Below, piece after piece: positions 1-64,000 of a DNA stretch of 64,000 nt. The DNA comes from a candidate division WOR-3 bacterium (GTDB taxonomy: Bacteria; Hydrothermota; Hydrothermia; JBDRYB01). The stretch lies in the NCBI GenBank assembly GCA_049969615.1, contig JBMFOM010000001.1, positions 32,083 to 96,082 on the forward strand, read 5' to 3'. Both the position numbers and the translations under genes were made by a program. Within the stretch, counting starts at the first letter, position 1, and every line of letters starts with the position of its first letter. The notes under the pieces were generated by a model, which was not told the DNA's origin, ran no database searches, and was given only the letters and a program-made list of their open reading frames with translations.

Positions 1-33
1 CATCAAGAGGGATAGGAGAGGATACCCTAGGAT

Positions 34-1458
34 GTTTCAATCCCTCATAGGTAGGCTATGAACTATCTTCCCTGGATATTATTCACCGGCAGGAGTAAAG
101 TTTCAATCCCTCATAGGTAGGCTATGAACTCTTATTCGTCTTCACGAATGGATAAGGGCATCTTTGTTTCAATCCCTCATAGGTAGGCTATGAACTTCCC
201 TGCGCGGGCATGGCCCCTTTGGCTATCAACAGTTTCAATCCCTCATAGGTAGGCTATGAACACAGGCGAGTATGACATAAGAGGCACCAACTCCAAGCGT
301 TTCAATCCCTCATAGGTAGGCTATGAACGCATTAAGAGAGGTAAAAGAGGCTTGGTGCCAAATATTGTTTCAATCCCTCATAGGTAGGCTATGAACGCTT
401 AAGCGGGCAAAAGCTTCTGCAAAGGGTTTGGCGTTTCAATCCCTCATAGGTAGGCTATGAACTGATGCGACGGCTATAGACCCCGCCGGTGAAACGGCCG
501 TTTCAATCCCTCATAGGTAGGCTATGAACTCTCTATCCACACCTCTGCCTCCTCAGGCGTGAACCGTTTCAATCCCTCATAGGTAGGCTATGAACCCGTA
601 TAATACAGGGAGAAACAATCGGTGATAGAAGTTTCAATCCCTCATAGGTAGGCTATGAACGGTGTATGGTGCATAGCTCTGTGTGCTATGATGCTGTGTT
701 TCAATCCCTCATAGGTAGGCTATGAACCCTACGGGGGTGGATTAAAATAGGGGCGGATTAAAATGTTTCAATCCCTCATAGGTAGGCTATGAACTCAGCA
801 GCCGCGGCGCGGATATATCTATCCTCGTCTCGTTTCAATCCCTCATAGGTAGGCTATGAACGAATGATGGCATCGTCAAGAGCTGAATGGATATATATGT
901 TTCAATCCCTCATAGGTAGGCTATGAACTTTAGCTTTTTCATGCTATCTCCTTTTTTGTATTACGTTTCAATCCCTCATAGGTAGGCTATGAACTTTTTA
1001 TGTTGTCCATATATGACCTCCTCGTTGTTTGTTTCAATCCCTCATAGGTAGGCTATGAACCAAGAACCCCGAAATCGTTCAGGGCCTCCCAGGTCAGTTT
1101 CAATCCCTCATAGGTAGGCTATGAACTTGAAGTGTGGCCAAACAGGCAAAAAGTCATGGCTACGTTTCAATCCCTCATAGGTAGGCTATGAACGGCGGCG
1201 GCTATAGAAGTCCTTCTAAGGGGTTGATTCGTTTCAATCCCTCATAGGTAGGCTATGAACCTTGCCATCCTTGTCTCGTGTCGTTGCCAAGATCCCGTTT
1301 CAATCCCTCATAGGTAGGCTATGAACAATTAGCATTGAAATTAACGCCATCTCTTTTTCTAAGTTTCAATCCCTCATAGGTAGGCTATGAACCTGGCGCT
1401 TGGAGGTGTAACATACACCGTGAATGACGTTTCAATCCCTCATAGGTAGGCTATGAAC
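34..1458 (-). CRISPR. CRISPR array: 22 direct repeats of 30 bp (GTTTCAATCCCTCATAGGTAGGCTATGAAC on the plus strand) with 21 unique spacers of 35-38 bp
   Basis: A perfect 30-bp repeat recurs every ~66 bp. Its starts are at 34, 100, 166, 232, 299, 367, 434, 500, 566, 631, 698, 765, 832, 899, 965, 1031, 1097, 1164, 1231, 1297, 1363 and 1429. All spacers are unique. On the minus strand the repeat ends ...GGGATTGAAAC, which matches the canonical 8-nt 5' handle ATTGAAAC of type I/III crRNAs. The array is therefore transcribed on the minus strand, co-oriented with the cas operon. Confidence 0.97.
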
Positions 1459-1578
1459 CCAATTTGCATAGCTGCCAAATTATATTGGGTGGCAACGGAT
1501 TGACGCAAGTGCCTGATCCTGCGAACTGCGCGTTTCGCCGCCGGACCCCCGGTGGTGCAAAAAACCCAGGGGATCCGA
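1459..1578 (-). promoter_or_regulatory. CRISPR leader, lying between the cas2 stop and the leader-proximal repeat at 1429
   Basis: A 120-bp non-coding stretch sits between cas2 (ending at 1579) and the array. Read on the minus strand it ends aaatttggcagctatgcaaattgg, which is locally AT-rich. The newest spacers are therefore expected at the 1429 end. Confidence 0.6.
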
Positions 1579-1845
1579 TCAGAATATGAACTCCTCGGAG
1601 GAACCCTTCTCAAGGCCCATGACCTCCCGTTCAAAGTAGTGCTTGGTCCTGAAGGTGTAAATAATGACCGAGTCCTCCTCGGGATTCATCACCTTGTGGA
1701 GGTCGCTTTTCAACCTCGCGAACTGCGCGCCGGTCAGCTCCCCCTCAAACACCGAGCACTGGACCCAGGTCAAGTATCTTCGGCAGGTCTTCAGGAACCT
1801 GTTAACCCGTTCCTCCCCCGCGTCGTAGACCAGTATTATGAACAC
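1579..1845 (-). CDS. cas2: Cas2 endoribonuclease (88 aa)
   Basis: ORF of 88 aa beginning MFIILVYD..., typical of Cas2 in size and N-terminus. It sits immediately between cas1 and the leader. Confidence 0.9.
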   Translation of the reverse strand: MFIILVYDAGEERVNRFLKTCRRYLTWVQCSVFEGELTGAQFARLKSDLHKVMNPEEDSVIIYTFRTKHYFEREVMGLEKGSSEEFIF

Positions 1846-1848
1846 GGC

Positions 1849-2841
1849 TCACTCCTTCCGGACATAGGGAACATAGTCCTCCTCGTCTATGAAGTGCCGG
1901 TAAAGCTTGTAGCATTCCAGCCGGATCATGCGCCTGTATGAGACCTGCCTGCCGAGATTCTTGTGGGCCACGGTCTCAGCGAGCCGCTCCTCGTAGGCCT
2001 TGATGAAAGTCTTACGCGGATTTTCCTTCAGGTAAATTCCTCTTGCTTCCTCGGAAAAGTCTCCAGGCTTTATCTGTTGTCGGTTCAGAAGCGCGAATAT
2101 CACCCTGTCAACCACGAGGGGCTTGAATATCTCCGCAAGGTCAAGGTTCAACGAGAAGCTTCTCTGGTTCGGGGTGTGCAGGTAGCCTATCCTTGGATCG
2201 AGGTGAGTCCTGTATATCTCTGAAAGCGCGGTAGTATACATCAGGGAATTTCCGAGTGAGATGAGGGCATTGAGCTGGTTGCGCGGAGGCCGTCGCGTTC
2301 TGGATTCAAATTCAAAACCCTCCTGGGTAATTATCTCATCAAAGGCCGTGTAGTAGATCTCACGGGCATTGCCCTCCAAGGCCATCAGCTCCTCGGTGTC
2401 CCGCGGTTCATTTATCCGGCCCATTGCCTCGCCGATGGCCTCTCGCTGTTGACTCAGCTCCCTGTCCCTTGTGGCGTATATCCTCAGGTTAAAGAGCATG
2501 TTGCCGATGGCCCCTATCACAAAGGCTTTCGCTAGGTAAAGCCTTTTCTCAGGGTCAAGGTAGTGTTCGGCCTGGCTCAGGGTTATCAATCCAGAGTTCA
2601 GGGTTTCTCTAGGGTAGTAGGTGCCGACATAATAGCCGTAGTGGTTGAAGAAGTGGATGAGGATGCCCTTTTGGGAAATGAACTCCAGGAAACGTTTGTT
2701 CAGGTCAACCTCCCCGAAGACCTTTATCTCCTCAACGGTCTCCACGGGAACAACTTGCTTGCCTTCATCGCTCTCAAGCACGATGGTGTTGTCGCCCCTT
2801 CTTAGGGTGCAGTTTGACGAGATGTATATGGTCCTGAGCAT
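1849..2841 (-). CDS. cas1: Cas1 integrase (type I-B)
   Basis: ORF 1849..2883. The longest form would overlap cas4 by 40 nt. The internal start MLRTIYISS... at 2841 gives a Cas1-like N-terminus and abuts the cas4 stop. It lies in a conserved adaptation module with cas2 and cas4. Confidence 0.85.
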   Translation of the reverse strand: MLRTIYISSNCTLRRGDNTIVLESDEGKQVVPVETVEEIKVFGEVDLNKRFLEFISQKGILIHFFNHYGYYVGTYYPRETLNSGLITLSQAEHYLDPEKRLYLAKAFVIGAIGNMLFNLRIYATRDRELSQQREAIGEAMGRINEPRDTEELMALEGNAREIYYTAFDEIITQEGFEFESRTRRPPRNQLNALISLGNSLMYTTALSEIYRTHLDPRIGYLHTPNQRSFSLNLDLAEIFKPLVVDRVIFALLNRQQIKPGDFSEEARGIYLKENPRKTFIKAYEERLAETVAHKNLGRQVSYRRMIRLECYKLYRHFIDEEDYVPYVRKE

Positions 2842-2843
2842 TA

Positions 2844-3335
2844 TTACCCCCAGCACATTTCTCTGTATCCACAGGGTTTGCAATATCTAACCATTTTGGG
2901 CCGCGGAGGCTTTGGCCTTGCGACTAGCTCCTCTATCTCAGCGAGTATGTGTTCTACTTTGGCCTCCAACTCGGGCGTAAGCTCAAGGGATTCGCGCCTC
3001 CTTTCCTTGGGGAAAAGGAGAATCCCTTTTGTCTCAAACCCTTTCTCGTGCTTTAAGTAATACAGGTAATAGGCTAATTGCATTTGCGCGGCCTCTTTGT
3101 GCCTTGATGATCGCTTGACCTCCGCGATAACACCCTCGCCCTCAACCAGGTCAATCACCAGCAGGTTGTCAACAGGGATTTCCTTGCGCTGACGGGCATA
3201 AGACTCCTGGTGAACCAGGCGGCCGGTGGCCAGGTGATAGTGCTCCTTGTTGTCGGGGAAGATATGGTGATGCATCAACCACGCTTCCCTAGGACAGACC
3301 AAGTAGGAATAGAAGGTAGTGGCGTTGACGGACAT
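2844..3335 (-). CDS. cas4: Cas4 RecB-like nuclease with an Fe-S cysteine cluster
   Basis: ORF of 163 aa. It has an N-terminal Cys in YLVCPREAWL and a C-terminal CKPCGYREMC motif, as in the Cas4/DUF83 family. It lies between cas3 and cas1. Confidence 0.85.
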   Translation of the reverse strand: MSVNATTFYSYLVCPREAWLMHHHIFPDNKEHYHLATGRLVHQESYARQRKEIPVDNLLVIDLVEGEGVIAEVKRSSRHKEAAQMQLAYYLYYLKHEKGFETKGILLFPKERRRESLELTPELEAKVEHILAEIEELVARPKPPRPKMVRYCKPCGYREMCWG

Positions 3336-5497
3336 CAGAAGATGGCCGATTCGTCAGAGGGTTCACTTGGTTTTATTGCTCCAAGATTATCTTCGTAATC
3401 AATGTCCGCAATCGTGGACCACGGCGTTGGCCCTGGCGTTCCACGGTCTTTCACCCACCACCAGGGCACAGAAACCATTATTTCGGAAAGTTTCCAGGAT
3501 TGTTTTTGCTCAACGAGGGTGCAGGCCTCGGCTTCAAATTTCCTCGGGATAACTTCAACCGTGAGCATTCCCTTCCGGGTCAATCTCTGCTCGGTCTTTT
3601 CCTCAAGGAGCAGGCTGTATAGGCCCAACTCTTCTCGTAGTTGTTTAGCCTTCATCTGTCCCTCTTTCATCTCCGTCCGAAACTTTTCAGTTTTAAAAAG
3701 ATACTCGTAAAGTTCTTCAACCCCTCTCCTTATCTCTCCATCCGACGGCTCGCTAGCCATTGAGGTTAAAATTTCCCTCGTCAGCGCCAGAATACCCAAG
3801 GCCTTCTCCTCGTAAACCAACTTGGAGTTATCCGATTCAGGCATTATTTCTACGGGCACACATCCAAGTTCGCCATAGCGATTAGCCCTTCCCATTCGCT
3901 GAACCAGTGCATCCAGAGGAGCAATCTGTGTAAACAAGACGTCATAGGATATATCCAGACTCACCTCCACCACCTGAGTGGATACAAGAAGAAAACCCCC
4001 TGGTGGACTCTTGGCCAGTTCTTCAAGTTTTGTTCTATGCCTGTTAATGAAACGACTATGTAGTAGAATAGCCTTCTCACCAAGTCGTTCCCTCGCTTGT
4101 TTGAAGAAATTTTGTGCATCCTCAACGCTATTTAGAACCACTAGAACATTTTTGCCTCTGTTCACCATGTCAACGATCTCAGGGAGAACTTCCTCCAAGG
4201 CCCTTTCGGAAATACGGATTTTATGCCTTCTTTTGTTCCAGAACTCGCCCTCTGCCTCAACTACTTGTCCCTCCTGTCCAAGTGATTCTCTTATAGTCTC
4301 TAAAAGTGGCGAGGGGAAAGTGGCACTCGCAAAAGCCAGTTTACCGTTCTTTAAGTTCTCAAGAGCACTCAGTAGTATTCCAAGCGTATATGGCTCATAG
4401 GCGTGTATTTCGTCAAAGACCAGCGCCCCATGTTGGGCTAATGTTTCTTTTATTTCCCAGTACCTGCCGTTCAGATGTGCAAGAAGGAGCTGGTCAAGGG
4501 TCGCCACATTGACTGGTTTGGCAAATGACGAAGCGAGAAGACGCTCATCCCATGCTTCCTCTTCAAGTTCCACCTGGGAGCGCAGGTAGAACGAAGCCTT
4601 GCCGTGGGAGAGGCCAGTCTGATTACAGAAAATGTTTTTGAGCCTTTCAAACATTGCGTTACTGGTTGCCTGGGTTGGAAGCAAGTAAATAATTCGCCCA
4701 GCATTGGCGGCCCACCCGACAAGTGCTTCGGTTTTGCCGGATCCAGTTGGCGCCCGGAGAAATAATGGGTTTCCGGCTTCCCAGCATTTTTCCTGGAAAC
4801 CGTGGAGTCTAATTTTTTTTCTTTCCTTAATATGTTCTTCAACCCTATTTCTGCCCTCAGCCAAGAAATATTCCTGGGGATCTTTCCTGCCTGAGGCGGC
4901 CCAATCCGCAAGCTGGAGCACAGTTTTTATCTGGGCGAAATCTGACCTCTTGATGTTGCGATGCTCTTCCCCGGCCCTGGCCCAAAAATCGTATGGCGGG
5001 ATTTTTTGTAATTCTTCAATAACCCTGCTCAAGAAATCTTCGTCCAGTTCTAGATTCATCTGGTCTATCAGGGCTCCTAGAAACTTCAGGAACGCTTCAT
5101 GGAAAGGCGGTTTAACCACTCTGTAATCGTTATAGAGTGTAGAGTGAATCGGGGTATGGTGGCTCAGGACTGCAAGTGAGGCCTCCGGTGGATCCTTGAA
5201 TATCTTCTTTTCAAGCAGGTAAACAAGCGGAAACGATGCCAGAGCATGTGGAAATGATCTCTCCTTTTTCCCCCTGATGTATTCCTGGAAGCTCTTTGTC
5301 GCCTTGCCAATATCATGGAACGCGCAAGCAAATAAAGCTTTTTGAAGGGCTTTATCCTCCAGATTGAGAGACCTGGCTATGATATACCCGGCTTCTGCCG
5401 TCTGACGGCTATGATCCAAAAGACCGACATCCGGCTTGGCCAGGAGTTCATCAGGGCCAGAAACAAAAGGCTCTTCCATCGCACTGGAAAGCATCAA
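3335..5497 (-). CDS. cas3: Cas3 with an N-terminal HD nuclease domain fused to a superfamily-2 helicase
   Basis: ORF of 720 aa. It carries an HD motif (FACAFHDIGK) near the N-terminus, a Walker A box (APTGSGKTEA) and a DEAH-like box (VFDEIHAY). This is the signature Cas3 architecture. Confidence 0.9.
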   Translation of the reverse strand: MMLSSAMEEPFVSGPDELLAKPDVGLLDHSRQTAEAGYIIARSLNLEDKALQKALFACAFHDIGKATKSFQEYIRGKKERSFPHALASFPLVYLLEKKIFKDPPEASLAVLSHHTPIHSTLYNDYRVVKPPFHEAFLKFLGALIDQMNLELDEDFLSRVIEELQKIPPYDFWARAGEEHRNIKRSDFAQIKTVLQLADWAASGRKDPQEYFLAEGRNRVEEHIKERKKIRLHGFQEKCWEAGNPLFLRAPTGSGKTEALVGWAANAGRIIYLLPTQATSNAMFERLKNIFCNQTGLSHGKASFYLRSQVELEEEAWDERLLASSFAKPVNVATLDQLLLAHLNGRYWEIKETLAQHGALVFDEIHAYEPYTLGILLSALENLKNGKLAFASATFPSPLLETIRESLGQEGQVVEAEGEFWNKRRHKIRISERALEEVLPEIVDMVNRGKNVLVVLNSVEDAQNFFKQARERLGEKAILLHSRFINRHRTKLEELAKSPPGGFLLVSTQVVEVSLDISYDVLFTQIAPLDALVQRMGRANRYGELGCVPVEIMPESDNSKLVYEEKALGILALTREILTSMASEPSDGEIRRGVEELYEYLFKTEKFRTEMKEGQMKAKQLREELGLYSLLLEEKTEQRLTRKGMLTVEVIPRKFEAEACTLVEQKQSWKLSEIMVSVPWWWVKDRGTPGPTPWSTIADIDYEDNLGAIKPSEPSDESAIF

Positions 5498-6170
5498 GGC
5501 CCTCCACTCGCAATTTTAAGCCTGGCGGAATAAAGGTAAAGACAATAACCTTCCCGGGCTCCGGCTTCCTTATACCCCTTTGGACCTGGAATGACACCGG
5601 CAGTTTAACGCTCTGAGGCGCTGGGAATGAACCTTCTTGGTCAAGGATAAGATGAACCCTGTCATTAGGGATGGTATGTAGATCAACAGGAACAAAGGTT
5701 CCGGTGAACTCAGGGGATGTCTCTAAGGCCTCAGTAATCCTCACCGATGTCAACTCTACAAGTTCATCTTCGCGACCAAGAGAAAGGGCATAAACAGGGT
5801 CCTCAAAAGCCTTTTGTAGGGTGTTAAGCAGATCAGTATTCGCCGCCGCGTAGTAGATTGTATATCTTGCGAAGAACAGGAGTTCCCGGGTGTAAATAGA
5901 GCGTTCAGTTATCTTTTTCACCTTTACCTTCATTATCTTCCATAGGTCTTTGGCCGTTCCAACCTCACCATCTGAAAGAGCTACTGCCTTTATCAACCGT
6001 ATCACGCTGTTGGACTCCCACATTTCGTCTGGTGAAAGTCCCAAAGCGGCGCCAGCCAGGCCCAAAAGCGTGGTTGGCGGGGGCAGATTGAAAGTTTTCT
6101 GATAGTTATGATCCATAGGGCGCCTGAAGGAAAAAACCGGCCCCCGTGCCCTTATCTCAAGAACCTGCAT
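5451..6170 (-). CDS. cas5: Cas5 (type I-B)
   Basis: ORF 5451..6203. The internal start MQVLEIRARGPVFSFRRP matches the Cas5 N-terminal consensus. A glycine-rich PPTTLLGLAGAALG segment is typical of Cas5. Confidence 0.8.
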   Translation of the reverse strand: MQVLEIRARGPVFSFRRPMDHNYQKTFNLPPPTTLLGLAGAALGLSPDEMWESNSVIRLIKAVALSDGEVGTAKDLWKIMKVKVKKITERSIYTRELLFFARYTIYYAAANTDLLNTLQKAFEDPVYALSLGREDELVELTSVRITEALETSPEFTGTFVPVDLHTIPNDRVHLILDQEGSFPAPQSVKLPVSFQVQRGIRKPEPGKVIVFTFIPPGLKLRVEGLDAFQCDGRAFCFWP

Positions 6171-7065
6171 AAACCTTACCAGTGTCTTCCTTGGCCTTGT
6201 CAATGGCTGCGGCTATACTCATAACCTTGTCACCGAAGGCTTCCTTTATATCCTTTTCGTTATTGAAGAAGCCGGTCTCCATGCCAAAGAATGAAACCTC
6301 TATGTAATCCTTCATTCTTTCCAGGGATTCCTGTAAGAGGGGCAGGTTAAGGTTAAATTCCTCATCAACGAGAAGACTTTCCAGGAAAACCGGATGCTTG
6401 GCCTTCATCCGAGCGTATGCTAAAAACTTAGGTGAGAGATCCACAATCATCCTCGCGGTTCTTCCGCCACCCCAGAGGATACGGAGGGCCTCAAGGAGAG
6501 CTGTAACCCTTTTGCTTTTTTCTGGTGCAGTTAGTTCCTTAATTTCCTTTTCGCCAGTTTCAAGTGTTCCGAATACTCCAACCCTGTCAAGCTCAACCAT
6601 GATTACCCCGCGGAAGATGTTGTTGTAAACCTCGGTCTCAAACATATTTCCACCCTCGGAAACGGCCTGGCCAAACTTCTCAAAGGAACGGGTCCCGAGG
6701 TCTCTGTCTCCCCTGAATGGGAAGCAACCTGTCGCGAAGGAGACGCGAACTGGAGAGGTGCGTCTTTTACCGCCGGAGGCATCCATGTATCCAAAGAGGT
6801 CTTCGTCAATGAATTCCCAGGGCCTACAGGGTGGCGTGACTTCCTGTCCTTTAACTTCGGAGTGCGGTTCAGAAAGAGCCCACCCCAGCTCTTCTATGCG
6901 GTCACGGAGGGCACGGCGCAAGGCTTGGCCCGATATGTAGGGCAATGTGTTTCCGTCAGGCAAAGTCACCTTCTTGGCAACGATCACATTCCCTTCGCTA
7001 TGGGAAGCGTTCACATTCCCAGCAGAAACCTTGAACAGGTATCCTATGGATATAGCTTTATTCAT
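6157..7065 (-). CDS. cas7: Cas7 backbone subunit (Csh2-like)
   Basis: ORF of 302 aa starting MNKAISIGYLFKVSAGNVNASHSEGNVIVAKK..., which matches the Cas7/DevR/Csa2 N-terminus. It lies between cas8b and cas5. Confidence 0.85.
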   Translation of the reverse strand: MNKAISIGYLFKVSAGNVNASHSEGNVIVAKKVTLPDGNTLPYISGQALRRALRDRIEELGWALSEPHSEVKGQEVTPPCRPWEFIDEDLFGYMDASGGKRRTSPVRVSFATGCFPFRGDRDLGTRSFEKFGQAVSEGGNMFETEVYNNIFRGVIMVELDRVGVFGTLETGEKEIKELTAPEKSKRVTALLEALRILWGGGRTARMIVDLSPKFLAYARMKAKHPVFLESLLVDEEFNLNLPLLQESLERMKDYIEVSFFGMETGFFNNEKDIKEAFGDKVMSIAAAIDKAKEDTGKVYAGS

Positions 7066-8553
7066 TTACTTTTCCTCCTTTTTCTCAGAGCCCTTCCAAA
7101 GGAAGGAGTTCATGGCGTATATGCTCAGCAGGGTCTTTATCCTCTGCCAGGGTTGACCGGCTATCTTCTCGCCTTTCTCTATCCTTATAATGTCTTCAGG
7201 CGTTGTCATTTCAAGCCTGAACTGGATGTCGTTGAGGGTCTTCAGGTAGTCATCTACATTTTTCGCGTTGCGCAAAGAGTAAAGCAGGCCCATCTCGTTT
7301 TCTTCCCTGCATTTACTGCCTAGCGAGTGGCCGAACCAAGCCAAGAGCTTTATGGTGTCTTCATCCATCTTAAGAACCTCCTGATGATATATGCTCAGAA
7401 ACTGCGAAAGATCTTTGATGGGATAAGGGTTATCCTCTTTGATTCTTGCCATGTAAAGAAAATCCTCAATAGGCTGAGCTATTTCAGAAAAATCAGTAAT
7501 ACCCCTGGCAACCTGCTCGCGCCAGATACTGTTCCAAGACTTGCCTTCCTTGGTCATAAATTGTTTTATTATCTGTGAAGGGTCTACTTCCCCTTTTCTC
7601 CATGATCTGTAAAGCCTGTAAAGGGGCTCTAACTTAGAAAACTCAGTGAAGCCAGTCATGTTGAAACCTTTTTTGGTCTGGCCAGAAATCCCCATAAGGA
7701 TTAAATTTGCCCGCACACTCTTTTCCTGTCCAAGAAGTAGAGAGAATACTTCCTCTACTTGTTTGCTGGTTTCTTGTTCATAAAGCTTTGAGAACACATA
7801 GAATAGAAAACCCAGCATGGTCTCGTGTAAACCTTCGCCGAAAAAGTCAGTAGAAAAGTTAGTCGCTTTACTTTTCGACTCCTCTGAAGCAATTATGGGC
7901 CTGATGGTATCCAAGAACCGAGAAAGGAAACCCAAATCATCCGAGTGGAAGATGAACATATGGAGATTGTCGCCTTGCCTTCTATAGAGAGTGCCTAGAA
8001 AGGCGGCCACTCCGGCCAAAGCACACATTGGACAAGACTGGTAGGCTCCTTTGAGGGAGGGGTAGAAATTTGAGAACTTGCCCGGCTCCACCAAGAAAGG
8101 ATAAAGATACTGCTTTAGGTCAACAAGAACGGTATTATCCCCACAAAAAATGCAGGGTCCCCTTTCTTTGGTTAACTTGATCTCTATTCGGTAAAACGGC
8201 TGATGTTCCCATTGTAGAACCGTTTTTTTCTTACCGTCCACTACATAAGTGTATTCCTGGGTTTTACCGGCACCAGCCTTAGTCCGTGGCGTGATCTTAA
8301 TAAAAACATTCGCGGGATCAACCCAGTTCATCTTCTCATAAGACTCTAACTTCCCGGTCTGAGAGTTGTAAAACTCGCCCTTGTTGCCCGTGGGTTTTAC
8401 CAAACATTTATTTACAAGCTTGTCTACAGTCTCTTGAAATTCTATCTCTTGCCCATCCTCAAGGTCAAGCAAGCACTTTAAGCGCTTTACTTGAACCTTC
8501 CCGTTATCTATCCAAAAATTCCCAGTGGGTTCAAGGCTGATTTTAATTCTCAT
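7066..8553 (-). CDS. cas8b: Cas8b (Csh1-like) large subunit
   Basis: ORF of 495 aa with zinc-finger-like CIFCG...CPMC motifs. Its position between cas6 and cas7 is where type I-B loci place cas8b. Confidence 0.65.
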   Translation of the reverse strand: MRIKISLEPTGNFWIDNGKVQVKRLKCLLDLEDGQEIEFQETVDKLVNKCLVKPTGNKGEFYNSQTGKLESYEKMNWVDPANVFIKITPRTKAGAGKTQEYTYVVDGKKKTVLQWEHQPFYRIEIKLTKERGPCIFCGDNTVLVDLKQYLYPFLVEPGKFSNFYPSLKGAYQSCPMCALAGVAAFLGTLYRRQGDNLHMFIFHSDDLGFLSRFLDTIRPIIASEESKSKATNFSTDFFGEGLHETMLGFLFYVFSKLYEQETSKQVEEVFSLLLGQEKSVRANLILMGISGQTKKGFNMTGFTEFSKLEPLYRLYRSWRKGEVDPSQIIKQFMTKEGKSWNSIWREQVARGITDFSEIAQPIEDFLYMARIKEDNPYPIKDLSQFLSIYHQEVLKMDEDTIKLLAWFGHSLGSKCREENEMGLLYSLRNAKNVDDYLKTLNDIQFRLEMTTPEDIIRIEKGEKIAGQPWQRIKTLLSIYAMNSFLWKGSEKKEEK

Positions 8554-8607
8554 CCTAACAACCTCCTCTTTTCACCCCCAAAGTATAATCCCCCCAGTCA
8601 AGGCCTT

Positions 8608-9480
8608 TCAACCCCATCTCACCACCTCCACCATCCCGAACCCCTGGGAGTTCTTTGAACCCAGGCCCGTGTCCAGGGCAATCTTCAGGAGCTCTGGCGG
8701 GCCAGAGAGCTCGTATAACCCGTTCCAGGCCTTGATGACCGTCCCCTTGAACTTGAGAACTTTTTCGTCCCTGGCGCCAACCCTCAGGGGTTTCACGAGC
8801 AGGCACCAATTCTCCTCTGGCTTCTGGCCATAAGCGGCTTCGTATTTCTTAAGGAGGTTCTCGGAGATAAGCCTTGGGAATTCCTTTTCAAGGGGTGAAT
8901 AGTAGTAGGTCTTTTTACGGCCTTCGGCGTCGTAAAGGGTACTGTATGTGGTGATGGGCGAGATGGCCCTGACCACCATCCACTCGGCCTTTGGTAAAAA
9001 CAGCACCTCAACGCCATCCACCACGCAGGGGTTGTGCCCAACTAACAGCGATTTCTCGCGAACCAGGTTCAGAACCAGGGACTCCAGGAAATCCGTGTGG
9101 ACCGAGGCTACTGACCATTTGATTTGATCTGTAAAGTGTATTTGTTCCCCCTCAATCTGGAAGCGCCCCTGGAGTCTTGAGAAGGTGAAGAGCTTAAAAT
9201 GTCGCTTTTCTCTCGGAAAACCCTTCTCGTGAAGGTTATCGGCAATGGCTTTTTCGAGGTGACGGTAGACGATTCCCTGAAGAATATGGTTGTATTGGAT
9301 TGGAAGGGTTATCCTCTCCTTCTCTGGGGAGAAGGTTATCTTAACCTGCACGTGCACATGATAGGCTAAACAAATATCCCAGCGCAAGTAAAAAGCTAGG
9401 TTTCTAAGAGGGTGCCCCCGAAAAATCCCGCGCCGAGAGCATTCCCTAATGGTTCCCTTTAGATCTTGTCCGGTCTCCAC
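8608..9480 (-). CDS. cas6: Cas6 crRNA-processing endoribonuclease
   Basis: ORF of 290 aa with the C-terminal glycine-rich loop GLGSKNSQGFGMVEV that is typical of Cas6. The real start is probably an internal GTG near 9351-9357 (VQVKITF...), which would give a canonical Cas6 N-terminus. It is the first gene of the cas operon. Confidence 0.8.
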   Translation of the reverse strand: METGQDLKGTIRECSRRGIFRGHPLRNLAFYLRWDICLAYHVHVQVKITFSPEKERITLPIQYNHILQGIVYRHLEKAIADNLHEKGFPREKRHFKLFTFSRLQGRFQIEGEQIHFTDQIKWSVASVHTDFLESLVLNLVREKSLLVGHNPCVVDGVEVLFLPKAEWMVVRAISPITTYSTLYDAEGRKKTYYYSPLEKEFPRLISENLLKKYEAAYGQKPEENWCLLVKPLRVGARDEKVLKFKGTVIKAWNGLYELSGPPELLKIALDTGLGSKNSQGFGMVEVVRWG

Positions 9481-9492
9481 AAATACAAAAAT

Positions 9493-9521
9493 TTGATCCT
9501 GCGCGGGAAATGGGTTATAAT
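9493..9521 (+). promoter_or_regulatory. Sigma-70-type promoter TTGATC-N17-TATAAT, a member of the conserved GATCCTGCGC...GGGTTATAAT module
   Basis: The sequence ttgatcctgcgcgggaaatgggttataat lies upstream of the carboxypeptidase gene. The same extended motif recurs throughout the window. Confidence 0.6.
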
Positions 9522-9539
9522 TTATCCTGGAGGCATGCG

Positions 9540-11531
9540 ATGATCTCCTTAATCCTTGCAGGCTTGATTTCCTTCAACACCATCGTGGTAAAATTCCCGT
9601 TTTACGGGCAAAACCCCGGCCCCCTTGAGCGCCTGGGGGGCATATCCGTTAAATCCTTTAGGTCAGACACTGTCATAGCCTACGTCAACGAGGATGGGCT
9701 TGCTAGGCTCATATCCCTCGGACTTTCGCCGCAGATCATCATCCCGGACATCAGGGCCTATACAAAGGATCTCTTTGACAAGGGGGTTTATCACACATAC
9801 GATCAGGTGATAAGCATCATGACCGATTCCGCGGCCGCTCACTCGGACATCTGCAGGCTTGACACCATAGGACTTTCGGTTGAGAACAGGCTCATCCTCG
9901 CGTGGCGCATAACGGATAACCCAATGGTTGAGGAGGCTGAGCCAGAGGTCCGCGTCATGGGCAACATCCACGGTGACGAGGTAATAGGCTGTGAGGTCCC
10001 CCTTTACTTTGGCCTGCACCTTTTGAAGAACTATGGCTCTGATCCCGTGGTCACCCGGCTGGTTGATTCCACGGAGATCTGGGTTGTTCCCATGATGAAC
10101 CCAGATGGCCATTATCACGGCTACAGGGAGAATGCCCGCGGCGTTGACCTGAACCGGGACGCCGGCTACTACTGGGACGGGTGGGGAGGCTCGTCCGCTC
10201 CCTTTGGCGAGCCTGAGTCAAGAATATACTTTGCACATGCCCTCGGGAACGAACCAGCGATGGAGTGGGTCTATCACTCCGCGGCCTGGTATGTCAACTA
10301 CCCCTGGGATTACTCGCCAAAGGACCCGCCGGACTCTGGCCTCATAATAACCCTCTGCCAGATATACGCGGACTCGGACTACATGCAGGTCGTCACCAAC
10401 GGGTTTGACTGGTATCAGGTCTGCGGCTCCGTCCAGGACGCTGGCCAGGGCGTTGTTGGTGGGTATTTCATCACAATAGAGACAGACCAGCCCTCCAACG
10501 GCTCCGCGCAGATAGATTCCATATGCACCAGGAGCACAAAGGCCCTCCGTGGACTCATAAGCAGGGCCGGCTGGGGCATCTGGGGCATCGTCACGGACAA
10601 CATCAGCGGCCAGCCGCTCAAGGCAAGGGTTGAATTTGTTTCCCCTGATAGGATAACGGTTTTCACGGATTCCGCCCTTGGCGACTACCACAAGCTCCTC
10701 TCCCCCGGCACCTACACCGTCCGTTTCTGCGCTCAGGGCTACGCGCCGAATGAGGTCTCCGGGGTTGTGGTCCCTTCGTCCGGCTCGGTCAGGGTTGACG
10801 CGGCGCTCGCGCCTGATCCCGAATACAACTACGGGTTCAGGGTCATTTATATAACATATACGGAGGATGATTCCTGGGAACCGGACATCAGAGCGAGGAC
10901 ATGGAAGACCCTCGGGCCCCCGGATGGGGTTTATCAATCCCTGGGCGGCGGAGGCGAGATAGTCATTGACATGGGTCTTGATTCTGCCATTGTTGATGAT
11001 GCGACCAGCCCTGATTTCAGGGTCTACGAGGGCGACGCGTCCTCTGAATCCTACACGGCCTATGTTTCTTCGGACTGGAAAGGCGGTTGGGTTTCCTGTG
11101 GTTCTGCCTCTGGTTCCAACGATTTTGAGATACCGGGTTCCGGCGGCGTCTATCGTTATGTGCGCGTGGTTTCCGCATCCACATCGGAAACGGATTCCCT
11201 GGCTGGGTTTGACCTTGACGCTATTCGCTCCTACACCAAGATAGGAAACATCGGCATTGCCGAGCGCGTTGGCTCCCGGCCGGATTTGCAGGTGAATCTC
11301 CTAGGCAGTCCCGGCAGGGGTAGTGTTGCCCTTGAGCTTGTCCTGGAGAACGAATCCCCCGTTTCCATCAATATCTATGACGCCACTGGCAGGCTCGCCC
11401 TCGCTAGGGACATGGGCAGGTTGCCCCCGGGCCAGCACCAGGTCTTTTTGAGGCTCGTGAATGGCGTCTGGTTCATGAGGATCAAAGCCGGGGCCGAAAC
11501 GAGGACCCTGAAAGCTGTAGTCAGCGAATAA
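9540..11531 (+). CDS. Secreted M14-family zinc carboxypeptidase with a C-terminal T9SS (Por) sorting domain
   Basis: The ORF track starts at 9510 with MGYN, which is an artefact of the ATG inside the -10 box. The real start MISLILAGL... at 9540 follows GGAGG. It carries the M14 HGDE zinc motif (NIHGDEVIG). The C-terminal ~70 aa (YDATGRLALARDMG...VWFMRIKAG...) match a T9SS type-A sorting domain. Confidence 0.7.
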   Translation: MISLILAGLISFNTIVVKFPFYGQNPGPLERLGGISVKSFRSDTVIAYVNEDGLARLISLGLSPQIIIPDIRAYTKDLFDKGVYHTYDQVISIMTDSAAAHSDICRLDTIGLSVENRLILAWRITDNPMVEEAEPEVRVMGNIHGDEVIGCEVPLYFGLHLLKNYGSDPVVTRLVDSTEIWVVPMMNPDGHYHGYRENARGVDLNRDAGYYWDGWGGSSAPFGEPESRIYFAHALGNEPAMEWVYHSAAWYVNYPWDYSPKDPPDSGLIITLCQIYADSDYMQVVTNGFDWYQVCGSVQDAGQGVVGGYFITIETDQPSNGSAQIDSICTRSTKALRGLISRAGWGIWGIVTDNISGQPLKARVEFVSPDRITVFTDSALGDYHKLLSPGTYTVRFCAQGYAPNEVSGVVVPSSGSVRVDAALAPDPEYNYGFRVIYITYTEDDSWEPDIRARTWKTLGPPDGVYQSLGGGGEIVIDMGLDSAIVDDATSPDFRVYEGDASSESYTAYVSSDWKGGWVSCGSASGSNDFEIPGSGGVYRYVRVVSASTSETDSLAGFDLDAIRSYTKIGNIGIAERVGSRPDLQVNLLGSPGRGSVALELVLENESPVSINIYDATGRLALARDMGRLPPGQHQVFLRLVNGVWFMRIKAGAETRTLKAVVSE

Positions 11532-11868
11532 CCTCGCTCTTTATAGCTTTATCACCCTGTCCCCGGCCCTCAAAAGATACACTCCGGGCCTGAGTTCCCT
11601 GAGGTCGTTTCTCCCGTCCTTTCGCGCCCGGGGCCGCAATGCGCACATTGCCAGGCGTTATGCCCGCGAATATGGATGCATAGGTCGGGTTGGAGCAAGG
11701 ATTTGGCGGTTTCGGAGCAAAGATTTGGTTTCTCAAGTTATGACAATGGCCACGAGCACTCTAAGACCATTTGAGGAAAGGATGATGGCCATTGCATTGG
11801 ATATGTTCGGTCTTCCCAGAATACACAAGCCTTGATCCCGCGCGGAAACTGGGTTATAAGCGTGCTGA

Positions 11869-11898
11869 TTGAGCCGGTCCGGGCTCAGGAGCTATAAT
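11869..11898 (+). promoter_or_regulatory. Promoter TTGAGC-N18-TATAAT, placed 6 nt before the panC GTG start (leaderless arrangement)
   Basis: A TATAAT at 11893-11898 is followed by ctcggt and then the in-frame GTG at 11905. A second TATAAG copy of the conserved module sits just upstream at 11832-11860. Confidence 0.45.
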
Positions 11899-11904
11899 CT
11901 CGGT

Positions 11905-12759
11905 GTGCAGGTAATCAAAGCCGTTGGCGAAATGCGGGATGTTTCTGAGGCCTGGCGAAACCAGGGACTTGTCATTGGCTTCGTGCCAACCATGGGCGCG
12001 CTCCACGAGGGTCATTTATCCCTCATGCGCATAGCGAGAGCAAGGTCTGACAGGCTCGTTGTCTCAATATTCGTTAATCCCACCCAGTTCGGACCATCCG
12101 AGGATTACGCCTCTTATCCCAGAAACACGGACGAGGACCTCGCCATGTGCGAGGCCGAGGGTGTTGACGCGGTCTTCATGCCTTCCGTGGATGAGATGTA
12201 TCCGGAGGCCTACTCAACCTATATTGATGTTGAGGGTCTTACCGAGGGTTTGTGCGGCAGGTTCAGGCCAGGCCACTTCAGGGGTGTGGCGACTGTGGTC
12301 GCCAAGCTTTTCAATGCTGTGAGGCCCCACCTGGCTGTTTTCGGCATGAAGGACGCCCAGCAGTTCTTCGTGATAAAAAGGATGACCCGCGACCTTGATT
12401 TCGGCATAGAGATAATACCTGGCCCGACGATCCGGGAGCCGGATGGCCTTGCCATGAGCAGTCGCAACCGGTATCTCAGCCCCGAAGAGAGGGCTGATGC
12501 TCCTGTCATCTACAGGGCGCTTCTGGTAGCGAAAGACCTGGTTGAGCAGGGCGGGGTTCGCGATCCCCATCGCATAATTGAACAGATGGAACATTTCATC
12601 GCGGAGGAATCAACGCTTATCCGCATTCAATACATTGAGATAGTGAGCACGGCCGATCTCAGGCCAGTTGAGAGAATTGATGGCGAGGTCCTCATAGCTA
12701 TAGCGGCGTTTCTCGGAAAGGCAAGGCTAATTGACAACCTGATACTGAACATCCGGTGA
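11905..12759 (+). CDS. panC: Pantoate--beta-alanine ligase
   Basis: A GTG start gives VQVIKAVGEMRD...GFVPTMGALHEGHLSL, the canonical PanC N-terminus with the HxGH motif. The ORF track calls a TTG start at 11869. Confidence 0.85.
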   Translation: MQVIKAVGEMRDVSEAWRNQGLVIGFVPTMGALHEGHLSLMRIARARSDRLVVSIFVNPTQFGPSEDYASYPRNTDEDLAMCEAEGVDAVFMPSVDEMYPEAYSTYIDVEGLTEGLCGRFRPGHFRGVATVVAKLFNAVRPHLAVFGMKDAQQFFVIKRMTRDLDFGIEIIPGPTIREPDGLAMSSRNRYLSPEERADAPVIYRALLVAKDLVEQGGVRDPHRIIEQMEHFIAEESTLIRIQYIEIVSTADLRPVERIDGEVLIAIAAFLGKARLIDNLILNIR

Positions 12760-12965
12760 GCGCGCCTGAGCCAATAAACCAGATTTTGTGGCAAGTTGTA
12801 AGCTTTGAATTATCAGGAAAGTCAACGCTTGACACCCTCATCATGACTCCGGAACCCGGCCGCGGCAAAATCCGGAATCTCTTAAGCAAAACAAGACTTA
12901 TGAGGCCGTGGTTCTGTTCGGTCTCACCAAATACACGAATACATGATCCTGCGCTCAAAATTGGA

Positions 12966-13514
12966 TTATGGCGCGAGTTGCGGACCTCGCTGAGAGGGGC
13001 TTTGCCGGTCTGCGGTTTGGGTTTGGTCCTTTGGGCTATTGATGCTCTGTGATTTTTCGCCGCCCCTATGCCACAACTGCTCGTATTTGACGCCCAGGAG
13101 CGACGCTATCTTTTGTCTGAGTTCCGTGTGCCCGGTCTCCTTGTATATCAGCTTGAAGAGCTTGTGCGGCTCGATCCCTACGGCATCGGCTACGGCCTTT
13201 ACCGTTGGATAACCTGCCTTGTGAGCGATGCGGAGAAACCTCTTGGTGTCTTCCCTTGTGCCGTGAATGATTGATCGGGTGTGGGTCCTGAGTTTCTCCA
13301 GTGGGTCAGGCTCTCCCCATGTTTCTTCATAAGACAGGCCCAAGGTTTGGGCTATCCTTCTCCTGAGGAATATCGCGTCCCGTTTGTTTATGACTACCTG
13401 TGAAAGCCTTTGTCTTGATATTCCCATCTTTTCTGCCAGGCTGGCCATTGTGGGATAACCGAGCTTGTTGATCAGACTCAGGAACCTTTCGGATTCGGGT
13501 TTGGGTATGCCCAT
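12966..13514 (-). CDS. Tandem helix-turn-helix (XRE-like) DNA-binding protein
   Basis: Two ~60-aa repeats: ...LINKLGYPTMASLAEKMGISRQRLSQ...LGLSYEETW and ...IAHKAGYPTVKAVADAVGIEPHKLFK...LGVKYEQLW. Each resembles an HTH domain. Confidence 0.6.
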   Translation of the reverse strand: MGIPKPESERFLSLINKLGYPTMASLAEKMGISRQRLSQVVINKRDAIFLRRRIAQTLGLSYEETWGEPDPLEKLRTHTRSIIHGTREDTKRFLRIAHKAGYPTVKAVADAVGIEPHKLFKLIYKETGHTELRQKIASLLGVKYEQLWHRGGEKSQSINSPKDQTQTADRQSPSQRGPQLAP

Positions 13515-13559
13515 AGTTAGATTATGCAGTAAATTGCCATTGTTTTGCCACTTCTTTGC

Positions 13560-13788
13560 GTTTGGGCCAGGAGCGCTTTGTCCAAGAGAATAGGGTTCTA
13601 TAAGAGGAGTCCCTTGAAAAATCCCGCCACGAGGGCGTTTACTCTCAGGGTTCTCTTCTAGCTATGACGAGGCTCACATCGTGGTCGTAGGGTTTCTATG
13701 TCCCAACCGAGCTTCGGTTCTCTTCTAGCTATGATGAGGTTCACATATATGGACCAGGGACAAACCGGGATTTTTCAGGGGTTCCATA
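13560..13788 (+). repeat. Intergenic repeat family, copy A. It is extended and carries an internal ~60-bp tandem duplication.
   Basis: It shares ccaggagcgctttgtccaagagaa...cccctgaaaaatcccgcc...cagggttctcttctagctatgatgaggct...ggacaaaccgggatttttcagggg with the copies at 24491, 25777, 52138 and 62069. The segment ggttctcttctagctatgacgaggctcacat occurs twice. Confidence 0.85.
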
Positions 13789-13789
13789 A

Positions 13790-13818
13790 ATGATCCTGCG
13801 CAGAAAGTGGGTTATAAT
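13790..13818 (+). promoter_or_regulatory. Conserved promoter module ATGATCCTGCGC-N-GGGTTATAAT, with a leaderless ATG 6 nt downstream
   Basis: The sequence atgatcctgcgcagaaagtgggttataat is followed by atcttt and then ATG at 13825. Confidence 0.6.
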
Positions 13819-13824
13819 ATCTTT

Positions 13825-16266
13825 ATGATGATACTCGGTTTTGTTCTTCTCGCCGGCGACATAGAGGAGGGCGTCGTGTTCCGCCAGCGCCACATGTTCT
13901 CCGAGGCGGAGCGAGCGCTCAGGAGGGCTGTTTATGTTGGGGAGGACACCCTCCGGGCAAAGGCCGAGCTCGCTATAACCTATTACAAGTGGAAGAAATA
14001 CCCAGAGGCCGCGGCAATTTTTTCCAGCATGCAGGAGCTCCTGAACGAGGAGATGTGGGGATATTACCTCGTTTGCCTTCAGGAATTTGATCCGGATAGA
14101 CTCTCGGGCCTGATTGATTCCTTGTCCGGTCAAAAGGATACCTTGGCCCTCCGGATTGCCCTCATGGGCATGTGGCTCAATGATAACAATTCCGGGGCAG
14201 ATTCTGTTGGGCTGAGGCTCGTTTCACTCAATCCAGCTTGTTCTGGTTCCACGCTCTTCGTGAAGGAGCTCGCGAACAACGCGCTCGCCCTGCCGGATTC
14301 CGAGCGGATAAAACGCATTTCCTCGTTTGAGGAACGGATATGGAGGTGTCCGGCCTTCTCCTGGCCTCTGAGAATCAAGGTGGTCTCCATGATCACCCTC
14401 GGTGACACTGCCAGCGCTATATCCGAGCTCAGAAAGTGGACGAAGAGAAAACCGGACGATCCGGAATTGCTCCTGGGCTCAGCGAGCCTGGTCGTGAATT
14501 TCGGCCTTGATGTTCCAGAAGCGGCCGCTTGGGCCAAGGATGCCTTTGTCCTTGCGGGCCAAAAACCCCTTGAGGGCGACGGTCTGGAATCCCCTCAGGA
14601 AAGGAGAATGAGGGCCTTGTTTTATCACGCCATACTCTCTGGCAAGCAGGATGACGAGCTCTGGAAGGATGTTCAGCTTCCTCCGGCGAACAATGACCTG
14701 GGCTTGGTCTCCCTGTATCAATACACGATGGGCCTGCTGGAGCGCGGCCGAGGCAACATGACCCAGGCGAAGGAACATTTCCTCCTTTCGGTTGTGGTTG
14801 GTTCTCCCAGGAACACCTGGCCGGAGAAATCTCTGAAGGCACTCGCTGACATAGGAGTCACCGATCCAGTTGCTGAGGTTAGGAGGATGTTGAATTACTC
14901 TGGCGTCGTTTTTTCTGACAGGACAGCGGATCTTGGTTTTCCTGCGGATATGAGGGCCACCCGCGTAGCGGTTGGTGACTATAACCGGGATGGGTGGGAT
15001 GACCTTCTCATTCAGGGGAGGTTGTTTGAGAACAGGAGGGGCAAGGGTTTCACCGAGGTCACTGACAAGGTTGGGCTTTCTGGGGTTTCCGGATCCGGCG
15101 CGCTGTTTCTGGATTACAACGCGGATGGCTGGGATGATATACTCATAGTTGGTGAGGCCGAGAGGCTCTTCAGGAACGAGAAGGCCAGGAGATTCAAGGA
15201 GGTAACATCAGACGCGGGCATATCCGATACCCTCCCGACAGAGGGCGCGTCCGGGTTTGACCTTAACGGAGATGGGTGGCCCGAGATATACCTTGCCAAC
15301 TACGAGTCAGGCGGGCTGGGAAAGGGAACCCCTGATGTTCTCTGCTTGAACGAACGCGGGAGGTTCCAGCCCACCGAGATTGCCCCTGAAACCCTTTGCG
15401 GCAGGGGGGTTGCCCCTTGCGATTTTGACATGGATGGGGATATTGATCTGTATGTGGCTAATTACAGGCTCCAGAGGAACTTTCTCTATGTGAATCAGGC
15501 CGGTTTGCTCTCAGATTCGGCGTTTCAGTACGGGGTTGCGGGAAAGGACAGAAGGGATTGGTTCGGACACTCAATAGGCCCTGCCTGGGCAGATTACGAT
15601 AACGATGGGGATTTTGACCTCCTGGTCTGCAACCTGGCTCACCCAAGATACATAGATTTCTCCGAGAAGACGGTTTTATATCAGGCGACAGGAAACCGGG
15701 ACGCGCCCTTTCAGGATGTCCGCTCTGAGGTGGGCATAGCATATGACGAGTGCTGCTCCGAGCCGCTCTGGGGGGATTTTGACAACGATGGCGACCTTGA
15801 CCTTTTCATCACCTCCATATATGAGAAAGAGAGGAGCTACCTTTACCAGAACATGCTTTCCGAGACCGGCGAACCCCGTTTCCAAGATATGACATACCCT
15901 GCTGGCGCTCGCGTCCTGAACGGCTGGGGGACCGCGGCCCTGGATTTTGACCAGGACGGAGACCTGGATATCGCGGTTGGCTCCGGCTCAGGTTTCCGTT
16001 TTCTGGTCAACGAGACCAAGACCAACAACGCCTGGATAGAGATAGAGGGACTGCCGCCGGGCGCGGTCGTGAGGCTGGTGGCCGGGGATGCCCTGATGAC
16101 AAGGCAGGTTGAGTTCGCCAAGGGCACGACATCACAGAGCTCGCCCGTCCTACATTTTGGACTCGGCTCCTGGCGTGGCGAGGTGGCAATTGGGGTCTCC
16201 TATCTGGGCAAGAGGAAGACCATAAAGACCAGGGACTTGAACCGCCGGATAAAGTTGAGGATATAG
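13825..16266 (+). CDS. TPR-like N-terminal region, FG-GAP/VCBS repeats and a C-terminal ASPIC/UnbV-like domain (CRTAC1-like)
   Basis: The ORF track starts at 13807 (MGYN artefact). At least seven D-x-D/N-x-D-G-x-x-D repeats are present (DYNRDGWDDLL, DYNADGWDDIL, DLNGDGWPEIY, DFDMDGDIDLY, DYDNDGDFDLL, DFDNDGDLDLF, DFDQDGDLDIA). The C-terminus is WIEIEG...VSYLGKRKT. Confidence 0.65.
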   Translation: MMILGFVLLAGDIEEGVVFRQRHMFSEAERALRRAVYVGEDTLRAKAELAITYYKWKKYPEAAAIFSSMQELLNEEMWGYYLVCLQEFDPDRLSGLIDSLSGQKDTLALRIALMGMWLNDNNSGADSVGLRLVSLNPACSGSTLFVKELANNALALPDSERIKRISSFEERIWRCPAFSWPLRIKVVSMITLGDTASAISELRKWTKRKPDDPELLLGSASLVVNFGLDVPEAAAWAKDAFVLAGQKPLEGDGLESPQERRMRALFYHAILSGKQDDELWKDVQLPPANNDLGLVSLYQYTMGLLERGRGNMTQAKEHFLLSVVVGSPRNTWPEKSLKALADIGVTDPVAEVRRMLNYSGVVFSDRTADLGFPADMRATRVAVGDYNRDGWDDLLIQGRLFENRRGKGFTEVTDKVGLSGVSGSGALFLDYNADGWDDILIVGEAERLFRNEKARRFKEVTSDAGISDTLPTEGASGFDLNGDGWPEIYLANYESGGLGKGTPDVLCLNERGRFQPTEIAPETLCGRGVAPCDFDMDGDIDLYVANYRLQRNFLYVNQAGLLSDSAFQYGVAGKDRRDWFGHSIGPAWADYDNDGDFDLLVCNLAHPRYIDFSEKTVLYQATGNRDAPFQDVRSEVGIAYDECCSEPLWGDFDNDGDLDLFITSIYEKERSYLYQNMLSETGEPRFQDMTYPAGARVLNGWGTAALDFDQDGDLDIAVGSGSGFRFLVNETKTNNAWIEIEGLPPGAVVRLVAGDALMTRQVEFAKGTTSQSSPVLHFGLGSWRGEVAIGVSYLGKRKTIKTRDLNRRIKLRI

Positions 16267-16271
16267 CGCTT

Positions 16272-17390
16272 ATGCGGGTCCTGCTCCTTGCGGATGCCTC
16301 CTCATTTCACACCCTTAAGTGGTTCCGCGCCTACAGGGCTCGCGGCGCCGATGTCCTTCTGGTTAGCCTTGAGCCTCCGCGAGAGGAGCTCTCGGATGTT
16401 TGCGTTTTCCTTAACCCTCCCGTGGCCTCGCGGCCATTCCATTATATTTTAGCCACCGGCAGGATAAGGGCGTTAGCCTCAGAGTTCAGGCCGGACATCC
16501 TGAACGCTCACATGGCAACTGGATACGGCCTCTTGGCCGCGTTGTCCTCCAGGAAAGCGAGGCTGGTCGTCTCCCTCTGGGGGCCGGATGTGCTTGAGAG
16601 CCCCAGAAGAGGACCTCTGCACCGCGCGGCCCTCCGGTTCGTCTTCCGTAAGGCTCATCTCCTTCAGACCGATGCCCGCGTTATGGACAGGATTCTGGCC
16701 GAGGATTTCGGCGTCCCCCGCGAGAAGATGTTTTTCATGCCATATGGCCTTTCTCCCGAGCTCCTGGAAACGCCCCTTCCGGATTTTAGGCCCGGCCCCC
16801 CATGGAAAATAATCAGCCACAGGAAACTTGAACCCCTGTATTCACCTTTCACCGTGCTTGAGGCTTTATCGCGTTTGAAGGCCACGGGCCACGATTTCAC
16901 CATGACCTTTGCCTCTGGCGGTTCCCTTGAACAAGCCATCAGGGACAGCATGGCGCGACTGGGAATTCCTGGCGAGGTTACAGGGTGGCTACCCGAACGG
17001 GAACTGCACGGTCGCATCGCTGGCTCACACATATTCATCTCTGCCTCGCTCTCAGACTCAACCCCTGTTTCTTTGCTTGAGGCCATGGCCCTCGGCGTTT
17101 TCCCGGTCGTGTCCGATTTACCCGCAAAGGGCGAATGGGTCGTTGATGGCTTGAACGGGTTCCTCTTTAACCCAACATGCCCACAGGATCTGGCGAATAA
17201 GCTCAAGGCATGCTTTGATAACCCCCGGATCATTGTCAGGGCCCGAGAAATTAACAAGGCCATGGTTCGTGAGCGGGCTGACTGGGAGAGGAATTTTGAT
17301 CGTTTCCTTGAGACGCTGGAAAGCCTGCCACCAGAGCCTCTTACGCTTTCAAAACCAACGGGAGTCCTGCCGTGGAGCTACCTGAGATGA
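16272..17390 (+). CDS. Glycosyltransferase, GT4 family
   Basis: The C-terminal LEAMALGVFPVVSDLPAKGEWVVDGLNGFLF is the GT4 E-x7-E region. The ORF starts 6 nt after the upstream gene. Confidence 0.75.
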   Translation: MRVLLLADASSFHTLKWFRAYRARGADVLLVSLEPPREELSDVCVFLNPPVASRPFHYILATGRIRALASEFRPDILNAHMATGYGLLAALSSRKARLVVSLWGPDVLESPRRGPLHRAALRFVFRKAHLLQTDARVMDRILAEDFGVPREKMFFMPYGLSPELLETPLPDFRPGPPWKIISHRKLEPLYSPFTVLEALSRLKATGHDFTMTFASGGSLEQAIRDSMARLGIPGEVTGWLPERELHGRIAGSHIFISASLSDSTPVSLLEAMALGVFPVVSDLPAKGEWVVDGLNGFLFNPTCPQDLANKLKACFDNPRIIVRAREINKAMVRERADWERNFDRFLETLESLPPEPLTLSKPTGVLPWSYLR

Positions 17391-18526
17391 AGGTAATGGC
17401 CTTGACCCTCGCGAAAAGGCATTGGGTAACCGGGATATGGACATTTCTTGATATGACGAGGAAAGCGCTTGAGGCAGTCGGGATTGAGTATCGCGTCCCG
17501 GATCACTGGTTGAACCACAGACAGCCCAGGTGGCCGCTACGATCTATGGTCAGAGTTGTTTCCTGGCTCGCGGGAACACCTTATGAGATCAATGTCCGCA
17601 GGTGGTTGATCGGCCCTGCGCTTTCAGGAATAGCGAGGCGAGAGAGCCGCTTCTATAACCCGGATGTCCTGCACATCCAGGGGAGTCTCGCGGCTGGCCT
17701 CATCCTGGAATTTCTCATGGAGGAGCGCGTCCCTTGGGTCCTGCACCTTCACAGCATAGATTCCGAGCTCATCAGGGCAGAAGGGCTTGCGCCGGATCAC
17801 CCCCTGGTCATCCTCTCGGATCACCTTCTCAGGAAGTCCATAGCCTCTGCACCGGTGGTCTGCGCCATTTCAAGGAATCTCGTTGACAGGATAGCCGCGC
17901 TCGGAATTGATGTGTCACGGATCAGGGTGGTTCACAATCCGATCATCATCCCCGAACTCCCTGAGCCACCTCCCTGCGGGCCTTATGTCTTTCTGCCCGC
18001 GAGACTGAGCCCAGAGAAGGGCGTTGACATAGCCATATCAGCCTGGAAAGGGGTTGAGAAGGAGTGCCCTGGCGTGAGCCTGATTATAGCGGGGACAGGC
18101 CCCCAGCAGGACGCCCTCATGGAGATGGTTCAGAGAGCCGGGGCGACCGGCATCAGGTTCCTCGGCAAACTATCGTGGGAAGAAACCCTCGCCTGGACAA
18201 AGCGCGCGCTCGTTCTGCTTCATCCCACGGTCCCCAGGGGTGGAACAAGGGAAGGGCTTGGCATGACGGTTTTGGAGGCAATGGCCCTGGGGGTTCCTGT
18301 CATATCAAGCGACAGGGGTGGTGCGGCAGAGGCCCTGGGTGATGCGGGAATATTTGTTCCTCCGCTGGATGCAGAGGCCATGGGCCAAGCGATCATCCGC
18401 CTCATCAGGGATGAGGCCCTCCGGCACGAGCTCAGCCACAGGGGGATTCAGAGGGCAGAGGAGATGTTCGGGCCGGACCTATATGCGAGCAAAATGGCCA
18501 GGGCATTCAAAGATGCTGTCGGATGA
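17372..18526 (+). CDS. Glycosyltransferase, GT4 family
   Basis: The LEAMALGVPVISSDRGGAAEALGDAGIFV motif is present. It overlaps the previous GT4 gene by 19 nt, so the two are in one operon. Confidence 0.75.
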   Translation: MELPEMKVMALTLAKRHWVTGIWTFLDMTRKALEAVGIEYRVPDHWLNHRQPRWPLRSMVRVVSWLAGTPYEINVRRWLIGPALSGIARRESRFYNPDVLHIQGSLAAGLILEFLMEERVPWVLHLHSIDSELIRAEGLAPDHPLVILSDHLLRKSIASAPVVCAISRNLVDRIAALGIDVSRIRVVHNPIIIPELPEPPPCGPYVFLPARLSPEKGVDIAISAWKGVEKECPGVSLIIAGTGPQQDALMEMVQRAGATGIRFLGKLSWEETLAWTKRALVLLHPTVPRGGTREGLGMTVLEAMALGVPVISSDRGGAAEALGDAGIFVPPLDAEAMGQAIIRLIRDEALRHELSHRGIQRAEEMFGPDLYASKMARAFKDAVG

Positions 18527-18595
18527 TCCCTCATCAGCAACCCAACCTTGACACCATAATTTGCTGGTCTGAGCGCGGTGAGGGCAAAAACAAGG

Positions 18596-18620
18596 CCCCG
18601 GCGCGCGGGAAACGCCGGGG
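18596..18620 (-). terminator. GC-rich hairpin (ccccggcg / cgccgggg) between convergent genes. It is followed on the minus strand by a T-rich tract.
   Basis: An 8-bp perfect stem with a 9-nt loop. The minus-strand reading continues ccttgtttttgccc. Confidence 0.5.
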
Positions 18621-18645
18621 CATTAAAAAGACCTCTGACGGGGGA

Positions 18646-19257
18646 TTATCTCACCATGAGAAGTTTCTCCACTTTCTTGAAGTCGCCAGCCTCATATCTC
18701 AGGATGTAGAGTCCCTGGGATACCTTGGTTCCTGACTCGGATTCGCCGTTCCAGATTACAGTGTAGTTGCCGGAGCCAGGTTTGCCCCTGGCGAGATTCT
18801 TGACCACGCGTCCAGAGAGGTCATAGACTGCCAGGGACACCTCGCGCTCATCCGCAACCCCATACTGAATAACGACCCTGCCTTTTGAGGGATTAGGGGA
18901 TGGGGGGGCCAGAAAAGTGGTGAACCTCTGGGCTCCGGGTTCCTCCCCTATCCCCTCATACAGGGGCTGGAGGTCAGGCCACCAGAAACCAAAGTAGCCC
19001 GTGTATGTCCCGCCACCAGCATAGCTTATCTGATCGCAGGGTTCGCCAATAGTGACCCCGAGATAAAAACCGCCAGGAGCCTGGAGTCCACCGATGGAGT
19101 CTGATGAGCCGCCCGATCCTATTATCACCCAGAAGTTAATGGTGTCCAGGGCCATGGGTCTGAATGGCTCGTAGCCGGGCTGGCTCATGAGCGCGGAGGG
19201 CCTCTGAACCTGGGATACACCAAAACTCAGGGCTATGAGCAGAAGTGGGCCTGGCAT
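18646..19257 (-). CDS. Small secreted protein with a T9SS C-terminal sorting domain
   Basis: It has the signal peptide MPGPLLLIALSFGVSQV. The C-terminus is VSLAVYDLSGRVVKNLARG...GLYILRYEAGDFKKVEKLLMVR. Confidence 0.6.
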   Translation of the reverse strand: MPGPLLLIALSFGVSQVQRPSALMSQPGYEPFRPMALDTINFWVIIGSGGSSDSIGGLQAPGGFYLGVTIGEPCDQISYAGGGTYTGYFGFWWPDLQPLYEGIGEEPGAQRFTTFLAPPSPNPSKGRVVIQYGVADEREVSLAVYDLSGRVVKNLARGKPGSGNYTVIWNGESESGTKVSQGLYILRYEAGDFKKVEKLLMVR

Positions 19258-19259
19258 GG

Positions 19260-21368
19260 CTATTTCACCTCTTTGAGCTCTTGGGCGTCCGCGGGAGTGC
19301 GCTTGTGGGTGACCTTGATGGCCTTGGGTTCATCTGCAACGGATACGATCTGGCCAGTCCAACTGCTCCTTGAGGATGATTTTTCCATAGGAACTTCTCT
19401 AGCCTCAATAGAGAAGTCCTTGTTGGCAAGGAGATCATTGGCCTTTCCACCCTCATATCCTTTCCGAGTTGCAACGGCTATCCATTTGAACTCAGCGTTT
19501 GGGTCACCCGCACCGGATCTAACCGTGAAGCTTTCGGATGTGGCACTCTCCACATAGATGCCGCTCCACGTCCCTATGGGAGTTGCTACGACTTCTATGT
19601 CACCAGAAATAACATTCCTATATTCGGTCGGTATCTCCACATGGGCAACACCGTTCTCAAGCCTAGCTTTACCGTCAAAGTAGACCTTTACATCAGAAGA
19701 GGTTATACTGAAGAGACCTTTTGGGCTTGTTCCTCCAGGGACCACAGTTGCCATGACCCCTGAAGCAAGGATATTGCCTCCACCGCCAGGACCCTTATCT
19801 TTATAATACCCATAAGCATATATGTCGCCCCAGAAATAACCTGCCCAGCCTGATATGGAATTCACTACATAGCCAGCTACGGCAACTCCGTCATTTGCGG
19901 TTCCGAAGACGCCACATTCCTGGTTGGTAACCACACGAAGGCCACCTCCATTACCTACCCCCTCTACTCCAACAGCATTCGCGGCGTTAACCCCAAAACC
20001 TACGGTTCCAAACACGGTTCCGTTACCCACCACACCAGCACCATCGGTGGGATACCAACCAGTGGTAGCATTTCCAGTAAATAGCCCGCCGATTCCTGTT
20101 CCACCAGTTGCATAACCCTCAACCGCTCCCCAGCTGTTTGTTCCGGGCGAAGACCCATAAACCCCGTTGGATGAAGCGTTCGCGCCCTGGCCCCAGACGC
20201 CCGTGCCACCAGCGAGGGTCGCGTAGCCGAAGGTTCCGACCGTATCTCCGGTTCCAGCGACTCCACAACCATAGATGGGCACCGTTGGAGCGAGGTTATT
20301 TCCTGCGCCAACTACACCTATGCCCGATGCGGCGTTCAGCGAGCGGCCACTCACGCCCGCGCCGTTGGCGTAGGTTGTGTTGCTAAATCCCGCTACGCCA
20401 AAGTTTGTCCCGGTGCCATACACTCCGCCCCCAGTGTTGAATACATAGGAGCTGTCCGAGGCGTTTCCCGTGAACAAACCGCCTATGCCCGAGGCCGCGA
20501 ACGCGGAATACCCCTCAACGCCAGCGCCGTTCAAGTAATCAGCGTTGTTCTGGCCGAAAACGCCGTTGTTGCCGCCGTTGCCCAGGACACCTACATTGCC
20601 GAGACCAGCCCTCTGGACGCCAAGGTAGCCATAGGCCGTTGTGTTGCTGAACTGTCCATAGACGCCACCCACATCTGTTCCCGCGCCTCCGCCGCCATAG
20701 GCAAGCTCACCGAACCTGCCGGGTGGATCCGCGCCGGCCCTTCCCCTCGTAGCGATCCGGAAAGAGCCAGGAGCCGCCTGGTTCACAGCAAACTGGTTCC
20801 AGATATACCCAGGGTCAGTCCCTGAAGCCGGAACATCAAGGAGCGCGAGGTCTATCCTGCCGTTGTTATCCAGGTCAAAGTCGTTGAGCTGAGTTGGCGG
20901 CGGGCCGAGCACGAGGTCCTGCGGCGTGACCGCAAAGTCCCTTATGCGCTGGGTCGTATCTGACATGAACGCGTTGTAGGCGAAAGCCGCAGAGTTTATC
21001 TTTACGCGAGGGGTGTATATGCCGCCAAGGCCGGGTATATCCACCTCAACCCAGAGGTCGGTGTAGTTCAGGATGTTGGCCTGGGTTATGGGCAGTTCAA
21101 CATTGAAAACGCCGCTATAAACCTGCACTGCGCCGAACGACATGGTCTGGAGGAGTGTTCCGCCGGCAGCCGCGTTGTATAGCCTGAAGGTCATAGCATA
21201 TGTGCCGTTGATGATGGTGGTTCCCTGTCTCAGGTGTCCCTGGAAGTTGACGATTACAGGCGGGGTGGCCTGTGGTTGAGCCTCGCCGAGGCCCGGTTCC
21301 GTTCCTTGGCCGGTGGCCTTCGTGGAGCCTGCCCCGGCCGCTATCAGCATAGACAAAATATAAGGCAT
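19260..21368 (-). CDS. Large glycine-rich repeat protein (702 aa), probably cell-surface or secreted, with tail-fibre/YadA-head-like G-x-G repeats
   Basis: The N-terminus MPYILSMLIAAGAGS is hydrophobic. A long low-complexity region follows, with motifs such as GAGVEGYSAFAASGIGGLFTGNA / GAGVSGRSLNAASGIGVVGAGNN. A GGAGGTG RBS precedes the ATG. No T9SS tail is present on this protein. Confidence 0.6.
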   Translation of the reverse strand: MPYILSMLIAAGAGSTKATGQGTEPGLGEAQPQATPPVIVNFQGHLRQGTTIINGTYAMTFRLYNAAAGGTLLQTMSFGAVQVYSGVFNVELPITQANILNYTDLWVEVDIPGLGGIYTPRVKINSAAFAYNAFMSDTTQRIRDFAVTPQDLVLGPPPTQLNDFDLDNNGRIDLALLDVPASGTDPGYIWNQFAVNQAAPGSFRIATRGRAGADPPGRFGELAYGGGGAGTDVGGVYGQFSNTTAYGYLGVQRAGLGNVGVLGNGGNNGVFGQNNADYLNGAGVEGYSAFAASGIGGLFTGNASDSSYVFNTGGGVYGTGTNFGVAGFSNTTYANGAGVSGRSLNAASGIGVVGAGNNLAPTVPIYGCGVAGTGDTVGTFGYATLAGGTGVWGQGANASSNGVYGSSPGTNSWGAVEGYATGGTGIGGLFTGNATTGWYPTDGAGVVGNGTVFGTVGFGVNAANAVGVEGVGNGGGLRVVTNQECGVFGTANDGVAVAGYVVNSISGWAGYFWGDIYAYGYYKDKGPGGGGNILASGVMATVVPGGTSPKGLFSITSSDVKVYFDGKARLENGVAHVEIPTEYRNVISGDIEVVATPIGTWSGIYVESATSESFTVRSGAGDPNAEFKWIAVATRKGYEGGKANDLLANKDFSIEAREVPMEKSSSRSSWTGQIVSVADEPKAIKVTHKRTPADAQELKEVK

Positions 21369-21451
21369 GAAACACCTCCGATATATGGTTTAGCTTCGGT
21401 TTAGCTTCTTCCTCAAGAGCAAAATCCAAGTCATACATCATACAGCTATAT

Positions 21452-21480
21452 ATTATAACCGATCAAGCATGGACTGTCAA
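21452..21480 (-). promoter_or_regulatory. Consensus promoter TTGACA-N17-TATAAT on the minus strand, upstream of the glycine-rich protein gene
   Basis: The plus strand reads attata(21452-57)...tgtcaa(21475-80). This is the reverse complement of ttgacagtccatgcttgatcggttataat. Confidence 0.55.
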
Positions 21481-21554
21481 GGCCCTTTTTAACCCGGAAG
21501 CAGGGAAGGAGGGTGAATTCCCCTCCGGAAGACATTTTCAGAGGATCAACAGGA

Positions 21555-21764
21555 TCAAAATTGGCCCCCCTTTTTGCCCGCCCAAACCGCGCCTGCGCCG
21601 AGCGCGAGGCCAACCCCATCCCAAAAAATGTCGCGCCAGCTGAACCTGCCCTTTGTCTTCCAGTCATAAATCTCCTTGACGAAAGAGGCCGCGACATGCT
21701 TGGCCTTATCCGGGCCAAAGAGGGGATCGGGAGACATAAATAGCAAAACTATTGCCGCGATCAT
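21555..21764 (-). CDS. Small membrane protein (69 aa, two predicted TM segments; VanZ-like C-terminal resemblance)
   Basis: Its start overlaps the upstream gene stop by 4 nt. The sequence is MIAAIVLLFMSP...GVGLALGAGAVWAG. Confidence 0.4.
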   Translation of the reverse strand: MIAAIVLLFMSPDPLFGPDKAKHVAASFVKEIYDWKTKGRFSWRDIFWDGVGLALGAGAVWAGKKGGQF

Positions 21765-22738
21765 GCCTGAAGGAACCCCCGGAGCGCTTCCGCGGCCCTG
21801 GCCTGCGCCTCACTGGCCATGTATAGACGCTCCGCTATGGTTTTCCGGTCCTTTGCGAGGAGGTCTGCCACGAGCTCAAGCGCGGTAAGGGGCCTCAGGG
21901 CCTCCAGTGCTTCACTCCACATGGCCATTGCCCGATCAAGGTGGGGGGAGGAGAGCTCCATTATCTCGGAGGCCATATCCGTGAAGTGCATTGCGGAGAT
22001 GCAGGACCCAGCCGCGCAGGATATTATCCAGTGAAGGCATGAATGGGAGTCCGGCCCGCAGGCCTCGCAATAGGGGTCTTGATCCAAAGCAGAGGCTATT
22101 ATGTCCCAAGCGGGCTTGCCGGTGAGCCAGCCGGGGTCAGAGGGCGCCTTGTTCTCGTATAGGTCAACCGCGTGAGAAAACGCCTCCCGTATAAACGGCA
22201 CGGGATCAGGCTCCTCTCCAGGCTCCCCCAGAACGATTATTTGCCAAGGGAGGTCCATTGTGGCCTCGTATTCTTCGGCCATAACGGGCAAGCCCACGAA
22301 TGAATCCCCGGATACGCCGGCTATGAGGCTCCATTGGCCTGCCCTGAAACCGCCAAAACAGCCCTGTGCTATGACGGGTATGCCGGATTCAAGGCTCTCC
22401 GCGATGGGTTCCTCAAGGTGCTCCGAAAAGAATGAATCCGGTTCATCCAGAAAAGCTTCAAGGTCCTGGGGATACCTGAAACCCTCAGGAATCCTTCTCA
22501 TGGGAACACCAAGGGCGCGGGACGCGAACCCCAGATAAACCGCCTGGTTTCCGGTTGTCCACCAGGCCTTGCACTCCTCGTCCGGGGATGCCTGAACCAT
22601 GAAAGCGGTGCCCAGGATGCCGTTTATAAAATCATAGTCATAGTCATCGCGAAGCCTGGCAACGGCTGATTTTATGGCCCAGCTGAGGGAAACAAACTGA
22701 CCCCCCGTCATCCGGAGGGGCTGAAGTCCTTCAATCAT
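21761..22738 (-). CDS. Hypothetical protein (~325 aa) with a Cys-rich CEACGPDSHSCLHWIISCAAGSC segment
   Basis: The ORF track start at 22744 is a TTG. The ATG at 22738 lies 6 nt downstream of a minus-strand GGGTATAAT (plus 22745-22750), the same leaderless pattern seen elsewhere in the window. Confidence 0.55.
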   Translation of the reverse strand: MIEGLQPLRMTGGQFVSLSWAIKSAVARLRDDYDYDFINGILGTAFMVQASPDEECKAWWTTGNQAVYLGFASRALGVPMRRIPEGFRYPQDLEAFLDEPDSFFSEHLEEPIAESLESGIPVIAQGCFGGFRAGQWSLIAGVSGDSFVGLPVMAEEYEATMDLPWQIIVLGEPGEEPDPVPFIREAFSHAVDLYENKAPSDPGWLTGKPAWDIIASALDQDPYCEACGPDSHSCLHWIISCAAGSCISAMHFTDMASEIMELSSPHLDRAMAMWSEALEALRPLTALELVADLLAKDRKTIAERLYMASEAQARAAEALRGFLQA

Positions 22739-22837
22739 GGGCAAATTATACCCTCGGCTGGGCCGGATTTTCCAATCAAGAGACCTTGAAAACCCCTGAG
22801 CCGAGACCTTAGAATTTGCGTCAGAGGAGGAATAGTA

Positions 22838-24010
22838 ATGCGTTTTCTCGTCGGAAGAGATGCTTTTGTTGAAGCCCTGTCCGCGGCGGTAAGGATATTG
22901 CCCACGAGATCGCCAATCCCGATCCTGGACACAGTCCTTCTAAAGGTTGAAGATCAGACCCTTGAGATAGCGGCTACCAATATGGACATATCCCTCAGGG
23001 AATACCTCTCGGTAGCCGAGGCCGAGGACGGGTCGGTCGCTGTTCAGGGCAAGACGCTGTTCAATACCGTCAGCTCCCTGAGGGGGCCGAGTCTTTCTTT
23101 CAAATTTGAGGACAGGGCCCTTTATCTCAAGCACGATGGCGGAAAGTATAGGTTCTCCGGGTTCTCTCCGGATGAGTTCCCCAGGATTCGCCAACTGCCG
23201 GATATTCCGGGTTTCCGTGTCAAAACCTCTGATGTGAAGGAAGGACTTGCGACCGTGTCCTTCTGCGCGGCAAGGGAAGACCCCAGGACATTCCTTACGG
23301 GGGTTCTTTGGGAACTCAGGCCAGGCGAAATGCTTTTTGTAGCCTCGGACAGCCAGCGGCTCGGCCTCTGGCGCAAGGAGGCGGCCATTGATGGCTCTGC
23401 CAGCGCTATAATCTCAAAACCAATGGCTGATCTCATAAGGAACCTGTCCGGAGAAACCCTTGAGCTAAAAATTGAGGATGACTTCATATATGTGTCTCAC
23501 CCCAGGGGGCACGTCCTATCCCGGCTGATGCCGGGCCCCTATGCCCAATACGAAGCCGTGATTCCAGCCGATCCAGGGAACGAGCTTAGGCTCTCGTGCG
23601 GCGAGCTCACCGAGGCCATGAAGAGGGTCATGGAATTCACCGAGCCTCCGCTGAACACCGTGAGGCTCATACTCTCCGGTTCTGTAGCCAGGCTTGAGGC
23701 CCACAGCGCGGCCGGCTCAGCCGAGGAAGAGATCCCCAGCGAATACTATGGCCCTGACACAGTACTCGGGCTTTCAGGAAAGATGATCCTTGAGGTCCTG
23801 AGGTCATTGCATTCAGACAGGTTAACCCTGCGGATATACAGCTCCACCTCTCCATTCAAGATTGAACCCTCCTCAAACGAATCCGGCCAGGAGGTCCTGT
23901 ATCTGGTTATGCCCGTGAAGCTGGAGGAATTCCTCACGCGCGAGGAAGAGGAGGAAGAACCAGAGGAAGATCTGGAGGAACCCGACGAGTCCGAAGAAGA
24001 AGAGTTCTGA
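22838..24010 (+). CDS. dnaN: DNA polymerase III beta sliding clamp with a ~30-aa acidic C-terminal extension
   Basis: The N-terminus MRFLVGRDAFVEALSAAVRILPTRSPIPILDTVLL is DnaN-like. The body ends ...YLVMPVKL as in canonical clamps. It is then followed by EEFLTREEEEEEPEEDLEEPDESEEEEF. A GAGGAGG RBS is present. Confidence 0.8.
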   Translation: MRFLVGRDAFVEALSAAVRILPTRSPIPILDTVLLKVEDQTLEIAATNMDISLREYLSVAEAEDGSVAVQGKTLFNTVSSLRGPSLSFKFEDRALYLKHDGGKYRFSGFSPDEFPRIRQLPDIPGFRVKTSDVKEGLATVSFCAAREDPRTFLTGVLWELRPGEMLFVASDSQRLGLWRKEAAIDGSASAIISKPMADLIRNLSGETLELKIEDDFIYVSHPRGHVLSRLMPGPYAQYEAVIPADPGNELRLSCGELTEAMKRVMEFTEPPLNTVRLILSGSVARLEAHSAAGSAEEEIPSEYYGPDTVLGLSGKMILEVLRSLHSDRLTLRIYSSTSPFKIEPSSNESGQEVLYLVMPVKLEEFLTREEEEEEPEEDLEEPDESEEEEF

Positions 24011-24038
24011 GAGGGGCACCCATAATCCTTGCCCTGAT

Positions 24039-24476
24039 TTGCCGGTTTTGGTGTCCGCGTGTCTCGTGGGTGTTCATTGTAGATACGACGGTTCAAGCAG
24101 ACCGGATCTGGCGCCGCGCATCCCAGACAATCGCATACTCATTCCCGTGTGTCCGGAACAATTGGGCGGATTGCCGACCCCACGGCCTCCAGCCCTGTTA
24201 TGCGGAGGTGATGGGCGGGATGTGCTTTCGGGAAGGGCAAGTGTTCTGAGTCAGGATGGCCAGGATGTAACAGAGAAGTTTATGAGGGGCGCGCTGGAAA
24301 CAGTCGGGATAGCCAAAAAGCTATGTGTCCAGGAGGCCTATCTGATTGAAAAAAGCCCATCCTGCGGAGTGAACTGGGTTTGGACAACATCGGGCCTTTA
24401 TCCGGGAATGGGTGTAGCGGCCGCGGCCCTCACGGCCAAAGGGGTCAGGGTGATCGGCCTTGGGGAACCTGATTAG
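24039..24476 (+). CDS. DUF523-family protein (thiouracil desulfurase-like fold family)
   Basis: MPVLVSACLVGVHCRYDG... matches the DUF523 N-terminal consensus (ILVSACLLGxxCRYDG). Confidence 0.6.
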   Translation: MPVLVSACLVGVHCRYDGSSRPDLAPRIPDNRILIPVCPEQLGGLPTPRPPALLCGGDGRDVLSGRASVLSQDGQDVTEKFMRGALETVGIAKKLCVQEAYLIEKSPSCGVNWVWTTSGLYPGMGVAAAALTAKGVRVIGLGEPD

Positions 24477-24490
24477 TTATTTGAGAGCTC

Positions 24491-24596
24491 TGATAGAGTA
24501 GCAATAACTTACTGGTTTGGGGGATGGGCGCTTTGTCCAAGAGAACAGGGTTCTACCGCCACAATAGCATTCCCTCAGGGTTCTCTTCTAGAGGGG
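24491..24596 (+). repeat. Intergenic repeat family, copy B (5' half only)
   Basis: The sequence tgatagagtagcaataacttactggtttggggga...gcgctttgtccaagagaacagggttcta...cagggttctcttctag aligns to the 5' part of copies C and E. Confidence 0.8.
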
Positions 24597-24650
24597 TTTT
24601 TATTTGCTTGATTTGGCCTTGAACTGCCGGTTTTTGTCAGAAAAAAGGCC

Positions 24651-24680
24651 TTGATCGTTCACCACTCTCCGGCCTATAAT
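24651..24680 (+). promoter_or_regulatory. Promoter TTGATC-N18-TATAAT upstream of the DegT-like gene
   Basis: The sequence ttgatcgttcaccactctccggcctataat is followed by the GGAGGTG RBS and ATG at 24719. Confidence 0.5.
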
Positions 24681-24718
24681 ATATCCGAGCAAAATAAAAA
24701 GTTTTTTGGAGGTGAAAA

Positions 24719-25684
24719 ATGAAATTGAACAGACACAGTTTTGGAATGCTCGCGGGTAAAACCGCGGCGCGGGGTGAGCGTTTTGAGAGGGTTACCCATG
24801 CTGATGCCCCTGAAACCGAAAATATTCTGCCAGTAAGGGATGCCAACGCGGCTCTTAGGGTAGCCCTATTCGGTCTCGGTCTCGGTCCGGATTGCGAGGT
24901 TCTGGTTCCTGCCTTTGGAAAACATACGCCCGGCCCGGATGTCTTCAGCGTTGGCGCTAGGCCCTCCTATGTGGATGTCGGGGAGGACATTGTCCTCAAC
25001 CGCGGCAACCTCACACGCAAACTGGAAAGCGAATACCGCAGAGAAAATGGCGTTTGGGTCCACAAAAGAAGGGGCTGGGTGCTCCGGGGCATCGTGATGA
25101 CCCATCCGCTCGGCTTCTCGCCGTTCGTTAATGAGGTAGAGGAATTCGCGGCCGAACACGGTCTCGTCTTGGTGGATGATGCCCGCGGTGCGCTTGGCTC
25201 AAGAGTCTGGAGCGCATCGCGTTCCACCTGGATATGCGCTGGTAGCGGAGGAACCGTCGGTGTGGCCTCCTCCGAGAGCGCCTCGTTCCTGGTGTCAAAA
25301 GACCCCGAGCTTCTGATGCTCGTTTCAATGCATGTCAAGACAGCCGAATTCTACGATATGAATGCGGAGGCCATGAAAGAGCTCCGGATAGCCGGCGCAC
25401 AGGCCAGGAAATCTATAGGGGAGATCCTGAGCCGCGCTGGCCTCGGGAATGTCCTGGAAACGCCAAATTACTGTCAATCAGCTTGCCGAGAGGTTCTTCT
25501 GATCGCTGAGCATGACAGGGATGAGGCCATGGACCGCCTTGAAGAGGCCGGGTTTATAGCCGAATCCAATTTCTATCCCCAAGCGATCATGGAGGCCTGC
25601 GAGAGGCAATTTGGCTATAGAAAGGGCAGGTGTCCGGACTCAGAGGAACTAGCGAGGAGGGCTATAGCCGTGAGAAGGAAGTAG
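24719..25684 (+). CDS. Divergent, N-terminally short DegT/DnrJ/EryC1/StrS-family aminotransferase-like protein
   Basis: ILPVRDANAALRVALFGLGLGPDCEVLVPAF...VDV... aligns to the DegT small-domain region. A candidate PLP lysine lies in ASFLVSK. The usual GEGG after the lysine and about 25 N-terminal residues are missing. Confidence 0.5.
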   Translation: MKLNRHSFGMLAGKTAARGERFERVTHADAPETENILPVRDANAALRVALFGLGLGPDCEVLVPAFGKHTPGPDVFSVGARPSYVDVGEDIVLNRGNLTRKLESEYRRENGVWVHKRRGWVLRGIVMTHPLGFSPFVNEVEEFAAEHGLVLVDDARGALGSRVWSASRSTWICAGSGGTVGVASSESASFLVSKDPELLMLVSMHVKTAEFYDMNAEAMKELRIAGAQARKSIGEILSRAGLGNVLETPNYCQSACREVLLIAEHDRDEAMDRLEEAGFIAESNFYPQAIMEACERQFGYRKGRCPDSEELARRAIAVRRK

Positions 25685-25776
25685 TATGAAAATTTGGGCG
25701 GCCTGCCCGGGGAACGATCCGATCCCTATTACTCCGGGAAGGGCCGCCCTCCTGCGTTTGGCACTGGTAAGACCTT

Positions 25777-25956
25777 TGATAAAGTAGTAATAACTTACAG
25801 GTTGAGCCAGGAGCGCTTTGTCCAAGAGAACAGGTTTCTAAGAGGGGCCCCTGAAAAATCCCGCCGAGAGGGCATTTCCTCAGGGTTCTCTTCTGGCTAT
25901 GATGAGGCTTTCGGATGGGGACCGAGGACAAACCGGGATTTTTCAGGGGTTTCATA
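25777..25956 (+). repeat. Intergenic repeat family, copy C (full length)
   Basis: The copy runs tgataaagtagtaataacttacagg...ccaggagcgctttgtccaagagaacaggtttctaagaggggcccctgaaaaatcccgcc...cagggttctcttctggctatgatgaggct...ggacaaaccgggatttttcaggggtttcata. Confidence 0.85.
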
Positions 25957-25972
25957 ATGAGCAATATGGACC

Positions 25973-26002
25973 TTGAATCTGCCGCAGGAAGTGGGCTATA
26001 AT
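25973..26002 (+). promoter_or_regulatory. Conserved promoter module (TTGAATCTGCCGC...GGGCTATAAT) with the ATG 7 nt downstream
   Basis: The sequence ttgaatctgccgcaggaagtgggctataat is followed by ttcctcc and then ATG at 26010. Confidence 0.55.
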
Positions 26003-26009
26003 TTCCTCC

Positions 26010-27065
26010 ATGAAGATAACTGATGTTTATGCGGTTCTGAGAAGGGTGAAACACGGCGATGGAGATGTGGTATCAGCGGGTTTTGTCAAGGGAGTTTCAA
26101 TAACCGGCGAAAGGGTCTCTGTGGTCTTTCTGTTCCCGGATGAGATGAGGGGCAAGGAAAAACCGCTCCTGGAAGAGGCGCGAAAACTGCTTGAGGCAGA
26201 GGGCGCGGAGAAGATAGACTTTGAGGTCAACTTTGCCATTCTCACGGGAAAAAAGAGTACGGCAGACCTCAAGAAAAGGCCCATCCCTGGAGTAAAAAAT
26301 GTTATTCTCGTGACCAGCGGAAAGGGGGGCGTCGGCAAGTCAACGGTTGCCGCGAACCTGGCCGCGGAGCTGGCTCTAAGGGGACTGAGAGTGGGGCTGT
26401 TTGACGCGGATGTCTATGGACCATCAGTGCCAACCCTCATGGGCATCCAGGGTGCGGAAATAAGGGCGGAAAACGACAAGATAATCCCGGTTGAAGCATA
26501 TAGGGTAAAGGTAATGTCCCTCGGCCTGATGCTTGAGGATGACAGTCCCGTGATTTGGCGAGGCCCTCTGGTTCACAAAGCATACGAACAACTTCTGTTT
26601 GAAACCAATTGGGGCGAGTTGGATTTTCTCGTGCTTGACCTTCCGCCCGGAACAGGAGACGCTCAATTGTCTATGGCGCAACTGGTGGAGATAGCGGGGG
26701 GCCTGGTGGTTACAACGCCGCAGGTCCTCGCGATCAATGATGTGCGGAGGGCCCTGTCCATGCTCAGAAAGGTTGATGTCCCAGCCATAGGCATAGTGGA
26801 AACCATGAGCTACTACAAATGTCCAGGGTGCGGCCGCGAAGAGAACATCTTCGGTGAGGGGGGTGGAGAGAGGCTCTCGGCCGAAACCGGGGTTCCCCTC
26901 CTGGCGAAGATACCCATGGAGATTGATCTCGTGGCCGCCTCGGACGCGGGGATACCCATAGTGGTCGCGAAGCCCAATTCCGAAGCCACAAAAGCCTTTG
27001 TTCGTCTGGCAGAGGAGGTGGTAAGTTATGTCACAAAGGGAAGGGTCAAATCCGTGGAGGACTAG
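26010..27065 (+). CDS. apbC: Mrp/ApbC/NBP35-family Fe-S cluster carrier ATPase with an N-terminal DUF59/MIP18-like domain
   Basis: A Walker A box (SGKGGVGKSTVAANLA) is present. The later CPGC motif (YYKCPGCGRE) is also present. Confidence 0.85.
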   Translation: MKITDVYAVLRRVKHGDGDVVSAGFVKGVSITGERVSVVFLFPDEMRGKEKPLLEEARKLLEAEGAEKIDFEVNFAILTGKKSTADLKKRPIPGVKNVILVTSGKGGVGKSTVAANLAAELALRGLRVGLFDADVYGPSVPTLMGIQGAEIRAENDKIIPVEAYRVKVMSLGLMLEDDSPVIWRGPLVHKAYEQLLFETNWGELDFLVLDLPPGTGDAQLSMAQLVEIAGGLVVTTPQVLAINDVRRALSMLRKVDVPAIGIVETMSYYKCPGCGREENIFGEGGGERLSAETGVPLLAKIPMEIDLVAASDAGIPIVVAKPNSEATKAFVRLAEEVVSYVTKGRVKSVED

Positions 27066-27087
27066 CGGTTTTATCCTTCTGTTCATA

Positions 27088-27657
27088 ATGGCCTGCGTGC
27101 CATCCCAGGTTTCCCACATGAGGCTTGATATGAGCGTTGGCTACAGCGTCGTCTACAGGATAACCTTCTGGAACCAGGAAAAACCCGGGACAACAAAGGT
27201 TAGGATGGCGGTTCATGTGACCGAATTAACTGACCTGGATTATTCTTTAACCGCGAATATAAAAGGAGACCAGGAGGGAACGATCTTTCTTTTGGTATCG
27301 CCCGGCGGCAAGACCATGGAGGCCGAGGTCCATGGCCTGCCTGATCCTTGGGAAGATGTCGCCTCCGCGGGAATTGTTTCGCCGTGTGCTCCCCTACCGC
27401 AGGAGCCGGTCTCGCCGGGTCAGAGCTGGGAAGTGTCCCTGGCAAACGGCAGGGGAACCTATACCTATAAGGGCACTGGCCTCTTGGACGGGAAACAGGG
27501 ATATATATTGGAATTCAACCTATCAACCACCGTGATAAAGGACATAAGGGCCACCGGGAGAATATCTGTCTCACCTGATAACGGCGTAGTCCAGGCGGGC
27601 GCCGGAACCATCACGACGGCTTTCGGGACATACGGGTACAGGATGATAAGGGAATAA
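27088..27657 (+). CDS. Hypothetical secreted protein or lipoprotein
   Basis: ORF 27028..27657 overlaps the apbC end. An internal start near MACVPSQ (IMAC is lipobox-like) avoids that overlap. The exact start is uncertain. Confidence 0.4.
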   Translation: MACVPSQVSHMRLDMSVGYSVVYRITFWNQEKPGTTKVRMAVHVTELTDLDYSLTANIKGDQEGTIFLLVSPGGKTMEAEVHGLPDPWEDVASAGIVSPCAPLPQEPVSPGQSWEVSLANGRGTYTYKGTGLLDGKQGYILEFNLSTTVIKDIRATGRISVSPDNGVVQAGAGTITTAFGTYGYRMIRE

Positions 27658-27722
27658 TTCATGAATCCTAAAACACAATCGTATTAGCGAATCCCATATC
27701 TACCCGATGAGTTTCGCTAATC

Positions 27723-29243
27723 TCAGCACACCCCGCACTCCCCGCATCCGGGAAAACACGGCGGGGTGGGTTCATCATCCATGGCCCTCCTCCACTCCGC
27801 GTCCAGAAAATCCCGTGAAACCCCGGAGCTCACACGGAGAAACGGAGCTGAAAGTGGATAGCCGGGGTCATCCAGATACAAAGAGGGGATGGCGCCCGCC
27901 TTCTTGAGGCCAGAGGCGAGGCTGATGTCCTCCTGGGCCGCGACCAACAGCGCCGCGGAAACGCTCTGGTCGCCGCGGGAGAGAATCGCCTCCTCTCTAG
28001 CCTTCCGGTAGCCATGAACCTTTAGGAGAACATCCTTTGGGACATTGATCAACGAAACCCTTTTCTTGTAATCCTCTTCTGAAAGGAACCGCGCGCGATA
28101 AAACGGGGTCCCCGCCTTTGGCACGAACGGGGAAACAGTGGCCCGAACACGTCTTTTAAAAACGCGCTTTATCTCGCTGACTTGGTCTGATATGGCCCGG
28201 ACATCCTCTTGGGTCTCTTTGGGCAAACCGATCATGTAGTAGAGCTTGAGGGAACCGAAGCCCACATCCCTTGCCCAGCGGGCAACATCAAGGATCCTCT
28301 CGTTTCCAAAGGGTTTGTTCAGGGACATTCGTAGGGAATCAGAGGCGACCTCAGGTGCGAGGGTAAGGGTCTTTGCACCACGCCTGGCGAGAAGGGCCAG
28401 GAGTTCTGGTTCAAGCGCGGATGCGTTGAGAGAGGTGGGGTTCAGGATAAGGTGTTGGGGAGAACCAGCGAGTATCTCGCGGATCTCAGGGTGTTCGGCA
28501 ACGGCTGAACCAACCAGAGCGACCTGCCTGGTGAGTCCCACGGGCAACTGGCCGAGAAGGTCCAAGACTATCTCGCCGGGTAGGAACCTCGGAGGCAGGC
28601 TGGAAAAACCTAGGAGGCAGAACCTACACCGGTTCGGGCAACCCCTTGAAACTTCAACCAGGAACTCGCCCTTGAAGAAGGAGTCCCTTTCAACAAACGC
28701 GGAGAAAGCATCCGACCGTGTCATGTCCGGGAGCCTGGCCCTTTCCGCATCCTCCTTCTGATCTGGGAGCCAGGCCCAGGCCCTCTCGGAAAGATACGAG
28801 AGAAAGCTTTGTCTTTCCTCATATATTCCCGTTTCCAGAAATGGGATAATGGCCTCTGCCTCACCCACCAGAACGGCATCAAAGGTATGCCAGAGGGGAA
28901 ACGGATTGGCAGAGGGGGCAATTCCGCCGGCAAAAAGCAGGTGAAAACCCCTCCTTCTCCTGTCCAGCTCTATTCCCTCGGCCTTAAGGAACCTGAGCGC
29001 TGGGAGGTAATCCGGCTCATATGAGAACGAGAAGAATATCAGGGAAAACTCATACAGTGGCTTGCCGCTCCTGATGCCGCGGGGGTTGTCCGTGAAAAAG
29101 ATGTCGGTGAAGGAGAGCCTATTTAAGCCGCGGAAGGCGGAGTGAAGGCCGAGGTTCTCCGCACCTATCCTCCTGGGGCCCGGAAAAACAAGAGCTATCT
29201 CAGGCTTGCCGCCCCCTAGGCCCTCGAGCCAAACTCTCTCCAA
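27723..29243 (-). CDS. Radical SAM protein with an N-terminal B12-binding-like domain (class-B-like)
   Basis: The CxxxCxxC motif occurs in VEVSRGCPNRCRFCLLGF, about 200 aa from the N-terminus. The C-terminus is Cys-rich (PPCFPGCGECGVC). The start overlaps the ftsZ 3' end by ~28 nt, so it is the last gene of the dcw operon. Confidence 0.75.
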   Translation of the reverse strand: MERVWLEGLGGGKPEIALVFPGPRRIGAENLGLHSAFRGLNRLSFTDIFFTDNPRGIRSGKPLYEFSLIFFSFSYEPDYLPALRFLKAEGIELDRRRRGFHLLFAGGIAPSANPFPLWHTFDAVLVGEAEAIIPFLETGIYEERQSFLSYLSERAWAWLPDQKEDAERARLPDMTRSDAFSAFVERDSFFKGEFLVEVSRGCPNRCRFCLLGFSSLPPRFLPGEIVLDLLGQLPVGLTRQVALVGSAVAEHPEIREILAGSPQHLILNPTSLNASALEPELLALLARRGAKTLTLAPEVASDSLRMSLNKPFGNERILDVARWARDVGFGSLKLYYMIGLPKETQEDVRAISDQVSEIKRVFKRRVRATVSPFVPKAGTPFYRARFLSEEDYKKRVSLINVPKDVLLKVHGYRKAREEAILSRGDQSVSAALLVAAQEDISLASGLKKAGAIPSLYLDDPGYPLSAPFLRVSSGVSRDFLDAEWRRAMDDEPTPPCFPGCGECGVC

Positions 29244-30379
29244 TCATCCTCCTCATCAGGATCAATCAGAGGCCTCTTGAATTCAAAACCAGAATAGATG
29301 TCGCCGCTCACCCCTGTCCGGTCCTTATCTTTGTCTGTCCTGGATGTCCTGGTCGGGCGAGTCACTGGGCCGGGGAAGCGGTATCCGGGCACAAATCCCC
29401 TTCTCTCCTTTATGCCGGTGGCTATCACCGTAACCCGGATGGTCTCGGTCAGCTCCCTATCCATGACCATACCCACTATCGTCTCAGGAGAGCCTGATTG
29501 GGCCATGGCCTCCTGGCTTATCGTGTTGAGTATGGCCTCCATCTCCTCCACTCTCAGGCCGAAATCTGGATTATCCGGAGACTGAATATTCACCAGTATC
29601 CTGTCTGCACCGGATATGTTTTCAATGCCGTCAAGGAGCGGCGCACTGAGGGCCATTTTGGTCGCGCTCACGGCCCTGTTCTCGCCCTTGGCTTCGCCTA
29701 TGCCAATGAGGGACAGGCCTCCGTTCTTCATCACGGTCCTGACATCCGCGAAATCCACATTCATATAGCCGGGGTTGCGTATGATGTCAACCACTGACCT
29801 GGCCGCGTGGTAGAGGATGTCGTCGGCCCGCGCGAAGGCCTGGGGTATGGGAAGCTCCCTTGTGGTCTCCGCGAGCTTGGTGTTGCTTATAACAAGAAGG
29901 ACATTGGCGTGTTCCCTGAGCTCCCTCAGCCCAGCCTCGGCCTTGTCCTGCTTGGCCTGGCCCTCAAACCTGAACGGCTTGGTAACTATTGCCACCACGA
30001 GGATTCCCTTTTCCTTGGCTATTCTGGCCACCACCGGGCTGGCACCGGTTCCCGTACCGCCGCCCATACCAGCTGCGATGAAAACCATGTCGTAGCCCTC
30101 TATTGCCTTTTCTATCTCTTCCTCGGATTCCTCTGCGGCCATCTTTCCAACCTCCGGATCAGCGCCAGCACCAAGCCCCCTGGTCACGGTGCTTCCCAGG
30201 GGTATCTTGATGTCGGCAAGGCATGTTTCCAAGACCTGCCTGTCCGTGTTGGCCGCGGCTATGGCCGCGCCAGTAAGCCCCTTCCTCACCATGTGATTTA
30301 CGGCATTGCACCCAGCCCCGCCAACGCCTATGACCAGTATCCTGGCCGGATCTGTCCTATCGTCGTAATAGACCTTCAT
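29216..30379 (-). CDS. ftsZ: Cell division GTPase FtsZ
   Basis: [10 protein letters not shown] and [13 protein letters not shown] tubulin-signature motifs are present. Confidence 0.95.
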
Positions 30380-30395
30380 GTCAGGTTCTCCTTTG

Positions 30396-31613
30396 TTAAA
30401 ACATATCTTTTATGTTCTCCCAGAATTGTTTGAAAACCACACGCGGCCTGGGTTTCAAAACACTCTGGCTCGCCATCTTCACCAGGCCGACCGCGACCGC
30501 GAAGTCAGCAGTGGCAACGGCCTCGGAGAAGGACTCAACGCCCCTCGGCGTCCCTATGGTAACGGGGAGACTGAATATCTCCTCCGCCATCTCCCTGGCT
30601 CCGGGCAAGGCAGATGTGCCACCGACAAGGAGAATCGGCGTCCCGGCCCTCGTGACCCGATAAAGCCCCGCGCGCTCCAGCTCCGCCCTTATCCTGGTGA
30701 GGAGGTCACCAACCGCCTGCTCTATCACCTGGGAGAGCCTCCTTCTGGCAACGCCGTATTCAACGCCTCTCTTTGAATCCCGAACAGTTATGGTCTCTGC
30801 CTCGTCAACCGTGTAGTAGTTGCCCACGACGCCGTATTTCTCCTTCAGGTGGGCCGCTGTGGCCTGGCTCATCAGGAACTCAGCCGCTATGGCCTCGGTT
30901 ATGTAATCCCCTCCCCATTCCATCACATCAACATTCAGGAGCATCTCGTCCTGCCAGACAGCGACATCCGTCGTTGTCCTGCCAATATCAAGCAGGATAG
31001 CCCCCTCCTCAAAATCCTCCTCGTCCATGACCCCATACGAAGCCGCTATTGGCTGAAAGAAAAACAGGGGCTGACGTATTCCAGCGCTAGAGAGGCACGC
31101 AGTTATGTTCTCAAGAAACACCCTGTCAGCAGTCACTATGTATGCCTCCAGCTCCAGCCTTACACCAGCGAGGCCAACCGGATTCTTTATGCCCCTGGTG
31201 GAATCAACCGCATACTGGTTGGGGTGGACATATATTATCTCGTGATTCGCCGGAAGCGAGATGGATTTCGCCTGCTCAAGGACGCGCTTCACATCATCCT
31301 GGGTTATGGGCTTGCCCTTTTTCACTGTCACAAGGCCGGACGAGCCTTTTGAGTATATCTGGCGACCCGTTATTCCGGCCGCGGGTATAAGGTTCTCCAG
31401 CTTTAGATCAGCCATCCTGCATGTCTCGGCCACCGCGGCCTTTATCACTGCGGTAGCCCTGTCCATGTTGACTATGACTCCCCCCCTTATTCCCCTGGAC
31501 GGTACCTGGGCCGCTCCATTTATGAATACCCTTCCGTCCCTGAGCTCTCCAGCAACGCAACGGATGAAGCCCGAACCCAGGTCCAATCCCAGAATACCTT
31601 CTTGTGTTTTCAT
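30396..31613 (-). CDS. ftsA: Cell division protein FtsA
   Basis: An actin-like ATPase with the N-terminus GLDLGSGFIRCVAG. It lies directly upstream of ftsZ. Confidence 0.9.
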   Translation of the reverse strand: MKTQEGILGLDLGSGFIRCVAGELRDGRVFINGAAQVPSRGIRGGVIVNMDRATAVIKAAVAETCRMADLKLENLIPAAGITGRQIYSKGSSGLVTVKKGKPITQDDVKRVLEQAKSISLPANHEIIYVHPNQYAVDSTRGIKNPVGLAGVRLELEAYIVTADRVFLENITACLSSAGIRQPLFFFQPIAASYGVMDEEDFEEGAILLDIGRTTTDVAVWQDEMLLNVDVMEWGGDYITEAIAAEFLMSQATAAHLKEKYGVVGNYYTVDEAETITVRDSKRGVEYGVARRRLSQVIEQAVGDLLTRIRAELERAGLYRVTRAGTPILLVGGTSALPGAREMAEEIFSLPVTIGTPRGVESFSEAVATADFAVAVGLVKMASQSVLKPRPRVVFKQFWENIKDMF

Positions 31614-32476
31614 GTGTCTCCTCCCGGCAAAAATTCTATTTCGGTCTCCAGGGCAACGCCATGAGCCTCCAGAACCCTCTTCCTGACGCGCTCAATGAGC
31701 TCGCGGACATCCCTGGCCGTGGCCTGTCCGAGGTTGACTATGAAATTGGCGTGGAGCGTGGAGACCATAGCATCGCCCACACGGAGGCCCTTCAGTCCAG
31801 CGGATTCAATGAGCGCACCAGCGTGCCCGCCTGGCGGATTCTTGAATATACACCCAGCCGAGCGCTGGCCTATGGGCTGATGACGCTTCCTCTTCTCGTT
31901 GTAATAATACATCGCGTTCCTGAGCTTCGCTGGATCGCTTCTCTCCAGGCTCATGGCAACCCGGAGCAGTATCCCAGCGGCGGGCAAGGCTGAGGCCCTA
32001 TATGTCATCGCCAGTTCATCCTTTGAAAATCTGACGAGGCCCTCCCCGGTCATAACCTCGGCCCAGGCGACCAGCTCCGCCATCTCCCTGCCGTACGCGC
32101 CAGCATTCTTGGCGACCGCGCCGCCCATGGCGCCGGGTATGCCGTAGAGCTCCTCCAGACCGCCAAGCCCCACCTCGGCCGCGAAAAGGCACACCCTCGC
32201 GAGGCTCTCGCCGGCTCCAGCTATCAACAGACCCTCCTCAACGGATATGCCCTTCAGCCTCCTCGCGGAGACAAGGATGCCGGGGATGCCCTCGTCCGCG
32301 ACCAGCACATCCGTGCCAGCGGAAAGGACCGAAACCCGGAGGTTCTCTGCCTTGGCGAACGAAAGGCACTCGGAGACCTCCCCGGGGGTGGCTGGCTCCG
32401 CGTAGAAGCGCGCGGGTCCGCCTATGCCAAAGCTGGTCATCGGCCCCACTATCACATCGCGTTTTATCTCAACCAT
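31610..32476 (-). CDS. murB: UDP-N-acetylenolpyruvoylglucosamine reductase
   Basis: An FAD-binding N-terminus (FGIGGPARFYAEP) is present. The gene overlaps the ftsA start by 4 nt, so no ftsQ or ddl lies between them. Confidence 0.85.
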   Translation of the reverse strand: MVEIKRDVIVGPMTSFGIGGPARFYAEPATPGEVSECLSFAKAENLRVSVLSAGTDVLVADEGIPGILVSARRLKGISVEEGLLIAGAGESLARVCLFAAEVGLGGLEELYGIPGAMGGAVAKNAGAYGREMAELVAWAEVMTGEGLVRFSKDELAMTYRASALPAAGILLRVAMSLERSDPAKLRNAMYYYNEKRKRHQPIGQRSAGCIFKNPPGGHAGALIESAGLKGLRVGDAMVSTLHANFIVNLGQATARDVRELIERVRKRVLEAHGVALETEIEFLPGGDT

Positions 32477-33848
32477 TCAGGAACTCCTCCCCTATTTTCC
32501 AGACATTCCCAGCGCCCAGGGTCAAGAGCAGGTCTCCGGGGCGGAGAGCCTCCCTCAGGACCTCCAGGACATCCTCGCCCTCCTCAATGAGATGGACATC
32601 CTTGTGCCCGGCCTCTTTAACTGCCTCGTAGATCAGCCTGGAGGAAACACCCTCTATTGGCTTTTCGCCGGCAGGGTATATAGGAAGGATGAAAAGGAGG
32701 TCAGAGTCAAGAAAAGCGCCACCGAACTCCGCGTGCAGGTAAAGGGTCCGGGTGAACCTGTGGGGCTGAAATAGAACCACTATCCTGCCATCCTTCCAAT
32801 AGTTGCGAGCGGCCGCGAGGGTCGCCCTTATCTCGGTGGGGTGATGGCCATAATCGTCAACCACCCGGACGCGGTCGCGCTCGCCTTTTATCTCAAACCT
32901 GCGCTCTACCCCAGAGAACGAGGCAAGCCCCTCGGTTATGGCATCATGGGGTATCTCCAGCTCCAGGGCAACCGCTATGGCCGCCAGCGCGTTGGAGACA
33001 TTGTGTATGCCTGGAACCGAAAGCGAAACCTTCATTATCTCCTCACCATCCCAGAAGACCAGGAAATCCGAACCAAGGTCTCTGAGGGTTATCTCCCTCG
33101 CGGAGACATCCGCCTGTCTCACCATCCCGTATGTGATTACCCTGTGTTCAACGAGGGGCATGAGCTTGCGGACCGGATCAGAGTCAAGGTTAAGGACAGC
33201 AACGCCATAGAACGGAACCCGCGAGACAAACCTGAGGAATGCCTCGGAGATGTCCTCCATCCCGGAATATGTGTCAAGGTGCTCTGGATCAAGGTTGGTG
33301 ACAACAGCTATTGTAGGGAAAAGCTCAAGGAAGCTCCTGTCAGACTCGTCTGCCTCAGCGACCAAGTATGGTCCCTGGCCGAGCCGTGCGCCTGTCCTGG
33401 TGCCGTGGAACCTCCCGCCTATAACCACAGTGGGGTCAAGGCCCGCGCGCGCCAGGACATGCGCTACCATGGAGGAAGTTGTGGATTTGCCGTGCATTCC
33501 GGATATGGCTATGGAGAACTTGACCCGCATCAGCTCAGCCAGCATCCGTGCCCTTGGAACTACAGGGATGCCCATTTCCCTCGCGGCGACAAGCTCGGGG
33601 TTATCATCCCTTATAGCTGAGGATACAACCACCAGGTCCGCGCCAACAGGGTTGGAGGGGTCATGGCCGTAGAATACCCTCGCGCCGAGCTCCTCCAGGT
33701 GATTGGTTGTCTCCTGCCTGGCAACATCAGATCCCGTGACCGTGAAACCGAGGTTAATGAGGACCTCGGCTATGCCGCTCATCCCGGAGCCACCTATGCC
33801 AATAAAGTGAACGCGCTCGTATTTCTTTTTTGGGAGGATCATGGGCAA
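32469..33848 (-). CDS. murC: UDP-N-acetylmuramate--L-alanine ligase
   Basis: HFIGIGGSGMSGIAEVL and a GTHGKSTT-like motif (SGMHGKSTTSSM) are present. Confidence 0.9.
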   Translation of the reverse strand: MPMILPKKKYERVHFIGIGGSGMSGIAEVLINLGFTVTGSDVARQETTNHLEELGARVFYGHDPSNPVGADLVVVSSAIRDDNPELVAAREMGIPVVPRARMLAELMRVKFSIAISGMHGKSTTSSMVAHVLARAGLDPTVVIGGRFHGTRTGARLGQGPYLVAEADESDRSFLELFPTIAVVTNLDPEHLDTYSGMEDISEAFLRFVSRVPFYGVAVLNLDSDPVRKLMPLVEHRVITYGMVRQADVSAREITLRDLGSDFLVFWDGEEIMKVSLSVPGIHNVSNALAAIAVALELEIPHDAITEGLASFSGVERRFEIKGERDRVRVVDDYGHHPTEIRATLAAARNYWKDGRIVVLFQPHRFTRTLYLHAEFGGAFLDSDLLFILPIYPAGEKPIEGVSSRLIYEAVKEAGHKDVHLIEEGEDVLEVLREALRPGDLLLTLGAGNVWKIGEEFLNG

Positions 33849-33909
33849 CCCCCTGTGTTCGGGTCTCCGGGCGAGGCTCCCGGCTCAGGCAGACCAAATG
33901 CAGTCGGTC

Positions 33910-34590
33910 TCATAGCCCTTCCAGAATCGTCCTGGCCGCGGTGAGGAACTTCCTTGATTCCGAGAGGAGATCCGCGGTTTCCTTGGCCTTAAAATCCCTG
34001 AGCCTGAACTCTGCCTCGGTATATGCGTCGCGAAGCATGATAAGCGAAGTGGATAGCTCCCGCGGGACCAAGCCGGTCTTAACGAACCTCTCCATGAACA
34101 TGTCCAGACAGCGCCGTGTATCAGACGGCTCATCCCCGCCCATTATCAGAAGAGCCTTGGCCGCGAGGTAGGCCGAGTAGTAGGCCGAGGAAACCGCTAT
34201 GTTATAAAGCCCTTTATCCATAAGAGCTTCCACGGCCATGAGGTTCTTCTCGGACCTGAGGAGGAGGGTCTTCATGCGCCTGGCGTGACAATCGCTCCGG
34301 CTACGCTCGGCCTTGTGCCTTACGCTCCCCATCATGGCTATCCGTTTCTTCCTCTCCTCAGCCTCATGGCTGGGCATGGCAAGGGTCATCACATGCACTC
34401 CGGTCTCCTGGAGTATGGATGTCTCCAGCTCCGAGAGCGCCCTCCTGGTTTCGGTGTCAAGGCCAGCATCGCCATCCAGGACAAGGACACCGACCAAACC
34501 GCCATCATCCTTCAACATCATTATGTCAACCAGGGAATCGCCCAGAAGCTGGGATATTCCTACCCGGTATGCGTTGTAAGCCTCGTTCAT
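33910..34590 (-). CDS. Hypothetical protein with an N-terminal nucleotidyltransferase-like region and a C-terminal HEPN-like helical domain. It is translationally coupled to murG.
   Basis: The 226-aa protein has a 4-nt ATGA overlap with the murG stop. The C-terminal segment SSAYYSAYLAAKALLIMGGDEPSDTRRCLDMF resembles the first helices of HEPN. The canonical Rx4-6H motif is not obvious. The N-terminus contains LVGVLVLDGD, which is hhhDxD-like. It has no TM segment, so it is not FtsQ. Confidence 0.55.
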   Translation of the reverse strand: MNEAYNAYRVGISQLLGDSLVDIMMLKDDGGLVGVLVLDGDAGLDTETRRALSELETSILQETGVHVMTLAMPSHEAEERKKRIAMMGSVRHKAERSRSDCHARRMKTLLLRSEKNLMAVEALMDKGLYNIAVSSAYYSAYLAAKALLIMGGDEPSDTRRCLDMFMERFVKTGLVPRELSTSLIMLRDAYTEAEFRLRDFKAKETADLLSESRKFLTAARTILEGL

Positions 34591-35648
34591 TCAAGAACCT
34601 CCTTTTTTGTTTCTTTCAATACCACCTCAAGAACCACGGCCGCGGCACGAGGTTTTGCGAATCCCCTGATGGCCTGGGCCATAAAGGAAAGCCTCTGGCT
34701 ATTGCGGAGCAAATCGCACAGGAGGCGAGGAAGCTCCTCAAGACGGTCCTCAGAAAGGACAACGACACCACCTGTTTTCGCGAGGGCCTCCGCGTTTGCC
34801 CTCTGGTGATCGTCGGCCGCGTGGGGAAACGGAACGAGAATGGCAGGAAGGCCAAAGAAACCGAGCTCCTGCGAGATCCCGCCTCCAGCCCTCGCTATGG
34901 CTATGTCGGCCGCGGAATACGCGGGTGAGACATTCGGTAGGTAATCAACCAAGAGAAAATTTTCGCCCCTTTCTGGATAATCCCTCCTGAACATGGGGTA
35001 ATCCCTCTTGCCGGCTATGACGAGAAACTGAAGGTCTGGCACAGACGTGGCTATCTCAAGCGCGATGGCCGTGAGGGCCCTGGCGCCCTGAGAACCGCCC
35101 ATCACGAGGACGAGGGGCCTCTCATCAAAACCGAGGCTTGCCCGTGCCTCTGGCTTTGGAATCTCCCGGAGGTTCCCGCGGAGCGGATTTCCGGAGACAA
35201 AACACCTAGCTCCGGACAGGTGAGCCTCTGTCTCAGGGAATGTGGTGAAAACAGCCGCCGCGCCGCGAGCGAAGGCCCGGACAGTTGCCCCAGGTATGAC
35301 ATTCTGCTCCATGAGCCAATATCTTTTTCTCATTATTCTGGCCGCCAGAAGTATAGGGACGGATGCATATGAACCGAAAGCCACTATGGGTCCGCGCCCA
35401 ACCAGGCGCAGGCACTTGATTGTCCCGAAGGCTATCTTTATGCCGGATGTGAGCCTCCTTCCGACCGGAACGCCGGACAGCGGGCCAGAGGGAACCTTGA
35501 TGCCAGAGATGCCCTCGGCAATTATTCCCTCCTTGATCTGGCCTAGGAGAAACAGGACAGGGATTCCCCTGGACCGGGCCTCTTCCGCGAGGGCCATCGC
35601 TGGGTAGATGTGTCCGCCGGTCCCACCGGTCGCTATCAGGAGTTCCAC
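34587..35648 (-). CDS. murG: Undecaprenyldiphospho-muramoylpentapeptide beta-N-acetylglucosaminyltransferase
   Basis: The N-terminus is IATGGTGGHIYPAMALAEE. Confidence 0.9.
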   Translation of the reverse strand: MELLIATGGTGGHIYPAMALAEEARSRGIPVLFLLGQIKEGIIAEGISGIKVPSGPLSGVPVGRRLTSGIKIAFGTIKCLRLVGRGPIVAFGSYASVPILLAARIMRKRYWLMEQNVIPGATVRAFARGAAAVFTTFPETEAHLSGARCFVSGNPLRGNLREIPKPEARASLGFDERPLVLVMGGSQGARALTAIALEIATSVPDLQFLVIAGKRDYPMFRRDYPERGENFLLVDYLPNVSPAYSAADIAIARAGGGISQELGFFGLPAILVPFPHAADDHQRANAEALAKTGGVVVLSEDRLEELPRLLCDLLRNSQRLSFMAQAIRGFAKPRAAAVVLEVVLKETKKEVLE

Positions 35649-36760
35649 TGCGATAACCTCCTTGAGAGGTTGAGAAGGACTCCGGCCATCCCAGAATAAA
35701 GCACGAGGGAGCTCCCGCCATAGCTGATGAAAGGCAGGGCAAGGCCAGTCGGCGGCAAAAGCCCCAGAACAACCGACATGTGCGCGAGGCCGTACAAGCC
35801 TATAACGCCCGATGCACCGAAACCAAGAAGACCCAGGAACCTTTCGCGCTGAATGAGCCTGTTGGCTATCACTATGCCACGGAGGACAATGATCGTGAGG
35901 AGTCCAAGGACAGCCAGGGAACCAACCAGGCCGAGCTCCTCGCCCACGACCGCATAGATGAAATCAGTGTGGGGTTTAGGCAAATAAAGGAACTTTTCCT
36001 TGCCCTTTCCGGGGCCAACCCCAATTAGGCCGCCTTCGGCAAGCCCTATCTTTGCCTGGGTAACCTGATATGCTCCGCCCCGGGTAAAGCTCTCCACGCG
36101 TTCCTTCGCGTGCGGGAAAAACCTGATGCTGGCCGCGAAGACCAGGGCCGCGACAGCGCAGGTAACCATGAGGTGCCCGAGCTTCGCTCCGCCTATAAAA
36201 AGCATGAATATACCGACGAGCGCGAGGATGGCCGATGTGGAAACAGCGGGTTCCAGGAGGACGAGGCCAACCAGGATGCCTGTGGCCCCGAGCGCGGGCA
36301 GAAAACCTGTCCTGAAGGATTTTATGTCTTTCCTGGCCATGAAACGGGCCAGGAAAACCACGAGGGAAAGTTTTGCCAGGTCAGAGGGCTGAAAGCTGAA
36401 ACCACCGAACATGAACCATCTCCGCGCGCCCAAGGCGGTTTTGCCAAGAAAGAAGAGGGCAACCAGGAGCACGACGGCCAGCCAAAATACCTTTCCGCTG
36501 TGGCGCTCCCAGAACTCAGCCGGAATAGCATACATGAGGATCAGGACCAGGACAGCGACCAGGAGGCGAAGGAGGTGCCTCATGAAAAAGTAGAACTGGG
36601 GCAGGTCATTGGCCTGGGCAAGGTAGGAGGATGAGGTATAGACGATCAAGGCGCCCACAGCAAGCAGAATGAATACCGGTAAAGCTATCCAAAGGTCAAG
36701 GCCGGCCTTGGCCTCATTTCTGGCTCCGATGGTTCCTGATTCAGATGTCCTTAACGGCAT
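35636..36760 (-). CDS. ftsW: SEDS-family peptidoglycan glycosyltransferase FtsW
   Basis: A polytopic membrane protein of the FtsW/RodA family. The longest ORF would reach 36838, but the internal start MPLRTSE... minimises overlap with murD. Confidence 0.85.
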   Translation of the reverse strand: MPLRTSESGTIGARNEAKAGLDLWIALPVFILLAVGALIVYTSSSYLAQANDLPQFYFFMRHLLRLLVAVLVLILMYAIPAEFWERHSGKVFWLAVVLLVALFFLGKTALGARRWFMFGGFSFQPSDLAKLSLVVFLARFMARKDIKSFRTGFLPALGATGILVGLVLLEPAVSTSAILALVGIFMLFIGGAKLGHLMVTCAVAALVFAASIRFFPHAKERVESFTRGGAYQVTQAKIGLAEGGLIGVGPGKGKEKFLYLPKPHTDFIYAVVGEELGLVGSLAVLGLLTIIVLRGIVIANRLIQRERFLGLLGFGASGVIGLYGLAHMSVVLGLLPPTGLALPFISYGGSSLVLYSGMAGVLLNLSRRLSQWNS

Positions 36761-38039
36761 TCTGAAAATCCTCCCCTCTTTCTCTGTAGTCCCTATACAT
36801 ATCAAAGCTCGCGCAGGCCGGTGAAAGGAGAACAACATCCCCGGAGAGCGCCATCCTGAACGCGGCCCTCACCGCGGCCTTCATACCATCGGCGACAAGG
36901 ACATCAACAAGGTCAGAAAATGTGTCCCGAACCTTCTGGCGGCACGCCCCAATCGCCACAATGGCCCTTACCTTATCGCGGATGGCCTCGCGCATGCCCG
37001 TGAAATCAACCCCTTTGTCCAGGCCGCCCATTATTAGGACCACGGGCTCATCAAAACCCGATAGCGCGGCCAGGACCGCGTGGGGGTTTGTCCCTTTTGA
37101 GTCATCGTAGAATCTGACGCCCCGGAGCTCCCTGACGAACTGAACCCTGTGCGGTAGGCCTTTAAACTCGCGGAGAACCCGGCTTATCCTGTCCGGAGAA
37201 ACGTCGGCGAGACTCGCACAGAGCGCGGCCGCCAGAGCGTTGGCCGTGTTGTGAACGCCGACAACCAGGAGCTCTGTCCGGCTCATCAGCCTGTTTCCGA
37301 AGAGAACCAGGTCATCCCCGGACAGCCAGGCAGAGGCCTCTTCGCGAAGGCTGAAGTAGTGGACATTTGACCGGGCGTTCTTTGCAAGGGGCCTGACCAA
37401 GGGGTCATCCGCGTTGAGTACCAGGTAATCGCTTTCATCCTGATTGGCGAATATCCTCGCCTTTGCCGAGCGATAATCCTGAAGCGAAGGATGCCAATCC
37501 AGGTGATCCACATCAATGTTGAGGATCGCGGCCACCCGTGGTTTGAAAGCGTCGGATTGCGCGAGCTGGAAAGACGAGCACTCAACCGCGAAGTTCCCAC
37601 AGGAGGGTGCGAGCGCCGAGAGCGGGAGGCCGACATTGCCGGACGCGGGAACACCGAGCATCTCTGCTACCATTTTGGTCACCGTGCTTTTGCCGTTTGT
37701 CCCGGTTATGGCCACGACGGTGCCGGATATGTTTCTCCAGGCCAGTTCAAGCTCCCCCATCACGGGAATACCGATGTCCCCCGCCCTGCGGACGAGCCAG
37801 TTTGAAGGCGGAACGCCGGGGCTGAGAACCAGAAGGTCAGCCATGAGCGCGCGGAGGGTGTGTCCGCCATGCTCGTGCTCCCTGACCCGTGCGAGCGCGC
37901 CCGGCAACAGGGCTGACCTATCGGTGAGGAATATCCTTGCCCCAAGCCTGGAAAGGAGGCCGGCCGCGGCAAGGCCAGCGGTCCCGCCGCCGACAACCGT
38001 GGCCCTCAGTGTCCCCCAGCTCTTCCAGAACCCACTCAT
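36741..38039 (-). CDS. murD: UDP-N-acetylmuramoylalanine--D-glutamate ligase
   Basis: The GTNGKSTVT motif is present. It sits between mraY and ftsW. Confidence 0.9.
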   Translation of the reverse strand: MSGFWKSWGTLRATVVGGGTAGLAAAGLLSRLGARIFLTDRSALLPGALARVREHEHGGHTLRALMADLLVLSPGVPPSNWLVRRAGDIGIPVMGELELAWRNISGTVVAITGTNGKSTVTKMVAEMLGVPASGNVGLPLSALAPSCGNFAVECSSFQLAQSDAFKPRVAAILNIDVDHLDWHPSLQDYRSAKARIFANQDESDYLVLNADDPLVRPLAKNARSNVHYFSLREEASAWLSGDDLVLFGNRLMSRTELLVVGVHNTANALAAALCASLADVSPDRISRVLREFKGLPHRVQFVRELRGVRFYDDSKGTNPHAVLAALSGFDEPVVLIMGGLDKGVDFTGMREAIRDKVRAIVAIGACRQKVRDTFSDLVDVLVADGMKAAVRAAFRMALSGDVVLLSPACASFDMYRDYRERGEDFQNAVKDI

Positions 38040-38100
38040 CCGGCACCTCCGAAAGCGACCCCAGGGACAGGGGCAAAAGGCGATCTCTCAGCGGACTTGT

Positions 38101-39171
38101 TCATCTTATCTTAAGGGTTGAAAGGGCCAGGAGCGCGAAGAGGATTGATATTATCCAGAACCTGATCACTATGGTGGATTCGTGCCAGCCCTTGCGTTCA
38201 TAGTGGTGGTGGATGGGAGCGCAGAGCCAAACGCGCTTGCCGCGGGTGAGCTTGAAGTATCCGACCTGAATGAGGACCGACATGGCCTCAATCATAAAAA
38301 GCCCGCCGGCGATCACCATGACTATCTCGTGCTTGGTGAGTATGGCTATTATTGCCATAGCGGCCCCGAGGGCCTGGCTTCCGGTGTCACCCATAAAAAC
38401 CTTTGCCGGGTGCGCGTTGAACCAGAGAAAACCCAACAGGGCACCGAGGACACCGCCTGATATAACGGCGAGCTCGCCAGCGCTCGGTATGTAGAGTATT
38501 GCGAGATAAGAGGAAATCTTTATGTGGCCAGCCGCATAGGCTATCGCGGCGAGAGCGCCAAAAACCGGGATGGCCGCACCGGCCGCCAGGCCATCAAGGC
38601 CATCCGTCAGGTTGACCGCGTTGGTCGTCCAGACGAAGAGTATCATGGCAAAAAGCGCATAGAAATAGCCTATGTTCAGCAAAAGATTTTTGGCAAAGGG
38701 CATCTGAACCAGAAAAGCACCATTGGGATAAGCCCACGCTAGGCCGAGCATGACCAGAACGCTCAGGACAAACTGTAAAAGCAGTTTCCACCACTTGCCC
38801 ATGCCTTTCTTCTTCTGGCCCCTGCGCTTGATTATGTCATCCGCCAGACCAACAAGCCCCATGTAGAGCACGGCAAAGAGCGCTATGCCAACCAGGGCCA
38901 CGGGCCTCGCCCAGAGCAGGGAAGCCACCAGAATGCCTATGAGCATCACTATGCCGCCTGAAGAGGGTGTCCCTTCCTTGTGGATGTGATTGCCGGGAAC
39001 ATCCTCGGATATGCGCTCAGGCAGGGAGAACCTCTTTATGAAGGCGGGCATAAGCAGAAAAACAAGGGCACCGGAGGTGAGCGCGGACATGGCGGCTCGG
39101 AATGTTATATAATAGAAGAGATTGAACGGGGTGAAGTGGGGGGTCAATGGGTAAAAAATCTCATAGAGCAT
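38101..39171 (-). CDS. mraY: Phospho-N-acetylmuramoyl-pentapeptide transferase
   Basis: A polytopic membrane protein that carries the conserved [12 protein letters not shown] motif. Confidence 0.9.
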
Positions 39172-40456
39172 CTCTCAAAACCTCCAGTATTTTCTCAAGT
39201 CCAACGAGCCTTGAACCCTTCAGCACCAGGATGTCGCCTGGCTTTAGAGTCTTCAAGAGGTGTTCCGCGGCCTCATATGGCCCTGGGAACCACAGGCCCC
39301 CGGAGGCCTCGGCCGTTGCTTTTGCCTCAGATCCGACGCAGATTATCGCTTTAAATCCCCTCCCTCCGGCAAACTCCCCAAGCTCGCGGTGCAGGGCAGG
39401 AGAGCTCTCGCCGAGCTCAAGCATCTCTCCCAGAACCAGGATAGTTCTCTCCGGAGCAGGCAGGGAGGCAACCAGGGCCTCTGCCGAATCCGGATTTGAA
39501 TTGTAGGCGTCGTTTATCACATCTATTTCGCCTATCCTTTCAATTCTCATGCGCATTCCTGTGGGCGTGTATGAGGCGAGGGCAGAACGGGCCGCGTCCG
39601 GATCAACCCCTAGTTCAAAGGCAACGGCCAGCGCGCAGGCCGCGTCGTGAGCGTATCCGGGATGGGGAACCGGAACACGGAATTCGTGGCCCAGGAAGGA
39701 GAAAGAGACCCCGTTCCCCTCCAGGCGGACATCCCTCGCGGAGAAACGGATCACCCGGACATCCGGCCTCAGGGTCGAGAGGAATATTTCCTCATGAAGG
39801 AGACCCTCTGGCAGGAACGCCAGGCCGCCCCTCTCAAGGCCTGAGAGGAGGGCAGACTTCTCCACTGCAACGCCGCGGGTGTCTCCAAAGGCCTCCAGGT
39901 GGCTTCTTCCTACGGCAGTTATCACGGCTATGTGGGGCCTGGCGAGGCCGGCAAGGGCCTTTATCTCTCCGGGGTGATTGGTCCCTATTTCAAGCACGAG
40001 GAAATCATCGTCATCAGAAGCCAGAATGGAGAGGGGAACCCCTATGTTGTTATTGAAGCTCCTGGGGCTTGCCGAAACCGAGAAACGGGCCGAAAGGATG
40101 AGGGAGAGCATGTCCTTTACAGCGGTCTTGCCAAATGAACCGGTTACGGCTATCACGCGGGAACCGAGCCGATTCCTGTGGAAGAAAGCGAGCCGGCTCA
40201 GGGCGGAAAGGGTCTCCTCAACGACTATGACGGGCCGGTCTTCTCCCTTAAAATATATGGGGACAACCGCGGCGGCCGCGCCCCGTGCGAAAGCGTCCGG
40301 AACGAACTCAACCCCATCCCTGGTGCCTCGGAGGGCAAAGAAGAGGTCGCCCCTCCGGACGGTCCGGCTATCAGCCGAAACGCCAGTAACAATGGCATCC
40401 GGGCCCCTGAGCTCGCCCATGAGGGCCTTCTCAATCTCAGCCAGCCTGTATCTCAT
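39161..40456 (-). CDS. murF: UDP-N-acetylmuramoyl-tripeptide--D-alanyl-D-alanine ligase
   Basis: A Mur ligase with the GSFGKT motif, positioned between murE and mraY. Confidence 0.85.
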   Translation of the reverse strand: MRYRLAEIEKALMGELRGPDAIVTGVSADSRTVRRGDLFFALRGTRDGVEFVPDAFARGAAAAVVPIYFKGEDRPVIVVEETLSALSRLAFFHRNRLGSRVIAVTGSFGKTAVKDMLSLILSARFSVSASPRSFNNNIGVPLSILASDDDDFLVLEIGTNHPGEIKALAGLARPHIAVITAVGRSHLEAFGDTRGVAVEKSALLSGLERGGLAFLPEGLLHEEIFLSTLRPDVRVIRFSARDVRLEGNGVSFSFLGHEFRVPVPHPGYAHDAACALAVAFELGVDPDAARSALASYTPTGMRMRIERIGEIDVINDAYNSNPDSAEALVASLPAPERTILVLGEMLELGESSPALHRELGEFAGGRGFKAIICVGSEAKATAEASGGLWFPGPYEAAEHLLKTLKPGDILVLKGSRLVGLEKILEVLRDAL

Positions 40457-41876
40457 TCAGAACCTCATCGGCCACTACCCTATCAGAGAAAGGCACCCGC
40501 GTGCCCTTTATTTCCATGTAATCCTCATGCCCTTTTCCAGCTATGAGGAGGACATCTCCGGGCGCTAGCCCGGATATGGCCTTCCTGATGGCCTCGCGCC
40601 GGTCCAGCACAACCAGAGGCGAGGTCTCCATGCCAGAGAGTATCTCGCGGATTATGTCCGCTGGCTCCTCGTCCCTGGGATTATCTGTTGTGAGAACCAC
40701 GATGTCCGCCTCCTGCTCCGCGACCCTGCCCATGAGGGGGCGTTTTCCCCTGTCCCTGTTGCCCCCGCAACCGAAAACCAAATGGAGCCTCCCGCGGGTA
40801 AGGAGCCTGGCGGCCTTCAGGGCACGGGAAAGCGCCTCCGGGGTGTGAGCGTAGTCAACTATAACGAGAAAATCCCTCGTTTTGCCGACCTTTTCAAAAC
40901 GGCCGGGTGGGCCCTTTGCTGTCCTGAGGGCTGAGGCGACATCCGAGAGCTCAAAACCGAGGCCAACGAGAACCGCGGTCGCGGCCCCCGCGTTGGCCGC
41001 GTTGTGCAGGCCGACTAGGGGAAGGTGAGTCCTGGCGAGCTGGCCAGCTGTCTCAATCTCAAGCGCGAGCCCGGCAGTGTCCGAGCTCAGGACCCTGACC
41101 ATGAGCTCACCCTTGCCATTCAAGCTAAAAAGAATAACCCTGGCCACGGTTTCCTCAATGAACCTGTGCGCCCAGGCGTCATCCGCGTTGACGGCCGCGA
41201 CGGCTGTAGGTGGAAGCATCCTGAAGAACTCAAGCTTTGCCTCAGCATAGGCCTCCTGGGTGCCGTGGTAATCCAGGTGATCCCGGCCCAGGTTGGTGAA
41301 AACGCCAGCGGAGAACTCAAGGCCAAGTATCCTCCTCTCCGCTACCCCGTGTGAGGAAACCTCCATGACTCCAAACCCCGCTCCCTCTTCTATGGCCCTA
41401 GCGAGGAGCCTCTGTATGTCAGGGGATTCTGGAGTCGTCCTCTCTGCTGGCCAGGATGATCTCGGGGTTGAATACTGAACAGTGGTCAGGAGGGCCGCCT
41501 GGTGGCCCATGGCGCGGAGAGCCGAGTGGACTATGAAGGCAGTGGTTGATTTTCCGGCTGTTCCGGTTATGCCTATGAGCCTCATTCGTCCGGAGGGATG
41601 GCCGAAGAACCTGTCAGAGAGAGTGGCCATGGCCTCGCGGGTATCAGGAGCAACAATCCGGGGAAGACGAGAATCAACCGGCTTGGCGGTCAGAAGGGCC
41701 GCGGCTCCGGCGCGCTCCGCGTCCGGGATAAAGTCATGCCCATCCGTGTTCCTGCCGACCAAAGCGCAATAGAGCGAACCGGGGATCACGTTCCTGGAAT
41801 CACAGGTTATGTCAGTTATCTCCGGGTTATCAGTCCCTTTGATAACGAATCCCTCTGCCAGCTCGCTTAGCCTCAT
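40437..41876 (-). CDS. murE: UDP-N-acetylmuramoyl-L-alanyl-D-glutamate--2,6-diaminopimelate ligase
   Basis: A Mur ligase with the GITGTAGKSTT motif. The start MRLSELAEGF abuts the ftsI stop. The ORF track's longer form begins at 41942. Confidence 0.85.
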   Translation of the reverse strand: MRLSELAEGFVIKGTDNPEITDITCDSRNVIPGSLYCALVGRNTDGHDFIPDAERAGAAALLTAKPVDSRLPRIVAPDTREAMATLSDRFFGHPSGRMRLIGITGTAGKSTTAFIVHSALRAMGHQAALLTTVQYSTPRSSWPAERTTPESPDIQRLLARAIEEGAGFGVMEVSSHGVAERRILGLEFSAGVFTNLGRDHLDYHGTQEAYAEAKLEFFRMLPPTAVAAVNADDAWAHRFIEETVARVILFSLNGKGELMVRVLSSDTAGLALEIETAGQLARTHLPLVGLHNAANAGAATAVLVGLGFELSDVASALRTAKGPPGRFEKVGKTRDFLVIVDYAHTPEALSRALKAARLLTRGRLHLVFGCGGNRDRGKRPLMGRVAEQEADIVVLTTDNPRDEEPADIIREILSGMETSPLVVLDRREAIRKAISGLAPGDVLLIAGKGHEDYMEIKGTRVPFSDRVVADEVLNEIQAG

Positions 41877-43477
41877 TTTCCTCCCATGGCCAAAAGGCCG
41901 TAGTCCCTGTTTATCAAGAAAAGGGCTATTTTCCTGAAACACGGTGCCGCGACATCCCCGCCATAGTGGGCGTTCTTCGGCTCATCAACAACGACATATA
42001 TCAGGTATTTTGGGGAATACGCCGGGAAAAACCCCACGAAGGAGGCTATGACCCTGGTCTGGCTGTAGCCGCCGGAAACCGTGTCCGGCTTCTGCGCGGT
42101 GCCGGTTTTGCCCGCTATCATCAGGCCGTCTATCATCGCTTTTCTGCCCGTTCCCTCCTTCACCACGGCTATCATCAATCCAATAAGGGTATCTGCTATG
42201 TCCGGCGAGAGAACCCTCCGGATGAGAATCCTCTGAGGGAACTCCCTGAACTCCTCGCCCGAGACCATCCTCTTTATGAGCCTAGGCGCGAGGAGCTCCC
42301 CTCGGTTGGCTATCGCACAGAAGGCCATCGCCATGCCTATTCCGTTGATCATTATGCCCTGACCCATGCCCGCGTTCGCGGTTCTTATCTTCCGCCATCT
42401 GGAGGGCTTCTCGGGCCTCTTTGACCATTCTCCGGGAAGACAAATCCCCGTTGGCGTGAAAAACCCGAATCTCATGAGAACCTCGTATATTTTTTCCGGG
42501 CCGAGCTGGAGGCCAAGATAAGCCATGCTCCTGTTGGAGGAGTGAACGAGCGCGTCGCGCCAGGTGAGACCACCGGGAAACTGCTCAACATCCCCGATGA
42601 GGTGCTTTCCGACCTGGAGCTTTCCCCGGCCAATGGGGACGGAATCCGAGAGGTTAATGAGGCCGAGCTCAAGCGCCTTTGCCACGATAAACGGCTTCAG
42701 GGTTGAACCGGGCTCAAAGGGATCGGTTAGCGCGTATATCCTGTCTGAGGGCGGATACTGTGTAAGGGCGAGGATCTCTCCGGTCTGAGGGTCAACCGCT
42801 ATGACGAATCCCTTGTCCGCGCCGGTCTGCTCAACTGTTTGTTTTATTGCTGAGTAAGCGAAATCCTCAAGGTCAGAATCTATGGTCAAATAAACATCAT
42901 AGCCGGGCTCCGGAAGCCTCTTCTCCGCGTCGGGAAATGCTATGAGTTCGCCATCAGCGGTTCTCAGAAACATCTCGTAGCCGGGCTTGCCGGATAGGTA
43001 ATCCTCCAGAACCATCTCCGCGCCGGAAAGCCCAACGCTATCATAGCCGACCTTTCCCACTATGCCCCTGGTGGCTTCACCCAGGGGACAAAAGCGCAGG
43101 CTACCTGGCCTGAGGAAGATGCCGCTCACATCGGAGAGCTTCTCCGCGTCCTCTGGCGAAAGGCCCCTTGCCAGCAGGACAGCCTTCTTGTCCCCCATGG
43201 AAACGGGCGAAACGCCGAGCCTGACGAGGGCACGCTTTGGATCCGAGACGGGGCCTGACTGGTAGAGGTTGAAACCCAGGCTGTTGCCGGCGAGAAGCGC
43301 GCCGCGCCTGTCATATATTATGCCCCTCTCGCCGGGGAGCTCCACCCGGGCCAGGTACTGCCTCTTGCCCTGCTCCTTATATTTACTGGCGCCCAGCCAC
43401 TGGAGCCATGCCAAGCGCAAGGCTATCGCGGCTACCCAGAGAAGGAGCAGGATGACCAGCGTTCTTGTCCTCGTCAA
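41873..43477 (-). CDS. ftsI: Penicillin-binding protein 3 (FtsI) transpeptidase
   Basis: An N-terminal TM helix (LVILLLLWVAAIALRL) and an SxxK-type active site (STLKPF) are present. It lies in dcw context. Confidence 0.85.
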   Translation of the reverse strand: MTRTRTLVILLLLWVAAIALRLAWLQWLGASKYKEQGKRQYLARVELPGERGIIYDRRGALLAGNSLGFNLYQSGPVSDPKRALVRLGVSPVSMGDKKAVLLARGLSPEDAEKLSDVSGIFLRPGSLRFCPLGEATRGIVGKVGYDSVGLSGAEMVLEDYLSGKPGYEMFLRTADGELIAFPDAEKRLPEPGYDVYLTIDSDLEDFAYSAIKQTVEQTGADKGFVIAVDPQTGEILALTQYPPSDRIYALTDPFEPGSTLKPFIVAKALELGLINLSDSVPIGRGKLQVGKHLIGDVEQFPGGLTWRDALVHSSNRSMAYLGLQLGPEKIYEVLMRFGFFTPTGICLPGEWSKRPEKPSRWRKIRTANAGMGQGIMINGIGMAMAFCAIANRGELLAPRLIKRMVSGEEFREFPQRILIRRVLSPDIADTLIGLMIAVVKEGTGRKAMIDGLMIAGKTGTAQKPDTVSGGYSQTRVIASFVGFFPAYSPKYLIYVVVDEPKNAHYGGDVAAPCFRKIALFLINRDYGLLAMGGK

Positions 43478-43715
43478 TCGCCATAACCTCCGGATATCTC
43501 ATTCCTATGCTTTTCGCCCTCTGTTCTATGACCAGGAGCCTCTCCTCCTCAGCCAGGCGCGACCTCGCCAGGTTATACTCACGCCTGGCGGACGCGAGCC
43601 GGGATTTCATCTCCGCGAGGGCCCGGGCCTCTGAGTAAACCGTGCTGTTAGCCCATGCCAAAGGGAACAGAAGGGCAAACAAGAGAAAGAATGCCAAAAG
43701 AGACCTCTTCATCAA
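43383..43715 (-). CDS. ftsL: Cell division protein FtsL-like (single TM plus coiled coil)
   Basis: MMKRSLLAFFLLFALLFPLAWA followed by a charged helical region. It sits between rsmH and ftsI. Its 3' end overlaps the ftsI start, so the exact stop is uncertain. Confidence 0.6.
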   Translation of the reverse strand: MMKRSLLAFFLLFALLFPLAWANSTVYSEARALAEMKSRLASARREYNLARSRLAEEERLLVIEQRAKSIGMRYPEVMAIDEDKNAGHPAPSLGSRDSLALGMAPVAGRQ

Positions 43716-44568
43716 TCTCTCCTTTTTTCGCTATGCCGCGAAGTTTCGCTGAGCGAGACCTCGGATTCTCCGCCCTCTCCCGCTGGGAGGGGCAGATTGG
43801 TTTTCGGGTCATGGGTTCGGCTCCGGGTAGCCTTCCGGCGAACTTGACCAGCCTATCCTCTATGGAGTGATAGGATATGACCGCGAGCCTGCCGCCCAAA
43901 CGGAGACAGGACAAGCCGCTGATCAGACCGCGCAGGAGCGCGCCCGGCTCATCGTTGACGAACATGCGGAGGGCCTGGAACACCCTGTGAAGGGCCTTTC
44001 CCCTTCGGCCGGGCGGAAGGGCCTTTTCCACGCAGGAAACCAGGTCCCCGACCGTCCAGAGGGGCCTTGAGGAGACGATTCGCCTGGCTATTGAGGCCGA
44101 GGCTGGCTCCTCGCCGTAGGCCCGCAGGAGCTCGGCTATCCGGTTCGCCGGCAGGGAATTCAGGAGCTCGCTTGCTGGGATGCCCTCGGTCGGATCGTAG
44201 CGCATGTCCAGGGGTTCATCCAAGCGCTTGAACGAGAAGCCGAGGCCAGACCCCTCAAGGAGAAAAGAGGACAGGCCCAGGTCAAGAAAAATCTCCTGTG
44301 GCTGAGGGAACATCCCTTCGGCGAGGATCTCCTTTATCATCCTGAAATCACCCTGCATGACCCTTATGCCGGCCATAGCGAGGCTTGGCCCAGCAACCCG
44401 GATGGTGGAGGGGTTTCTCTCTATGCCAAGAACGAGGCCGCCCGGACCAACAGCCTCAAGGAACCTGAGCGCGTGGCCGCCGAAACCGAGTGTCCCGTCA
44501 ACCACGAGATCCCCGGGCTGGGGCTCAAGAAGCGCGAGGACTTCCTCCACCATGACCGGCCGATGCAT
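43648..44568 (-). CDS. rsmH: 16S rRNA (cytosine1402-N4)-methyltransferase RsmH (MraW)
   Basis: MHRPVMVEEVLALLEPQPGDLVVDGTLGFGGHA is the canonical RsmH N-terminus. The ORF track's longer form begins at 44634. Confidence 0.9.
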   Translation of the reverse strand: MHRPVMVEEVLALLEPQPGDLVVDGTLGFGGHALRFLEAVGPGGLVLGIERNPSTIRVAGPSLAMAGIRVMQGDFRMIKEILAEGMFPQPQEIFLDLGLSSFLLEGSGLGFSFKRLDEPLDMRYDPTEGIPASELLNSLPANRIAELLRAYGEEPASASIARRIVSSRPLWTVGDLVSCVEKALPPGRRGKALHRVFQALRMFVNDEPGALLRGLISGLSCLRLGGRLAVISYHSIEDRLVKFAGRLPGAEPMTRKPICPSQRERAENPRSRSAKLRGIAKKGEIDEEVSFGILSLVCPSVPFGMG

Positions 44569-45074
44569 CAGAGCCTCAGCCCTTCTGGCAGATCCACATT
44601 CTCCGAGTATTCCTGATATTTCTCCGGCGACCATATCTCAAATCCTCTTGGCAGTTTAATGAAGAGCGCCTTGTCCTTTATGCCAGCGTGTTCCGCGAGG
44701 TGGCCGGGTATGACGACTCTGCCCGCGGAATCAACATCAACCGTCTCAGCAAAACCCTGAATGAGCCTGGCCGCGGCCCTGCCCGGCCCAGGCCTGGAAT
44801 CAATGTCCCTGAGCTGCTCCTCAAGCTTCTCCCACTCCGGCTCCGGATAAACCACAATGCAGGGTTCACCAAGGTGGGTCATCACCAGCCTACGAGATGG
44901 CCTCGCCATGGCCCTCTTCACCACCCTCATGAGGTGGTCCCTGACGCCACCGGGGATGACCACTCGGCCCTTGGGATCCACGGCCGCAAGGGCGTTATTC
45001 CTGTTCTTAGGCGTCTTAGCCACCTTATGCCACCTTATGCCAGACACAAAGTATATAGCATTGTCAAGCCTCAA
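44568..45074 (-). CDS. mraZ: Transcriptional regulator MraZ
   Basis: It carries two DXXXR-type MraZ repeats (VDPKGRVVIPG and VDSAGRVVIPG). The N-terminal extension in the ORF is probably not translated. Confidence 0.85.
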   Translation of the reverse strand: MRLDNAIYFVSGIRWHKVAKTPKNRNNALAAVDPKGRVVIPGGVRDHLMRVVKRAMARPSRRLVMTHLGEPCIVVYPEPEWEKLEEQLRDIDSRPGPGRAAARLIQGFAETVDVDSAGRVVIPGHLAEHAGIKDKALFIKLPRGFEIWSPEKYQEYSENVDLPEGLRL

Positions 45075-45230
45075 TCCGAATAATCGCTTTCCCTTTAATT
45101 ATGCGGCTTTCAGCAATTATCAGGCTAAGTCTGCTCTACAAAAGGACTTAGCGGATAAGTTATTGACAATAAAGGACTTATGGGATCGGGTTCGGCCAGG
45201 ATCGGGCCAAAGGCCAATCCGGGCCGCGAA

Positions 45231-45938
45231 TCAGGGGGAAACGCGAGGGGGAGGATGTGGATTGTTGTCTTTTGAGCCTTTATCCCTCATGAAAAGCAGG
45301 AGCGCGCCCGCCTGGCACCTCGCGAGGGCCCTCTCGTGGGAACCTGTCTTGGCATATATCAGGGTGTATGCCTTCTGGCGATAGGCTTGACGTTCGGCAG
45401 GCGAAAGCGATGCGAACGCGGCTTTGGCGCGCGAGAGCTCATCCTCGGCGTATCCGCTGACCCTGTCTTGCCGAACATAGCCAACCGGATAACGCAGGTC
45501 GCCCCTCCTCAGGACGGCCTTCAGGATGGCCAGGGGACACCGTGGTTCTGTTTTGCTCAGGGCATAGGTGTATTCAAGGACACGAATAGCCTCATCAACG
45601 CGCTCCTGGCCGTATGTCCGGTAGAGATCAGAGAGATCTTTATCTGTAAAAACAAAACGTCTCTCGGAAATCAATCGCTCTCCTGGCACGAGGCGCCGCC
45701 TGGGGCCGCTGATCCCCCTGGCAACATATCCAGCCGAGACCAGGGATTTCATGGCCCTCTGAACGCTCCTGACCGAATATCCCGTTGCCCTGGCTATCTC
45801 CTCGTTGGAAACCGACCCCATGTTGATTATAGCGATGAGAACGGCGCCGTCTCGCCTTCCAAGGGTCTCGGTTATCCTTCTCTGGGTTTCCCACTTCACA
45901 CCGGTAATAGTGCTCAGTCCGCGCGCGATGTCACCCAC
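45231..45938 (-). CDS. Winged-helix (MarR-like) DNA-binding protein, hypothetical
   Basis: The segment LIAIINMGSVSNEEIARATGYSVRSVQRAMKSLVSAGYV has a helix-turn-helix pattern. The gene lies upstream of mraZ on the same strand. Confidence 0.55.
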   Translation of the reverse strand: MGDIARGLSTITGVKWETQRRITETLGRRDGAVLIAIINMGSVSNEEIARATGYSVRSVQRAMKSLVSAGYVARGISGPRRRLVPGERLISERRFVFTDKDLSDLYRTYGQERVDEAIRVLEYTYALSKTEPRCPLAILKAVLRRGDLRYPVGYVRQDRVSGYAEDELSRAKAAFASLSPAERQAYRQKAYTLIYAKTGSHERALARCQAGALLLFMRDKGSKDNNPHPPPRVSP

Positions 45939-45953
45939 CCTACTGGTAAAAAG

Positions 45954-45969
45954 CTTTTATTTATAAAAG
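45954..45969. promoter_or_regulatory. 16-bp near-perfect palindrome cttttatttataaaag in the divergent promoter region between the HTH gene and gltX
   Basis: An AT-rich island in otherwise GC-rich DNA. It sits in aaaagcttttatttataaaagatc, where the two arms cttttatt and tataaaag match their reverse complements at 7 of 8 positions. Confidence 0.4.
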
Positions 45970-46047
45970 ATCTTCTTACTCTGTATAGAGGGTGACAGGA
46001 TGGCAAAGCCTTTGAATTGGCACGGGTTCAAGGGTCATAATATAACC

Positions 46048-47496
46048 ATGAATGATAAAGCGATTCGGGTTCGTTTCGCTCCCAGCCCAACAGGTTACCT
46101 GCACCTGGGCGGAGCGAGGACTGCCCTTTATAACTGGCTCTTCGCGAGGAAGACCGGAGGCGTCTTCATCCTGAGGATTGAGGACACGGATAGGTCAAGG
46201 CTCGTGCCGGATTCTGTTCAGGACATAACCGAGAACCTCGCTTGGCTGGGAATACCGCCCGACGAGGGGCCGTATTTCCAATCGGAGAGGAGGGACATAT
46301 ATCTCAAGAAGGCACAGGAGCTCGTGGAGCGCGGAGCCGCGTATCCGTGTTTCTGCACGCATGAGCGCCTTGACAGGGTTAGGGAGGAACGCAGGAGGGC
46401 CGGGCTGAAGGTTGGCTATGACAGGGCCTGTAGGAACCTCTCGCCGGAGGAGGCCTCTGACAGGATGAGACATGGCGTGCCACATGTGATCAGGCTAAAG
46501 GTGCCGCTTTCTGGCGAGATAACATTCGTGGACCTCCTGAGGGGCAAGATAACCTATGAGTGCAGGGAGCTTGAGGACATAGTGCTCCTTAAGTCAGACG
46601 GCTGGCCAACATATCACCTGGCGAATGTGGTTGATGACCACGATATGGGGATAACCCACATAATGCGCGCGGACGAATGGCTCCCCTCAGTGCCTTATCA
46701 TGTCATCATGTATGAGGCATTCGGTTGGGAACCGCCCCTGTTCGTTCATCTGCCGGTCATCCTCTCGCCGGACGGCAAGGGTAAGATGTCAAAGAGGGCC
46801 GGCGCTTTTGCCATAAGGGAAGTGAGGGCCGAGGGGTATCTCCCTGAGGCTGTGGTCAATTACCTGGCCCTGTTGGGCTGGTCTCCAGGGGACGACAGGG
46901 AGATAATGAGCCTGGCGGAGATGGCAGAGAAGTTCAGCCTTGAAAGGCTCTCGGTTAGGGGGGCTGTTTTCAGCTATGATAAACTGCTCTGGATGAACGG
47001 GGAATACCTGCGCGCGACCGCTGACGAGAGGCTTTTTCAGCTGGCTTTGTCGTTCTACGAGAAGGCGGGCTACATGGACCAGGAGACCATCCGTAGGATA
47101 ATCCCCCTGTTCAAGGACAGGGTCAAGACCCTGAGTGAACTGCCGGCCATATCCGGGTATTTCTTCAGAGAACCGGAATCCTACGACGAGGCCGGGGTCA
47201 AAAAACACTTCAAGGGGACAGAGACAGCCAACATCCTGATGGAGCTCGCGAATAAGCTATCTGGCCTCCAGCGGTGGGAGCCAATGGAAATAGAGAGGGT
47301 CATCCGCGCGCTCGCGGAACACAACAGCGTCTCTGCGGGAAAAATCATTCACCCAGCGAGGCTCGCGCTCTCTGGAATGACCTTCGGCCCAGGACTATTT
47401 GAGATGATGGCCGCCCTGGGAAAGGAGACCTGCCTCGCCAGGCTGAGAAGGGCCTCGGAATGGATAGAGAAAAACCTTGAGGAGGTGGGGAAATGA
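46048..47496 (+). CDS. gltX: Glutamyl-tRNA synthetase
   Basis: IRVRFAPSPTGYLHLGGARTALYNWLFA contains the HIGH motif, and KMSKR is also present. The start MNDKAIRVRF lies 6 nt downstream of a CATAAT -10 (TTGAAT-N18-CATAAT), again a leaderless arrangement. The ORF track start is at 46000. Confidence 0.9.
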   Translation: MNDKAIRVRFAPSPTGYLHLGGARTALYNWLFARKTGGVFILRIEDTDRSRLVPDSVQDITENLAWLGIPPDEGPYFQSERRDIYLKKAQELVERGAAYPCFCTHERLDRVREERRRAGLKVGYDRACRNLSPEEASDRMRHGVPHVIRLKVPLSGEITFVDLLRGKITYECRELEDIVLLKSDGWPTYHLANVVDDHDMGITHIMRADEWLPSVPYHVIMYEAFGWEPPLFVHLPVILSPDGKGKMSKRAGAFAIREVRAEGYLPEAVVNYLALLGWSPGDDREIMSLAEMAEKFSLERLSVRGAVFSYDKLLWMNGEYLRATADERLFQLALSFYEKAGYMDQETIRRIIPLFKDRVKTLSELPAISGYFFREPESYDEAGVKKHFKGTETANILMELANKLSGLQRWEPMEIERVIRALAEHNSVSAGKIIHPARLALSGMTFGPGLFEMMAALGKETCLARLRRASEWIEKNLEEVGK

Positions 47497-47933
47497 CCAG
47501 GTTTGAGCGTTCGGCGGGTATAATAGTCTTCAGGATAGAGAATGGTAAGCCCCTTTATCTGCTCCTGAAACACCCCTCGTATTGGGGATTCCCAAAAGGC
47601 CACCTTGAGGACGGCGAGACCGAGGAGGACACTGCCCTTCGCGAGCTCGCTGAGGAAACTGGCCTGACCCATGTGGAGATGATCCCTGATTTTCGTGAGG
47701 TGATCCAATACTGGTTCAAAAAGGAAGGCCACAACATCCACAAGAGGGTGATATTCTTTCTCGCCAGAACGGATAAGCCGGATCTGAGGCTCTCACATGA
47801 GCACGAGGAGGCGGGGTGGTTTGACTTTGATGAGGCGAACCGGAGGGCCAGGTATCGGAATCAGCGCAGTATCCTAGCAAAGGCGCACCAGAGGGTAAAG
47901 GGGATGATCGGGAATGGGAATGGGAATGGATAA
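47493..47933 (+). CDS. Nudix hydrolase
   Basis: The Nudix box GHLEDGETEEDTALRELAEETGL is present. The C-terminal GNGNGNG comes from a (gggaat)x3 repeat in the DNA. Confidence 0.8.
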   Translation: MTRFERSAGIIVFRIENGKPLYLLLKHPSYWGFPKGHLEDGETEEDTALRELAEETGLTHVEMIPDFREVIQYWFKKEGHNIHKRVIFFLARTDKPDLRLSHEHEEAGWFDFDEANRRARYRNQRSILAKAHQRVKGMIGNGNGNG

Positions 47934-47984
47934 GATCCGTAGGCGGCAGGGAGGATATTTTCCTTCGGGCAATCGCCTCTTCCC

Positions 47985-48830
47985 TTAACCATTTTTCACC
48001 CTTTCCCACCCGGCCGCAAAAATACAGAGTGCCCTCTGAGCCTTGTTCGCCCCAGCCCGGCATGACACCCATAGCTTTCTGAGCCTTCCGGGCCTCCGTC
48101 GTCCCCTGAGGATATCCTGGTCCCGCGCGAGGAAAAACCTGGCGAGGCAGGACTCAATGCCAATAGCCCGAGCGAGCGCAAATGCCTTTCCGAGGTCAAC
48201 TATGGGCAATATCCTCTCCGCGTCAATCCTCCAGATCAGCCTCGGGCCAAAGGTAAATGAGCTCAGAGCGGCGTGCGCGGCGATGATGATGAGCTCATCC
48301 TCAGGGGAGAGAAACCCCTCACTGGAACGGTTCCAGAGCTTGCCGGGTGGAATAAAGAGCTCTCTGGCAACCGGATGCGCGTGCAGATCAACATTTATCC
48401 TCCCCCTGTGCATGACAACGCTTTTAGGGCTGGATATTACCTCGGAGAAACCCTCCCCTGAGAGTATCCGGACAAAACTGGAGATATCGCGAGGCCTGAC
48501 CAGGATGTCTATGTCCAGGAGGGGCCTTTCCTGGGGAAGGTAGAGGCCGCGGGCTATGAGGGACGCGCCCTTCATGGGCAGAAAATCAGGCGCAACCTCC
48601 CTCAGAAACGACATGATAGCCATGTGCGCGAGGGTATTTGAGGCCTGGCTGGAGTAATCCGGAAAGAGGGTTGACCTGGCCTCCGGGCAGTCTATGACAG
48701 GATAAACCAGGCCGAGAATACCATGCTGGAGTGCTAGAACACGAAAACCATGCCAGTCGTGAACCTCAGCAGGCCTTCCCCTCAGGAACGAGAGGAGCGC
48801 GTCCGCGAGCTCGGTAGGGTTATGCTCCAA
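47985..48830 (-). CDS. Uncharacterised nucleotidyltransferase-family protein, the kind found in lasso-peptide / HprK-related kinase neighbourhoods
   Basis: A 281-aa protein. It is the last gene of the operon and overlaps the kinase gene by 11 nt. The family assignment is by pattern recognition only. Confidence 0.5.
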   Translation of the reverse strand: MEHNPTELADALLSFLRGRPAEVHDWHGFRVLALQHGILGLVYPVIDCPEARSTLFPDYSSQASNTLAHMAIMSFLREVAPDFLPMKGASLIARGLYLPQERPLLDIDILVRPRDISSFVRILSGEGFSEVISSPKSVVMHRGRINVDLHAHPVARELFIPPGKLWNRSSEGFLSPEDELIIIAAHAALSSFTFGPRLIWRIDAERILPIVDLGKAFALARAIGIESCLARFFLARDQDILRGRRRPGRLRKLWVSCRAGANKAQRALCIFAAGWERVKNG

Positions 48831-49554
48831 TACCGGCTATCTCCTTGATGGCCCGCAGTCCTTCTTTCTTGCCCGGAAAACGGAGGGCAAAAATCCCCTG
48901 GTCGCTCAGACGAGCAACGAGCGCAAGGCCAGGCTTTCCAGTGGCCCGAAGGTTGAAGTTCTCCCGAAGCAGTTCCAGGGCCGCGTCGCGGCCACTGATC
49001 CTCTCAAGCCTAGTCCGGGAGCCAGGGGCATACCTGAGCGAGATTATCTGAAATAGTCCCGCGGGTCCGGAAATGCTGTCCGGCAAAAATGACATGGGCA
49101 TGGAGGGAAAGACGAATTTGCCGTCAAGGCTTACCGGCGCGCCATCCTCGGCCATGAACCCGTATCCTTCATCGCAGAGGGCCATCGCGAGGGTTGTCTT
49201 TCCGGAACCCCTTGGGCCGATCATCAGCAGGGCGCCCGGCTCCATTCTAACGGCCGAGGCGTGGAGCACCAGGGCATCAGACATCTCCGGAGCGAGAATT
49301 CTCCTGGTCCAATAGGAAAGGACATTGATGAAATCCAGCTCAGCGGGAAGCTCACTGAAGAAACAGACATTGCCCTCTGTCTCAAAGAAATCCTCCTGAT
49401 TCCTCAACCCGACCGAGAGAACGAGATCCGGCGGGCCCGGGTCCCGGAACCTTGATATGAAACCAGAGAAGAGTTCAGCAAACTCTGGGGAGTGATCCCA
49501 GGCCACTTTCTTTCCGAAGTGGAGGGTAATTAGAGCCTTGGGCGAGTCAACCAT
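48820..49554 (-). CDS. HPr kinase C-terminal-domain-like (HprK-related) serine kinase
   Basis: A P-loop (LMIGPRGSGKTTLAMALCDEGYGFMAEDG) matches the HprK C-domain pattern G-x-SG-x-GKS/T ... L-x-ADD. There is no N-terminal HprK domain. Confidence 0.7.
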   Translation of the reverse strand: MVDSPKALITLHFGKKVAWDHSPEFAELFSGFISRFRDPGPPDLVLSVGLRNQEDFFETEGNVCFFSELPAELDFINVLSYWTRRILAPEMSDALVLHASAVRMEPGALLMIGPRGSGKTTLAMALCDEGYGFMAEDGAPVSLDGKFVFPSMPMSFLPDSISGPAGLFQIISLRYAPGSRTRLERISGRDAALELLRENFNLRATGKPGLALVARLSDQGIFALRFPGKKEGLRAIKEIAGIGA

Positions 49555-49556
49555 TC

Positions 49557-49799
49557 TCAGGCGAGAAGGCCCATCTGAGCCAGCTCCTCAATGAAGGCCG
49601 CGGCGTCCGCGAGGGCCTGATCCTCCGCTATGCCATATTCCCCGACCAGGAGCCTGGCTATCTCGGATTCGGTGAGCTCCGCGTTTTCCCAGACCAAGGC
49701 CGCTGTTTCGTTCAGGACAAATGACCGGTCTTCCTCCGGATCATAGATGATGAGACCATCCTCTATGCGTTGCGTCAACAATCCCTCTTTTCTTCTCAT
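49557..49799 (-). CDS. PqqD-family peptide-binding chaperone (RiPP recognition element-like), 80 aa
   Basis: MRRKEGLLTQRIEDGLIIYDPEEDRSFVLNETAALVWENAELTESEIARLL... This follows the characteristic PqqD pattern (x-dG-x-hh-d-x4-YxLN-x-tA-x-hW). Confidence 0.7.
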   Translation of the reverse strand: MRRKEGLLTQRIEDGLIIYDPEEDRSFVLNETAALVWENAELTESEIARLLVGEYGIAEDQALADAAAFIEELAQMGLLA

Positions 49800-50401
49800 T
49801 TGGTCATCAGGAGGTAAATGCTGAAAAACATCAGTCCGGTTGTGACGAGGTTCAGGACAAGGTTGAAGTTTTCCATCGTGCAGAGACGAAAAGCCTTTGG
49901 AACAACTATGACCTGGCCCGGTAAGACCGGCTCATCCGCCTGTTTGCCAGAGAGTATCGCGCCCAGGTCAACGCGTCTGGTCTCCCATTTGCCGCCGACC
50001 CTTGTCCTCACTATGACTGCGGATAACCTGGCATCCGGCGCGGCGCCTCCGGCGGCCTGGAGCGCGTCGGCTATGGTCATCCCCTTCCTGAACTGAACAG
50101 GGCCAGGGATATTGACCCTGCCGGTCACCATTACTTGCGGGGGGATCAGGTTCTCAACCGAAAGCAGTATCAGGGGGTCTTTGTAATATGGCGCGAGGTG
50201 GGCGCTCAGGGTGTCCTTGAACTCGTCAAAGCTCAGTCCTCCGGCCCGGACCTTCCCGGTGAGCCTGAGATATAGATAACCGGAATCATCAATCGCTGAT
50301 ATCTCGGAGAAACCAGAGGTTCCTGGGATCTCAACCTTAAGGATGTCCCCAGGCCTCAGGGTATCCGAAGAAACAGCCAAAAGCACAATATAAGCGAGCA
50401 C
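49796..50401 (-). CDS. Polysaccharide export protein (Wza/BexD-like, Poly_export plus SLBB) with a C-terminal TM helix
   Basis: The N-terminus LRPGDILKVEIPGTSGFS and the later VMVTGRVNIPGPVQFRKGMTIADALQAAGG segment are the Poly_export and SLBB signatures. It overlaps the pqqD-like gene by 4 nt. Confidence 0.7.
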   Translation of the reverse strand: MLAYIVLLAVSSDTLRPGDILKVEIPGTSGFSEISAIDDSGYLYLRLTGKVRAGGLSFDEFKDTLSAHLAPYYKDPLILLSVENLIPPQVMVTGRVNIPGPVQFRKGMTIADALQAAGGAAPDARLSAVIVRTRVGGKWETRRVDLGAILSGKQADEPVLPGQVIVVPKAFRLCTMENFNLVLNLVTTGLMFFSIYLLMTK

Positions 50402-50457
50402 GGGAAAAGTTTAATGGTTGTCCGGAGGCTCACGCAACAAAAACTCGGAACGAAAAG

Positions 50458-52077
50458 CTATTTCAGGCCGACCGGCGCCTTCGCTGTCGCGGTTCCGGAT
50501 GATGTTGAGAGGACGATGTAATATATGCCCCGGGAAAGTCCCTCAGTTGAGAGAGTCACCCTGTGATAGCCAGCGGGCACCTCATCGCCAAAGGCCTCCT
50601 TGACCAGCCTGCCAGAGGGGTCATAGAGCGCTACCGAGACGTAGCCCTCGCGGGGAACCGAGAACAGCACCTCAAACCTGCCCCTGTGAGGAACCGCAAC
50701 CAGGGAGAGCCCCGGCGGGGCTGGCATGTCCTCGTATATTTCCAGCGGCCTTATGCAGACCCACCTGTAGAACATATCCGCGTCCGTGATGGGAAGGTCC
50801 ATATCTGACCAGACAACGCAAGCACAGGTGTCCCTGGCGGCCGTGGATGGCAGGATTGACCAGTGCCGGGTGTTGTTGGAGGCGTTGACCGCGGGCCAGG
50901 ACCAGTTCTGGCCCCAGTCAAAGGAATACTGATACATGATCTCGCCGTTGAACGTAGGTGTGCTCCTGAACCACCAGAAGATGTGGACATACCGGCCCGT
51001 CGGGTCGCAGGCTACAGAAGGAGCCGCGGCCCAGCCTCCCCCGTGGGCCTCCGCGGAGTCTATGGTCATGGCTGAGCCGGAGCCAGAGGGAATCCAGGTC
51101 GCGCCGTTGTCGGTGGAGCGCTTGAACCTTATGTAATAGGCGTCATCCCAGGCGGCGTATACATAGTTGCCGGCCGCGGCTATGCTCGGATACCCGTAGA
51201 AGGATATGAGGCTCGTTGTGGCGAAGAGGGTGGTCGCGGATGACCAGTTCGCGCCGGAGTTGGTTGAACGGATGTATAGCTTGTCTATGGAAGTCAGACC
51301 CCACCTCAGGAAAATGATGTGGACATAGGGCCCGGACGCCGCTATGTCGGGCCACATAATCGGGAATGGCAGGAGGCTTATCTCATATATCCTCTGTTGT
51401 TCCGCGAGCCAGGTCGCGCCGTTGTCCGTTGACCGCCTCAGGGTTATGTCCATGTAGGAATCGTGATCGGAGTTATCAATCCATATCGCATAAACATTGT
51501 TTCCGGCCGCGGCGATCACAGGGCCATAGGCAACAGAATCAATGTCATGCAGGAGAACGGGTGAGGACCAGTTCACCCCAGCGTTGGTGCTCCTGGCGTA
51601 GTATATCCAGTAGTGATGCCTCTCAACCGTGTCCGTGTCCCCGCCGCCCAGGTTTATGTAGTATGTCCAGACCGAGTCTATGTCCCATATCGCGTGGACA
51701 TAGTTTCCATTAGCGCAAAGTGATGTCTGGCTGGGTCCCATGCCTATCTTAAAGGTGGTGTCGCCGTGTGGCGGTGGATCCGAGGGATCGGAAACCGTCA
51801 TCAGGGTAACAACCGAGCCCCAAGTGGAGCCAAAGTCAGTGGAGCGCCGATATACCACCGAGCCGCCAGAATAATAATCCGTCCGGTTGTTCTCGGACCA
51901 GAGCACATGGACGATATCTCCGACCGCGGCCGAGTTGTGCTGGGTTCCATGGCAGGATATAGAGCAGTTGTTCGGGGTGTTGGATATGTTGGTCACCGGG
52001 CCCCAGTTCTGGGCCAGAACGGCCGGAGCGAGAACGAGAAGCCCGGCCCAGAGCTTGATCAGATCATGTCTTTTCAT
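50458..52077 (-). CDS. BNR/Asp-box repeat (sialidase-like) secreted protein with a T9SS C-terminal sorting domain
   Basis: The real start is MKRHDLIKLWAGLLVLAPAVLAQ (signal peptide), preceded by an AGGAGG RBS. Six S-x-D-x-G-x-T-W repeats are present (RSTDFGSTW, RSTNAGVNW, RSTDNGATW twice, RSTNSGANW, SFDWGQNW). The C-terminus is VSVALYDPSGRLVKEAFG...IYYIVLSTSSG. The 5' extension in the ORF track is a translation of repeat copy D. Confidence 0.75.
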   Translation of the reverse strand: MKRHDLIKLWAGLLVLAPAVLAQNWGPVTNISNTPNNCSISCHGTQHNSAAVGDIVHVLWSENNRTDYYSGGSVVYRRSTDFGSTWGSVVTLMTVSDPSDPPPHGDTTFKIGMGPSQTSLCANGNYVHAIWDIDSVWTYYINLGGGDTDTVERHHYWIYYARSTNAGVNWSSPVLLHDIDSVAYGPVIAAAGNNVYAIWIDNSDHDSYMDITLRRSTDNGATWLAEQQRIYEISLLPFPIMWPDIAASGPYVHIIFLRWGLTSIDKLYIRSTNSGANWSSATTLFATTSLISFYGYPSIAAAGNYVYAAWDDAYYIRFKRSTDNGATWIPSGSGSAMTIDSAEAHGGGWAAAPSVACDPTGRYVHIFWWFRSTPTFNGEIMYQYSFDWGQNWSWPAVNASNNTRHWSILPSTAARDTCACVVWSDMDLPITDADMFYRWVCIRPLEIYEDMPAPPGLSLVAVPHRGRFEVLFSVPREGYVSVALYDPSGRLVKEAFGDEVPAGYHRVTLSTEGLSRGIYYIVLSTSSGTATAKAPVGLK

Positions 52078-52137
52078 GAATGCACCTCCTTTCACAACGG
52101 GGGAAATTATAGTGCATCCGGCACCGCGGTTCAAGCA

Positions 52138-52207
52138 ATGGTTCTGGCTATGATGAGACTTTCGGATAGGGACCAAGGACAAACCGGGGTTTTTCAGGGG
52201 TTTCAAT
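52138..52207 (+). repeat. Intergenic repeat family, copy D (3' half only)
   Basis: The sequence ggttctggctatgatgagactttcggatagggaccaaggacaaaccggggtttttcaggggtttcaata aligns to the 3' half of copies A, C and E. Confidence 0.8.
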
Positions 52208-52354
52208 AAGGCAATCCCCGATCCTCCTAAGCTAAGCCTTAGGACCATAGGCACTTCCGCCGAACTTATTGACGGACAGGGACTTATAATGGATCGAACC
52301 TGGGTCTGGTGAGAACAGGCACCGGGTCAAGGAGAGACATTATAATTTCCCACC

Positions 52355-53233
52355 ATGAAAACCCTGCTTATGTTTCCGGGCCAGGCATCTCAGTATGTCG
52401 GGATGGGAAAGGCCCTGTACGAGAGTAGCGAGAAGGCTCGCGTTGTAATGGACATGGCCCAGGAAATAACGGGCCTACCCATAAAGAGGATGTGCTTTGA
52501 GGGACCGGAGGAGCTTTTGACCAGGACTGATAATGCCCAGCCGTGCATAGTCGCTTGCTCGCTGGCCGCGCTGTCTGCGTGGGAGGGCGAGTTTCACATG
52601 GCAACGGGTCACAGCCTCGGGGAGTATTCAGCCCTTGCCGCGGCAGGCGCGATAACCTACGAGGACGCCATGAGGCTGGTCAAGAGAAGGGGCGAGCTCA
52701 TGGCAAGGGCGGATGAGATGAGGCCGGGGACCATGGCCGCGATAGTCGGGCTGGACGAGGCGAGCATAAGGGATGCCCTCGCGGAGGCAGGGGGCGTTGT
52801 CATAATAGCGAACATAAACTCGCCTGACCAGATCGTGATCTCAGGTGAGACGGACGCGGTCGCAATGGCGAGCGAGATACTCTCCGGGCGCGGGGCCAAG
52901 AGGGTTATTCCCCTGAAGGTCTCGGCCGCGTTTCACTCTCCGCTCATGGAACCGGCCTCAGAGGCCCTGAGGCCGGACATAGAGGCCACGGAGTTCAGGG
53001 CGCCGAGGGTCCCGGTGATACCATGCGCTACCGCAAAGGCAACAACCGACCCCGCGGAACTCAAAAACGCGCTGTTGGTTCAACTGCTCAGCCCGGTCAG
53101 GTGGACGGACATGCTTGCCGAGGCGAGAAACCGGGGCGCGGAGAGATTCCTTGAGATGGGGCCAGGAAAGGTATTGCAGGGCTTGGCGAAGAGGACAGTT
53201 CAGGACGCGACCATAGAGGGGTTCGGCTCGTAG
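52355..53233 (+). CDS. fabD: Malonyl-CoA:ACP transacylase
   Basis: LMFPGQASQYVGMG and the active-site GHSLGEYSAL motif are present. Confidence 0.9.
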   Translation: MKTLLMFPGQASQYVGMGKALYESSEKARVVMDMAQEITGLPIKRMCFEGPEELLTRTDNAQPCIVACSLAALSAWEGEFHMATGHSLGEYSALAAAGAITYEDAMRLVKRRGELMARADEMRPGTMAAIVGLDEASIRDALAEAGGVVIIANINSPDQIVISGETDAVAMASEILSGRGAKRVIPLKVSAAFHSPLMEPASEALRPDIEATEFRAPRVPVIPCATAKATTDPAELKNALLVQLLSPVRWTDMLAEARNRGAERFLEMGPGKVLQGLAKRTVQDATIEGFGS

Positions 53234-53243
53234 AACAGGGAGC

Positions 53244-53954
53244 CTACATGGCCTCCTGGACGATCCTTATCCCCGAGGATGTGCCTATGACATCCGCGCC
53301 AGCCAACTGCATCCTCTGCAGGTCCTCAAGCGTCCTTATGCCGCCGGAGGCCTTCACCCCACAGCCGGTCCCCTCAACAGCAAAGTGTAGCAAAGCAACA
53401 TCATATAGGGTCGCTCCCCCGGCGAGGAACCCCGTGGAGGTCTTTACGAAAGAGACCCCCGCGCCAGCGAGGGCTTTTGCCGCGCCCTCTTTCTCTTCCT
53501 CAGAAAGAAGCCCGCACTCAAGAATTGCCTTGAGGGGAACGCCAAAAGAAAGGAGCGCGTTTGCCTCGGCCTCAAGCCCAGCGAAATCCTTTCTCTTAGC
53601 CAGGGAGATGTCAATCACATAGTCAATCTCGGAGACCCCGGTATTGACGAGGAGCTCAGCCTCCCTCACCTTCACATCAATGGCGTGAAAACCCATCGGA
53701 AAACCAACAACCGAGACAAGGGGCATCTTCTCCGCGCCGATGGCCTCGCGAGCCACCGCGGCCGCTTTCGGGCCTACGACTATTGATCTGAAGGGATACT
53801 TCAGGCTCTCCTGGACGAACCTCAGGACCTGGTCTGGGGTCGCCTCTGGGTGGAGCAATGTGTTATCAATTACTCTGGCCACATCATCCGGATCAGCAGG
53901 CTCAAGGAAGGCCTTCCTGGCCTCCTCGGCCCATGCTTGGGCTTTTCGGTTCAT
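53244..53954 (-). CDS. deoC: Deoxyribose-phosphate aldolase
   Basis: IDNTLLHPEATPDQV, VVGFPMG and the Schiff-base lysine context FVKTSTGF are present. The real start MNRKAQAW lies 6 nt downstream of a minus-strand GGGTTATAAT. The ORF track start is the MGYN artefact. Confidence 0.85.
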   Translation of the reverse strand: MNRKAQAWAEEARKAFLEPADPDDVARVIDNTLLHPEATPDQVLRFVQESLKYPFRSIVVGPKAAAVAREAIGAEKMPLVSVVGFPMGFHAIDVKVREAELLVNTGVSEIDYVIDISLAKRKDFAGLEAEANALLSFGVPLKAILECGLLSEEEKEGAAKALAGAGVSFVKTSTGFLAGGATLYDVALLHFAVEGTGCGVKASGGIRTLEDLQRMQLAGADVIGTSSGIRIVQEAM

Positions 53955-53960
53955 GCGCAA

Positions 53961-53989
53961 ATTATAACCCATAGCCCGCGCGGGATCAT
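53961..53989 (-). promoter_or_regulatory. Conserved promoter module on the minus strand (ATGATCCCGCGCGGGCTATGGGTTATAAT), driving leaderless deoC
   Basis: The plus strand reads attataacccatagcccgcgcgggatcat. Confidence 0.6.
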
Positions 53990-54041
53990 GTATTTAGGTA
54001 TCTGGGAAGACCGGGCAGACCCACCCCCACGGACCGACCTG

Positions 54042-56330
54042 CTAATACCCTGGCCCGAACTGGATGTGCGGCACCCACCTGCCGCCATCGTTGTCAAAGC
54101 CATAACCGAGGTCTAACCCTATGATGCCGAGGAGGGGAACCTCCACCCTAACTCCAACGCCAGCGCCCTTTTTGAGCTGGCCGAAATCAACCATGTTCAG
54201 CCGCCACCAGCTCTGGCCCGCGTCAAAGAAAGCCAGGACATACATCTGCTCGGATACTCTGAAGCGCTCCTCAAATGTCCCGATGAAAAAGTGCCTGCCG
54301 CCAATGACATTCCCGCCGGCCTCAACCCCGACAGACCTATATGAATAGCCCCTGAGGCCGTATGGGCCTATATCACCAAGGGCATAATACTCATAAAACG
54401 GGACATCCGTCCCCGTGGTTATCCCGAAAAGGCTACCCCATTTCAGGGAAACCACCGACACCAGCTTCTCAGATTTCAGGAAAGCCTTGTAGAACGAGGT
54501 ATTTATGGTGTGCTCCGTGTAGCTAACATCGCCGCCAAGGGGCCCGCCGGTGAGGCCAAATGTGTAGCCGACGCTGTAGCCCCTGAAGGCATTGAATATC
54601 CTGTTCCGGCAGTCATAGGTTATGCCGGTTGACATGGTTGAGGACACTAGCCTGTCCCTACCCTGCCAGAAATCATAGAGGGGGAAACCCTGGTAGGCAG
54701 AGGATATGTTATAGACCTTGATCCATTCCAGCCTGTAGGAAAGGGAGATTCGCCAGAGGTCTGACCAGAGCCACTGGGAATAAGCCGCGTTCGCGCCCAT
54801 GGAGTTCTGGTTATACTGATACGGGTAATACCTGGTCAGGCTGTATATGGTTCCTCCGAGGGAACGGGGTTTGCCAAAGAGCCATGGTTCGGTGAAGCCA
54901 ATTGAATAGTTCTGGCGCCTGGAACCCCAGTCAAGCATTAAGGAGACCTGCTGGCCCCTGCCGAGGAAGTTCGGCTCAGTGATGGAGGCGTTGAAGAACA
55001 AGCCTTCAATTCCGGAGTAGGAGGCGCCAGCGCCTATTTGACCGGTTGGCTTCTCTCTCACCGCGAATACCAGATCCACCCACTCCGAATCAGCGACCGG
55101 CCTGAACTGGAGGTCAACCGACTCAAAATAGTTCAGATAGTACAAGTCACGAATAGATTTAACCGCCTTCTCCCTGTTAAAATATTCTCCGGGCATGAGG
55201 TCAAGCTCCCGCCTCACGACATAATCGTATGTCCTGGTGTTTCCGGCTATTTCTATCTTGCGAACCTTTACCTTCCAGTTTTCCTTGATCAGGAATTTCA
55301 CATCAACAAAACTATCAGCCGAATATTCCTCCGGTATGACCTGCGCGTAAATGTATCCGGAATCGGCGTAGATGCCAGCGATGTTAGCCACTGCCATGTC
55401 CAGCCTTGATTTGTTATAGTCCTTATTGGAATATGGCGTTCTCCACAACAGGTTGTATTTGAGCCTCTCAGCCCACCCCCTGTTCCTCGTGAGGCCCGCG
55501 ACCCTCGCCAACAGGGAGTCCGAGAACACCGTGTTGCCCTCAAAGCTCAGGTTCCCGAACCGGGATCGCGGGCCCTCGTTGACATATACAACGAGTTTCA
55601 TCAGACCCTCCTTCATGTATTCCGTTCTGAACGAATCTACCCTTGCCCTTGGGTAGCCGTGGTCCTTGTAGAACTTCTCCAGGTTCGCCATATCCTCATA
55701 CCACTTGTCCTCGTTGAACTTGCCCTGCCGGAACATCCTCCGCCACCAGTTCTGTTCCTTGTTCTGGAAGTGCCCCGCGAGCTGGTGATCCGAGAATGCC
55801 TTGTTTCCCTCTATCTCTATCTTTCCTATCTTATATTTCTCGCCCTCGTCAACGATTATCCGCACTTTGACCTCGCCATTTTCGTCCGGCTCAAGGACCT
55901 GGAGCTCAACCTTTGCCTTCAGGTAGCCCTTTTCCTGATATATCCTCTCTACGGTTGTCTTTATCGCGAAGAGCCTGTATCTGGTCGCGCCCCTGGTCTT
56001 GTGGACCTTGAGGCTGTCTTCCAACTGCTTGGTCTTCACCTTGCGGACGAACTTGAACTCCCAACCGGATATTCTGGGGGCCTGATCCAGCTCCAGCCTC
56101 AGGTTGATCTGTCCCTGCCCGATAACCGTCCCGTATATCCTGACATCATCATACAGGCCAGTTGAGAACATCCTCTGGACCGCGCTGTCAATGTCGTCGT
56201 AGCGGATCTGGTCTCCAACCTTTATCTTGAGCTGGGTCATGACATCGGTCTCGGAAAGACCGTATTTCAGCACCGGCAGGTCTATCTTGGTGACCGTATA
56301 GACTTGCGCCATTATAGCTAGGACTATCAA
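54042..56330 (-). CDS. bamA: Outer membrane protein assembly factor BamA (Omp85 family; POTRA repeats plus beta-barrel)
   Basis: A 762-aa protein with multiple POTRA-like repeats and a C-terminal barrel of alternating aromatic/glycine residues that ends in an aromatic residue. Confidence 0.8.
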   Translation of the reverse strand: MIVLAIMAQVYTVTKIDLPVLKYGLSETDVMTQLKIKVGDQIRYDDIDSAVQRMFSTGLYDDVRIYGTVIGQGQINLRLELDQAPRISGWEFKFVRKVKTKQLEDSLKVHKTRGATRYRLFAIKTTVERIYQEKGYLKAKVELQVLEPDENGEVKVRIIVDEGEKYKIGKIEIEGNKAFSDHQLAGHFQNKEQNWWRRMFRQGKFNEDKWYEDMANLEKFYKDHGYPRARVDSFRTEYMKEGLMKLVVYVNEGPRSRFGNLSFEGNTVFSDSLLARVAGLTRNRGWAERLKYNLLWRTPYSNKDYNKSRLDMAVANIAGIYADSGYIYAQVIPEEYSADSFVDVKFLIKENWKVKVRKIEIAGNTRTYDYVVRRELDLMPGEYFNREKAVKSIRDLYYLNYFESVDLQFRPVADSEWVDLVFAVREKPTGQIGAGASYSGIEGLFFNASITEPNFLGRGQQVSLMLDWGSRRQNYSIGFTEPWLFGKPRSLGGTIYSLTRYYPYQYNQNSMGANAAYSQWLWSDLWRISLSYRLEWIKVYNISSAYQGFPLYDFWQGRDRLVSSTMSTGITYDCRNRIFNAFRGYSVGYTFGLTGGPLGGDVSYTEHTINTSFYKAFLKSEKLVSVVSLKWGSLFGITTGTDVPFYEYYALGDIGPYGLRGYSYRSVGVEAGGNVIGGRHFFIGTFEERFRVSEQMYVLAFFDAGQSWWRLNMVDFGQLKKGAGVGVRVEVPLLGIIGLDLGYGFDNDGGRWVPHIQFGPGY

Positions 56331-56528
56331 AACAATCCTCCTTTACGAGCCTCGCCCTTTTTTGCGGGAGCGGGGCAAATCTCATTCCTTAACTGCTCCA
56401 GGCACAAATTCTAAAGCTCGCGTGGGTACGGACGCACCATTTGATTCTCCCCGGATGCGCAAATACATGATTCTGCGCAGGAAATAGGCTACAATTGCCT
56501 CCCTCATGATCACCACCCTGCGCGAGAC

Positions 56529-56557
56529 CTTGCATGACTATGCGACTTGCTTTATAA
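56529..56557 (+). promoter_or_regulatory. Promoter TTGCAT-N17-TATAAT for the ferredoxin gene. A second copy of the conserved module lies upstream at 56467-56495 (ATGATTCTGCGCAGGAAATAGGCTACAAT).
   Basis: Both sets of -35/-10 hexamers are visible at 17-nt spacing. Confidence 0.5.
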
Positions 56558-56597
56558 TCTTCTACCTTAACGATGAACTTTAGGAGGAACTGAAAAG

Positions 56598-56816
56598 ATG
56601 CCTAAGATGAAAGTATGGATAGACAGGGATCTTTGCACGGGTGACGCGATATGCGCGGACGAGGTCCCTGATGTCTTTGAGATGGACGACGAAGGGCTGG
56701 CCTTTGTTAAGCCGGGCATGGAAATGCTCACGGACGACAACCTGATCTCCGAGGCAAAACGTATGGCTGACGAGTGCCCGGGTGCCTGCATCTTCGTGGA
56801 AGAAGTTGAGGAATAA
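56598..56816 (+). CDS. Small single-cluster ferredoxin (72 aa)
   Basis: MPKMKVWIDRDLCTGDAICADEVPDVF...ECPGACIF has the Cys pattern of a [3Fe-4S]/[4Fe-4S] single-cluster ferredoxin. An AGGAGG RBS is present. Confidence 0.8.
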   Translation: MPKMKVWIDRDLCTGDAICADEVPDVFEMDDEGLAFVKPGMEMLTDDNLISEAKRMADECPGACIFVEEVEE

Positions 56817-56847
56817 CACCGTCCCCCACACCCACCACCCCCTCCTG

Positions 56848-56882
56848 CCCCAGGGAGCCCCAGCGGCTCCCTGGGGTTTATT
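56848..56882 (+). terminator. Rho-independent terminator: a 12-bp perfect stem (ccccagggagcc / ggctccctgggg), a 5-nt loop, then TTTATT
   Basis: Read directly from the sequence. It lies 32 nt downstream of the ferredoxin stop. Confidence 0.85.
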
Positions 56883-57130
56883 ATCTGGCCCGTCGGGCTA
56901 AAGCCCGACCTGGGAACGAGGGAATTTTAGGGGCCAGTTCAGTATTGTTTTCCCAGCGCAGGCTTTAGCCTGCGGCCGGCCCGTGGCGCAGGGTTTGGCC
57001 TTGCCAAAGTCAACAAAAATGCGGCCAAGCAGACAGGACAATAAAAACAATGATTGCACCCCATAGCAGAACCCTGTTCCCTTGGGCAAATGGGTTGAGA
57101 AAGCGTGAGAGCTCAGAGAGGCTCAGGTAT

Positions 57131-57159
57131 TTGATCCTCAGCGGGCCGTGGGCTATAAT
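57131..57159 (+). promoter_or_regulatory. Conserved promoter module TTGATCCTCAGCGGGCCGTGGGCTATAAT, with the ATG 6 nt downstream
   Basis: The -10 hexamer is followed by ttcggg and then ATG at 57166. Confidence 0.55.
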
Positions 57160-57165
57160 TTCGGG

Positions 57166-58068
57166 ATGTTATGGCTTTTGTTTTGCCTCTGTCCCCAGGA
57201 AAAGGATTCCCTTACCCTGCGCCTTGATTCCCTCTTCGCCAGGGCATCCCGATGGGAGGTTGGCACAGACGCGGACACCGCGCGCGCGGCCAGAGACACC
57301 CTGATCAAGATGAGGGATGTGACCCTTGATTATATCTTCCAATACAAGATGAACACCGGAGAGAGCCTGGAACTCCGGGCCATGGAAGTCATATTCAAGG
57401 GCCTCGCGATTGAGGCACGCCCAAGGCTCCTTTCTGTTCTCACGCACGAAAACGACACCGTTCGTTCAAACGCCATATATCTCGTCGGACAGATAAAGGA
57501 CACAATGCTAGCGGATACCATAGCCTCGTTGCTCAAGACCGAAAAGAAGCCCGGGGTCAAAAGGAGGGCAATCTACACCCTGGGCGAGCTTGGCCTCGCA
57601 AGGAGCGCGGATGCCATAAAGCCCTATCTGTCCGATACCTCTGAACGCATGCGCCTAGCCGCGGTCATTGCCCTTGGAAAGATAAAGTCTGATCCGGCAA
57701 TCCTCTGTGGGATGCTCACGGACAAAAGCCTCCTGGTCCGAGAGGCCGCGGAGACAGGGCTTGAGGCTTCCGGTAGCACAGGCCTGCTTCTTGAACGGCT
57801 CGGAAAATCCTCCGGCCGAGAGAGGGCGAACTACCTGAAGGCCATGGGCCTGGTCTTCAGGAAATCAAGGCCAGATGAGAACGAATCCGCCCGGGCGCGC
57901 AGAGCCATCTTTCCCCTGCTTGACAGCCCACTGCCAACCGAGAGGGCATGGGCCGCTTGGGCACTTGCGCCAATTGCTGATGAAGGAACCAGAACGAAGT
58001 TCGCTCTCATGAACCAGACCGAAGCAGATCCTTTCGTATTGTGGTGTCTGGAGGAGGCACTAAAATGA
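57166..58068 (+). CDS. HEAT-repeat (PBS-lyase-like) lipoprotein
   Basis: The real start MLWLLFCLCPQ (LFCLC is lipobox-like) follows the MGYN artefact. Repeated xAAxALGxIG helices are present, for example RRAIYTLGELG and RLAAVIALGKIK. Confidence 0.65.
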   Translation: MLWLLFCLCPQEKDSLTLRLDSLFARASRWEVGTDADTARAARDTLIKMRDVTLDYIFQYKMNTGESLELRAMEVIFKGLAIEARPRLLSVLTHENDTVRSNAIYLVGQIKDTMLADTIASLLKTEKKPGVKRRAIYTLGELGLARSADAIKPYLSDTSERMRLAAVIALGKIKSDPAILCGMLTDKSLLVREAAETGLEASGSTGLLLERLGKSSGRERANYLKAMGLVFRKSRPDENESARARRAIFPLLDSPLPTERAWAAWALAPIADEGTRTKFALMNQTEADPFVLWCLEEALK

Positions 58069-58069
58069 A

Positions 58070-58981
58070 GTGACCAAGGAGCTCTTTGACGAGATAGCAA
58101 GGCTCCGGACCGAGATGGATAATCCGGCATCGCGCGACCTTGACACAAGGCCTCTAGAGGATGTCCTCAGGATAATAAACGCCGAGGACACGAGGGTTGC
58201 CGAGGTCGTCAGTCGCGCAATCCCCGATATAGCGCGGGTCATCCGGATGTGCGTGGAAAGCATCCGGGCCGGGGGTAGGGTTATTTATATTGGCGCGGGG
58301 ACATCGGGCAGGCTTGGAATTCTTGACGCCGCGGAGACATGGCCCACTTTTTCTGTCCCGGTCGGCACCTTCATCGGCCTAATTGCCGGAGGCCCGGACG
58401 CGGTCTTCAGGGCAAAGGAATTCTCGGAGGATAATCCACAGGAGGCGATAACCCAACTTGATGGGATCGGCCTGTCAGCCGGGGATATAGTTATAGGCCT
58501 CTCCGCATCCGGCAGAACCCCCTATGTTTTTTCAGGCCTTGAGCACGCAAGGGCCACTGGGTGTTCAACCGCGCTCATCACCTCAAACCCTTCCGGATCA
58601 TGGCCCGGCTTCATTGATGCAATCATCTGTCTTGATGTCGGGCCTGAGGTCATAGCCGGTTCAACCAGGATGAAGTCCGCGCTCGCGGAGATGATGGCCC
58701 TCCACATGATCTCAACCGGCGCTATGGTCATGACAGGCCGGGTCTATGGTAACCTGATGGTTGATGTTCACGCTACCACAGCAAAGACAACAGAAAGGGC
58801 AAAGAGAATAATAATGTTGCTGACCGGCTCGGATTACGAGGAAGCCACGAGGCTCCTGCTGGAGGCTGGCGGCTCAGCCAAGGCGGCTGTTTTGATGAAG
58901 AGAATGGGAATGAGCCTTGAAGAGGCCAAAAAGGCCCTGGAGGATGCGGGAGGGTTTCTGAGGGTTGCCCTCGGCGAGTGA
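58070..58981 (+). CDS. murQ: N-acetylmuramic acid 6-phosphate etherase (SIS domain)
   Basis: RVIYIGAGTSGRLGILDAAE is the MurQ signature. It starts 2 nt after the upstream stop. Confidence 0.85.
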   Translation: MTKELFDEIARLRTEMDNPASRDLDTRPLEDVLRIINAEDTRVAEVVSRAIPDIARVIRMCVESIRAGGRVIYIGAGTSGRLGILDAAETWPTFSVPVGTFIGLIAGGPDAVFRAKEFSEDNPQEAITQLDGIGLSAGDIVIGLSASGRTPYVFSGLEHARATGCSTALITSNPSGSWPGFIDAIICLDVGPEVIAGSTRMKSALAEMMALHMISTGAMVMTGRVYGNLMVDVHATTAKTTERAKRIIMLLTGSDYEEATRLLLEAGGSAKAAVLMKRMGMSLEEAKKALEDAGGFLRVALGE

Positions 58982-59038
58982 GATCGCGTGTTGCATAAAA
59001 AAGGCCCCGCGGGCCCCTATATTTTTTCGCCTATCGCG

Positions 59039-59587
59039 CTATTTCTTGGCGCAACTGCAACAAAAACCGCCCTTAGCGGGCTGATACTCTGCTCTAGCGG
59101 TAAGGCCCTTGACCTGGAACTCATACATGGGCATTTCCCATGTGAGGGTATTGCCGCTCTTCTTTGTGGCGTTATGGGTGAGTATCTTGCCGGGCAGGGT
59201 AACTGTCAGCTTGAAGGTGTAGCCCTCAAAAGCGCCCTTGGTGGTTTCGCCTTCCTGGCCCGAACCCTCGCTCGTCATCTCAAAGACCCACTTGTCGCCC
59301 TCCTTGGTGACCAGGGGCTTCTGGCCCTCATTGGCCTTGGTGAAGTCATGGCCCTTCTTCTCTATGGTGAAATAGACGGTATCGCCCTTCTGTGTGCGCT
59401 TAGCTTCTGTCCCTATCTCCTTGGCGAGGGAGTCGGCCATGCCTCCGAAGAATGGCTCGTTCTCCTTCAGGCCATACAGGACCATGGTCTGGGTGCCTTT
59501 GCCGTCAGGGCCTATCTCAGATTTGATCTCTATGCTGAAGCAACCGATGGCTACAGCAACTACTGCAAGTATAGCTATTCTTTTCAA
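59039..59587 (-). CDS. Hypothetical lipoprotein with a C-terminal CCSC motif
   Basis: The probable start is TTG (LKRIAILAVVAVAIGCF), 5 nt after GAGGAGG. The lipobox is AIGC. The longer ORF-track form reads through the RBS. Confidence 0.55.
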   Translation of the reverse strand: MKRIAILAVVAVAIGCFSIEIKSEIGPDGKGTQTMVLYGLKENEPFFGGMADSLAKEIGTEAKRTQKGDTVYFTIEKKGHDFTKANEGQKPLVTKEGDKWVFEMTSEGSGQEGETTKGAFEGYTFKLTVTLPGKILTHNATKKSGNTLTWEMPMYEFQVKGLTARAEYQPAKGGFCCSCAKK

Positions 59588-59640
59588 AATAACCTCCTCT
59601 ATGTTACAAGTAAAATTATAACATAGTTTTCCGCGCGGGA

Positions 59641-62018
<2,378 letters not shown>

Positions 62019-62068
62019 TGGCCCAAAGTATATTGGAGAAGTTTTGGCTGGTTCAAGCTCAAGACCCC

Positions 62069-62250
62069 TGATAAAGTAGCAATAACCTACTGGTTTGGGG
62101 GAGGAACACTTTGCCAAAGAGAACAGGGTTCTAAGGGGGGCCACCTGAAAAATCCCGTCCCGAAGGTATTTCCTCATGGTTCCATTCTAGCTATGGTGAG
62201 GCTCCCGGATGGGGACAAAGGACAAACCGGGATTTTTCAAGGGTTTCATA
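62069..62250 (+). repeat. Intergenic repeat family, copy E (full length)
   Basis: The sequence tgataaagtagcaataacctactggtttggggga...ctttgccaaagagaacagggttctaagggggg...cctgaaaaatcccg...ggttccattctagctatggtgaggct...ggacaaaccgggatttttcaagggtttcata aligns with copy C along its whole length. Confidence 0.85.
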
Positions 62251-62349
62251 TGGGGGTTTTCCCGGGCAAGGACCCTGTTCAAGATGGAATAAATCCATCC
62301 CGGAGCTCCATAATTCCTATTAGAGAACGTCCGTGTCAGAAAGTTCAAA

Positions 62350-62808
62350 ATGAGAACAGAAATGAAAGGTATCCTTGAAGTTATACGCGTGGAGGCAAAA
62401 ACCATTCTGGCCACGGTGGCGGGTGTCTTCGGAATCCTCTCGTGGATCGTGGTCCTTTTTCAGTATCACCAGATCAACATGCGTCTGACCAGAATGGAAG
62501 CGCGCGTTGACAGCCTCAACATTCAACTGGGTAGCCTCGCAGACCGGCCTGCCCAAACCACGATTTGGGGCCTCACTGAAGGATTTGAAGAAACCGGAGC
62601 GCCGGATAAAAGCCCTGTCTCGGAGGGGAATATTGTGGCCAGCACTGCTGAGCCGGGTTCCTATTGCGCTTCAAGGAATTCCAATGTATTTCACTATCCC
62701 TCTTGTGAGATGGTTCAGAAGATAGACCCAAGGAACCTTATCTGGTTCAAGACAAGAGATGAGGCAATAAGAACCGGAAAGAGACCGTGCAGGGTTTGCA
62801 GGCCCTGA
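62350..62808 (+). CDS. Hypothetical membrane-anchored protein with a C-terminal Cys4 zinc-ribbon-like motif
   Basis: A TM helix (ILATVAGVFGILSWIVVLF) is present. The C-terminus is YCASRNSNVFHYPSCEMV...GKRPCRVCRP. Confidence 0.5.
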   Translation: MRTEMKGILEVIRVEAKTILATVAGVFGILSWIVVLFQYHQINMRLTRMEARVDSLNIQLGSLADRPAQTTIWGLTEGFEETGAPDKSPVSEGNIVASTAEPGSYCASRNSNVFHYPSCEMVQKIDPRNLIWFKTRDEAIRTGKRPCRVCRP

Positions 62809-62904
62809 ACCCCTACCCTTGTGCTGTTGGAGACAATTCTGCGGACTCAGATCAGAGGCACGACTGCTTGAATTACTCCGGACCTTGTGCCATAATTTGA
62901 GGCT

Positions 62905-63621
62905 ATGAAAAGGTTCGCCTTTGCAATAGTGTTAACGTTTCTTCTCGTCTCGTGCGAGAAGGCTATAGAGAAGATACCGAGGACCACGGTTGTTGTCTCG
63001 GTTGGCTCAGCTGGACCCGCGCTGAACGCCTTGCTCCAACTCCTGCCTAGTGGCTTCCAGTTCAATCCACCCGCCGATTGGGATACCCTAAGCCTTGAAA
63101 CAGCAATGGCTGGTGTCCTCGTTGACGGTGTCCCGTGCGACTCCGCGACCGTGAATGTCTCTGGAACCATCCTGCCCTATGATTCAACCACAGGCCTCTA
63201 TGTGCCCATAGATACCTCAGGGTTCCCCATATTCCTGCAGTTGGGACCGGGCGACCCTGTGACCATCTATTCTCCGTATGACACCATCAACGGTGTCATC
63301 CCCCAGTGTCCGGAAATAGTCAATCTCGTTGTTCCGGACTCCCATCAGGTCAATACCGCCCTGGCAGTGAGCTGGTCATACAGTGCTGGGAACCCGGATT
63401 CCGTGATGATCAGCTTCAAAATACACGGAAGAAATACCTACACCAAGATCATTGGGGGACAGAATACCTCCTATGTGATACCATCAGACAAGATAGACAC
63501 AACTGGCCTGGCATCAGTATCAGTTTCTTCGCTGGTTCTGGAGACCGCTCTGGATGGCGCCACACCCGGCAGTTTCATCCTCTACAACAAGTCCGACTTC
63601 GCGCCGGTGCTGATATATTAG
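62905..63621 (+). CDS. Hypothetical lipoprotein
   Basis: MKRFAFAIVLTFLLVSCEK has the lipobox LVSC. The -10 CATAAT lies 8 nt upstream. Confidence 0.55.
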   Translation: MKRFAFAIVLTFLLVSCEKAIEKIPRTTVVVSVGSAGPALNALLQLLPSGFQFNPPADWDTLSLETAMAGVLVDGVPCDSATVNVSGTILPYDSTTGLYVPIDTSGFPIFLQLGPGDPVTIYSPYDTINGVIPQCPEIVNLVVPDSHQVNTALAVSWSYSAGNPDSVMISFKIHGRNTYTKIIGGQNTSYVIPSDKIDTTGLASVSVSSLVLETALDGATPGSFILYNKSDFAPVLIY

Positions 63622-63672
63622 CTGCCAGCTGTTGATTCTGATTTGGGCTGAGAAGAAATACCTGATAACCAA

Positions 63673-64000
63673 ATGAGAGAAGACGAAGGCCCTGTAATAG
63701 GCCTTGAGATACATATCCAGCTCGCCACCAGGAGCAAGCTTTTTTGTTCCTGCCCGATTGATCCCGGAGCTGAACCGAATACGCTTACCTGTCCGGTATG
63801 CCTCGGCCATCCAGGCTCTCTACCAGTAATGAACCGAGAGGCCCTGAAGGCCGGGGTCATGCTTGGACTTGCCCTCCGCGCGAACATAAGGCCGAAAACA
63901 ACCTTTTATCGGAAAAACTACTTTTATCCTGACTTGGCCAAGGGATACCAGATAACCCAGCACACCTCGCAAATAGCCTATGGCGGCCGGCTTGAGTTCT
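63673..64000 (+). CDS. gatB: Asp/Glu-tRNA amidotransferase subunit B (5' partial; runs off the window)
   Basis: [21 protein letters not shown]...[20 protein letters not shown]...[16 protein letters not shown] is the canonical GatB N-terminus. Confidence 0.85.

Follow-up and report, generated by a model that had tools for sequence, protein, structure and literature searches.

Results

The window, a 64-kb stretch of a WOR-3 genome, carries at least nine copies of a promoter-like module within 50 kb (Table 1). The 30-nt core of the module comprises a -35 hexamer (WTGATC), a spacer of 17-18 nt and a -10 hexamer (TATAAT) preceded by GGGY. All nine copies lie in non-coding DNA, which makes up 8.5% of the window, and eight of them face a downstream gene. 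The genes concerned, encoding a peptidase, PanC, an FG-GAP protein, ApbC, DeoC, a ferredoxin, a HEAT protein and a lipoprotein, are functionally unrelated. The copies would serve roughly one in three transcription units of the region. Every position given in the original prediction holds the sequence described there, and the motif proves genuine, its frequency greatly exceeding chance; the eight module copies listed become nine, one having been overlooked.

Table 1. Module copies, family-B repeats and putative promoters in the window, by position. Hexamers are joined by the spacer length, followed where applicable by the distance from the -10 hexamer to the start codon.
Feature	Position	Strand	Description
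Family-B fragment	9397-9459		Adjoins upstream side of copy 9460..9521
Full module copy	9460..9521	+	~32-nt upstream block and 30-nt core, TTGATC-17-TATAAT; nhmmer E=7e-17
M14 carboxypeptidase gene	ATG 9540		Served by copy 9460..9521 via 18-nt stretch with GGAGG
Full module copy	11798..11860	+	-10 TATAAG; nhmmer E=6.5e-18; directly upstream of panC's own conserved promoter
panC proximal promoter	11869..11907	+	TTGAGC-18-TATAAT, 6 nt, GTG 11905; leaderless geometry
Orphan full module copy	12908..12970	+	Degenerate -10 (GGATTATGG); nhmmer E=1.2e-16
Tandem-HTH repressor-like protein	13512..13526	-	CATAAT, 6 nt, ATG 13514; leaderless geometry
Family-B repeat	13545-13790		Adjoins -35 of FG-GAP copy
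Core-only module copy, FG-GAP protein	13790..13827	+	ATGATC-17-TATAAT, 6 nt, ATG 13825; leaderless geometry
Consensus promoter	21452..21480	-	TTGACA-17-TATAAT; leadered transcript; 702-aa gene starts 21368, GAGG site
325-aa hypothetical protein promoter	22736..22774	-	TGGAAA-18-TATAAT, 6 nt, ATG 22738; leaderless geometry
DegT-family protein promoter	24651..24721	+	TTGATC-18-TATAAT, 38-nt leader with GGAGG, ATG 24719
Family-B repeat	25767-25958		Just upstream of apbC copy
Core-only module copy, ApbC/Mrp-type P-loop NTPase	25973..26012	+	TTGAAT-18-TATAAT, 7 nt, ATG 26010; leaderless geometry
gltX promoter	46012..46050	+	TTGAAT-18-CATAAT, 6 nt, ATG 46048; leaderless geometry
fabD	52341..52357	+	TATAAT, 8 nt, ATG 52355; leaderless geometry
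Full module copy, deoC (TIGR00126)	53952..54024	-	6 nt, ATG 53954; leaderless geometry; nhmmer E=1.2e-19
Full, slightly truncated module copy	56446..56495	+	-10 TACAAT; nhmmer E=4e-14
Ferredoxin proximal promoter	-10 at 56553-56558		TTGCAT-17-TATAAT; AGGAGG site
Ferredoxin gene	ATG 56598		~100 nt downstream of copy 56446..56495
Inverted family-B fragment	57056-57091		Near HEAT copy
Core-only module copy, HEAT-repeat protein	57131..57168	+	TTGATC-17-TATAAT, 6 nt, ATG 57166; leaderless geometry
LppM-domain lipoprotein gene	TTG 59587	-	27-nt leader with GGAGG after copy 59615-59644
Core-only module copy	59585..59644	-	TTGATC-18-TATAAT at 59615-59644, TTGATCCCGCGCGGAAAACTATGTTATAAT; nhmmer E=0.0015; overlooked in the original prediction
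STAS protein (120 aa)	62016..62056	-	TTGAAC-18-TATACT, 8 nt, ATG 62018
Family-B repeat	62058-62252		Adjoins -35 of STAS promoter
238-aa hypothetical protein	62891..62907	+	CATAAT, 8 nt, ATG 62905; leaderless geometry

The pattern GGGTTATAAT, allowing at most one mismatch, has 13 matches in the window against 2.3 expected, a number reached in none of 100 shuffles. In five copies the similarity extends about 32 nt further upstream (GTYCGGTCTYCCCAGAATACACAAATAC), giving a unit of about 62 nt whose sharp end is the -10 box; nhmmer recovers the full copies with E-values of 1e-19 to 4e-14. The closest pair shares 79.7% identity over 59 nt, and most pairs are 46-70% identical over an alignment of about 68-70 columns that includes short flanks. 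Judged by this modest identity, the family (family A) is old or only partly homologous. Within the spacer alone, median identity is 11/17 among module copies compared to 5/17 among non-module promoters. This conservation is uneven: CYGCGC next to the -35 hexamer and GGG before the -10 hexamer scarcely vary and the intervening 7 nt vary more, which hints at selection beyond the hexamers. Where the spacer is least conserved, subfamilies of copies have variants in common, and transitions make up most of the differences, a pattern consistent with derivation from one ancestral copy. The core is preceded by the family-A block in some copies, by family B in others and elsewhere by sequence that is coding or unique, which makes three upstream contexts. 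In a sigma-70 scan, the hexamers and spacing of the module score 10/12, and neighbouring non-module promoters score alike.

Placement of the module 6-7 nt before start codons, as originally proposed, holds for four of the nine copies (FG-GAP, apbC, deoC and HEAT). Two others precede short GGAGG leaders (M14 and the LppM-like gene), in agreement with the Shine-Dalgarno site predicted for M14. Two further copies, at panC and ferredoxin, are followed downstream by the gene's proximal promoter, with the expected AGGAGG at ferredoxin. The GTG start of panC comes 6 nt after the second TATAAT (11893-11898), not after the module. The orphan copy, pointing towards the 3' end of the convergent HTH gene, lacks a gene that it could drive, and the TGA of the copy at 59615-59644 doubles as the ligA stop codon. 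False N-termini reading M/V-G-Y-N arise through the module in four ORFs, as predicted (starts 9510, 13807, 53972 on the minus strand, and 57148).

A second private mosaic repeat, family B, adjoins four module copies, the core lying within 80 nt of a family-B piece in each. About one quarter of the non-coding DNA in the window belongs to families A and B together. Family B also occurs without a core (24483, 52141 and 62058), as does the core without family B (53961, 56467 and 59615). The 3' part of family B, about 115 nt, folds as a hairpin with an outer stem of about 19 bp, formed from a 16-nt perfect inverted repeat (CCCCTGAAAAATCCCG / CGGGATTTTTCAGGGG). Rfam contained no matching family, and we found no sequence similarity to Correia elements or to BOX and BIME, which are other mosaic intergenic repeats.

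A -10-like box lies 6-8 nt before the ATG or GTG in about 12 of 22 first genes, compared to 30 of all 3382 ATG/GTG triplets (0.9%). This arrangement is kept in orthologues from related WOR-3 genomes for gltX, panC, fabD, deoC, FG-GAP and STAS. NCBI annotation gives identical starts for GltX and PanC (284 aa), and the Pfam matches of PanC, GltX and ApbC start at residues 1-6. Both the sequence and the comparison with relatives give good support to the predicted widespread leaderless starts, and about half of the operons appear to begin transcription at the start codon. The geometry does not depend on the module; leaderless initiation would be a distinct trait of this lineage that predates the module and is used with or without it. 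Among non-module promoters, that of gltX is conserved in -35, -10 and spacing in the related sequences L010 and L011, in which the 8-nt spacing of fabD is also identical; the panC proximal promoter is conserved in L024 and L026, and that of STAS in L027 and L029.

The relatives compared amount to about 116 kb of non-redundant DNA, with GltX, PanC and LigA 80-85% identical. This DNA contained no copies of family A or B, and no dispersed intergenic repeats of any kind. A search of 185,579 species genomes and of JGI metagenomes with the 28-nt pattern returned unrelated singletons only. By these comparisons, this genome alone carries the module. The module promoters of deoC, M14 and FG-GAP have only the -10 box and start codon in common with relatives, and 5-8 of the 24 nt upstream of the -10 box match, which is chance level, compared to 11-18 of 24 for non-module promoters (gltX, panC-proximal and STAS). 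The non-module control fabD is likewise not conserved upstream of its -10 box, so the loss of orthologous similarity is not peculiar to module promoters. The deoC orthologue in L010 retains TATAAT, 6 nt and ATGAAC, and the FG-GAP orthologue in L026 retains TATCAT, 6 nt and ATGATG, both without the block. At panC, homology with relatives begins just past the module end; past ligA, the relatives' sequence is unrelated, diverging where the module supplies the stop codon.

Discussion

We conclude that the module is probably a complete housekeeping (sigma-70/sigma-A type) promoter, present as paralogous copies private to this WOR-3 genome. The original reading of the module as a promoter is supported by its canonical hexamers and 17-18-nt spacing. 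RNA polymerase holoenzyme would bind both hexamers and initiate about 7 nt past the -10 box. For four copies the start site would be the A of the ATG, giving an mRNA with neither 5' UTR nor Shine-Dalgarno site and leaderless translation; two copies would yield a transcript with a short GGAGG leader, two would act as additional promoters upstream of the gene's own, and one would be a decayed orphan. Since neither the relatives nor two public collections have the module, and only the -10 box and start codon are common to orthologous promoters, the conservation beyond the hexamers would be due mainly to common descent, through paralogous spread of the cassette. Within this lineage the cassette may have spread into new intergenic sites, or recombination may have copied it there, often where gene order departs from that of relatives, replacing or supplementing the upstream halves of older promoters ("promoter propagation").

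Selection could also preserve the block if a dimeric transcription factor bound a dyad in it, co-regulating, and probably repressing, all module promoters, a model compatible with paralogous origin. A dyad-symmetric putative operator is possible inside the spacer: the 12-bp dyad TCCYGC/GCRGGA, at about -31 to -20, overlaps the -35 hexamer and spacer and is found in seven to eight of nine copies. Its Y/R positions are usually complementary (C is paired with G in 3/3 copies; T with A in three, with G in two and with T in one), but among nine related copies such apparent covariation can be simple inheritance. The uneven spacer conservation, the presence of the core in three upstream contexts, which would make the core the selected unit, and a lineage-specific tandem-HTH repressor-like gene (12966-13514) between the orphan copy and a family-B copy all speak for a regulon. 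However, the dyad shows no enrichment outside the module (18 matches, 12.7 expected; at least as many in 7 of 100 shuffles). Together with the lack of the dyad and block in the relatives' orthologous promoters and the unrelated downstream genes, this makes the originally suggested regulator site rather unlikely as the chief explanation of the conservation beyond the hexamers. The other original suggestion, an alternative sigma specificity, drew solely on the unusual conservation outside the hexamers and is very improbable. The hexamers and spacing are the sigma-70 consensus and match non-module housekeeping promoters (gltX, panC, dnaN and STAS) in the window and in relatives, so no alternative sigma factor is needed; to our knowledge, the module resembles none of the ECF, sigma-54, sigma-28 or sigma-32 consensus sequences.

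Transposition offers a different account of the dispersal, in which a transposon-like repeat (MITE or Correia-like) would have family B as its body and the module as its outward-facing promoter end. The proximity of four of the nine cores to family-B pieces, the share of non-coding DNA occupied by both families, their joint absence from relatives and the coincidence of their copies with gene-order breaks agree with this, and the family-B hairpin with its inverted repeat resembles MITE termini. Correia elements are known for generating promoters at their termini (PMC2649163). Yet terminal inverted repeats are missing from the 62-nt unit, core and family B have no fixed arrangement and each also occurs alone, the 64-kb window contains no transposase gene, and no target-site duplication or empty site is definable where the flanks of insertion points are not alignable with relatives. 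We regard such an element as improbable. The resemblance to the Correia repeat enclosed elements of Neisseria (PMC2649163), and to other mosaic intergenic repeats such as BOX and BIME, extends to short dispersed intergenic repeats that give promoters to adjoining genes, to the modular make-up of family-B sub-blocks and core, and to the hairpin-forming body; it does not extend to terminal inverted repeats on the promoter unit or a recognisable TA target duplication.

A propagated housekeeping promoter would make this locus a tidy example of two known phenomena, with no new mechanism. Near-identical promoter families upstream of unrelated genes are widespread (PMC3488235). Like the putative mobile promoters of Matus-Garcia et al. 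2012 (PMC3488235; PMC3575422), which are near-identical promoter-bearing sequences of 50-100 nt before non-homologous genes of one genome, the module is species-specific and has no visible mechanism of spread. Its best pair falls just below the cut-off used there (at least 80% over at least 50 nt; PMC3488235). Unlike those promoters, it occurs at high local density and ends exactly at the -10 box, which would account for leaderless transcripts in four cases.

The second phenomenon concerns leaderless genes, of which we found no mention for WOR-3 in the searchable literature. [quoted passage not shown] As in the TA-led genes of Deinococcus-Thermus and Actinobacteria, the -10 box (TANNNT/TATAAT) here ends 6-8 nt before ATG or GTG without a Shine-Dalgarno site (PMC3160421, PMC12340547), and mainly first genes of transcription units are affected, internal genes retaining GGAGG. 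In contrast to the bare TANNNT of high-GC phyla, the predicted leaderless genes of this WOR-3 lineage have a full TATAAT accompanied by a clear -35 hexamer at 17-18 nt. Called N-termini falsely extended through the promoter are a further likeness, seen here in the MGYN starts and in the relatives' GltX, called at 494-514 aa.

A repeated promoter module in the intergenic DNA

The original prediction described an extended promoter module recurring through the window. With at most one mismatch allowed, the window has 13 occurrences of the core motif GGGTTATAAT, where 2.3 are expected; this count is reached in none of 100 dinucleotide-preserving shuffles, and the recurrence is thus real. The upstream half, TGATCCTGCGC, lies beside eight of the nine module copies with at most two mismatches, and is exact at three. 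In five copies the similarity extends about 32 nt further 5' of the -35 box (GTYCGGTCTYCCCAGAATACACAAATAC), and it ends sharply at the -10 box on the 3' side. The unit is therefore about 62 nt long. A profile built from the five long copies (nhmmer) and used to rescan the window recovered its source copies with E-values of 1e-19 to 4e-14, plus three core-only copies. Each predicted position contains the sequence as described, and a consensus scan independently flags most of them as sigma-70-like (10-12 of 12 hexamer matches). The predicted copies were confirmed, with two amendments to the inventory: the profile found a ninth copy, at the LppM-like lipoprotein gene, that was absent from the first list, and five copies are longer than stated.

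All nine copies lie in non-coding DNA, although this makes up only 8.5% of the window, and eight face a downstream gene. Placement 6-7 nt before a start codon, predicted to be frequent, holds for four copies and fails for the other five. The genes downstream all differ in their Pfam and NCBIfam assignments, and self-BLAST of the window revealed no coding paralogy beside the copies. At the LppM-like copy, two long ORFs overlap on opposite strands. The real gene is the minus-strand ORF, with an LppM domain, a GGAGG site and the module as its promoter, and the overlapping plus-strand ORF is probably spurious.

Positions of module copies, family-B repeats and other features in the window, with the start-site geometry of six genes
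Feature	Position	Strand	Context
Module, FG-GAP copy	13790-13818	+	ATG 6-7 nt after -10 box, no Shine-Dalgarno site
Module, apbC copy	25973-26002	+	ATG 6-7 nt after -10 box, no Shine-Dalgarno site
Module, deoC copy	53961-54024	-	ATG 6-7 nt after -10 box, no Shine-Dalgarno site
Module, HEAT copy	57131-57159	+	ATG 6-7 nt after -10 box, no Shine-Dalgarno site
Module, M14 peptidase copy	9460-9521	+	18 nt with GGAGG, then ATG
Module, LppM-like lipoprotein copy	59615-59644	-	27 nt with GGAGG, then TTG start; ligA stop codon is the module TGA
Module, panC copy	11798-11860	+	5' of panC's own promoter TTGAGC-18-TATAAT, then 6 nt, GTG 11905
Module, ferredoxin copy	56446-56495	+	About 100 nt 5' of gene; gene has its own TTGCAT-17-TATAAT plus AGGAGG site
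Module, orphan copy	12908-12970	+	Decayed -10 box; points into 3' end of convergent gene
Family B	13545-13790		Near full length
Family B	25767-25958		Near full length
Family B	62058-62252		Near full length
Family B	24483-24591		Fragment
Family B	52141-52205		Fragment
Family B	9397-9459		Fragment
Family B	57056-57091	-	Fragment
LppM-domain gene	59039-59587	-	
Overlapping ORF	58988-59626	+	Probably spurious
Tandem-HTH gene	12966-13514	-	182 aa; CATAAT+6+ATG
CRISPR array	33-1473		22 repeats of 30 nt, GTTTCAATCCCTCATAGGTAGGCTATGAAC; Rfam CRISPR-DR2
CRISPR spacer match	199-208		CCTGCGCGGG
cas operon	1849-9351	-	Adjoins CRISPR array
gltX start			CATAAT+6+ATG, three genomes
fabD start			TATAAT+8+ATG, kept in relatives
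deoC start			TATAAT+6+ATG, kept in relatives
panC start			TATAAT+6/7+GTG, kept in relatives
FG-GAP start			TATCAT+6+ATGATG in relatives, geometry kept
STAS start			TATACT+8+ATG, kept in relatives

A second private repeat, family B, is about 195 nt long, is a mosaic of sub-blocks and is dispersed through intergenic DNA. Its 3' 115 nt or so fold as a hairpin with a long outer stem (about 19 bp), closed by a perfect 16-nt inverted repeat (CCCCTGAAAAATCCCG / CGGGATTTTTCAGGGG). Family B often abuts a promoter -35 box (FG-GAP, apbC, STAS), and four module cores lie within 80 nt of family-B pieces, in no fixed arrangement. About a quarter of the non-coding DNA in the window belongs to the module (family A) and family B combined. 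Family B has no match in Rfam even at E-values up to 1, and it is absent from the DNA of relatives that was compared.

Promoter class and origin of the extra conservation

By its sequence, orientation and placement, the module is a predicted housekeeping promoter of the sigma-70 type. Its hexamers, WTGATC and TATAAT, 17-18 nt apart, score 10 of 12 in the consensus scan and agree with the sigma-70 definition used here (-35 near TTGACA, -10 near TATAAT, 16-18 nt apart). The non-module promoters of gltX, panC, dnaN and STAS share these hexamers and this spacing. An alternative sigma factor, suggested earlier, is not needed to explain a consensus of the housekeeping type that promoters outside the module also carry. 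GATC, considered as a Dam or restriction site within the -35 box, is only mildly under-represented in the window (214 observed, 276 expected). We also considered whether the opposite strand of the module might encode an intrinsic terminator, and rejected this because the palindrome is loopless, leaving, by inspection, too short a stem.

Beyond the hexamers, the conservation within the spacer is uneven. Two parts are near-invariant, CYGCGC beside the -35 box and the GGG that precedes the -10 box. The first of these, with the last two -35 bases, forms a 12-bp dyad, TCCYGC|GCRGGA, which spans about -31 to -20 in most copies. A dimeric regulator could bind such a symmetric site at a constant promoter position, and the dyad is a possible operator. 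However, the genes it would control are functionally unrelated, the orthologous promoters of deoC, M14, FG-GAP and panC lack the dyad, and it is not enriched elsewhere in the window; the upstream block is likewise not significantly enriched outside the module in the window. The unrelated targets and the orthologous promoters without the site argue against a regulator as the main cause of the conservation, as had been proposed. Common ancestry of the copies accounts for it better than either a regulator or an alternative sigma factor. In the spacer alone, the module copies share a median of 11 of 17 positions with one another, compared to 5 of 17 among the non-module promoters of the window. 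The differences between copies are mostly transitions, and the copies fall into subfamilies with variants in common at the least-conserved positions: GGAAAC is common to the copies at panC and the LppM-like gene, and CAGRAAGT to those at FG-GAP and apbC, both of which are preceded by a family-B repeat.

The window's GltX, PanC and LigA match NCBI proteins of a candidate division WOR-3 bacterium MAG at 100% identity (MGC8893271.1 is one of the accessions). The nearest available relatives, whose proteins are 80-85% identical, supplied about 116 kb of non-redundant syntenic sequence for comparison with the window (loci L010-L013 and L024-L030 of related WOR-3 genomes). Profiles of family A and family B gave zero matches in this DNA, and self-BLAST of each related locus revealed no dispersed intergenic repeats or private promoter repeats. 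A 28-nt pattern present in five copies in the window was found only as singletons elsewhere, nine in 185,579 species genomes and ten in the JGI metagenomes, all in unrelated taxa and outside a family-A context. On these searches, family A is private to this genome. At the module promoters of deoC, M14 and FG-GAP, 5-8 of the 24 nt 5' of the -10 box match the relatives, no more than expected by chance; the figure is 11-18 of 24 at the gltX, STAS and panC-proximal non-module promoters. The exception is fabD, a non-module promoter that is not conserved 5' of its -10 box. At panC, alignable homology to the relatives starts directly 3' of the module, and at ligA the relatives diverge where the module begins, the stop codon being supplied by the module itself. 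The extra conservation thus looks paralogous.

The simplest reading is promoter propagation, in which a promoter cassette would have been copied to new intergenic sites within this lineage. Putative mobile promoters of this kind were described by Matus-Garcia et al. with a cut-off of at least 80% identity over at least 50 nt (PMC3488235). The closest pair of copies in the window, at 79.7% over 59 nt, lies just below this cut-off, and other pairs show 46-70% over about 68 nt; as in those cases, the flanking coding sequences are non-homologous. Unlike MITEs or Correia-like elements, the module has no bounding terminal inverted repeats (no inverted repeat of at least 8 nt within four full copies), while family B has the internal 16-nt inverted repeat. 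In the comparison for target-site duplications and empty sites, the upstream flanks at panC, M14 and ligA were not alignable with the relatives. A more elaborate scenario is a self-propagating "mobile regulon", a promoter with a 12-bp operator at hundreds of intergenic sites whose -10 box lands 6-7 nt from starts, making genes leaderless under one regulator and moving without terminal inverted repeats, unlike known MITEs. We regard this as very improbable. Read as promoter propagation, the cassette would be a clear and dense case, in which about one third of local promoters carry one recently spread sequence.

Gene order differs from that of the relatives at several copies: 5' of M14, to either side of panC, and following ligA and bamA. 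In the related locus L024, a cell-division cluster (murC...ftsZ, radical SAM) is followed directly by M14 on the same strand. In the window (9540-27657 versus 27723-45938) the two are 16 kb apart on opposite strands. This implies a putative inversion or rearrangement, one end of which falls at the module/family-B junction 5' of M14. The shared cassette suggests that expression is rewired rapidly and that intergenic repeats are linked to genome rearrangement.

The tandem-HTH gene, which encodes two phage-repressor-like HTH domains in tandem, is flanked by the orphan module copy on one side and a family-B copy on the other. Its start has the leaderless geometry, and two relatives (L024 and L026) lack the gene at this locus. 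It may be an accessory or mobile gene, and its product is a candidate for binding the repeats. In L011 (81% relative), the sequence GACATCCTGCGCGCCC at 9990-10010, just 5' of the gltX -35 box, resembles the module block GATCCTGCGCGGG. Outside the source genome there is no other hint of the block, and this one may reflect chance or a common binding site.

Leaderless starts and their annotation

A -10-like hexamer ends 6-8 nt upstream of 30 of the 3382 ATG or GTG triplets on both strands of the window (0.9%). About 12 of these 30 sites belong to first genes of transcription units, of which there are roughly 22. The first genes with this geometry are panC, the tandem-HTH gene, FG-GAP, a 325-aa hypothetical, apbC, gltX, fabD, deoC, HEAT, STAS, a 238-aa hypothetical and probably cas6, whilst GGAGG-type sites are mostly present at internal operon genes. 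As judged from these sites, the geometry is independent of the module. The start codons are credible: the Pfam profiles of PanC, GltX and ApbC start at residues 1-6, and NCBI annotation agrees on the starts of GltX (482 aa) and PanC (284 aa). Orthologues become similar from the start codon onwards, and the geometry is retained in the relatives, where six genes were compared in L010, L011, L024, L026, L027 and L029 (see table). Sequence and comparative evidence therefore support the predicted widespread use of leaderless mRNAs, both in the excess of such first genes over background and in the geometry kept in orthologues.

This signature, a -10-like box just before the start, is that of leaderless genes as described by Zheng et al. 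(PMC3160421); the TANNNT-type box about 6-8 nt before the start without a Shine-Dalgarno site, typical of TA-led genes, is also found here. In Deinococcus the signature has been validated by experiment and also yields false N-terminal extensions in annotation (PMC12340547). The recurrent false N-terminus MGYN is the same effect: as predicted, an ATG or GTG within (A/G)TGGGTTATAAT in the module opens the reading frame in four ORFs. Leaderless starts and promoter propagation are both of known kinds, seen here in a new lineage, and no new mechanism is called for.

WOR-3 is an uncultured phylum without genetics, and no searchable paper couples leaderless genes with WOR-3. On the evidence of this window, one WOR-3 lineage would combine textbook sigma-70 promoters with roughly half of its transcription units begun at the start codon, a new entry in the short list of leaderless-rich bacteria. 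In the more distant WOR-3 loci L031 and L032 (GltX 58-61% identical, 40% GC), TATAAT lies 6-9 nt before ATG at several first genes, such as lexA, rbfA and a FIST-domain gene, although these examples are anecdotal; gltX itself is led by a Shine-Dalgarno site in one of the two genomes and by TAAAAT+7+ATG in the other. Across the phylum, leaderless starts may be widespread, though not uniformly used. Among close relatives, GltX is called at 482, 494, 498, 511 or 514 aa, and PanC either from the GTG (284 aa) or from a downstream ATG (274 aa). Systematic start-site errors are likely in WOR-3 MAG annotations, with gene callers misplacing leaderless starts to give MGYN extensions, GltX proteins of 494-514 aa in relatives and PanC cut to 274 aa.

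CRISPR-cas locus and RNA features

The CRISPR repeats are the sole Rfam match in the window at gathering threshold, and the window contains no tRNA or tmRNA. One spacer contains an exact match to the 10-nt palindrome of the module. This is probably a coincidence, since 12.7 such matches (at most one mismatch) are expected by chance. Gene order is broken at the cas locus: in L024, M14 instead comes after ftsZ and the radical-SAM gene. The start of cas6 is probably GTG 9351, 6 nt after TATCAT, and not the longest-ORF start at 9480.

Follow-up and report, generated by a model that had tools for sequence, protein, structure and literature searches.

A conserved five-gene block of WOR-3 bacteria pairs lasso-tailoring enzyme types with OPX-like and BNR-repeat proteins

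HprK-like kinases and a particular type of nucleotidyltransferase (NTase) are published tailoring enzymes of lasso peptides (PMC8498205, PMC10368454), as the initial annotation of this locus had stated. What could such enzymes, together with a PqqD-like protein, do in a candidate division WOR-3 bacterium where they lie beside genes for a Wza-like (OPX) protein and a BNR-repeat protein, and which substrate would they act on? The locus lies in a stretch of 64,000 nucleotides of contig JBMFOM010000001.1, hereafter the window, and comprises the following features.

52106..52134, minus strand: candidate sigma-70-like promoter (TTGAAC-17-TATAAT) ahead of the BNR gene (consensus scan, 10/12 matches)
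50458..52077, minus strand: 539-aa beta-propeller protein with BNR/Asp-box repeats, a Sec signal peptide and, probably, a C-terminal sorting domain for the T9SS
50399..50420, minus strand: invariant motif CCATTAAACTTT[T/C]CCCGTG, its last letters being the GTG at which the Wza-like gene starts
49796..50401, minus strand: mini OPX (Wza-like) protein, 201 aa, with Poly_export, one SLBB and an invariant C-terminal hydrophobic helix; GTG start
49557..49799, minus strand: PqqD-family (RRE-type) peptide-binding protein, 80 aa (Pfam PF05402)
48820..49554, minus strand: HprK-like P-loop Ser/Thr (peptide) kinase, 244 aa (HprK_rel_A match; peptide-kinase role by homology)
47985..48830, minus strand: NTP_transf_5 (Pol-beta superfamily) nucleotidyltransferase-fold protein, 281 aa (PF14907); TTG start

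A conserved block without lasso-making genes

All five open reading frames of this minus-strand block are present at these positions, and their order is identical in seven distinct WOR-3 lineages spanning two flank contexts, an arrangement well beyond chance. All five genes are under purifying selection (dN/dS 0.12-0.18; 0.16 for the PqqD gene, 0.18 for both the kinase and the NTase genes), and the catalytic motifs are intact across the lineages. A divergent PqqD-kinase-NTase trio in the same order, at 44-52% identity, could also be found in a deeper relative. The comparison of related genomes thus bears out the trio as conserved neighbours, and the proposed coupling of the Wza-like gene to the trio is likewise upheld by a 4-nt ATGA overlap with the PqqD gene, kept in every one of the seven lineages. 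The 4-nt overlaps described initially hold at that junction only, since the PqqD and kinase genes are separated by a 2-nt gap in the window (a 0-8 nt overlap in other lineages) and the kinase and NTase genes overlap by 11 nt, the latter starting with TTG.

The block is surrounded by housekeeping genes and encodes no inner-membrane transporter. Genes for a glycosyltransferase, flippase, polymerase or Wzc-type co-polymerase are found neither in the block nor in common to both flank types, the closest GT4 genes within the window lying ~30 kb off, and neither the window nor the flanks of the orthologous loci showed an HPr or PTS gene. The initial annotation had noted the lack of a lasso cyclase, a B2 protease and a precursor ORF, and this is borne out: searching the window, and up to 10 kb out in the orthologous loci, revealed neither the two enzymes nor a conserved small precursor ORF. 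Furthermore, no cassette protein has a C-terminal Ser, which is where the first lasso kinases to be characterised act (PMC8498205). This small clade of uncultured WOR-3 bacteria retains, under strong selection, the trio types of lasso tailoring without the lasso-making genes. Among 18 distant HprK-like kinase loci, by comparison, a PqqD gene lies nearby in 13 and an NTP_transf_5 gene in 11, the majority have lasso machinery (B2 protease and Asn-synthetase-type cyclase), and none has an OPX or BNR gene. Outside WOR-3, the nearest relatives give weak signals that hint at PqqD-kinase fusions.

The trio and its OPX and BNR neighbours

The three family assignments made initially hold at superfamily level. 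The 80-aa protein belongs within Pfam PqqD (PF05402, 51.3 bits vs a gathering score of 23.4), its top NCBIfam match, lasso_PqqD_Strm, reaching 35.8 bits under a cutoff of 70, and the NTase matches PF14907 with 60 bits vs 31.2 and has the invariant residues of a Pol-beta catalytic signature (G88-x-S90, D106-x-D108 and D148). The kinase falls far short of a canonical HprK (TIGR00679, 16.9 bits vs 240; Pfam Hpr_kinase_C, 13 bits against 33); its top NCBIfam match is HprK_rel_A TIGR04352 (E 4.3e-14, 52 bits vs a cutoff of 200), and its conserved motif H98-G113-G116-G118-K119-T120-E136-D137 has, residue for residue, the spacing of the motif in BsfK (PMC10368454), which mutagenesis showed to be required in that lasso kinase. 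AF2 models of modest confidence (pLDDT 65 and 67) gave weak fold matches (E of at least 2e-3), to HprK/P and PEPCK structures only for the kinase and to Pol-beta-type NTases only for the NTase. Because all three proteins miss the curated family cutoffs, any transfer of function to them is by distant homology.

The OPX protein scores above the Pfam cutoffs for Poly_export (40.4 vs 28) and SLBB (42.6 vs 27), its best NCBIfam matches are exopolysaccharide exporters (EpsE, PEP-CTERM export and EpsY), and its closest solved relatives are 9n9a (a 186-aa polysaccharide export protein), Wza and PslD. An in-frame stop lies 4 codons upstream of the GTG and thereby fixes the N-terminus, which is atypical, with ~10 hydrophobic residues and neither a charged n-region nor a lipobox. 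The C-terminal helix (Kyte-Doolittle mean of 1.98 over 19 residues) matches an inner-membrane anchor in hydrophobicity, and given these two ends the exporter role first ascribed to the protein is an assumption. The motif CCATTAAACTTT[T/C]CCCGTG ahead of its start is identical in 9/9 loci where the junction was read, the proteins there being ~70% identical, and is unique in the window (0.02 matches expected); a TT[G/A]TTGC box lies ~17-19 nt upstream. No covariation-supported RNA structure was found at this motif, and an Rfam search returned no match.

The BNR gene, starting with an ATG at 52077 that is preceded by AGGAGG and matches the earlier end coordinate exactly, is the most conserved of the block (75-84% identity between lineages, dN/dS 0.12), and its product is annotated by PGAP as a hypothetical protein. 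Six Asp-boxes are visible, the BNR_2 match is sub-threshold (27.3 vs a cutoff of 31.4), and so are those to the T9SS sorting domain (18.9 vs 27) and TIGR04183 (21.2 vs 23), yet BNR_2, BNR and Por_Secre_tail matches recur in 4/4 orthologs. A second protein within the window has a sorting domain that scores above the cutoff. The description as an adjacent, sialidase-like BNR-repeat cargo of the T9SS is thus accurate as to repeats and position, whereas the likeness to sialidases is confined to the Asp-boxes, and export by the T9SS is indicated by the recurrent sorting-domain matches although all score below their cutoffs. Co-transcription of the BNR gene with the trio, as assumed at the outset, is doubtful, because a terminator-like hairpin lies between the BNR and OPX genes in three lineages and the invariant motif precedes the Wza-like start. 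The promoter candidate upstream of the BNR gene is a pattern match of a kind that occurs in the region as often as in shuffled sequence.

Possible function and substrate of the module

With a probability of about 0.45, we favour a stand-alone, RRE-guided phospho-decoration module at the cell envelope, in which PqqD would present a polypeptide, the kinase would phosphorylate it and the NTase would extend the phosphate. Modelled on the K and N enzymes of phosphorylated and phosphoglycosylated lasso peptides, the 80-aa PqqD protein could bind a linear stretch of a polypeptide of ribosomal origin and hand it to the HprK-like kinase, which would move phosphate from ATP onto a Ser/Thr hydroxyl, and the NTP_transf_5 enzyme would then add a sugar or nucleotide-derived group to yield a phosphodiester-linked decoration. 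The translationally coupled mini OPX protein may export the product or anchor the enzymes at the membrane, and the highly conserved, probably T9SS-secreted BNR propeller that adjoins the module would be a candidate client or functional partner; the WOR-3 clade would have lost, or never had, the lasso cyclase, the leader protease and an adjacent precursor. Every chemical step, as well as the roles given to PqqD and OPX, we infer by analogy: the PqqD-type RRE BsfB1 greatly speeds phosphorylation of the precursor by BsfK, which is inactive on the core peptide alone (PMC10368454), and a homologous N enzyme puts hexoses onto the phosphoserine of pseudomycoidin (PMC8498205). Against this peptide module stand the cytoplasmic location of the enzymes, the Sec signal peptide of the BNR protein, the normally periplasmic OPX domain, and the fact that this domain points to glycans rather than peptides. 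The leading substrate candidate, at well under even odds, is a small peptide whose gene lies elsewhere; the BNR protein is a more tentative choice, a glycan or lipid-linked glycan is rather unlikely, and the OPX protein itself, or something else altogether, would be equally long shots.

The OPX gene also raises the prospect, which we regard as unlikely, that the substrate of the kinase and NTase is a polysaccharide or lipid-linked glycan, phosphorylated at the cytoplasmic face and then capped or extended. The OPX protein would export this polymer through the outer membrane, the BNR protein would trim it as the cognate glycoside hydrolase, and PqqD would be only a structural adaptor. Such a reaction would be comparable to the terminal phosphate capping of some O-antigen pathways. 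The OPX domains, with their exopolysaccharide-exporter matches and solved OPX relatives, fit such a route, as do the BNR propeller (a common glycosidase fold), hexose transfer by the characterised N enzyme (PMC8498205) and two annotated lasso-type kinase/NTase loci that adjoin glycosyltransferases or a flippase. However, the glycan-assembly genes listed above are neither in the block nor shared by both flank types, PqqD domains bind peptides and an RRE stimulates such a kinase on a peptide (PMC10368454), the sialidase likeness stops at the Asp-boxes, and the OPX protein is without a normal signal peptide or lipobox. Somewhat less probable again is a dedicated maturation system, in which part of the BNR pre-protein would be recognised by PqqD, either decoration of this protein or assembly of the anchor that it joins after T9SS export would fall to the kinase and NTase, and the OPX-like protein would help surface display. 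The BNR gene, the most conserved of the block, adjoins it in each of the seven lineages, whichever the flank type, and its strong signals (AGGAGG and the 10/12 promoter match), followed by a partial terminator and accessory genes, make a layout that appears typical of structural-gene-plus-modification operons. Nevertheless, the BNR protein is Sec-exported while the enzymes are cytoplasmic, its signal-peptide region shows no leader-like conservation, its C-terminal residue is K or R, not Ser, the synteny support for its linkage to the other four genes amounts to a single rearrangement, and the contig of the divergent trio is too short to reveal a BNR neighbour.

Two further explanations weigh far less. 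HprK/P phosphorylates a folded protein at serine, and the kinase, of the HprK/PEPCK fold class and encoded among housekeeping genes, might act likewise on a folded signalling protein controlling envelope or carbon metabolism, with the NTase as a nucleotidylating regulator and the neighbours loosely connected; such a switch is improbable for an enzyme that is no canonical HprK, near which neither HPr nor PTS genes were seen in the window or orthologous flanks, and which is constantly accompanied, like the kinases of peptide-tailoring clusters, by PqqD and NTP_transf_5. That the trio is a decaying lasso cluster, its cyclase, protease and precursor lost, its remaining genes non-functional or fading and OPX and BNR unrelated to it, would agree with the pairing of the same gene types with B2 protease and Asn-synthetase-type cyclase in most distant loci and with the absence of both here. 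Selection and synteny largely refute this idea, which retains only a very slight probability: the genes are intact in seven lineages under the constraint given above, the catalytic residues are invariant, every lineage keeps the ATGA link to the OPX gene, and the trio persists in the deeper relative.

Comparison with known systems

The WOR-3 kinase shares with HprK/P the P-loop kinase class, the HprK/PEPCK fold and a conserved His, P-loop and acidic pair, and differs from it in its sub-cutoff HprK scores, in having no N-terminal HprK domain detected by sequence and in having no HPr partner seen. The OPX protein, which has the Poly_export-SLBB architecture and no Wza_C Pfam match, belongs to Class 3 by the published domain rule, and at 201 aa is under the 256-aa median of that class (PMC9603273). 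Whereas ~80% of Class-3 proteins have a lipobox or canonical signal peptide (PMC9603273), the WOR-3 protein has neither; it carries in addition the invariant, very hydrophobic C-terminal helix, has no Wzc/PCP, Wzp porin or glycan-synthesis genes nearby, and is translationally coupled to a PqqD gene.

The HPr-rel-A system (TIGR04352 HprK-related kinase A plus TIGR04353 PqqD family peptide chaperone), to which the initial annotation had assigned the trio and whose description we take from there, resembles the block in pairing a kinase with a PqqD protein without an obligatory lasso cyclase, and supplies the kinase's top NCBIfam match, residues 78-151 aligning in register with model positions 80-153. 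This assignment does not stand: both curated cutoffs are missed widely (52 vs 200 for the kinase; 23.8 vs 35 for PqqD_rel_X, which is among the PqqD matches), and the HprK_rel_A match is not diagnostic, because equally weak matches come from lasso-associated and other HprK-like kinases and are generic among those adjoining PqqD genes. No literature on HPr-rel-A was found and no annotated example was recovered. SynChlorMet (SCM) shows the same RiPP-type pairing in ScmC (HprK-like, PF27840/TIGR04249) and ScmD (PqqD-like, TIGR04248); the WOR-3 PqqD protein matches ScmD (E 3.5e-5, 23.9 vs a cutoff of 100) and distant relatives of the kinase bear the ScmC Pfam domain, while neither ScmC nor Hpr_kinase_C is among the precomputed domains of the WOR-3 kinases and no radical-SAM maturases adjoin the block.

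The lasso K/N/B1 set (paeninodin, pseudomycoidin and the Bradymonas bsf cluster, with annotated examples in Azospirillum and Halopiger plasmids) differs in its lasso cyclase, B2 protease, ABC exporter and precursor peptide, all missing in WOR-3, where OPX-like and BNR/T9SS partners absent from the 18 distant loci are found instead. Similarity is very low (E 3e-4 between the WOR-3 NTase and the Azospirillum N protein), and the WOR-3 kinase is shorter (244 aa vs ~300-320 aa). Nevertheless, the same three protein types recur in both, with the kinase motif H-G-G-G-K-S/T-D/E-D at identical spacing, a PF14907 NTase and a PqqD-type RRE, and in the lasso set the RRE stimulates the kinase, the kinase phosphorylates a precursor Ser/Thr and the NTase adds a hexose to the phosphate (PMC8498205, PMC10368454). 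Since the curated cutoffs are missed, the WOR-3 block is best described as a divergent relative of the HPr-rel-A, lasso and SynChlorMet systems.

A conserved five-gene cassette in WOR-3 genomes

Five genes run head to tail on the minus strand of the window, flanked by fabD (divergent) and a Nudix gene (convergent) and set in wider surroundings of housekeeping genes (gltX, the dcw cluster, deoC and bamA). An intact murE occupies 40437-41942. The kinase matches the NCBI MAG protein ACP5QG_00315 at 100% identity, and related 'Candidatus Hydrothermia' records now stand under Caldifarciminota in the NCBI taxonomy. The genes are as follows:

50458-52077, minus strand: BNR/Asp-box protein, 539 aa; ATG after AGGAGG, typical Sec signal peptide
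49796-50401, minus strand: Wza-like protein of the outer-membrane polysaccharide export (OPX) family, 201 aa; GTG start
49557-49799, minus strand: PqqD protein, 80 aa
48820-49554, minus strand: P-loop kinase, 244 aa
47985-48830, minus strand: nucleotidyltransferase (NTase), 281 aa; TTG start

The OPX and PqqD genes overlap through an ATGA, a 2-nt gap separates PqqD from the kinase gene, and the kinase and NTase genes overlap by 11 nt. Elsewhere in the window, six consecutive minus-strand ORFs at 1849-8553 resemble a CRISPR-associated (cas) cluster on visual inspection, a likeness of gene size and order only.

Looking up the genomic context of homologs and scanning metagenomes showed all five genes in this order in seven separate lineages (the window and the contigs L001/L030, L003/L004, L006/L031, L027/L028, L034/L035 and L036), and every shorter contig held a partial copy consistent with this order. 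The flanks fall into two contexts: in the majority of lineages the block lies between fabD and nudix-gltX, and in L003-L005 it follows a V-type ATPase operon and precedes a lipoprotein-folP-dacA set. The ATGA overlap between the OPX and PqqD genes was kept in seven of seven lineages, the remaining junctions varying between a gap of 2 nt and an overlap of 20 nt. Identity to the window proteins was 75-84% for the BNR protein, 70-81% for OPX, 66-70% for the kinase, 59-73% for PqqD and 58-67% for the NTase, and mean pairwise dN/dS was 0.12 for BNR, 0.14 for OPX, 0.16 for PqqD and 0.18 for both the kinase and the NTase, ratios that are approximate because dS is near saturation. A deeper relative, on a short contig (L032) that ends before the upstream region, has its PqqD, kinase and NTase genes overlapping in this same succession, with identities of 47%, 44% and 52%. 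The initial annotation had pictured these three genes as a conserved neighbourhood, and their shared order in the seven lineages and in L032 bears this out.

Some lineages differ at the edges of the block. An insertion of ~800 nt between the NTase and nudix genes (L025 1659-2334; L027 ~8900-9730; L028; L036 6510-6776) holds an opposite-strand pair encoding one protein of 88 aa and another of 141 aa that bears a DTGA retropepsin-like motif, a pair that seems degraded in L027. In L034, an extra 178-aa ORF (6033-6569) lies between fabD and the BNR gene, where the window has none; it combines a Thr/Pro-rich linker with a C-terminus like a T9SS sorting domain.

Close homologs of the kinase form just eight 90%-identity clusters, every source of which is WOR-3-type. 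In an exhaustive HMMER search of 1.84 billion representatives, the kinase clade amounted to one 50%-identity cluster and one deeper relative (P0129), and the HprK-like superfamily at large to 6,858 representatives at E <= 1e-10. Because the clade is this narrow, the biological reach of the system would be limited, unless its principle generalises.

Putative tailoring enzymes and the absence of lasso-peptide machinery

Profile searches upheld the family assignments of the initial annotation at superfamily level. PqqD passed the generic Pfam PqqD model (51.3 bits; cutoff 23.4), the NTase passed PF14907 (NTP_transf_5; 60 bits against a Pfam gathering threshold of 31.2), the OPX-like protein passed Poly_export (40.4 bits; cutoff 28) followed by SLBB (42.6 bits; cutoff 27), and the best NCBIfam match of the kinase was HprK_rel_A (TIGR04352; E 4.3e-14), at 52.3 bits below the cutoff of 200. 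The deeper relative P0129 reached 59.8 bits against the same model and cutoff, and comparably weak matches are generic among HprK-like kinases. PqqD also missed PqqD_rel_X (TIGR04353; 23.8 bits, cutoff 35), lasso_PqqD_Strm (35.8 bits, cutoff 70), lasso_PqqD_Bac (16.2 bits, cutoff 80) and ScmD (23.9 bits, cutoff 100). As for the earlier placement of the trio in the catalogued HprK-related kinase A (HPr-rel-A) system, the kinase-PqqD-NTase neighbourhood stands and the curated cutoffs speak against membership. Since these cutoffs were missed and weak HprK_rel_A matches are generic, we assign the cassette, on its profile scores, to none of the HPr-rel-A, lasso and SynChlorMet systems.

A genome scan for a bona fide HprK_rel_A locus returned, among the matches listed, just distant kinases, all below the cutoff; ten kinase representatives of ~280 aa scored at best 125 bits, none at the cutoff of 200, and tblastn of the best of them against plasmids gave nothing. 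Literature searches found no papers on the TIGRFAM names of the HPr-rel-A system, on the PqqD/Wza/kinase combination or on T9SS in WOR-3, and PADLOC returned P-loop noise alone, with no match to an anti-phage defence system.

The kinase family keeps H98, the P-loop G113-x-x-G116-x-G118-K119-T120 and E136-D137. Their spacing equals that of H148-G163-G166-G168-K169-S170-D186-D187 in BsfK, the kinase of the Bradymonas bsf lasso cluster, where these residues matter by mutagenesis (PMC10368454); the first acidic residue, in contrast, is E136 in the window kinase and D186 in BsfK. The Pol-beta signature of the NTase (G88-x-S90, D106-x-D108, D148) is invariant in 8/8 sequences, and both enzymes look active as far as their sequences can tell. 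The AF2 model of the kinase (pLDDT 65) gave top Foldseek PDB matches that were all HprK/P or PEPCK, members of the HprK fold class, and weak (E >= 2e-3, TM 0.17-0.40), and that of the NTase (pLDDT 67) gave weak fold matches limited to Pol-beta-type NTases (ANT(2'')-Ia, LnuA, TUTases); these searches are indicative, since both models are modest and derive from shallow alignments. No solved structure related to the NTase by sequence was detectable.

In lasso clusters, HprK-like kinases place a phosphate on the precursor, in paeninodin-type systems on the C-terminal Ser and in BsfA, the bsf precursor, on Ser3, and the PF14907-type N enzyme of pseudomycoidin adds one or two hexoses onto the phosphate (PMC8498205, PMC10368454). 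BsfB1, a RiPP recognition element (RRE) of PqqD type, greatly speeds BsfK, which refuses the core peptide without its leader (PMC10368454), and this stimulation, demonstrated for the BsfK/BsfB1 pair alone, is a direct precedent for a PqqD protein serving an HprK-like kinase. The nearest kinase relatives outside WOR-3 (P0130-P0149; L017 9425-10579) are 350-390 aa long. Their extra N-terminal stretch matches PqqD weakly (local HMM E 1e-5 to 8e-5; hhalign E 3e-4; NCBIfam E 0.002-0.04), and Pfam detected no PqqD domain in it; they may be PqqD-kinase fusions, a suggestion drawn from these scores. The neighbours of the L017 kinase are an NTP_transf_5 gene, a glutamine cyclotransferase and an S49 peptidase.

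The absence of a lasso cyclase, a B2 protease and an adjacent precursor ORF, remarked on at the outset, was confirmed, for the first two with probes from an Azospirillum plasmid, a Halopiger plasmid and a metagenomic locus. Among all ORFs of the 64-kb window and of seven WOR-3 loci, covered within 10 kb, phmmer with the Azospirillum and Halopiger cyclases found no match at E <= 1, and three probes for the transglutaminase-like B2 protease found none in the window and the WOR-3 loci. Among ORFs of 18-110 aa outside large genes at seven loci, those conserved were just PqqD, an FtsL-like protein and frame shadows, and neither block nor flanks held another small ORF conserved across lineages or flank types besides PqqD and frame shadows; a precursor may yet be encoded at another site in the genome. 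A 25-aa alternative-frame ORF over the Wza-like start (50356-50433), signal-peptide-like and considered as a frameshift or hidden peptide, was rejected, being interrupted by stops in other lineages.

Among 18 loci with distant HprK-like kinases, PqqD was present in 13, NTP_transf_5 in 11, a B2 protease in 11 and an Asn-synthetase-type cyclase in nine, and an OPX or BNR-family gene in 0/18, which makes the WOR-3 partner set unusual for the kinase family. In Acidobacteria-like contigs (L021 6563-10827, L022 6791-10821 and one JGI contig), PqqD, a transglutaminase-like B2 protease, a 57-aa ORF, an HprK-like kinase and an ABC transporter sit between rpsL-rpsG and fusA-tuf, and the surrounding 8 kb contain no cyclase; ribosomal protein genes are described as flanking the Bradymonas bsf lasso cluster too (PMC10368454).

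The BNR gene and the OPX-like protein

The BNR gene adjoins the other four genes in every lineage and is the most constrained of the five. Its putative T9SS sorting domain stays below cutoffs (Por_Secre_tail 18.9-19.1 bits, cutoff 27; TIGR04183 21.2 bits, cutoff 23), the match recurring in 4/4 orthologs with a best E of 1.3e-3, and its BNR matches are also sub-threshold, yet recur in every ortholog. The description of the protein as sialidase-like is not borne out, as the likeness to GH33-type sialidases is confined to Asp-box segments and does not take in the catalytic residues; of the protein, it is these segments that alone align with 4bbw and 8du5 (E 0.002-0.02). An invariant TPNNCSISCHGTQHN (C-S-I-S-C-H) occupies residues 38-43 (window 51949-51966) at the mature N-terminus of all orthologs and resembles a CX3CH form of the motif for heme-c attachment, or else a site for a metal or a disulfide.

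Just past the BNR stop, a GC-rich hairpin with a T-run, terminator-like, was found in L001/L030, L027/L028 and L034 (in the last as GGGCCCG-GTTTT-CGGGCCC-TTTTGTTG), and none in the window, L006 or L031. Farther on, the 18-19 nt up to and including the GTG start codon of OPX form an invariant motif, CCATTAAACTTT[T/C]CCCGTG, in lineages whose proteins are just ~70% identical:

L001 ~9100-9130: BNR-OPX hairpin, intrinsic-terminator-like
L027 ~6370-6395: BNR-OPX hairpin, intrinsic-terminator-like
L034 8371-8397: BNR-OPX hairpin, intrinsic-terminator-like
Window 50399-50420, minus strand: OPX-start motif
L001 ~9136-9157: OPX-start motif
L034 8415-8433: OPX-start motif, present also in L003, L006, L027, L028, L030 and L031

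The motif occurs once in the window, a TT[G/A]TTGC box lies ~17-19 nt upstream, and no Shine-Dalgarno sequence precedes the OPX GTG. RNAalifold gave no compensatory pairs and Rfam no credible match at the motif, which could serve as promoter or operator, or control translation. Read by eye as a sigma-54 site, the upstream TTGC box fitted L001 alone; the idea was dropped, the GG element missing in the window and L006. Because of the hairpins in three lineages and the invariant motif at the OPX start, the four genes downstream of BNR (OPX, PqqD, kinase and NTase) are probably expressed from signals of their own, so that the co-transcription with the BNR gene initially proposed is cut back to read-through that is at most partial.

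On its predicted domains (Poly_export-SLBB, no Wza_C), the OPX-like protein is Class 3 by the published domain rule (PMC9603273), Wza_C giving no Pfam match at E <= 0.1. Its best solved relative is 9n9a, an OPX protein of 186 aa, followed by Wza and PslD. The N-terminus consists of M and ~9 hydrophobic residues, then a conserved [SP][SQ]DTL[RG]PGD, with neither K/R nor Cys/lipobox, and a longer form is ruled out by a TAA stop that lies in frame four codons before the GTG and is kept in all lineages; other secreted proteins of these WOR-3 genomes have ordinary signal peptides. At the C-terminus, an invariant KAFRLCTM[E/D]NFN leads into a conserved 23-residue helix with a narrow polar stripe, yet with a hydrophobicity like that of an inner-membrane anchor (Kyte-Doolittle 1.98). 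Two topologies are conceivable: a minimal Wza, its helix in the outer membrane, or a protein C-tail-anchored in the inner membrane, its OPX domains facing the cytoplasm alongside PqqD, the kinase and the NTase. This atypical mini-OPX protein puts to the test the view that every Poly_export/SLBB protein is a periplasmic exporter.

Possible functions and relation to known systems

It is tentatively suggested, with a probability of about 0.45, that the cassette encodes an RRE-guided kinase and a phosphate-extending transferase acting on a polypeptide and coupled to the envelope via the mini-OPX protein. PqqD would guide the kinase onto the polypeptide, the transferase would extend the phosphate placed there, and the mini-OPX protein would couple the module to the envelope. 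We infer this chemistry from distant homologs, and it is probably a re-use of known enzymes.

A system for glycan decoration and export, with the OPX-like protein in its familiar family role, seems rather unlikely; no glycan partners (Wzc/PCP, Wzx/Wzy or ABC, GTs, Wzp porin) lie in the block, and none are common to both flank types. The sole glycan-related cluster of the window, ~30 kb from the cassette, contains two GT4 glycosyltransferases and an FG-GAP/ASPIC protein (13807-18526), adjoined by a second small T9SS sorting-domain protein (18646-19257, minus strand; FlgD_ig and Por_Secre_tail, 28.5 bits, above cutoff). Dedicated maturation of the BNR protein is a less probable account still, and its constant adjacency is only modest evidence for functional linkage, the synteny spanning a single rearrangement. 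An HprK/HPr-type regulatory switch is very improbable, and a decaying lasso remnant, in which the trio would have outlived its cyclase, protease and precursor, is essentially excluded by selection and synteny.

A further, doubtful account dispenses with a precursor altogether: a RiPP-type recognition protein would direct the phosphorylation of a full-size envelope protein (the BNR propeller or the mini-OPX protein) and its phospho-linked glycosylation or nucleotidylation, with OPX as a C-tail-anchored inner-membrane scaffold whose Poly_export/SLBB domains face the cytoplasm, a topology and role that, to our knowledge, have not been described for the OPX family. If it held, chemistry guided by an RRE would reach beyond natural-product peptides, to the maturation of cell-surface proteins in a deep-branching phylum.

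Returning to the guided kinase and transferase, we know of HprK-like kinases and PF14907 NTases characterised solely as tailoring enzymes inside lasso-peptide clusters. Here the trio is under strong selection in a streamlined housekeeping region, free of lasso machinery and welded to an envelope protein. Should a surface protein or a glycan prove to be the substrate, cell-envelope biogenesis would have reused RiPP recognition elements, and the cassette would open a first way into the function of the 'PqqD + HprK-like kinase + nucleotidyltransferase' neighbourhoods, which are widely annotated yet uncharacterised. The cassette is a well-conserved, clearly non-random, uncharacterised system with an unusual OPX partner, and among known systems it appears to work most like the kinase, NTase and RRE (K/N/B1) tailoring set of phosphorylated lasso peptides, placed in a new genomic and probably a new functional setting.
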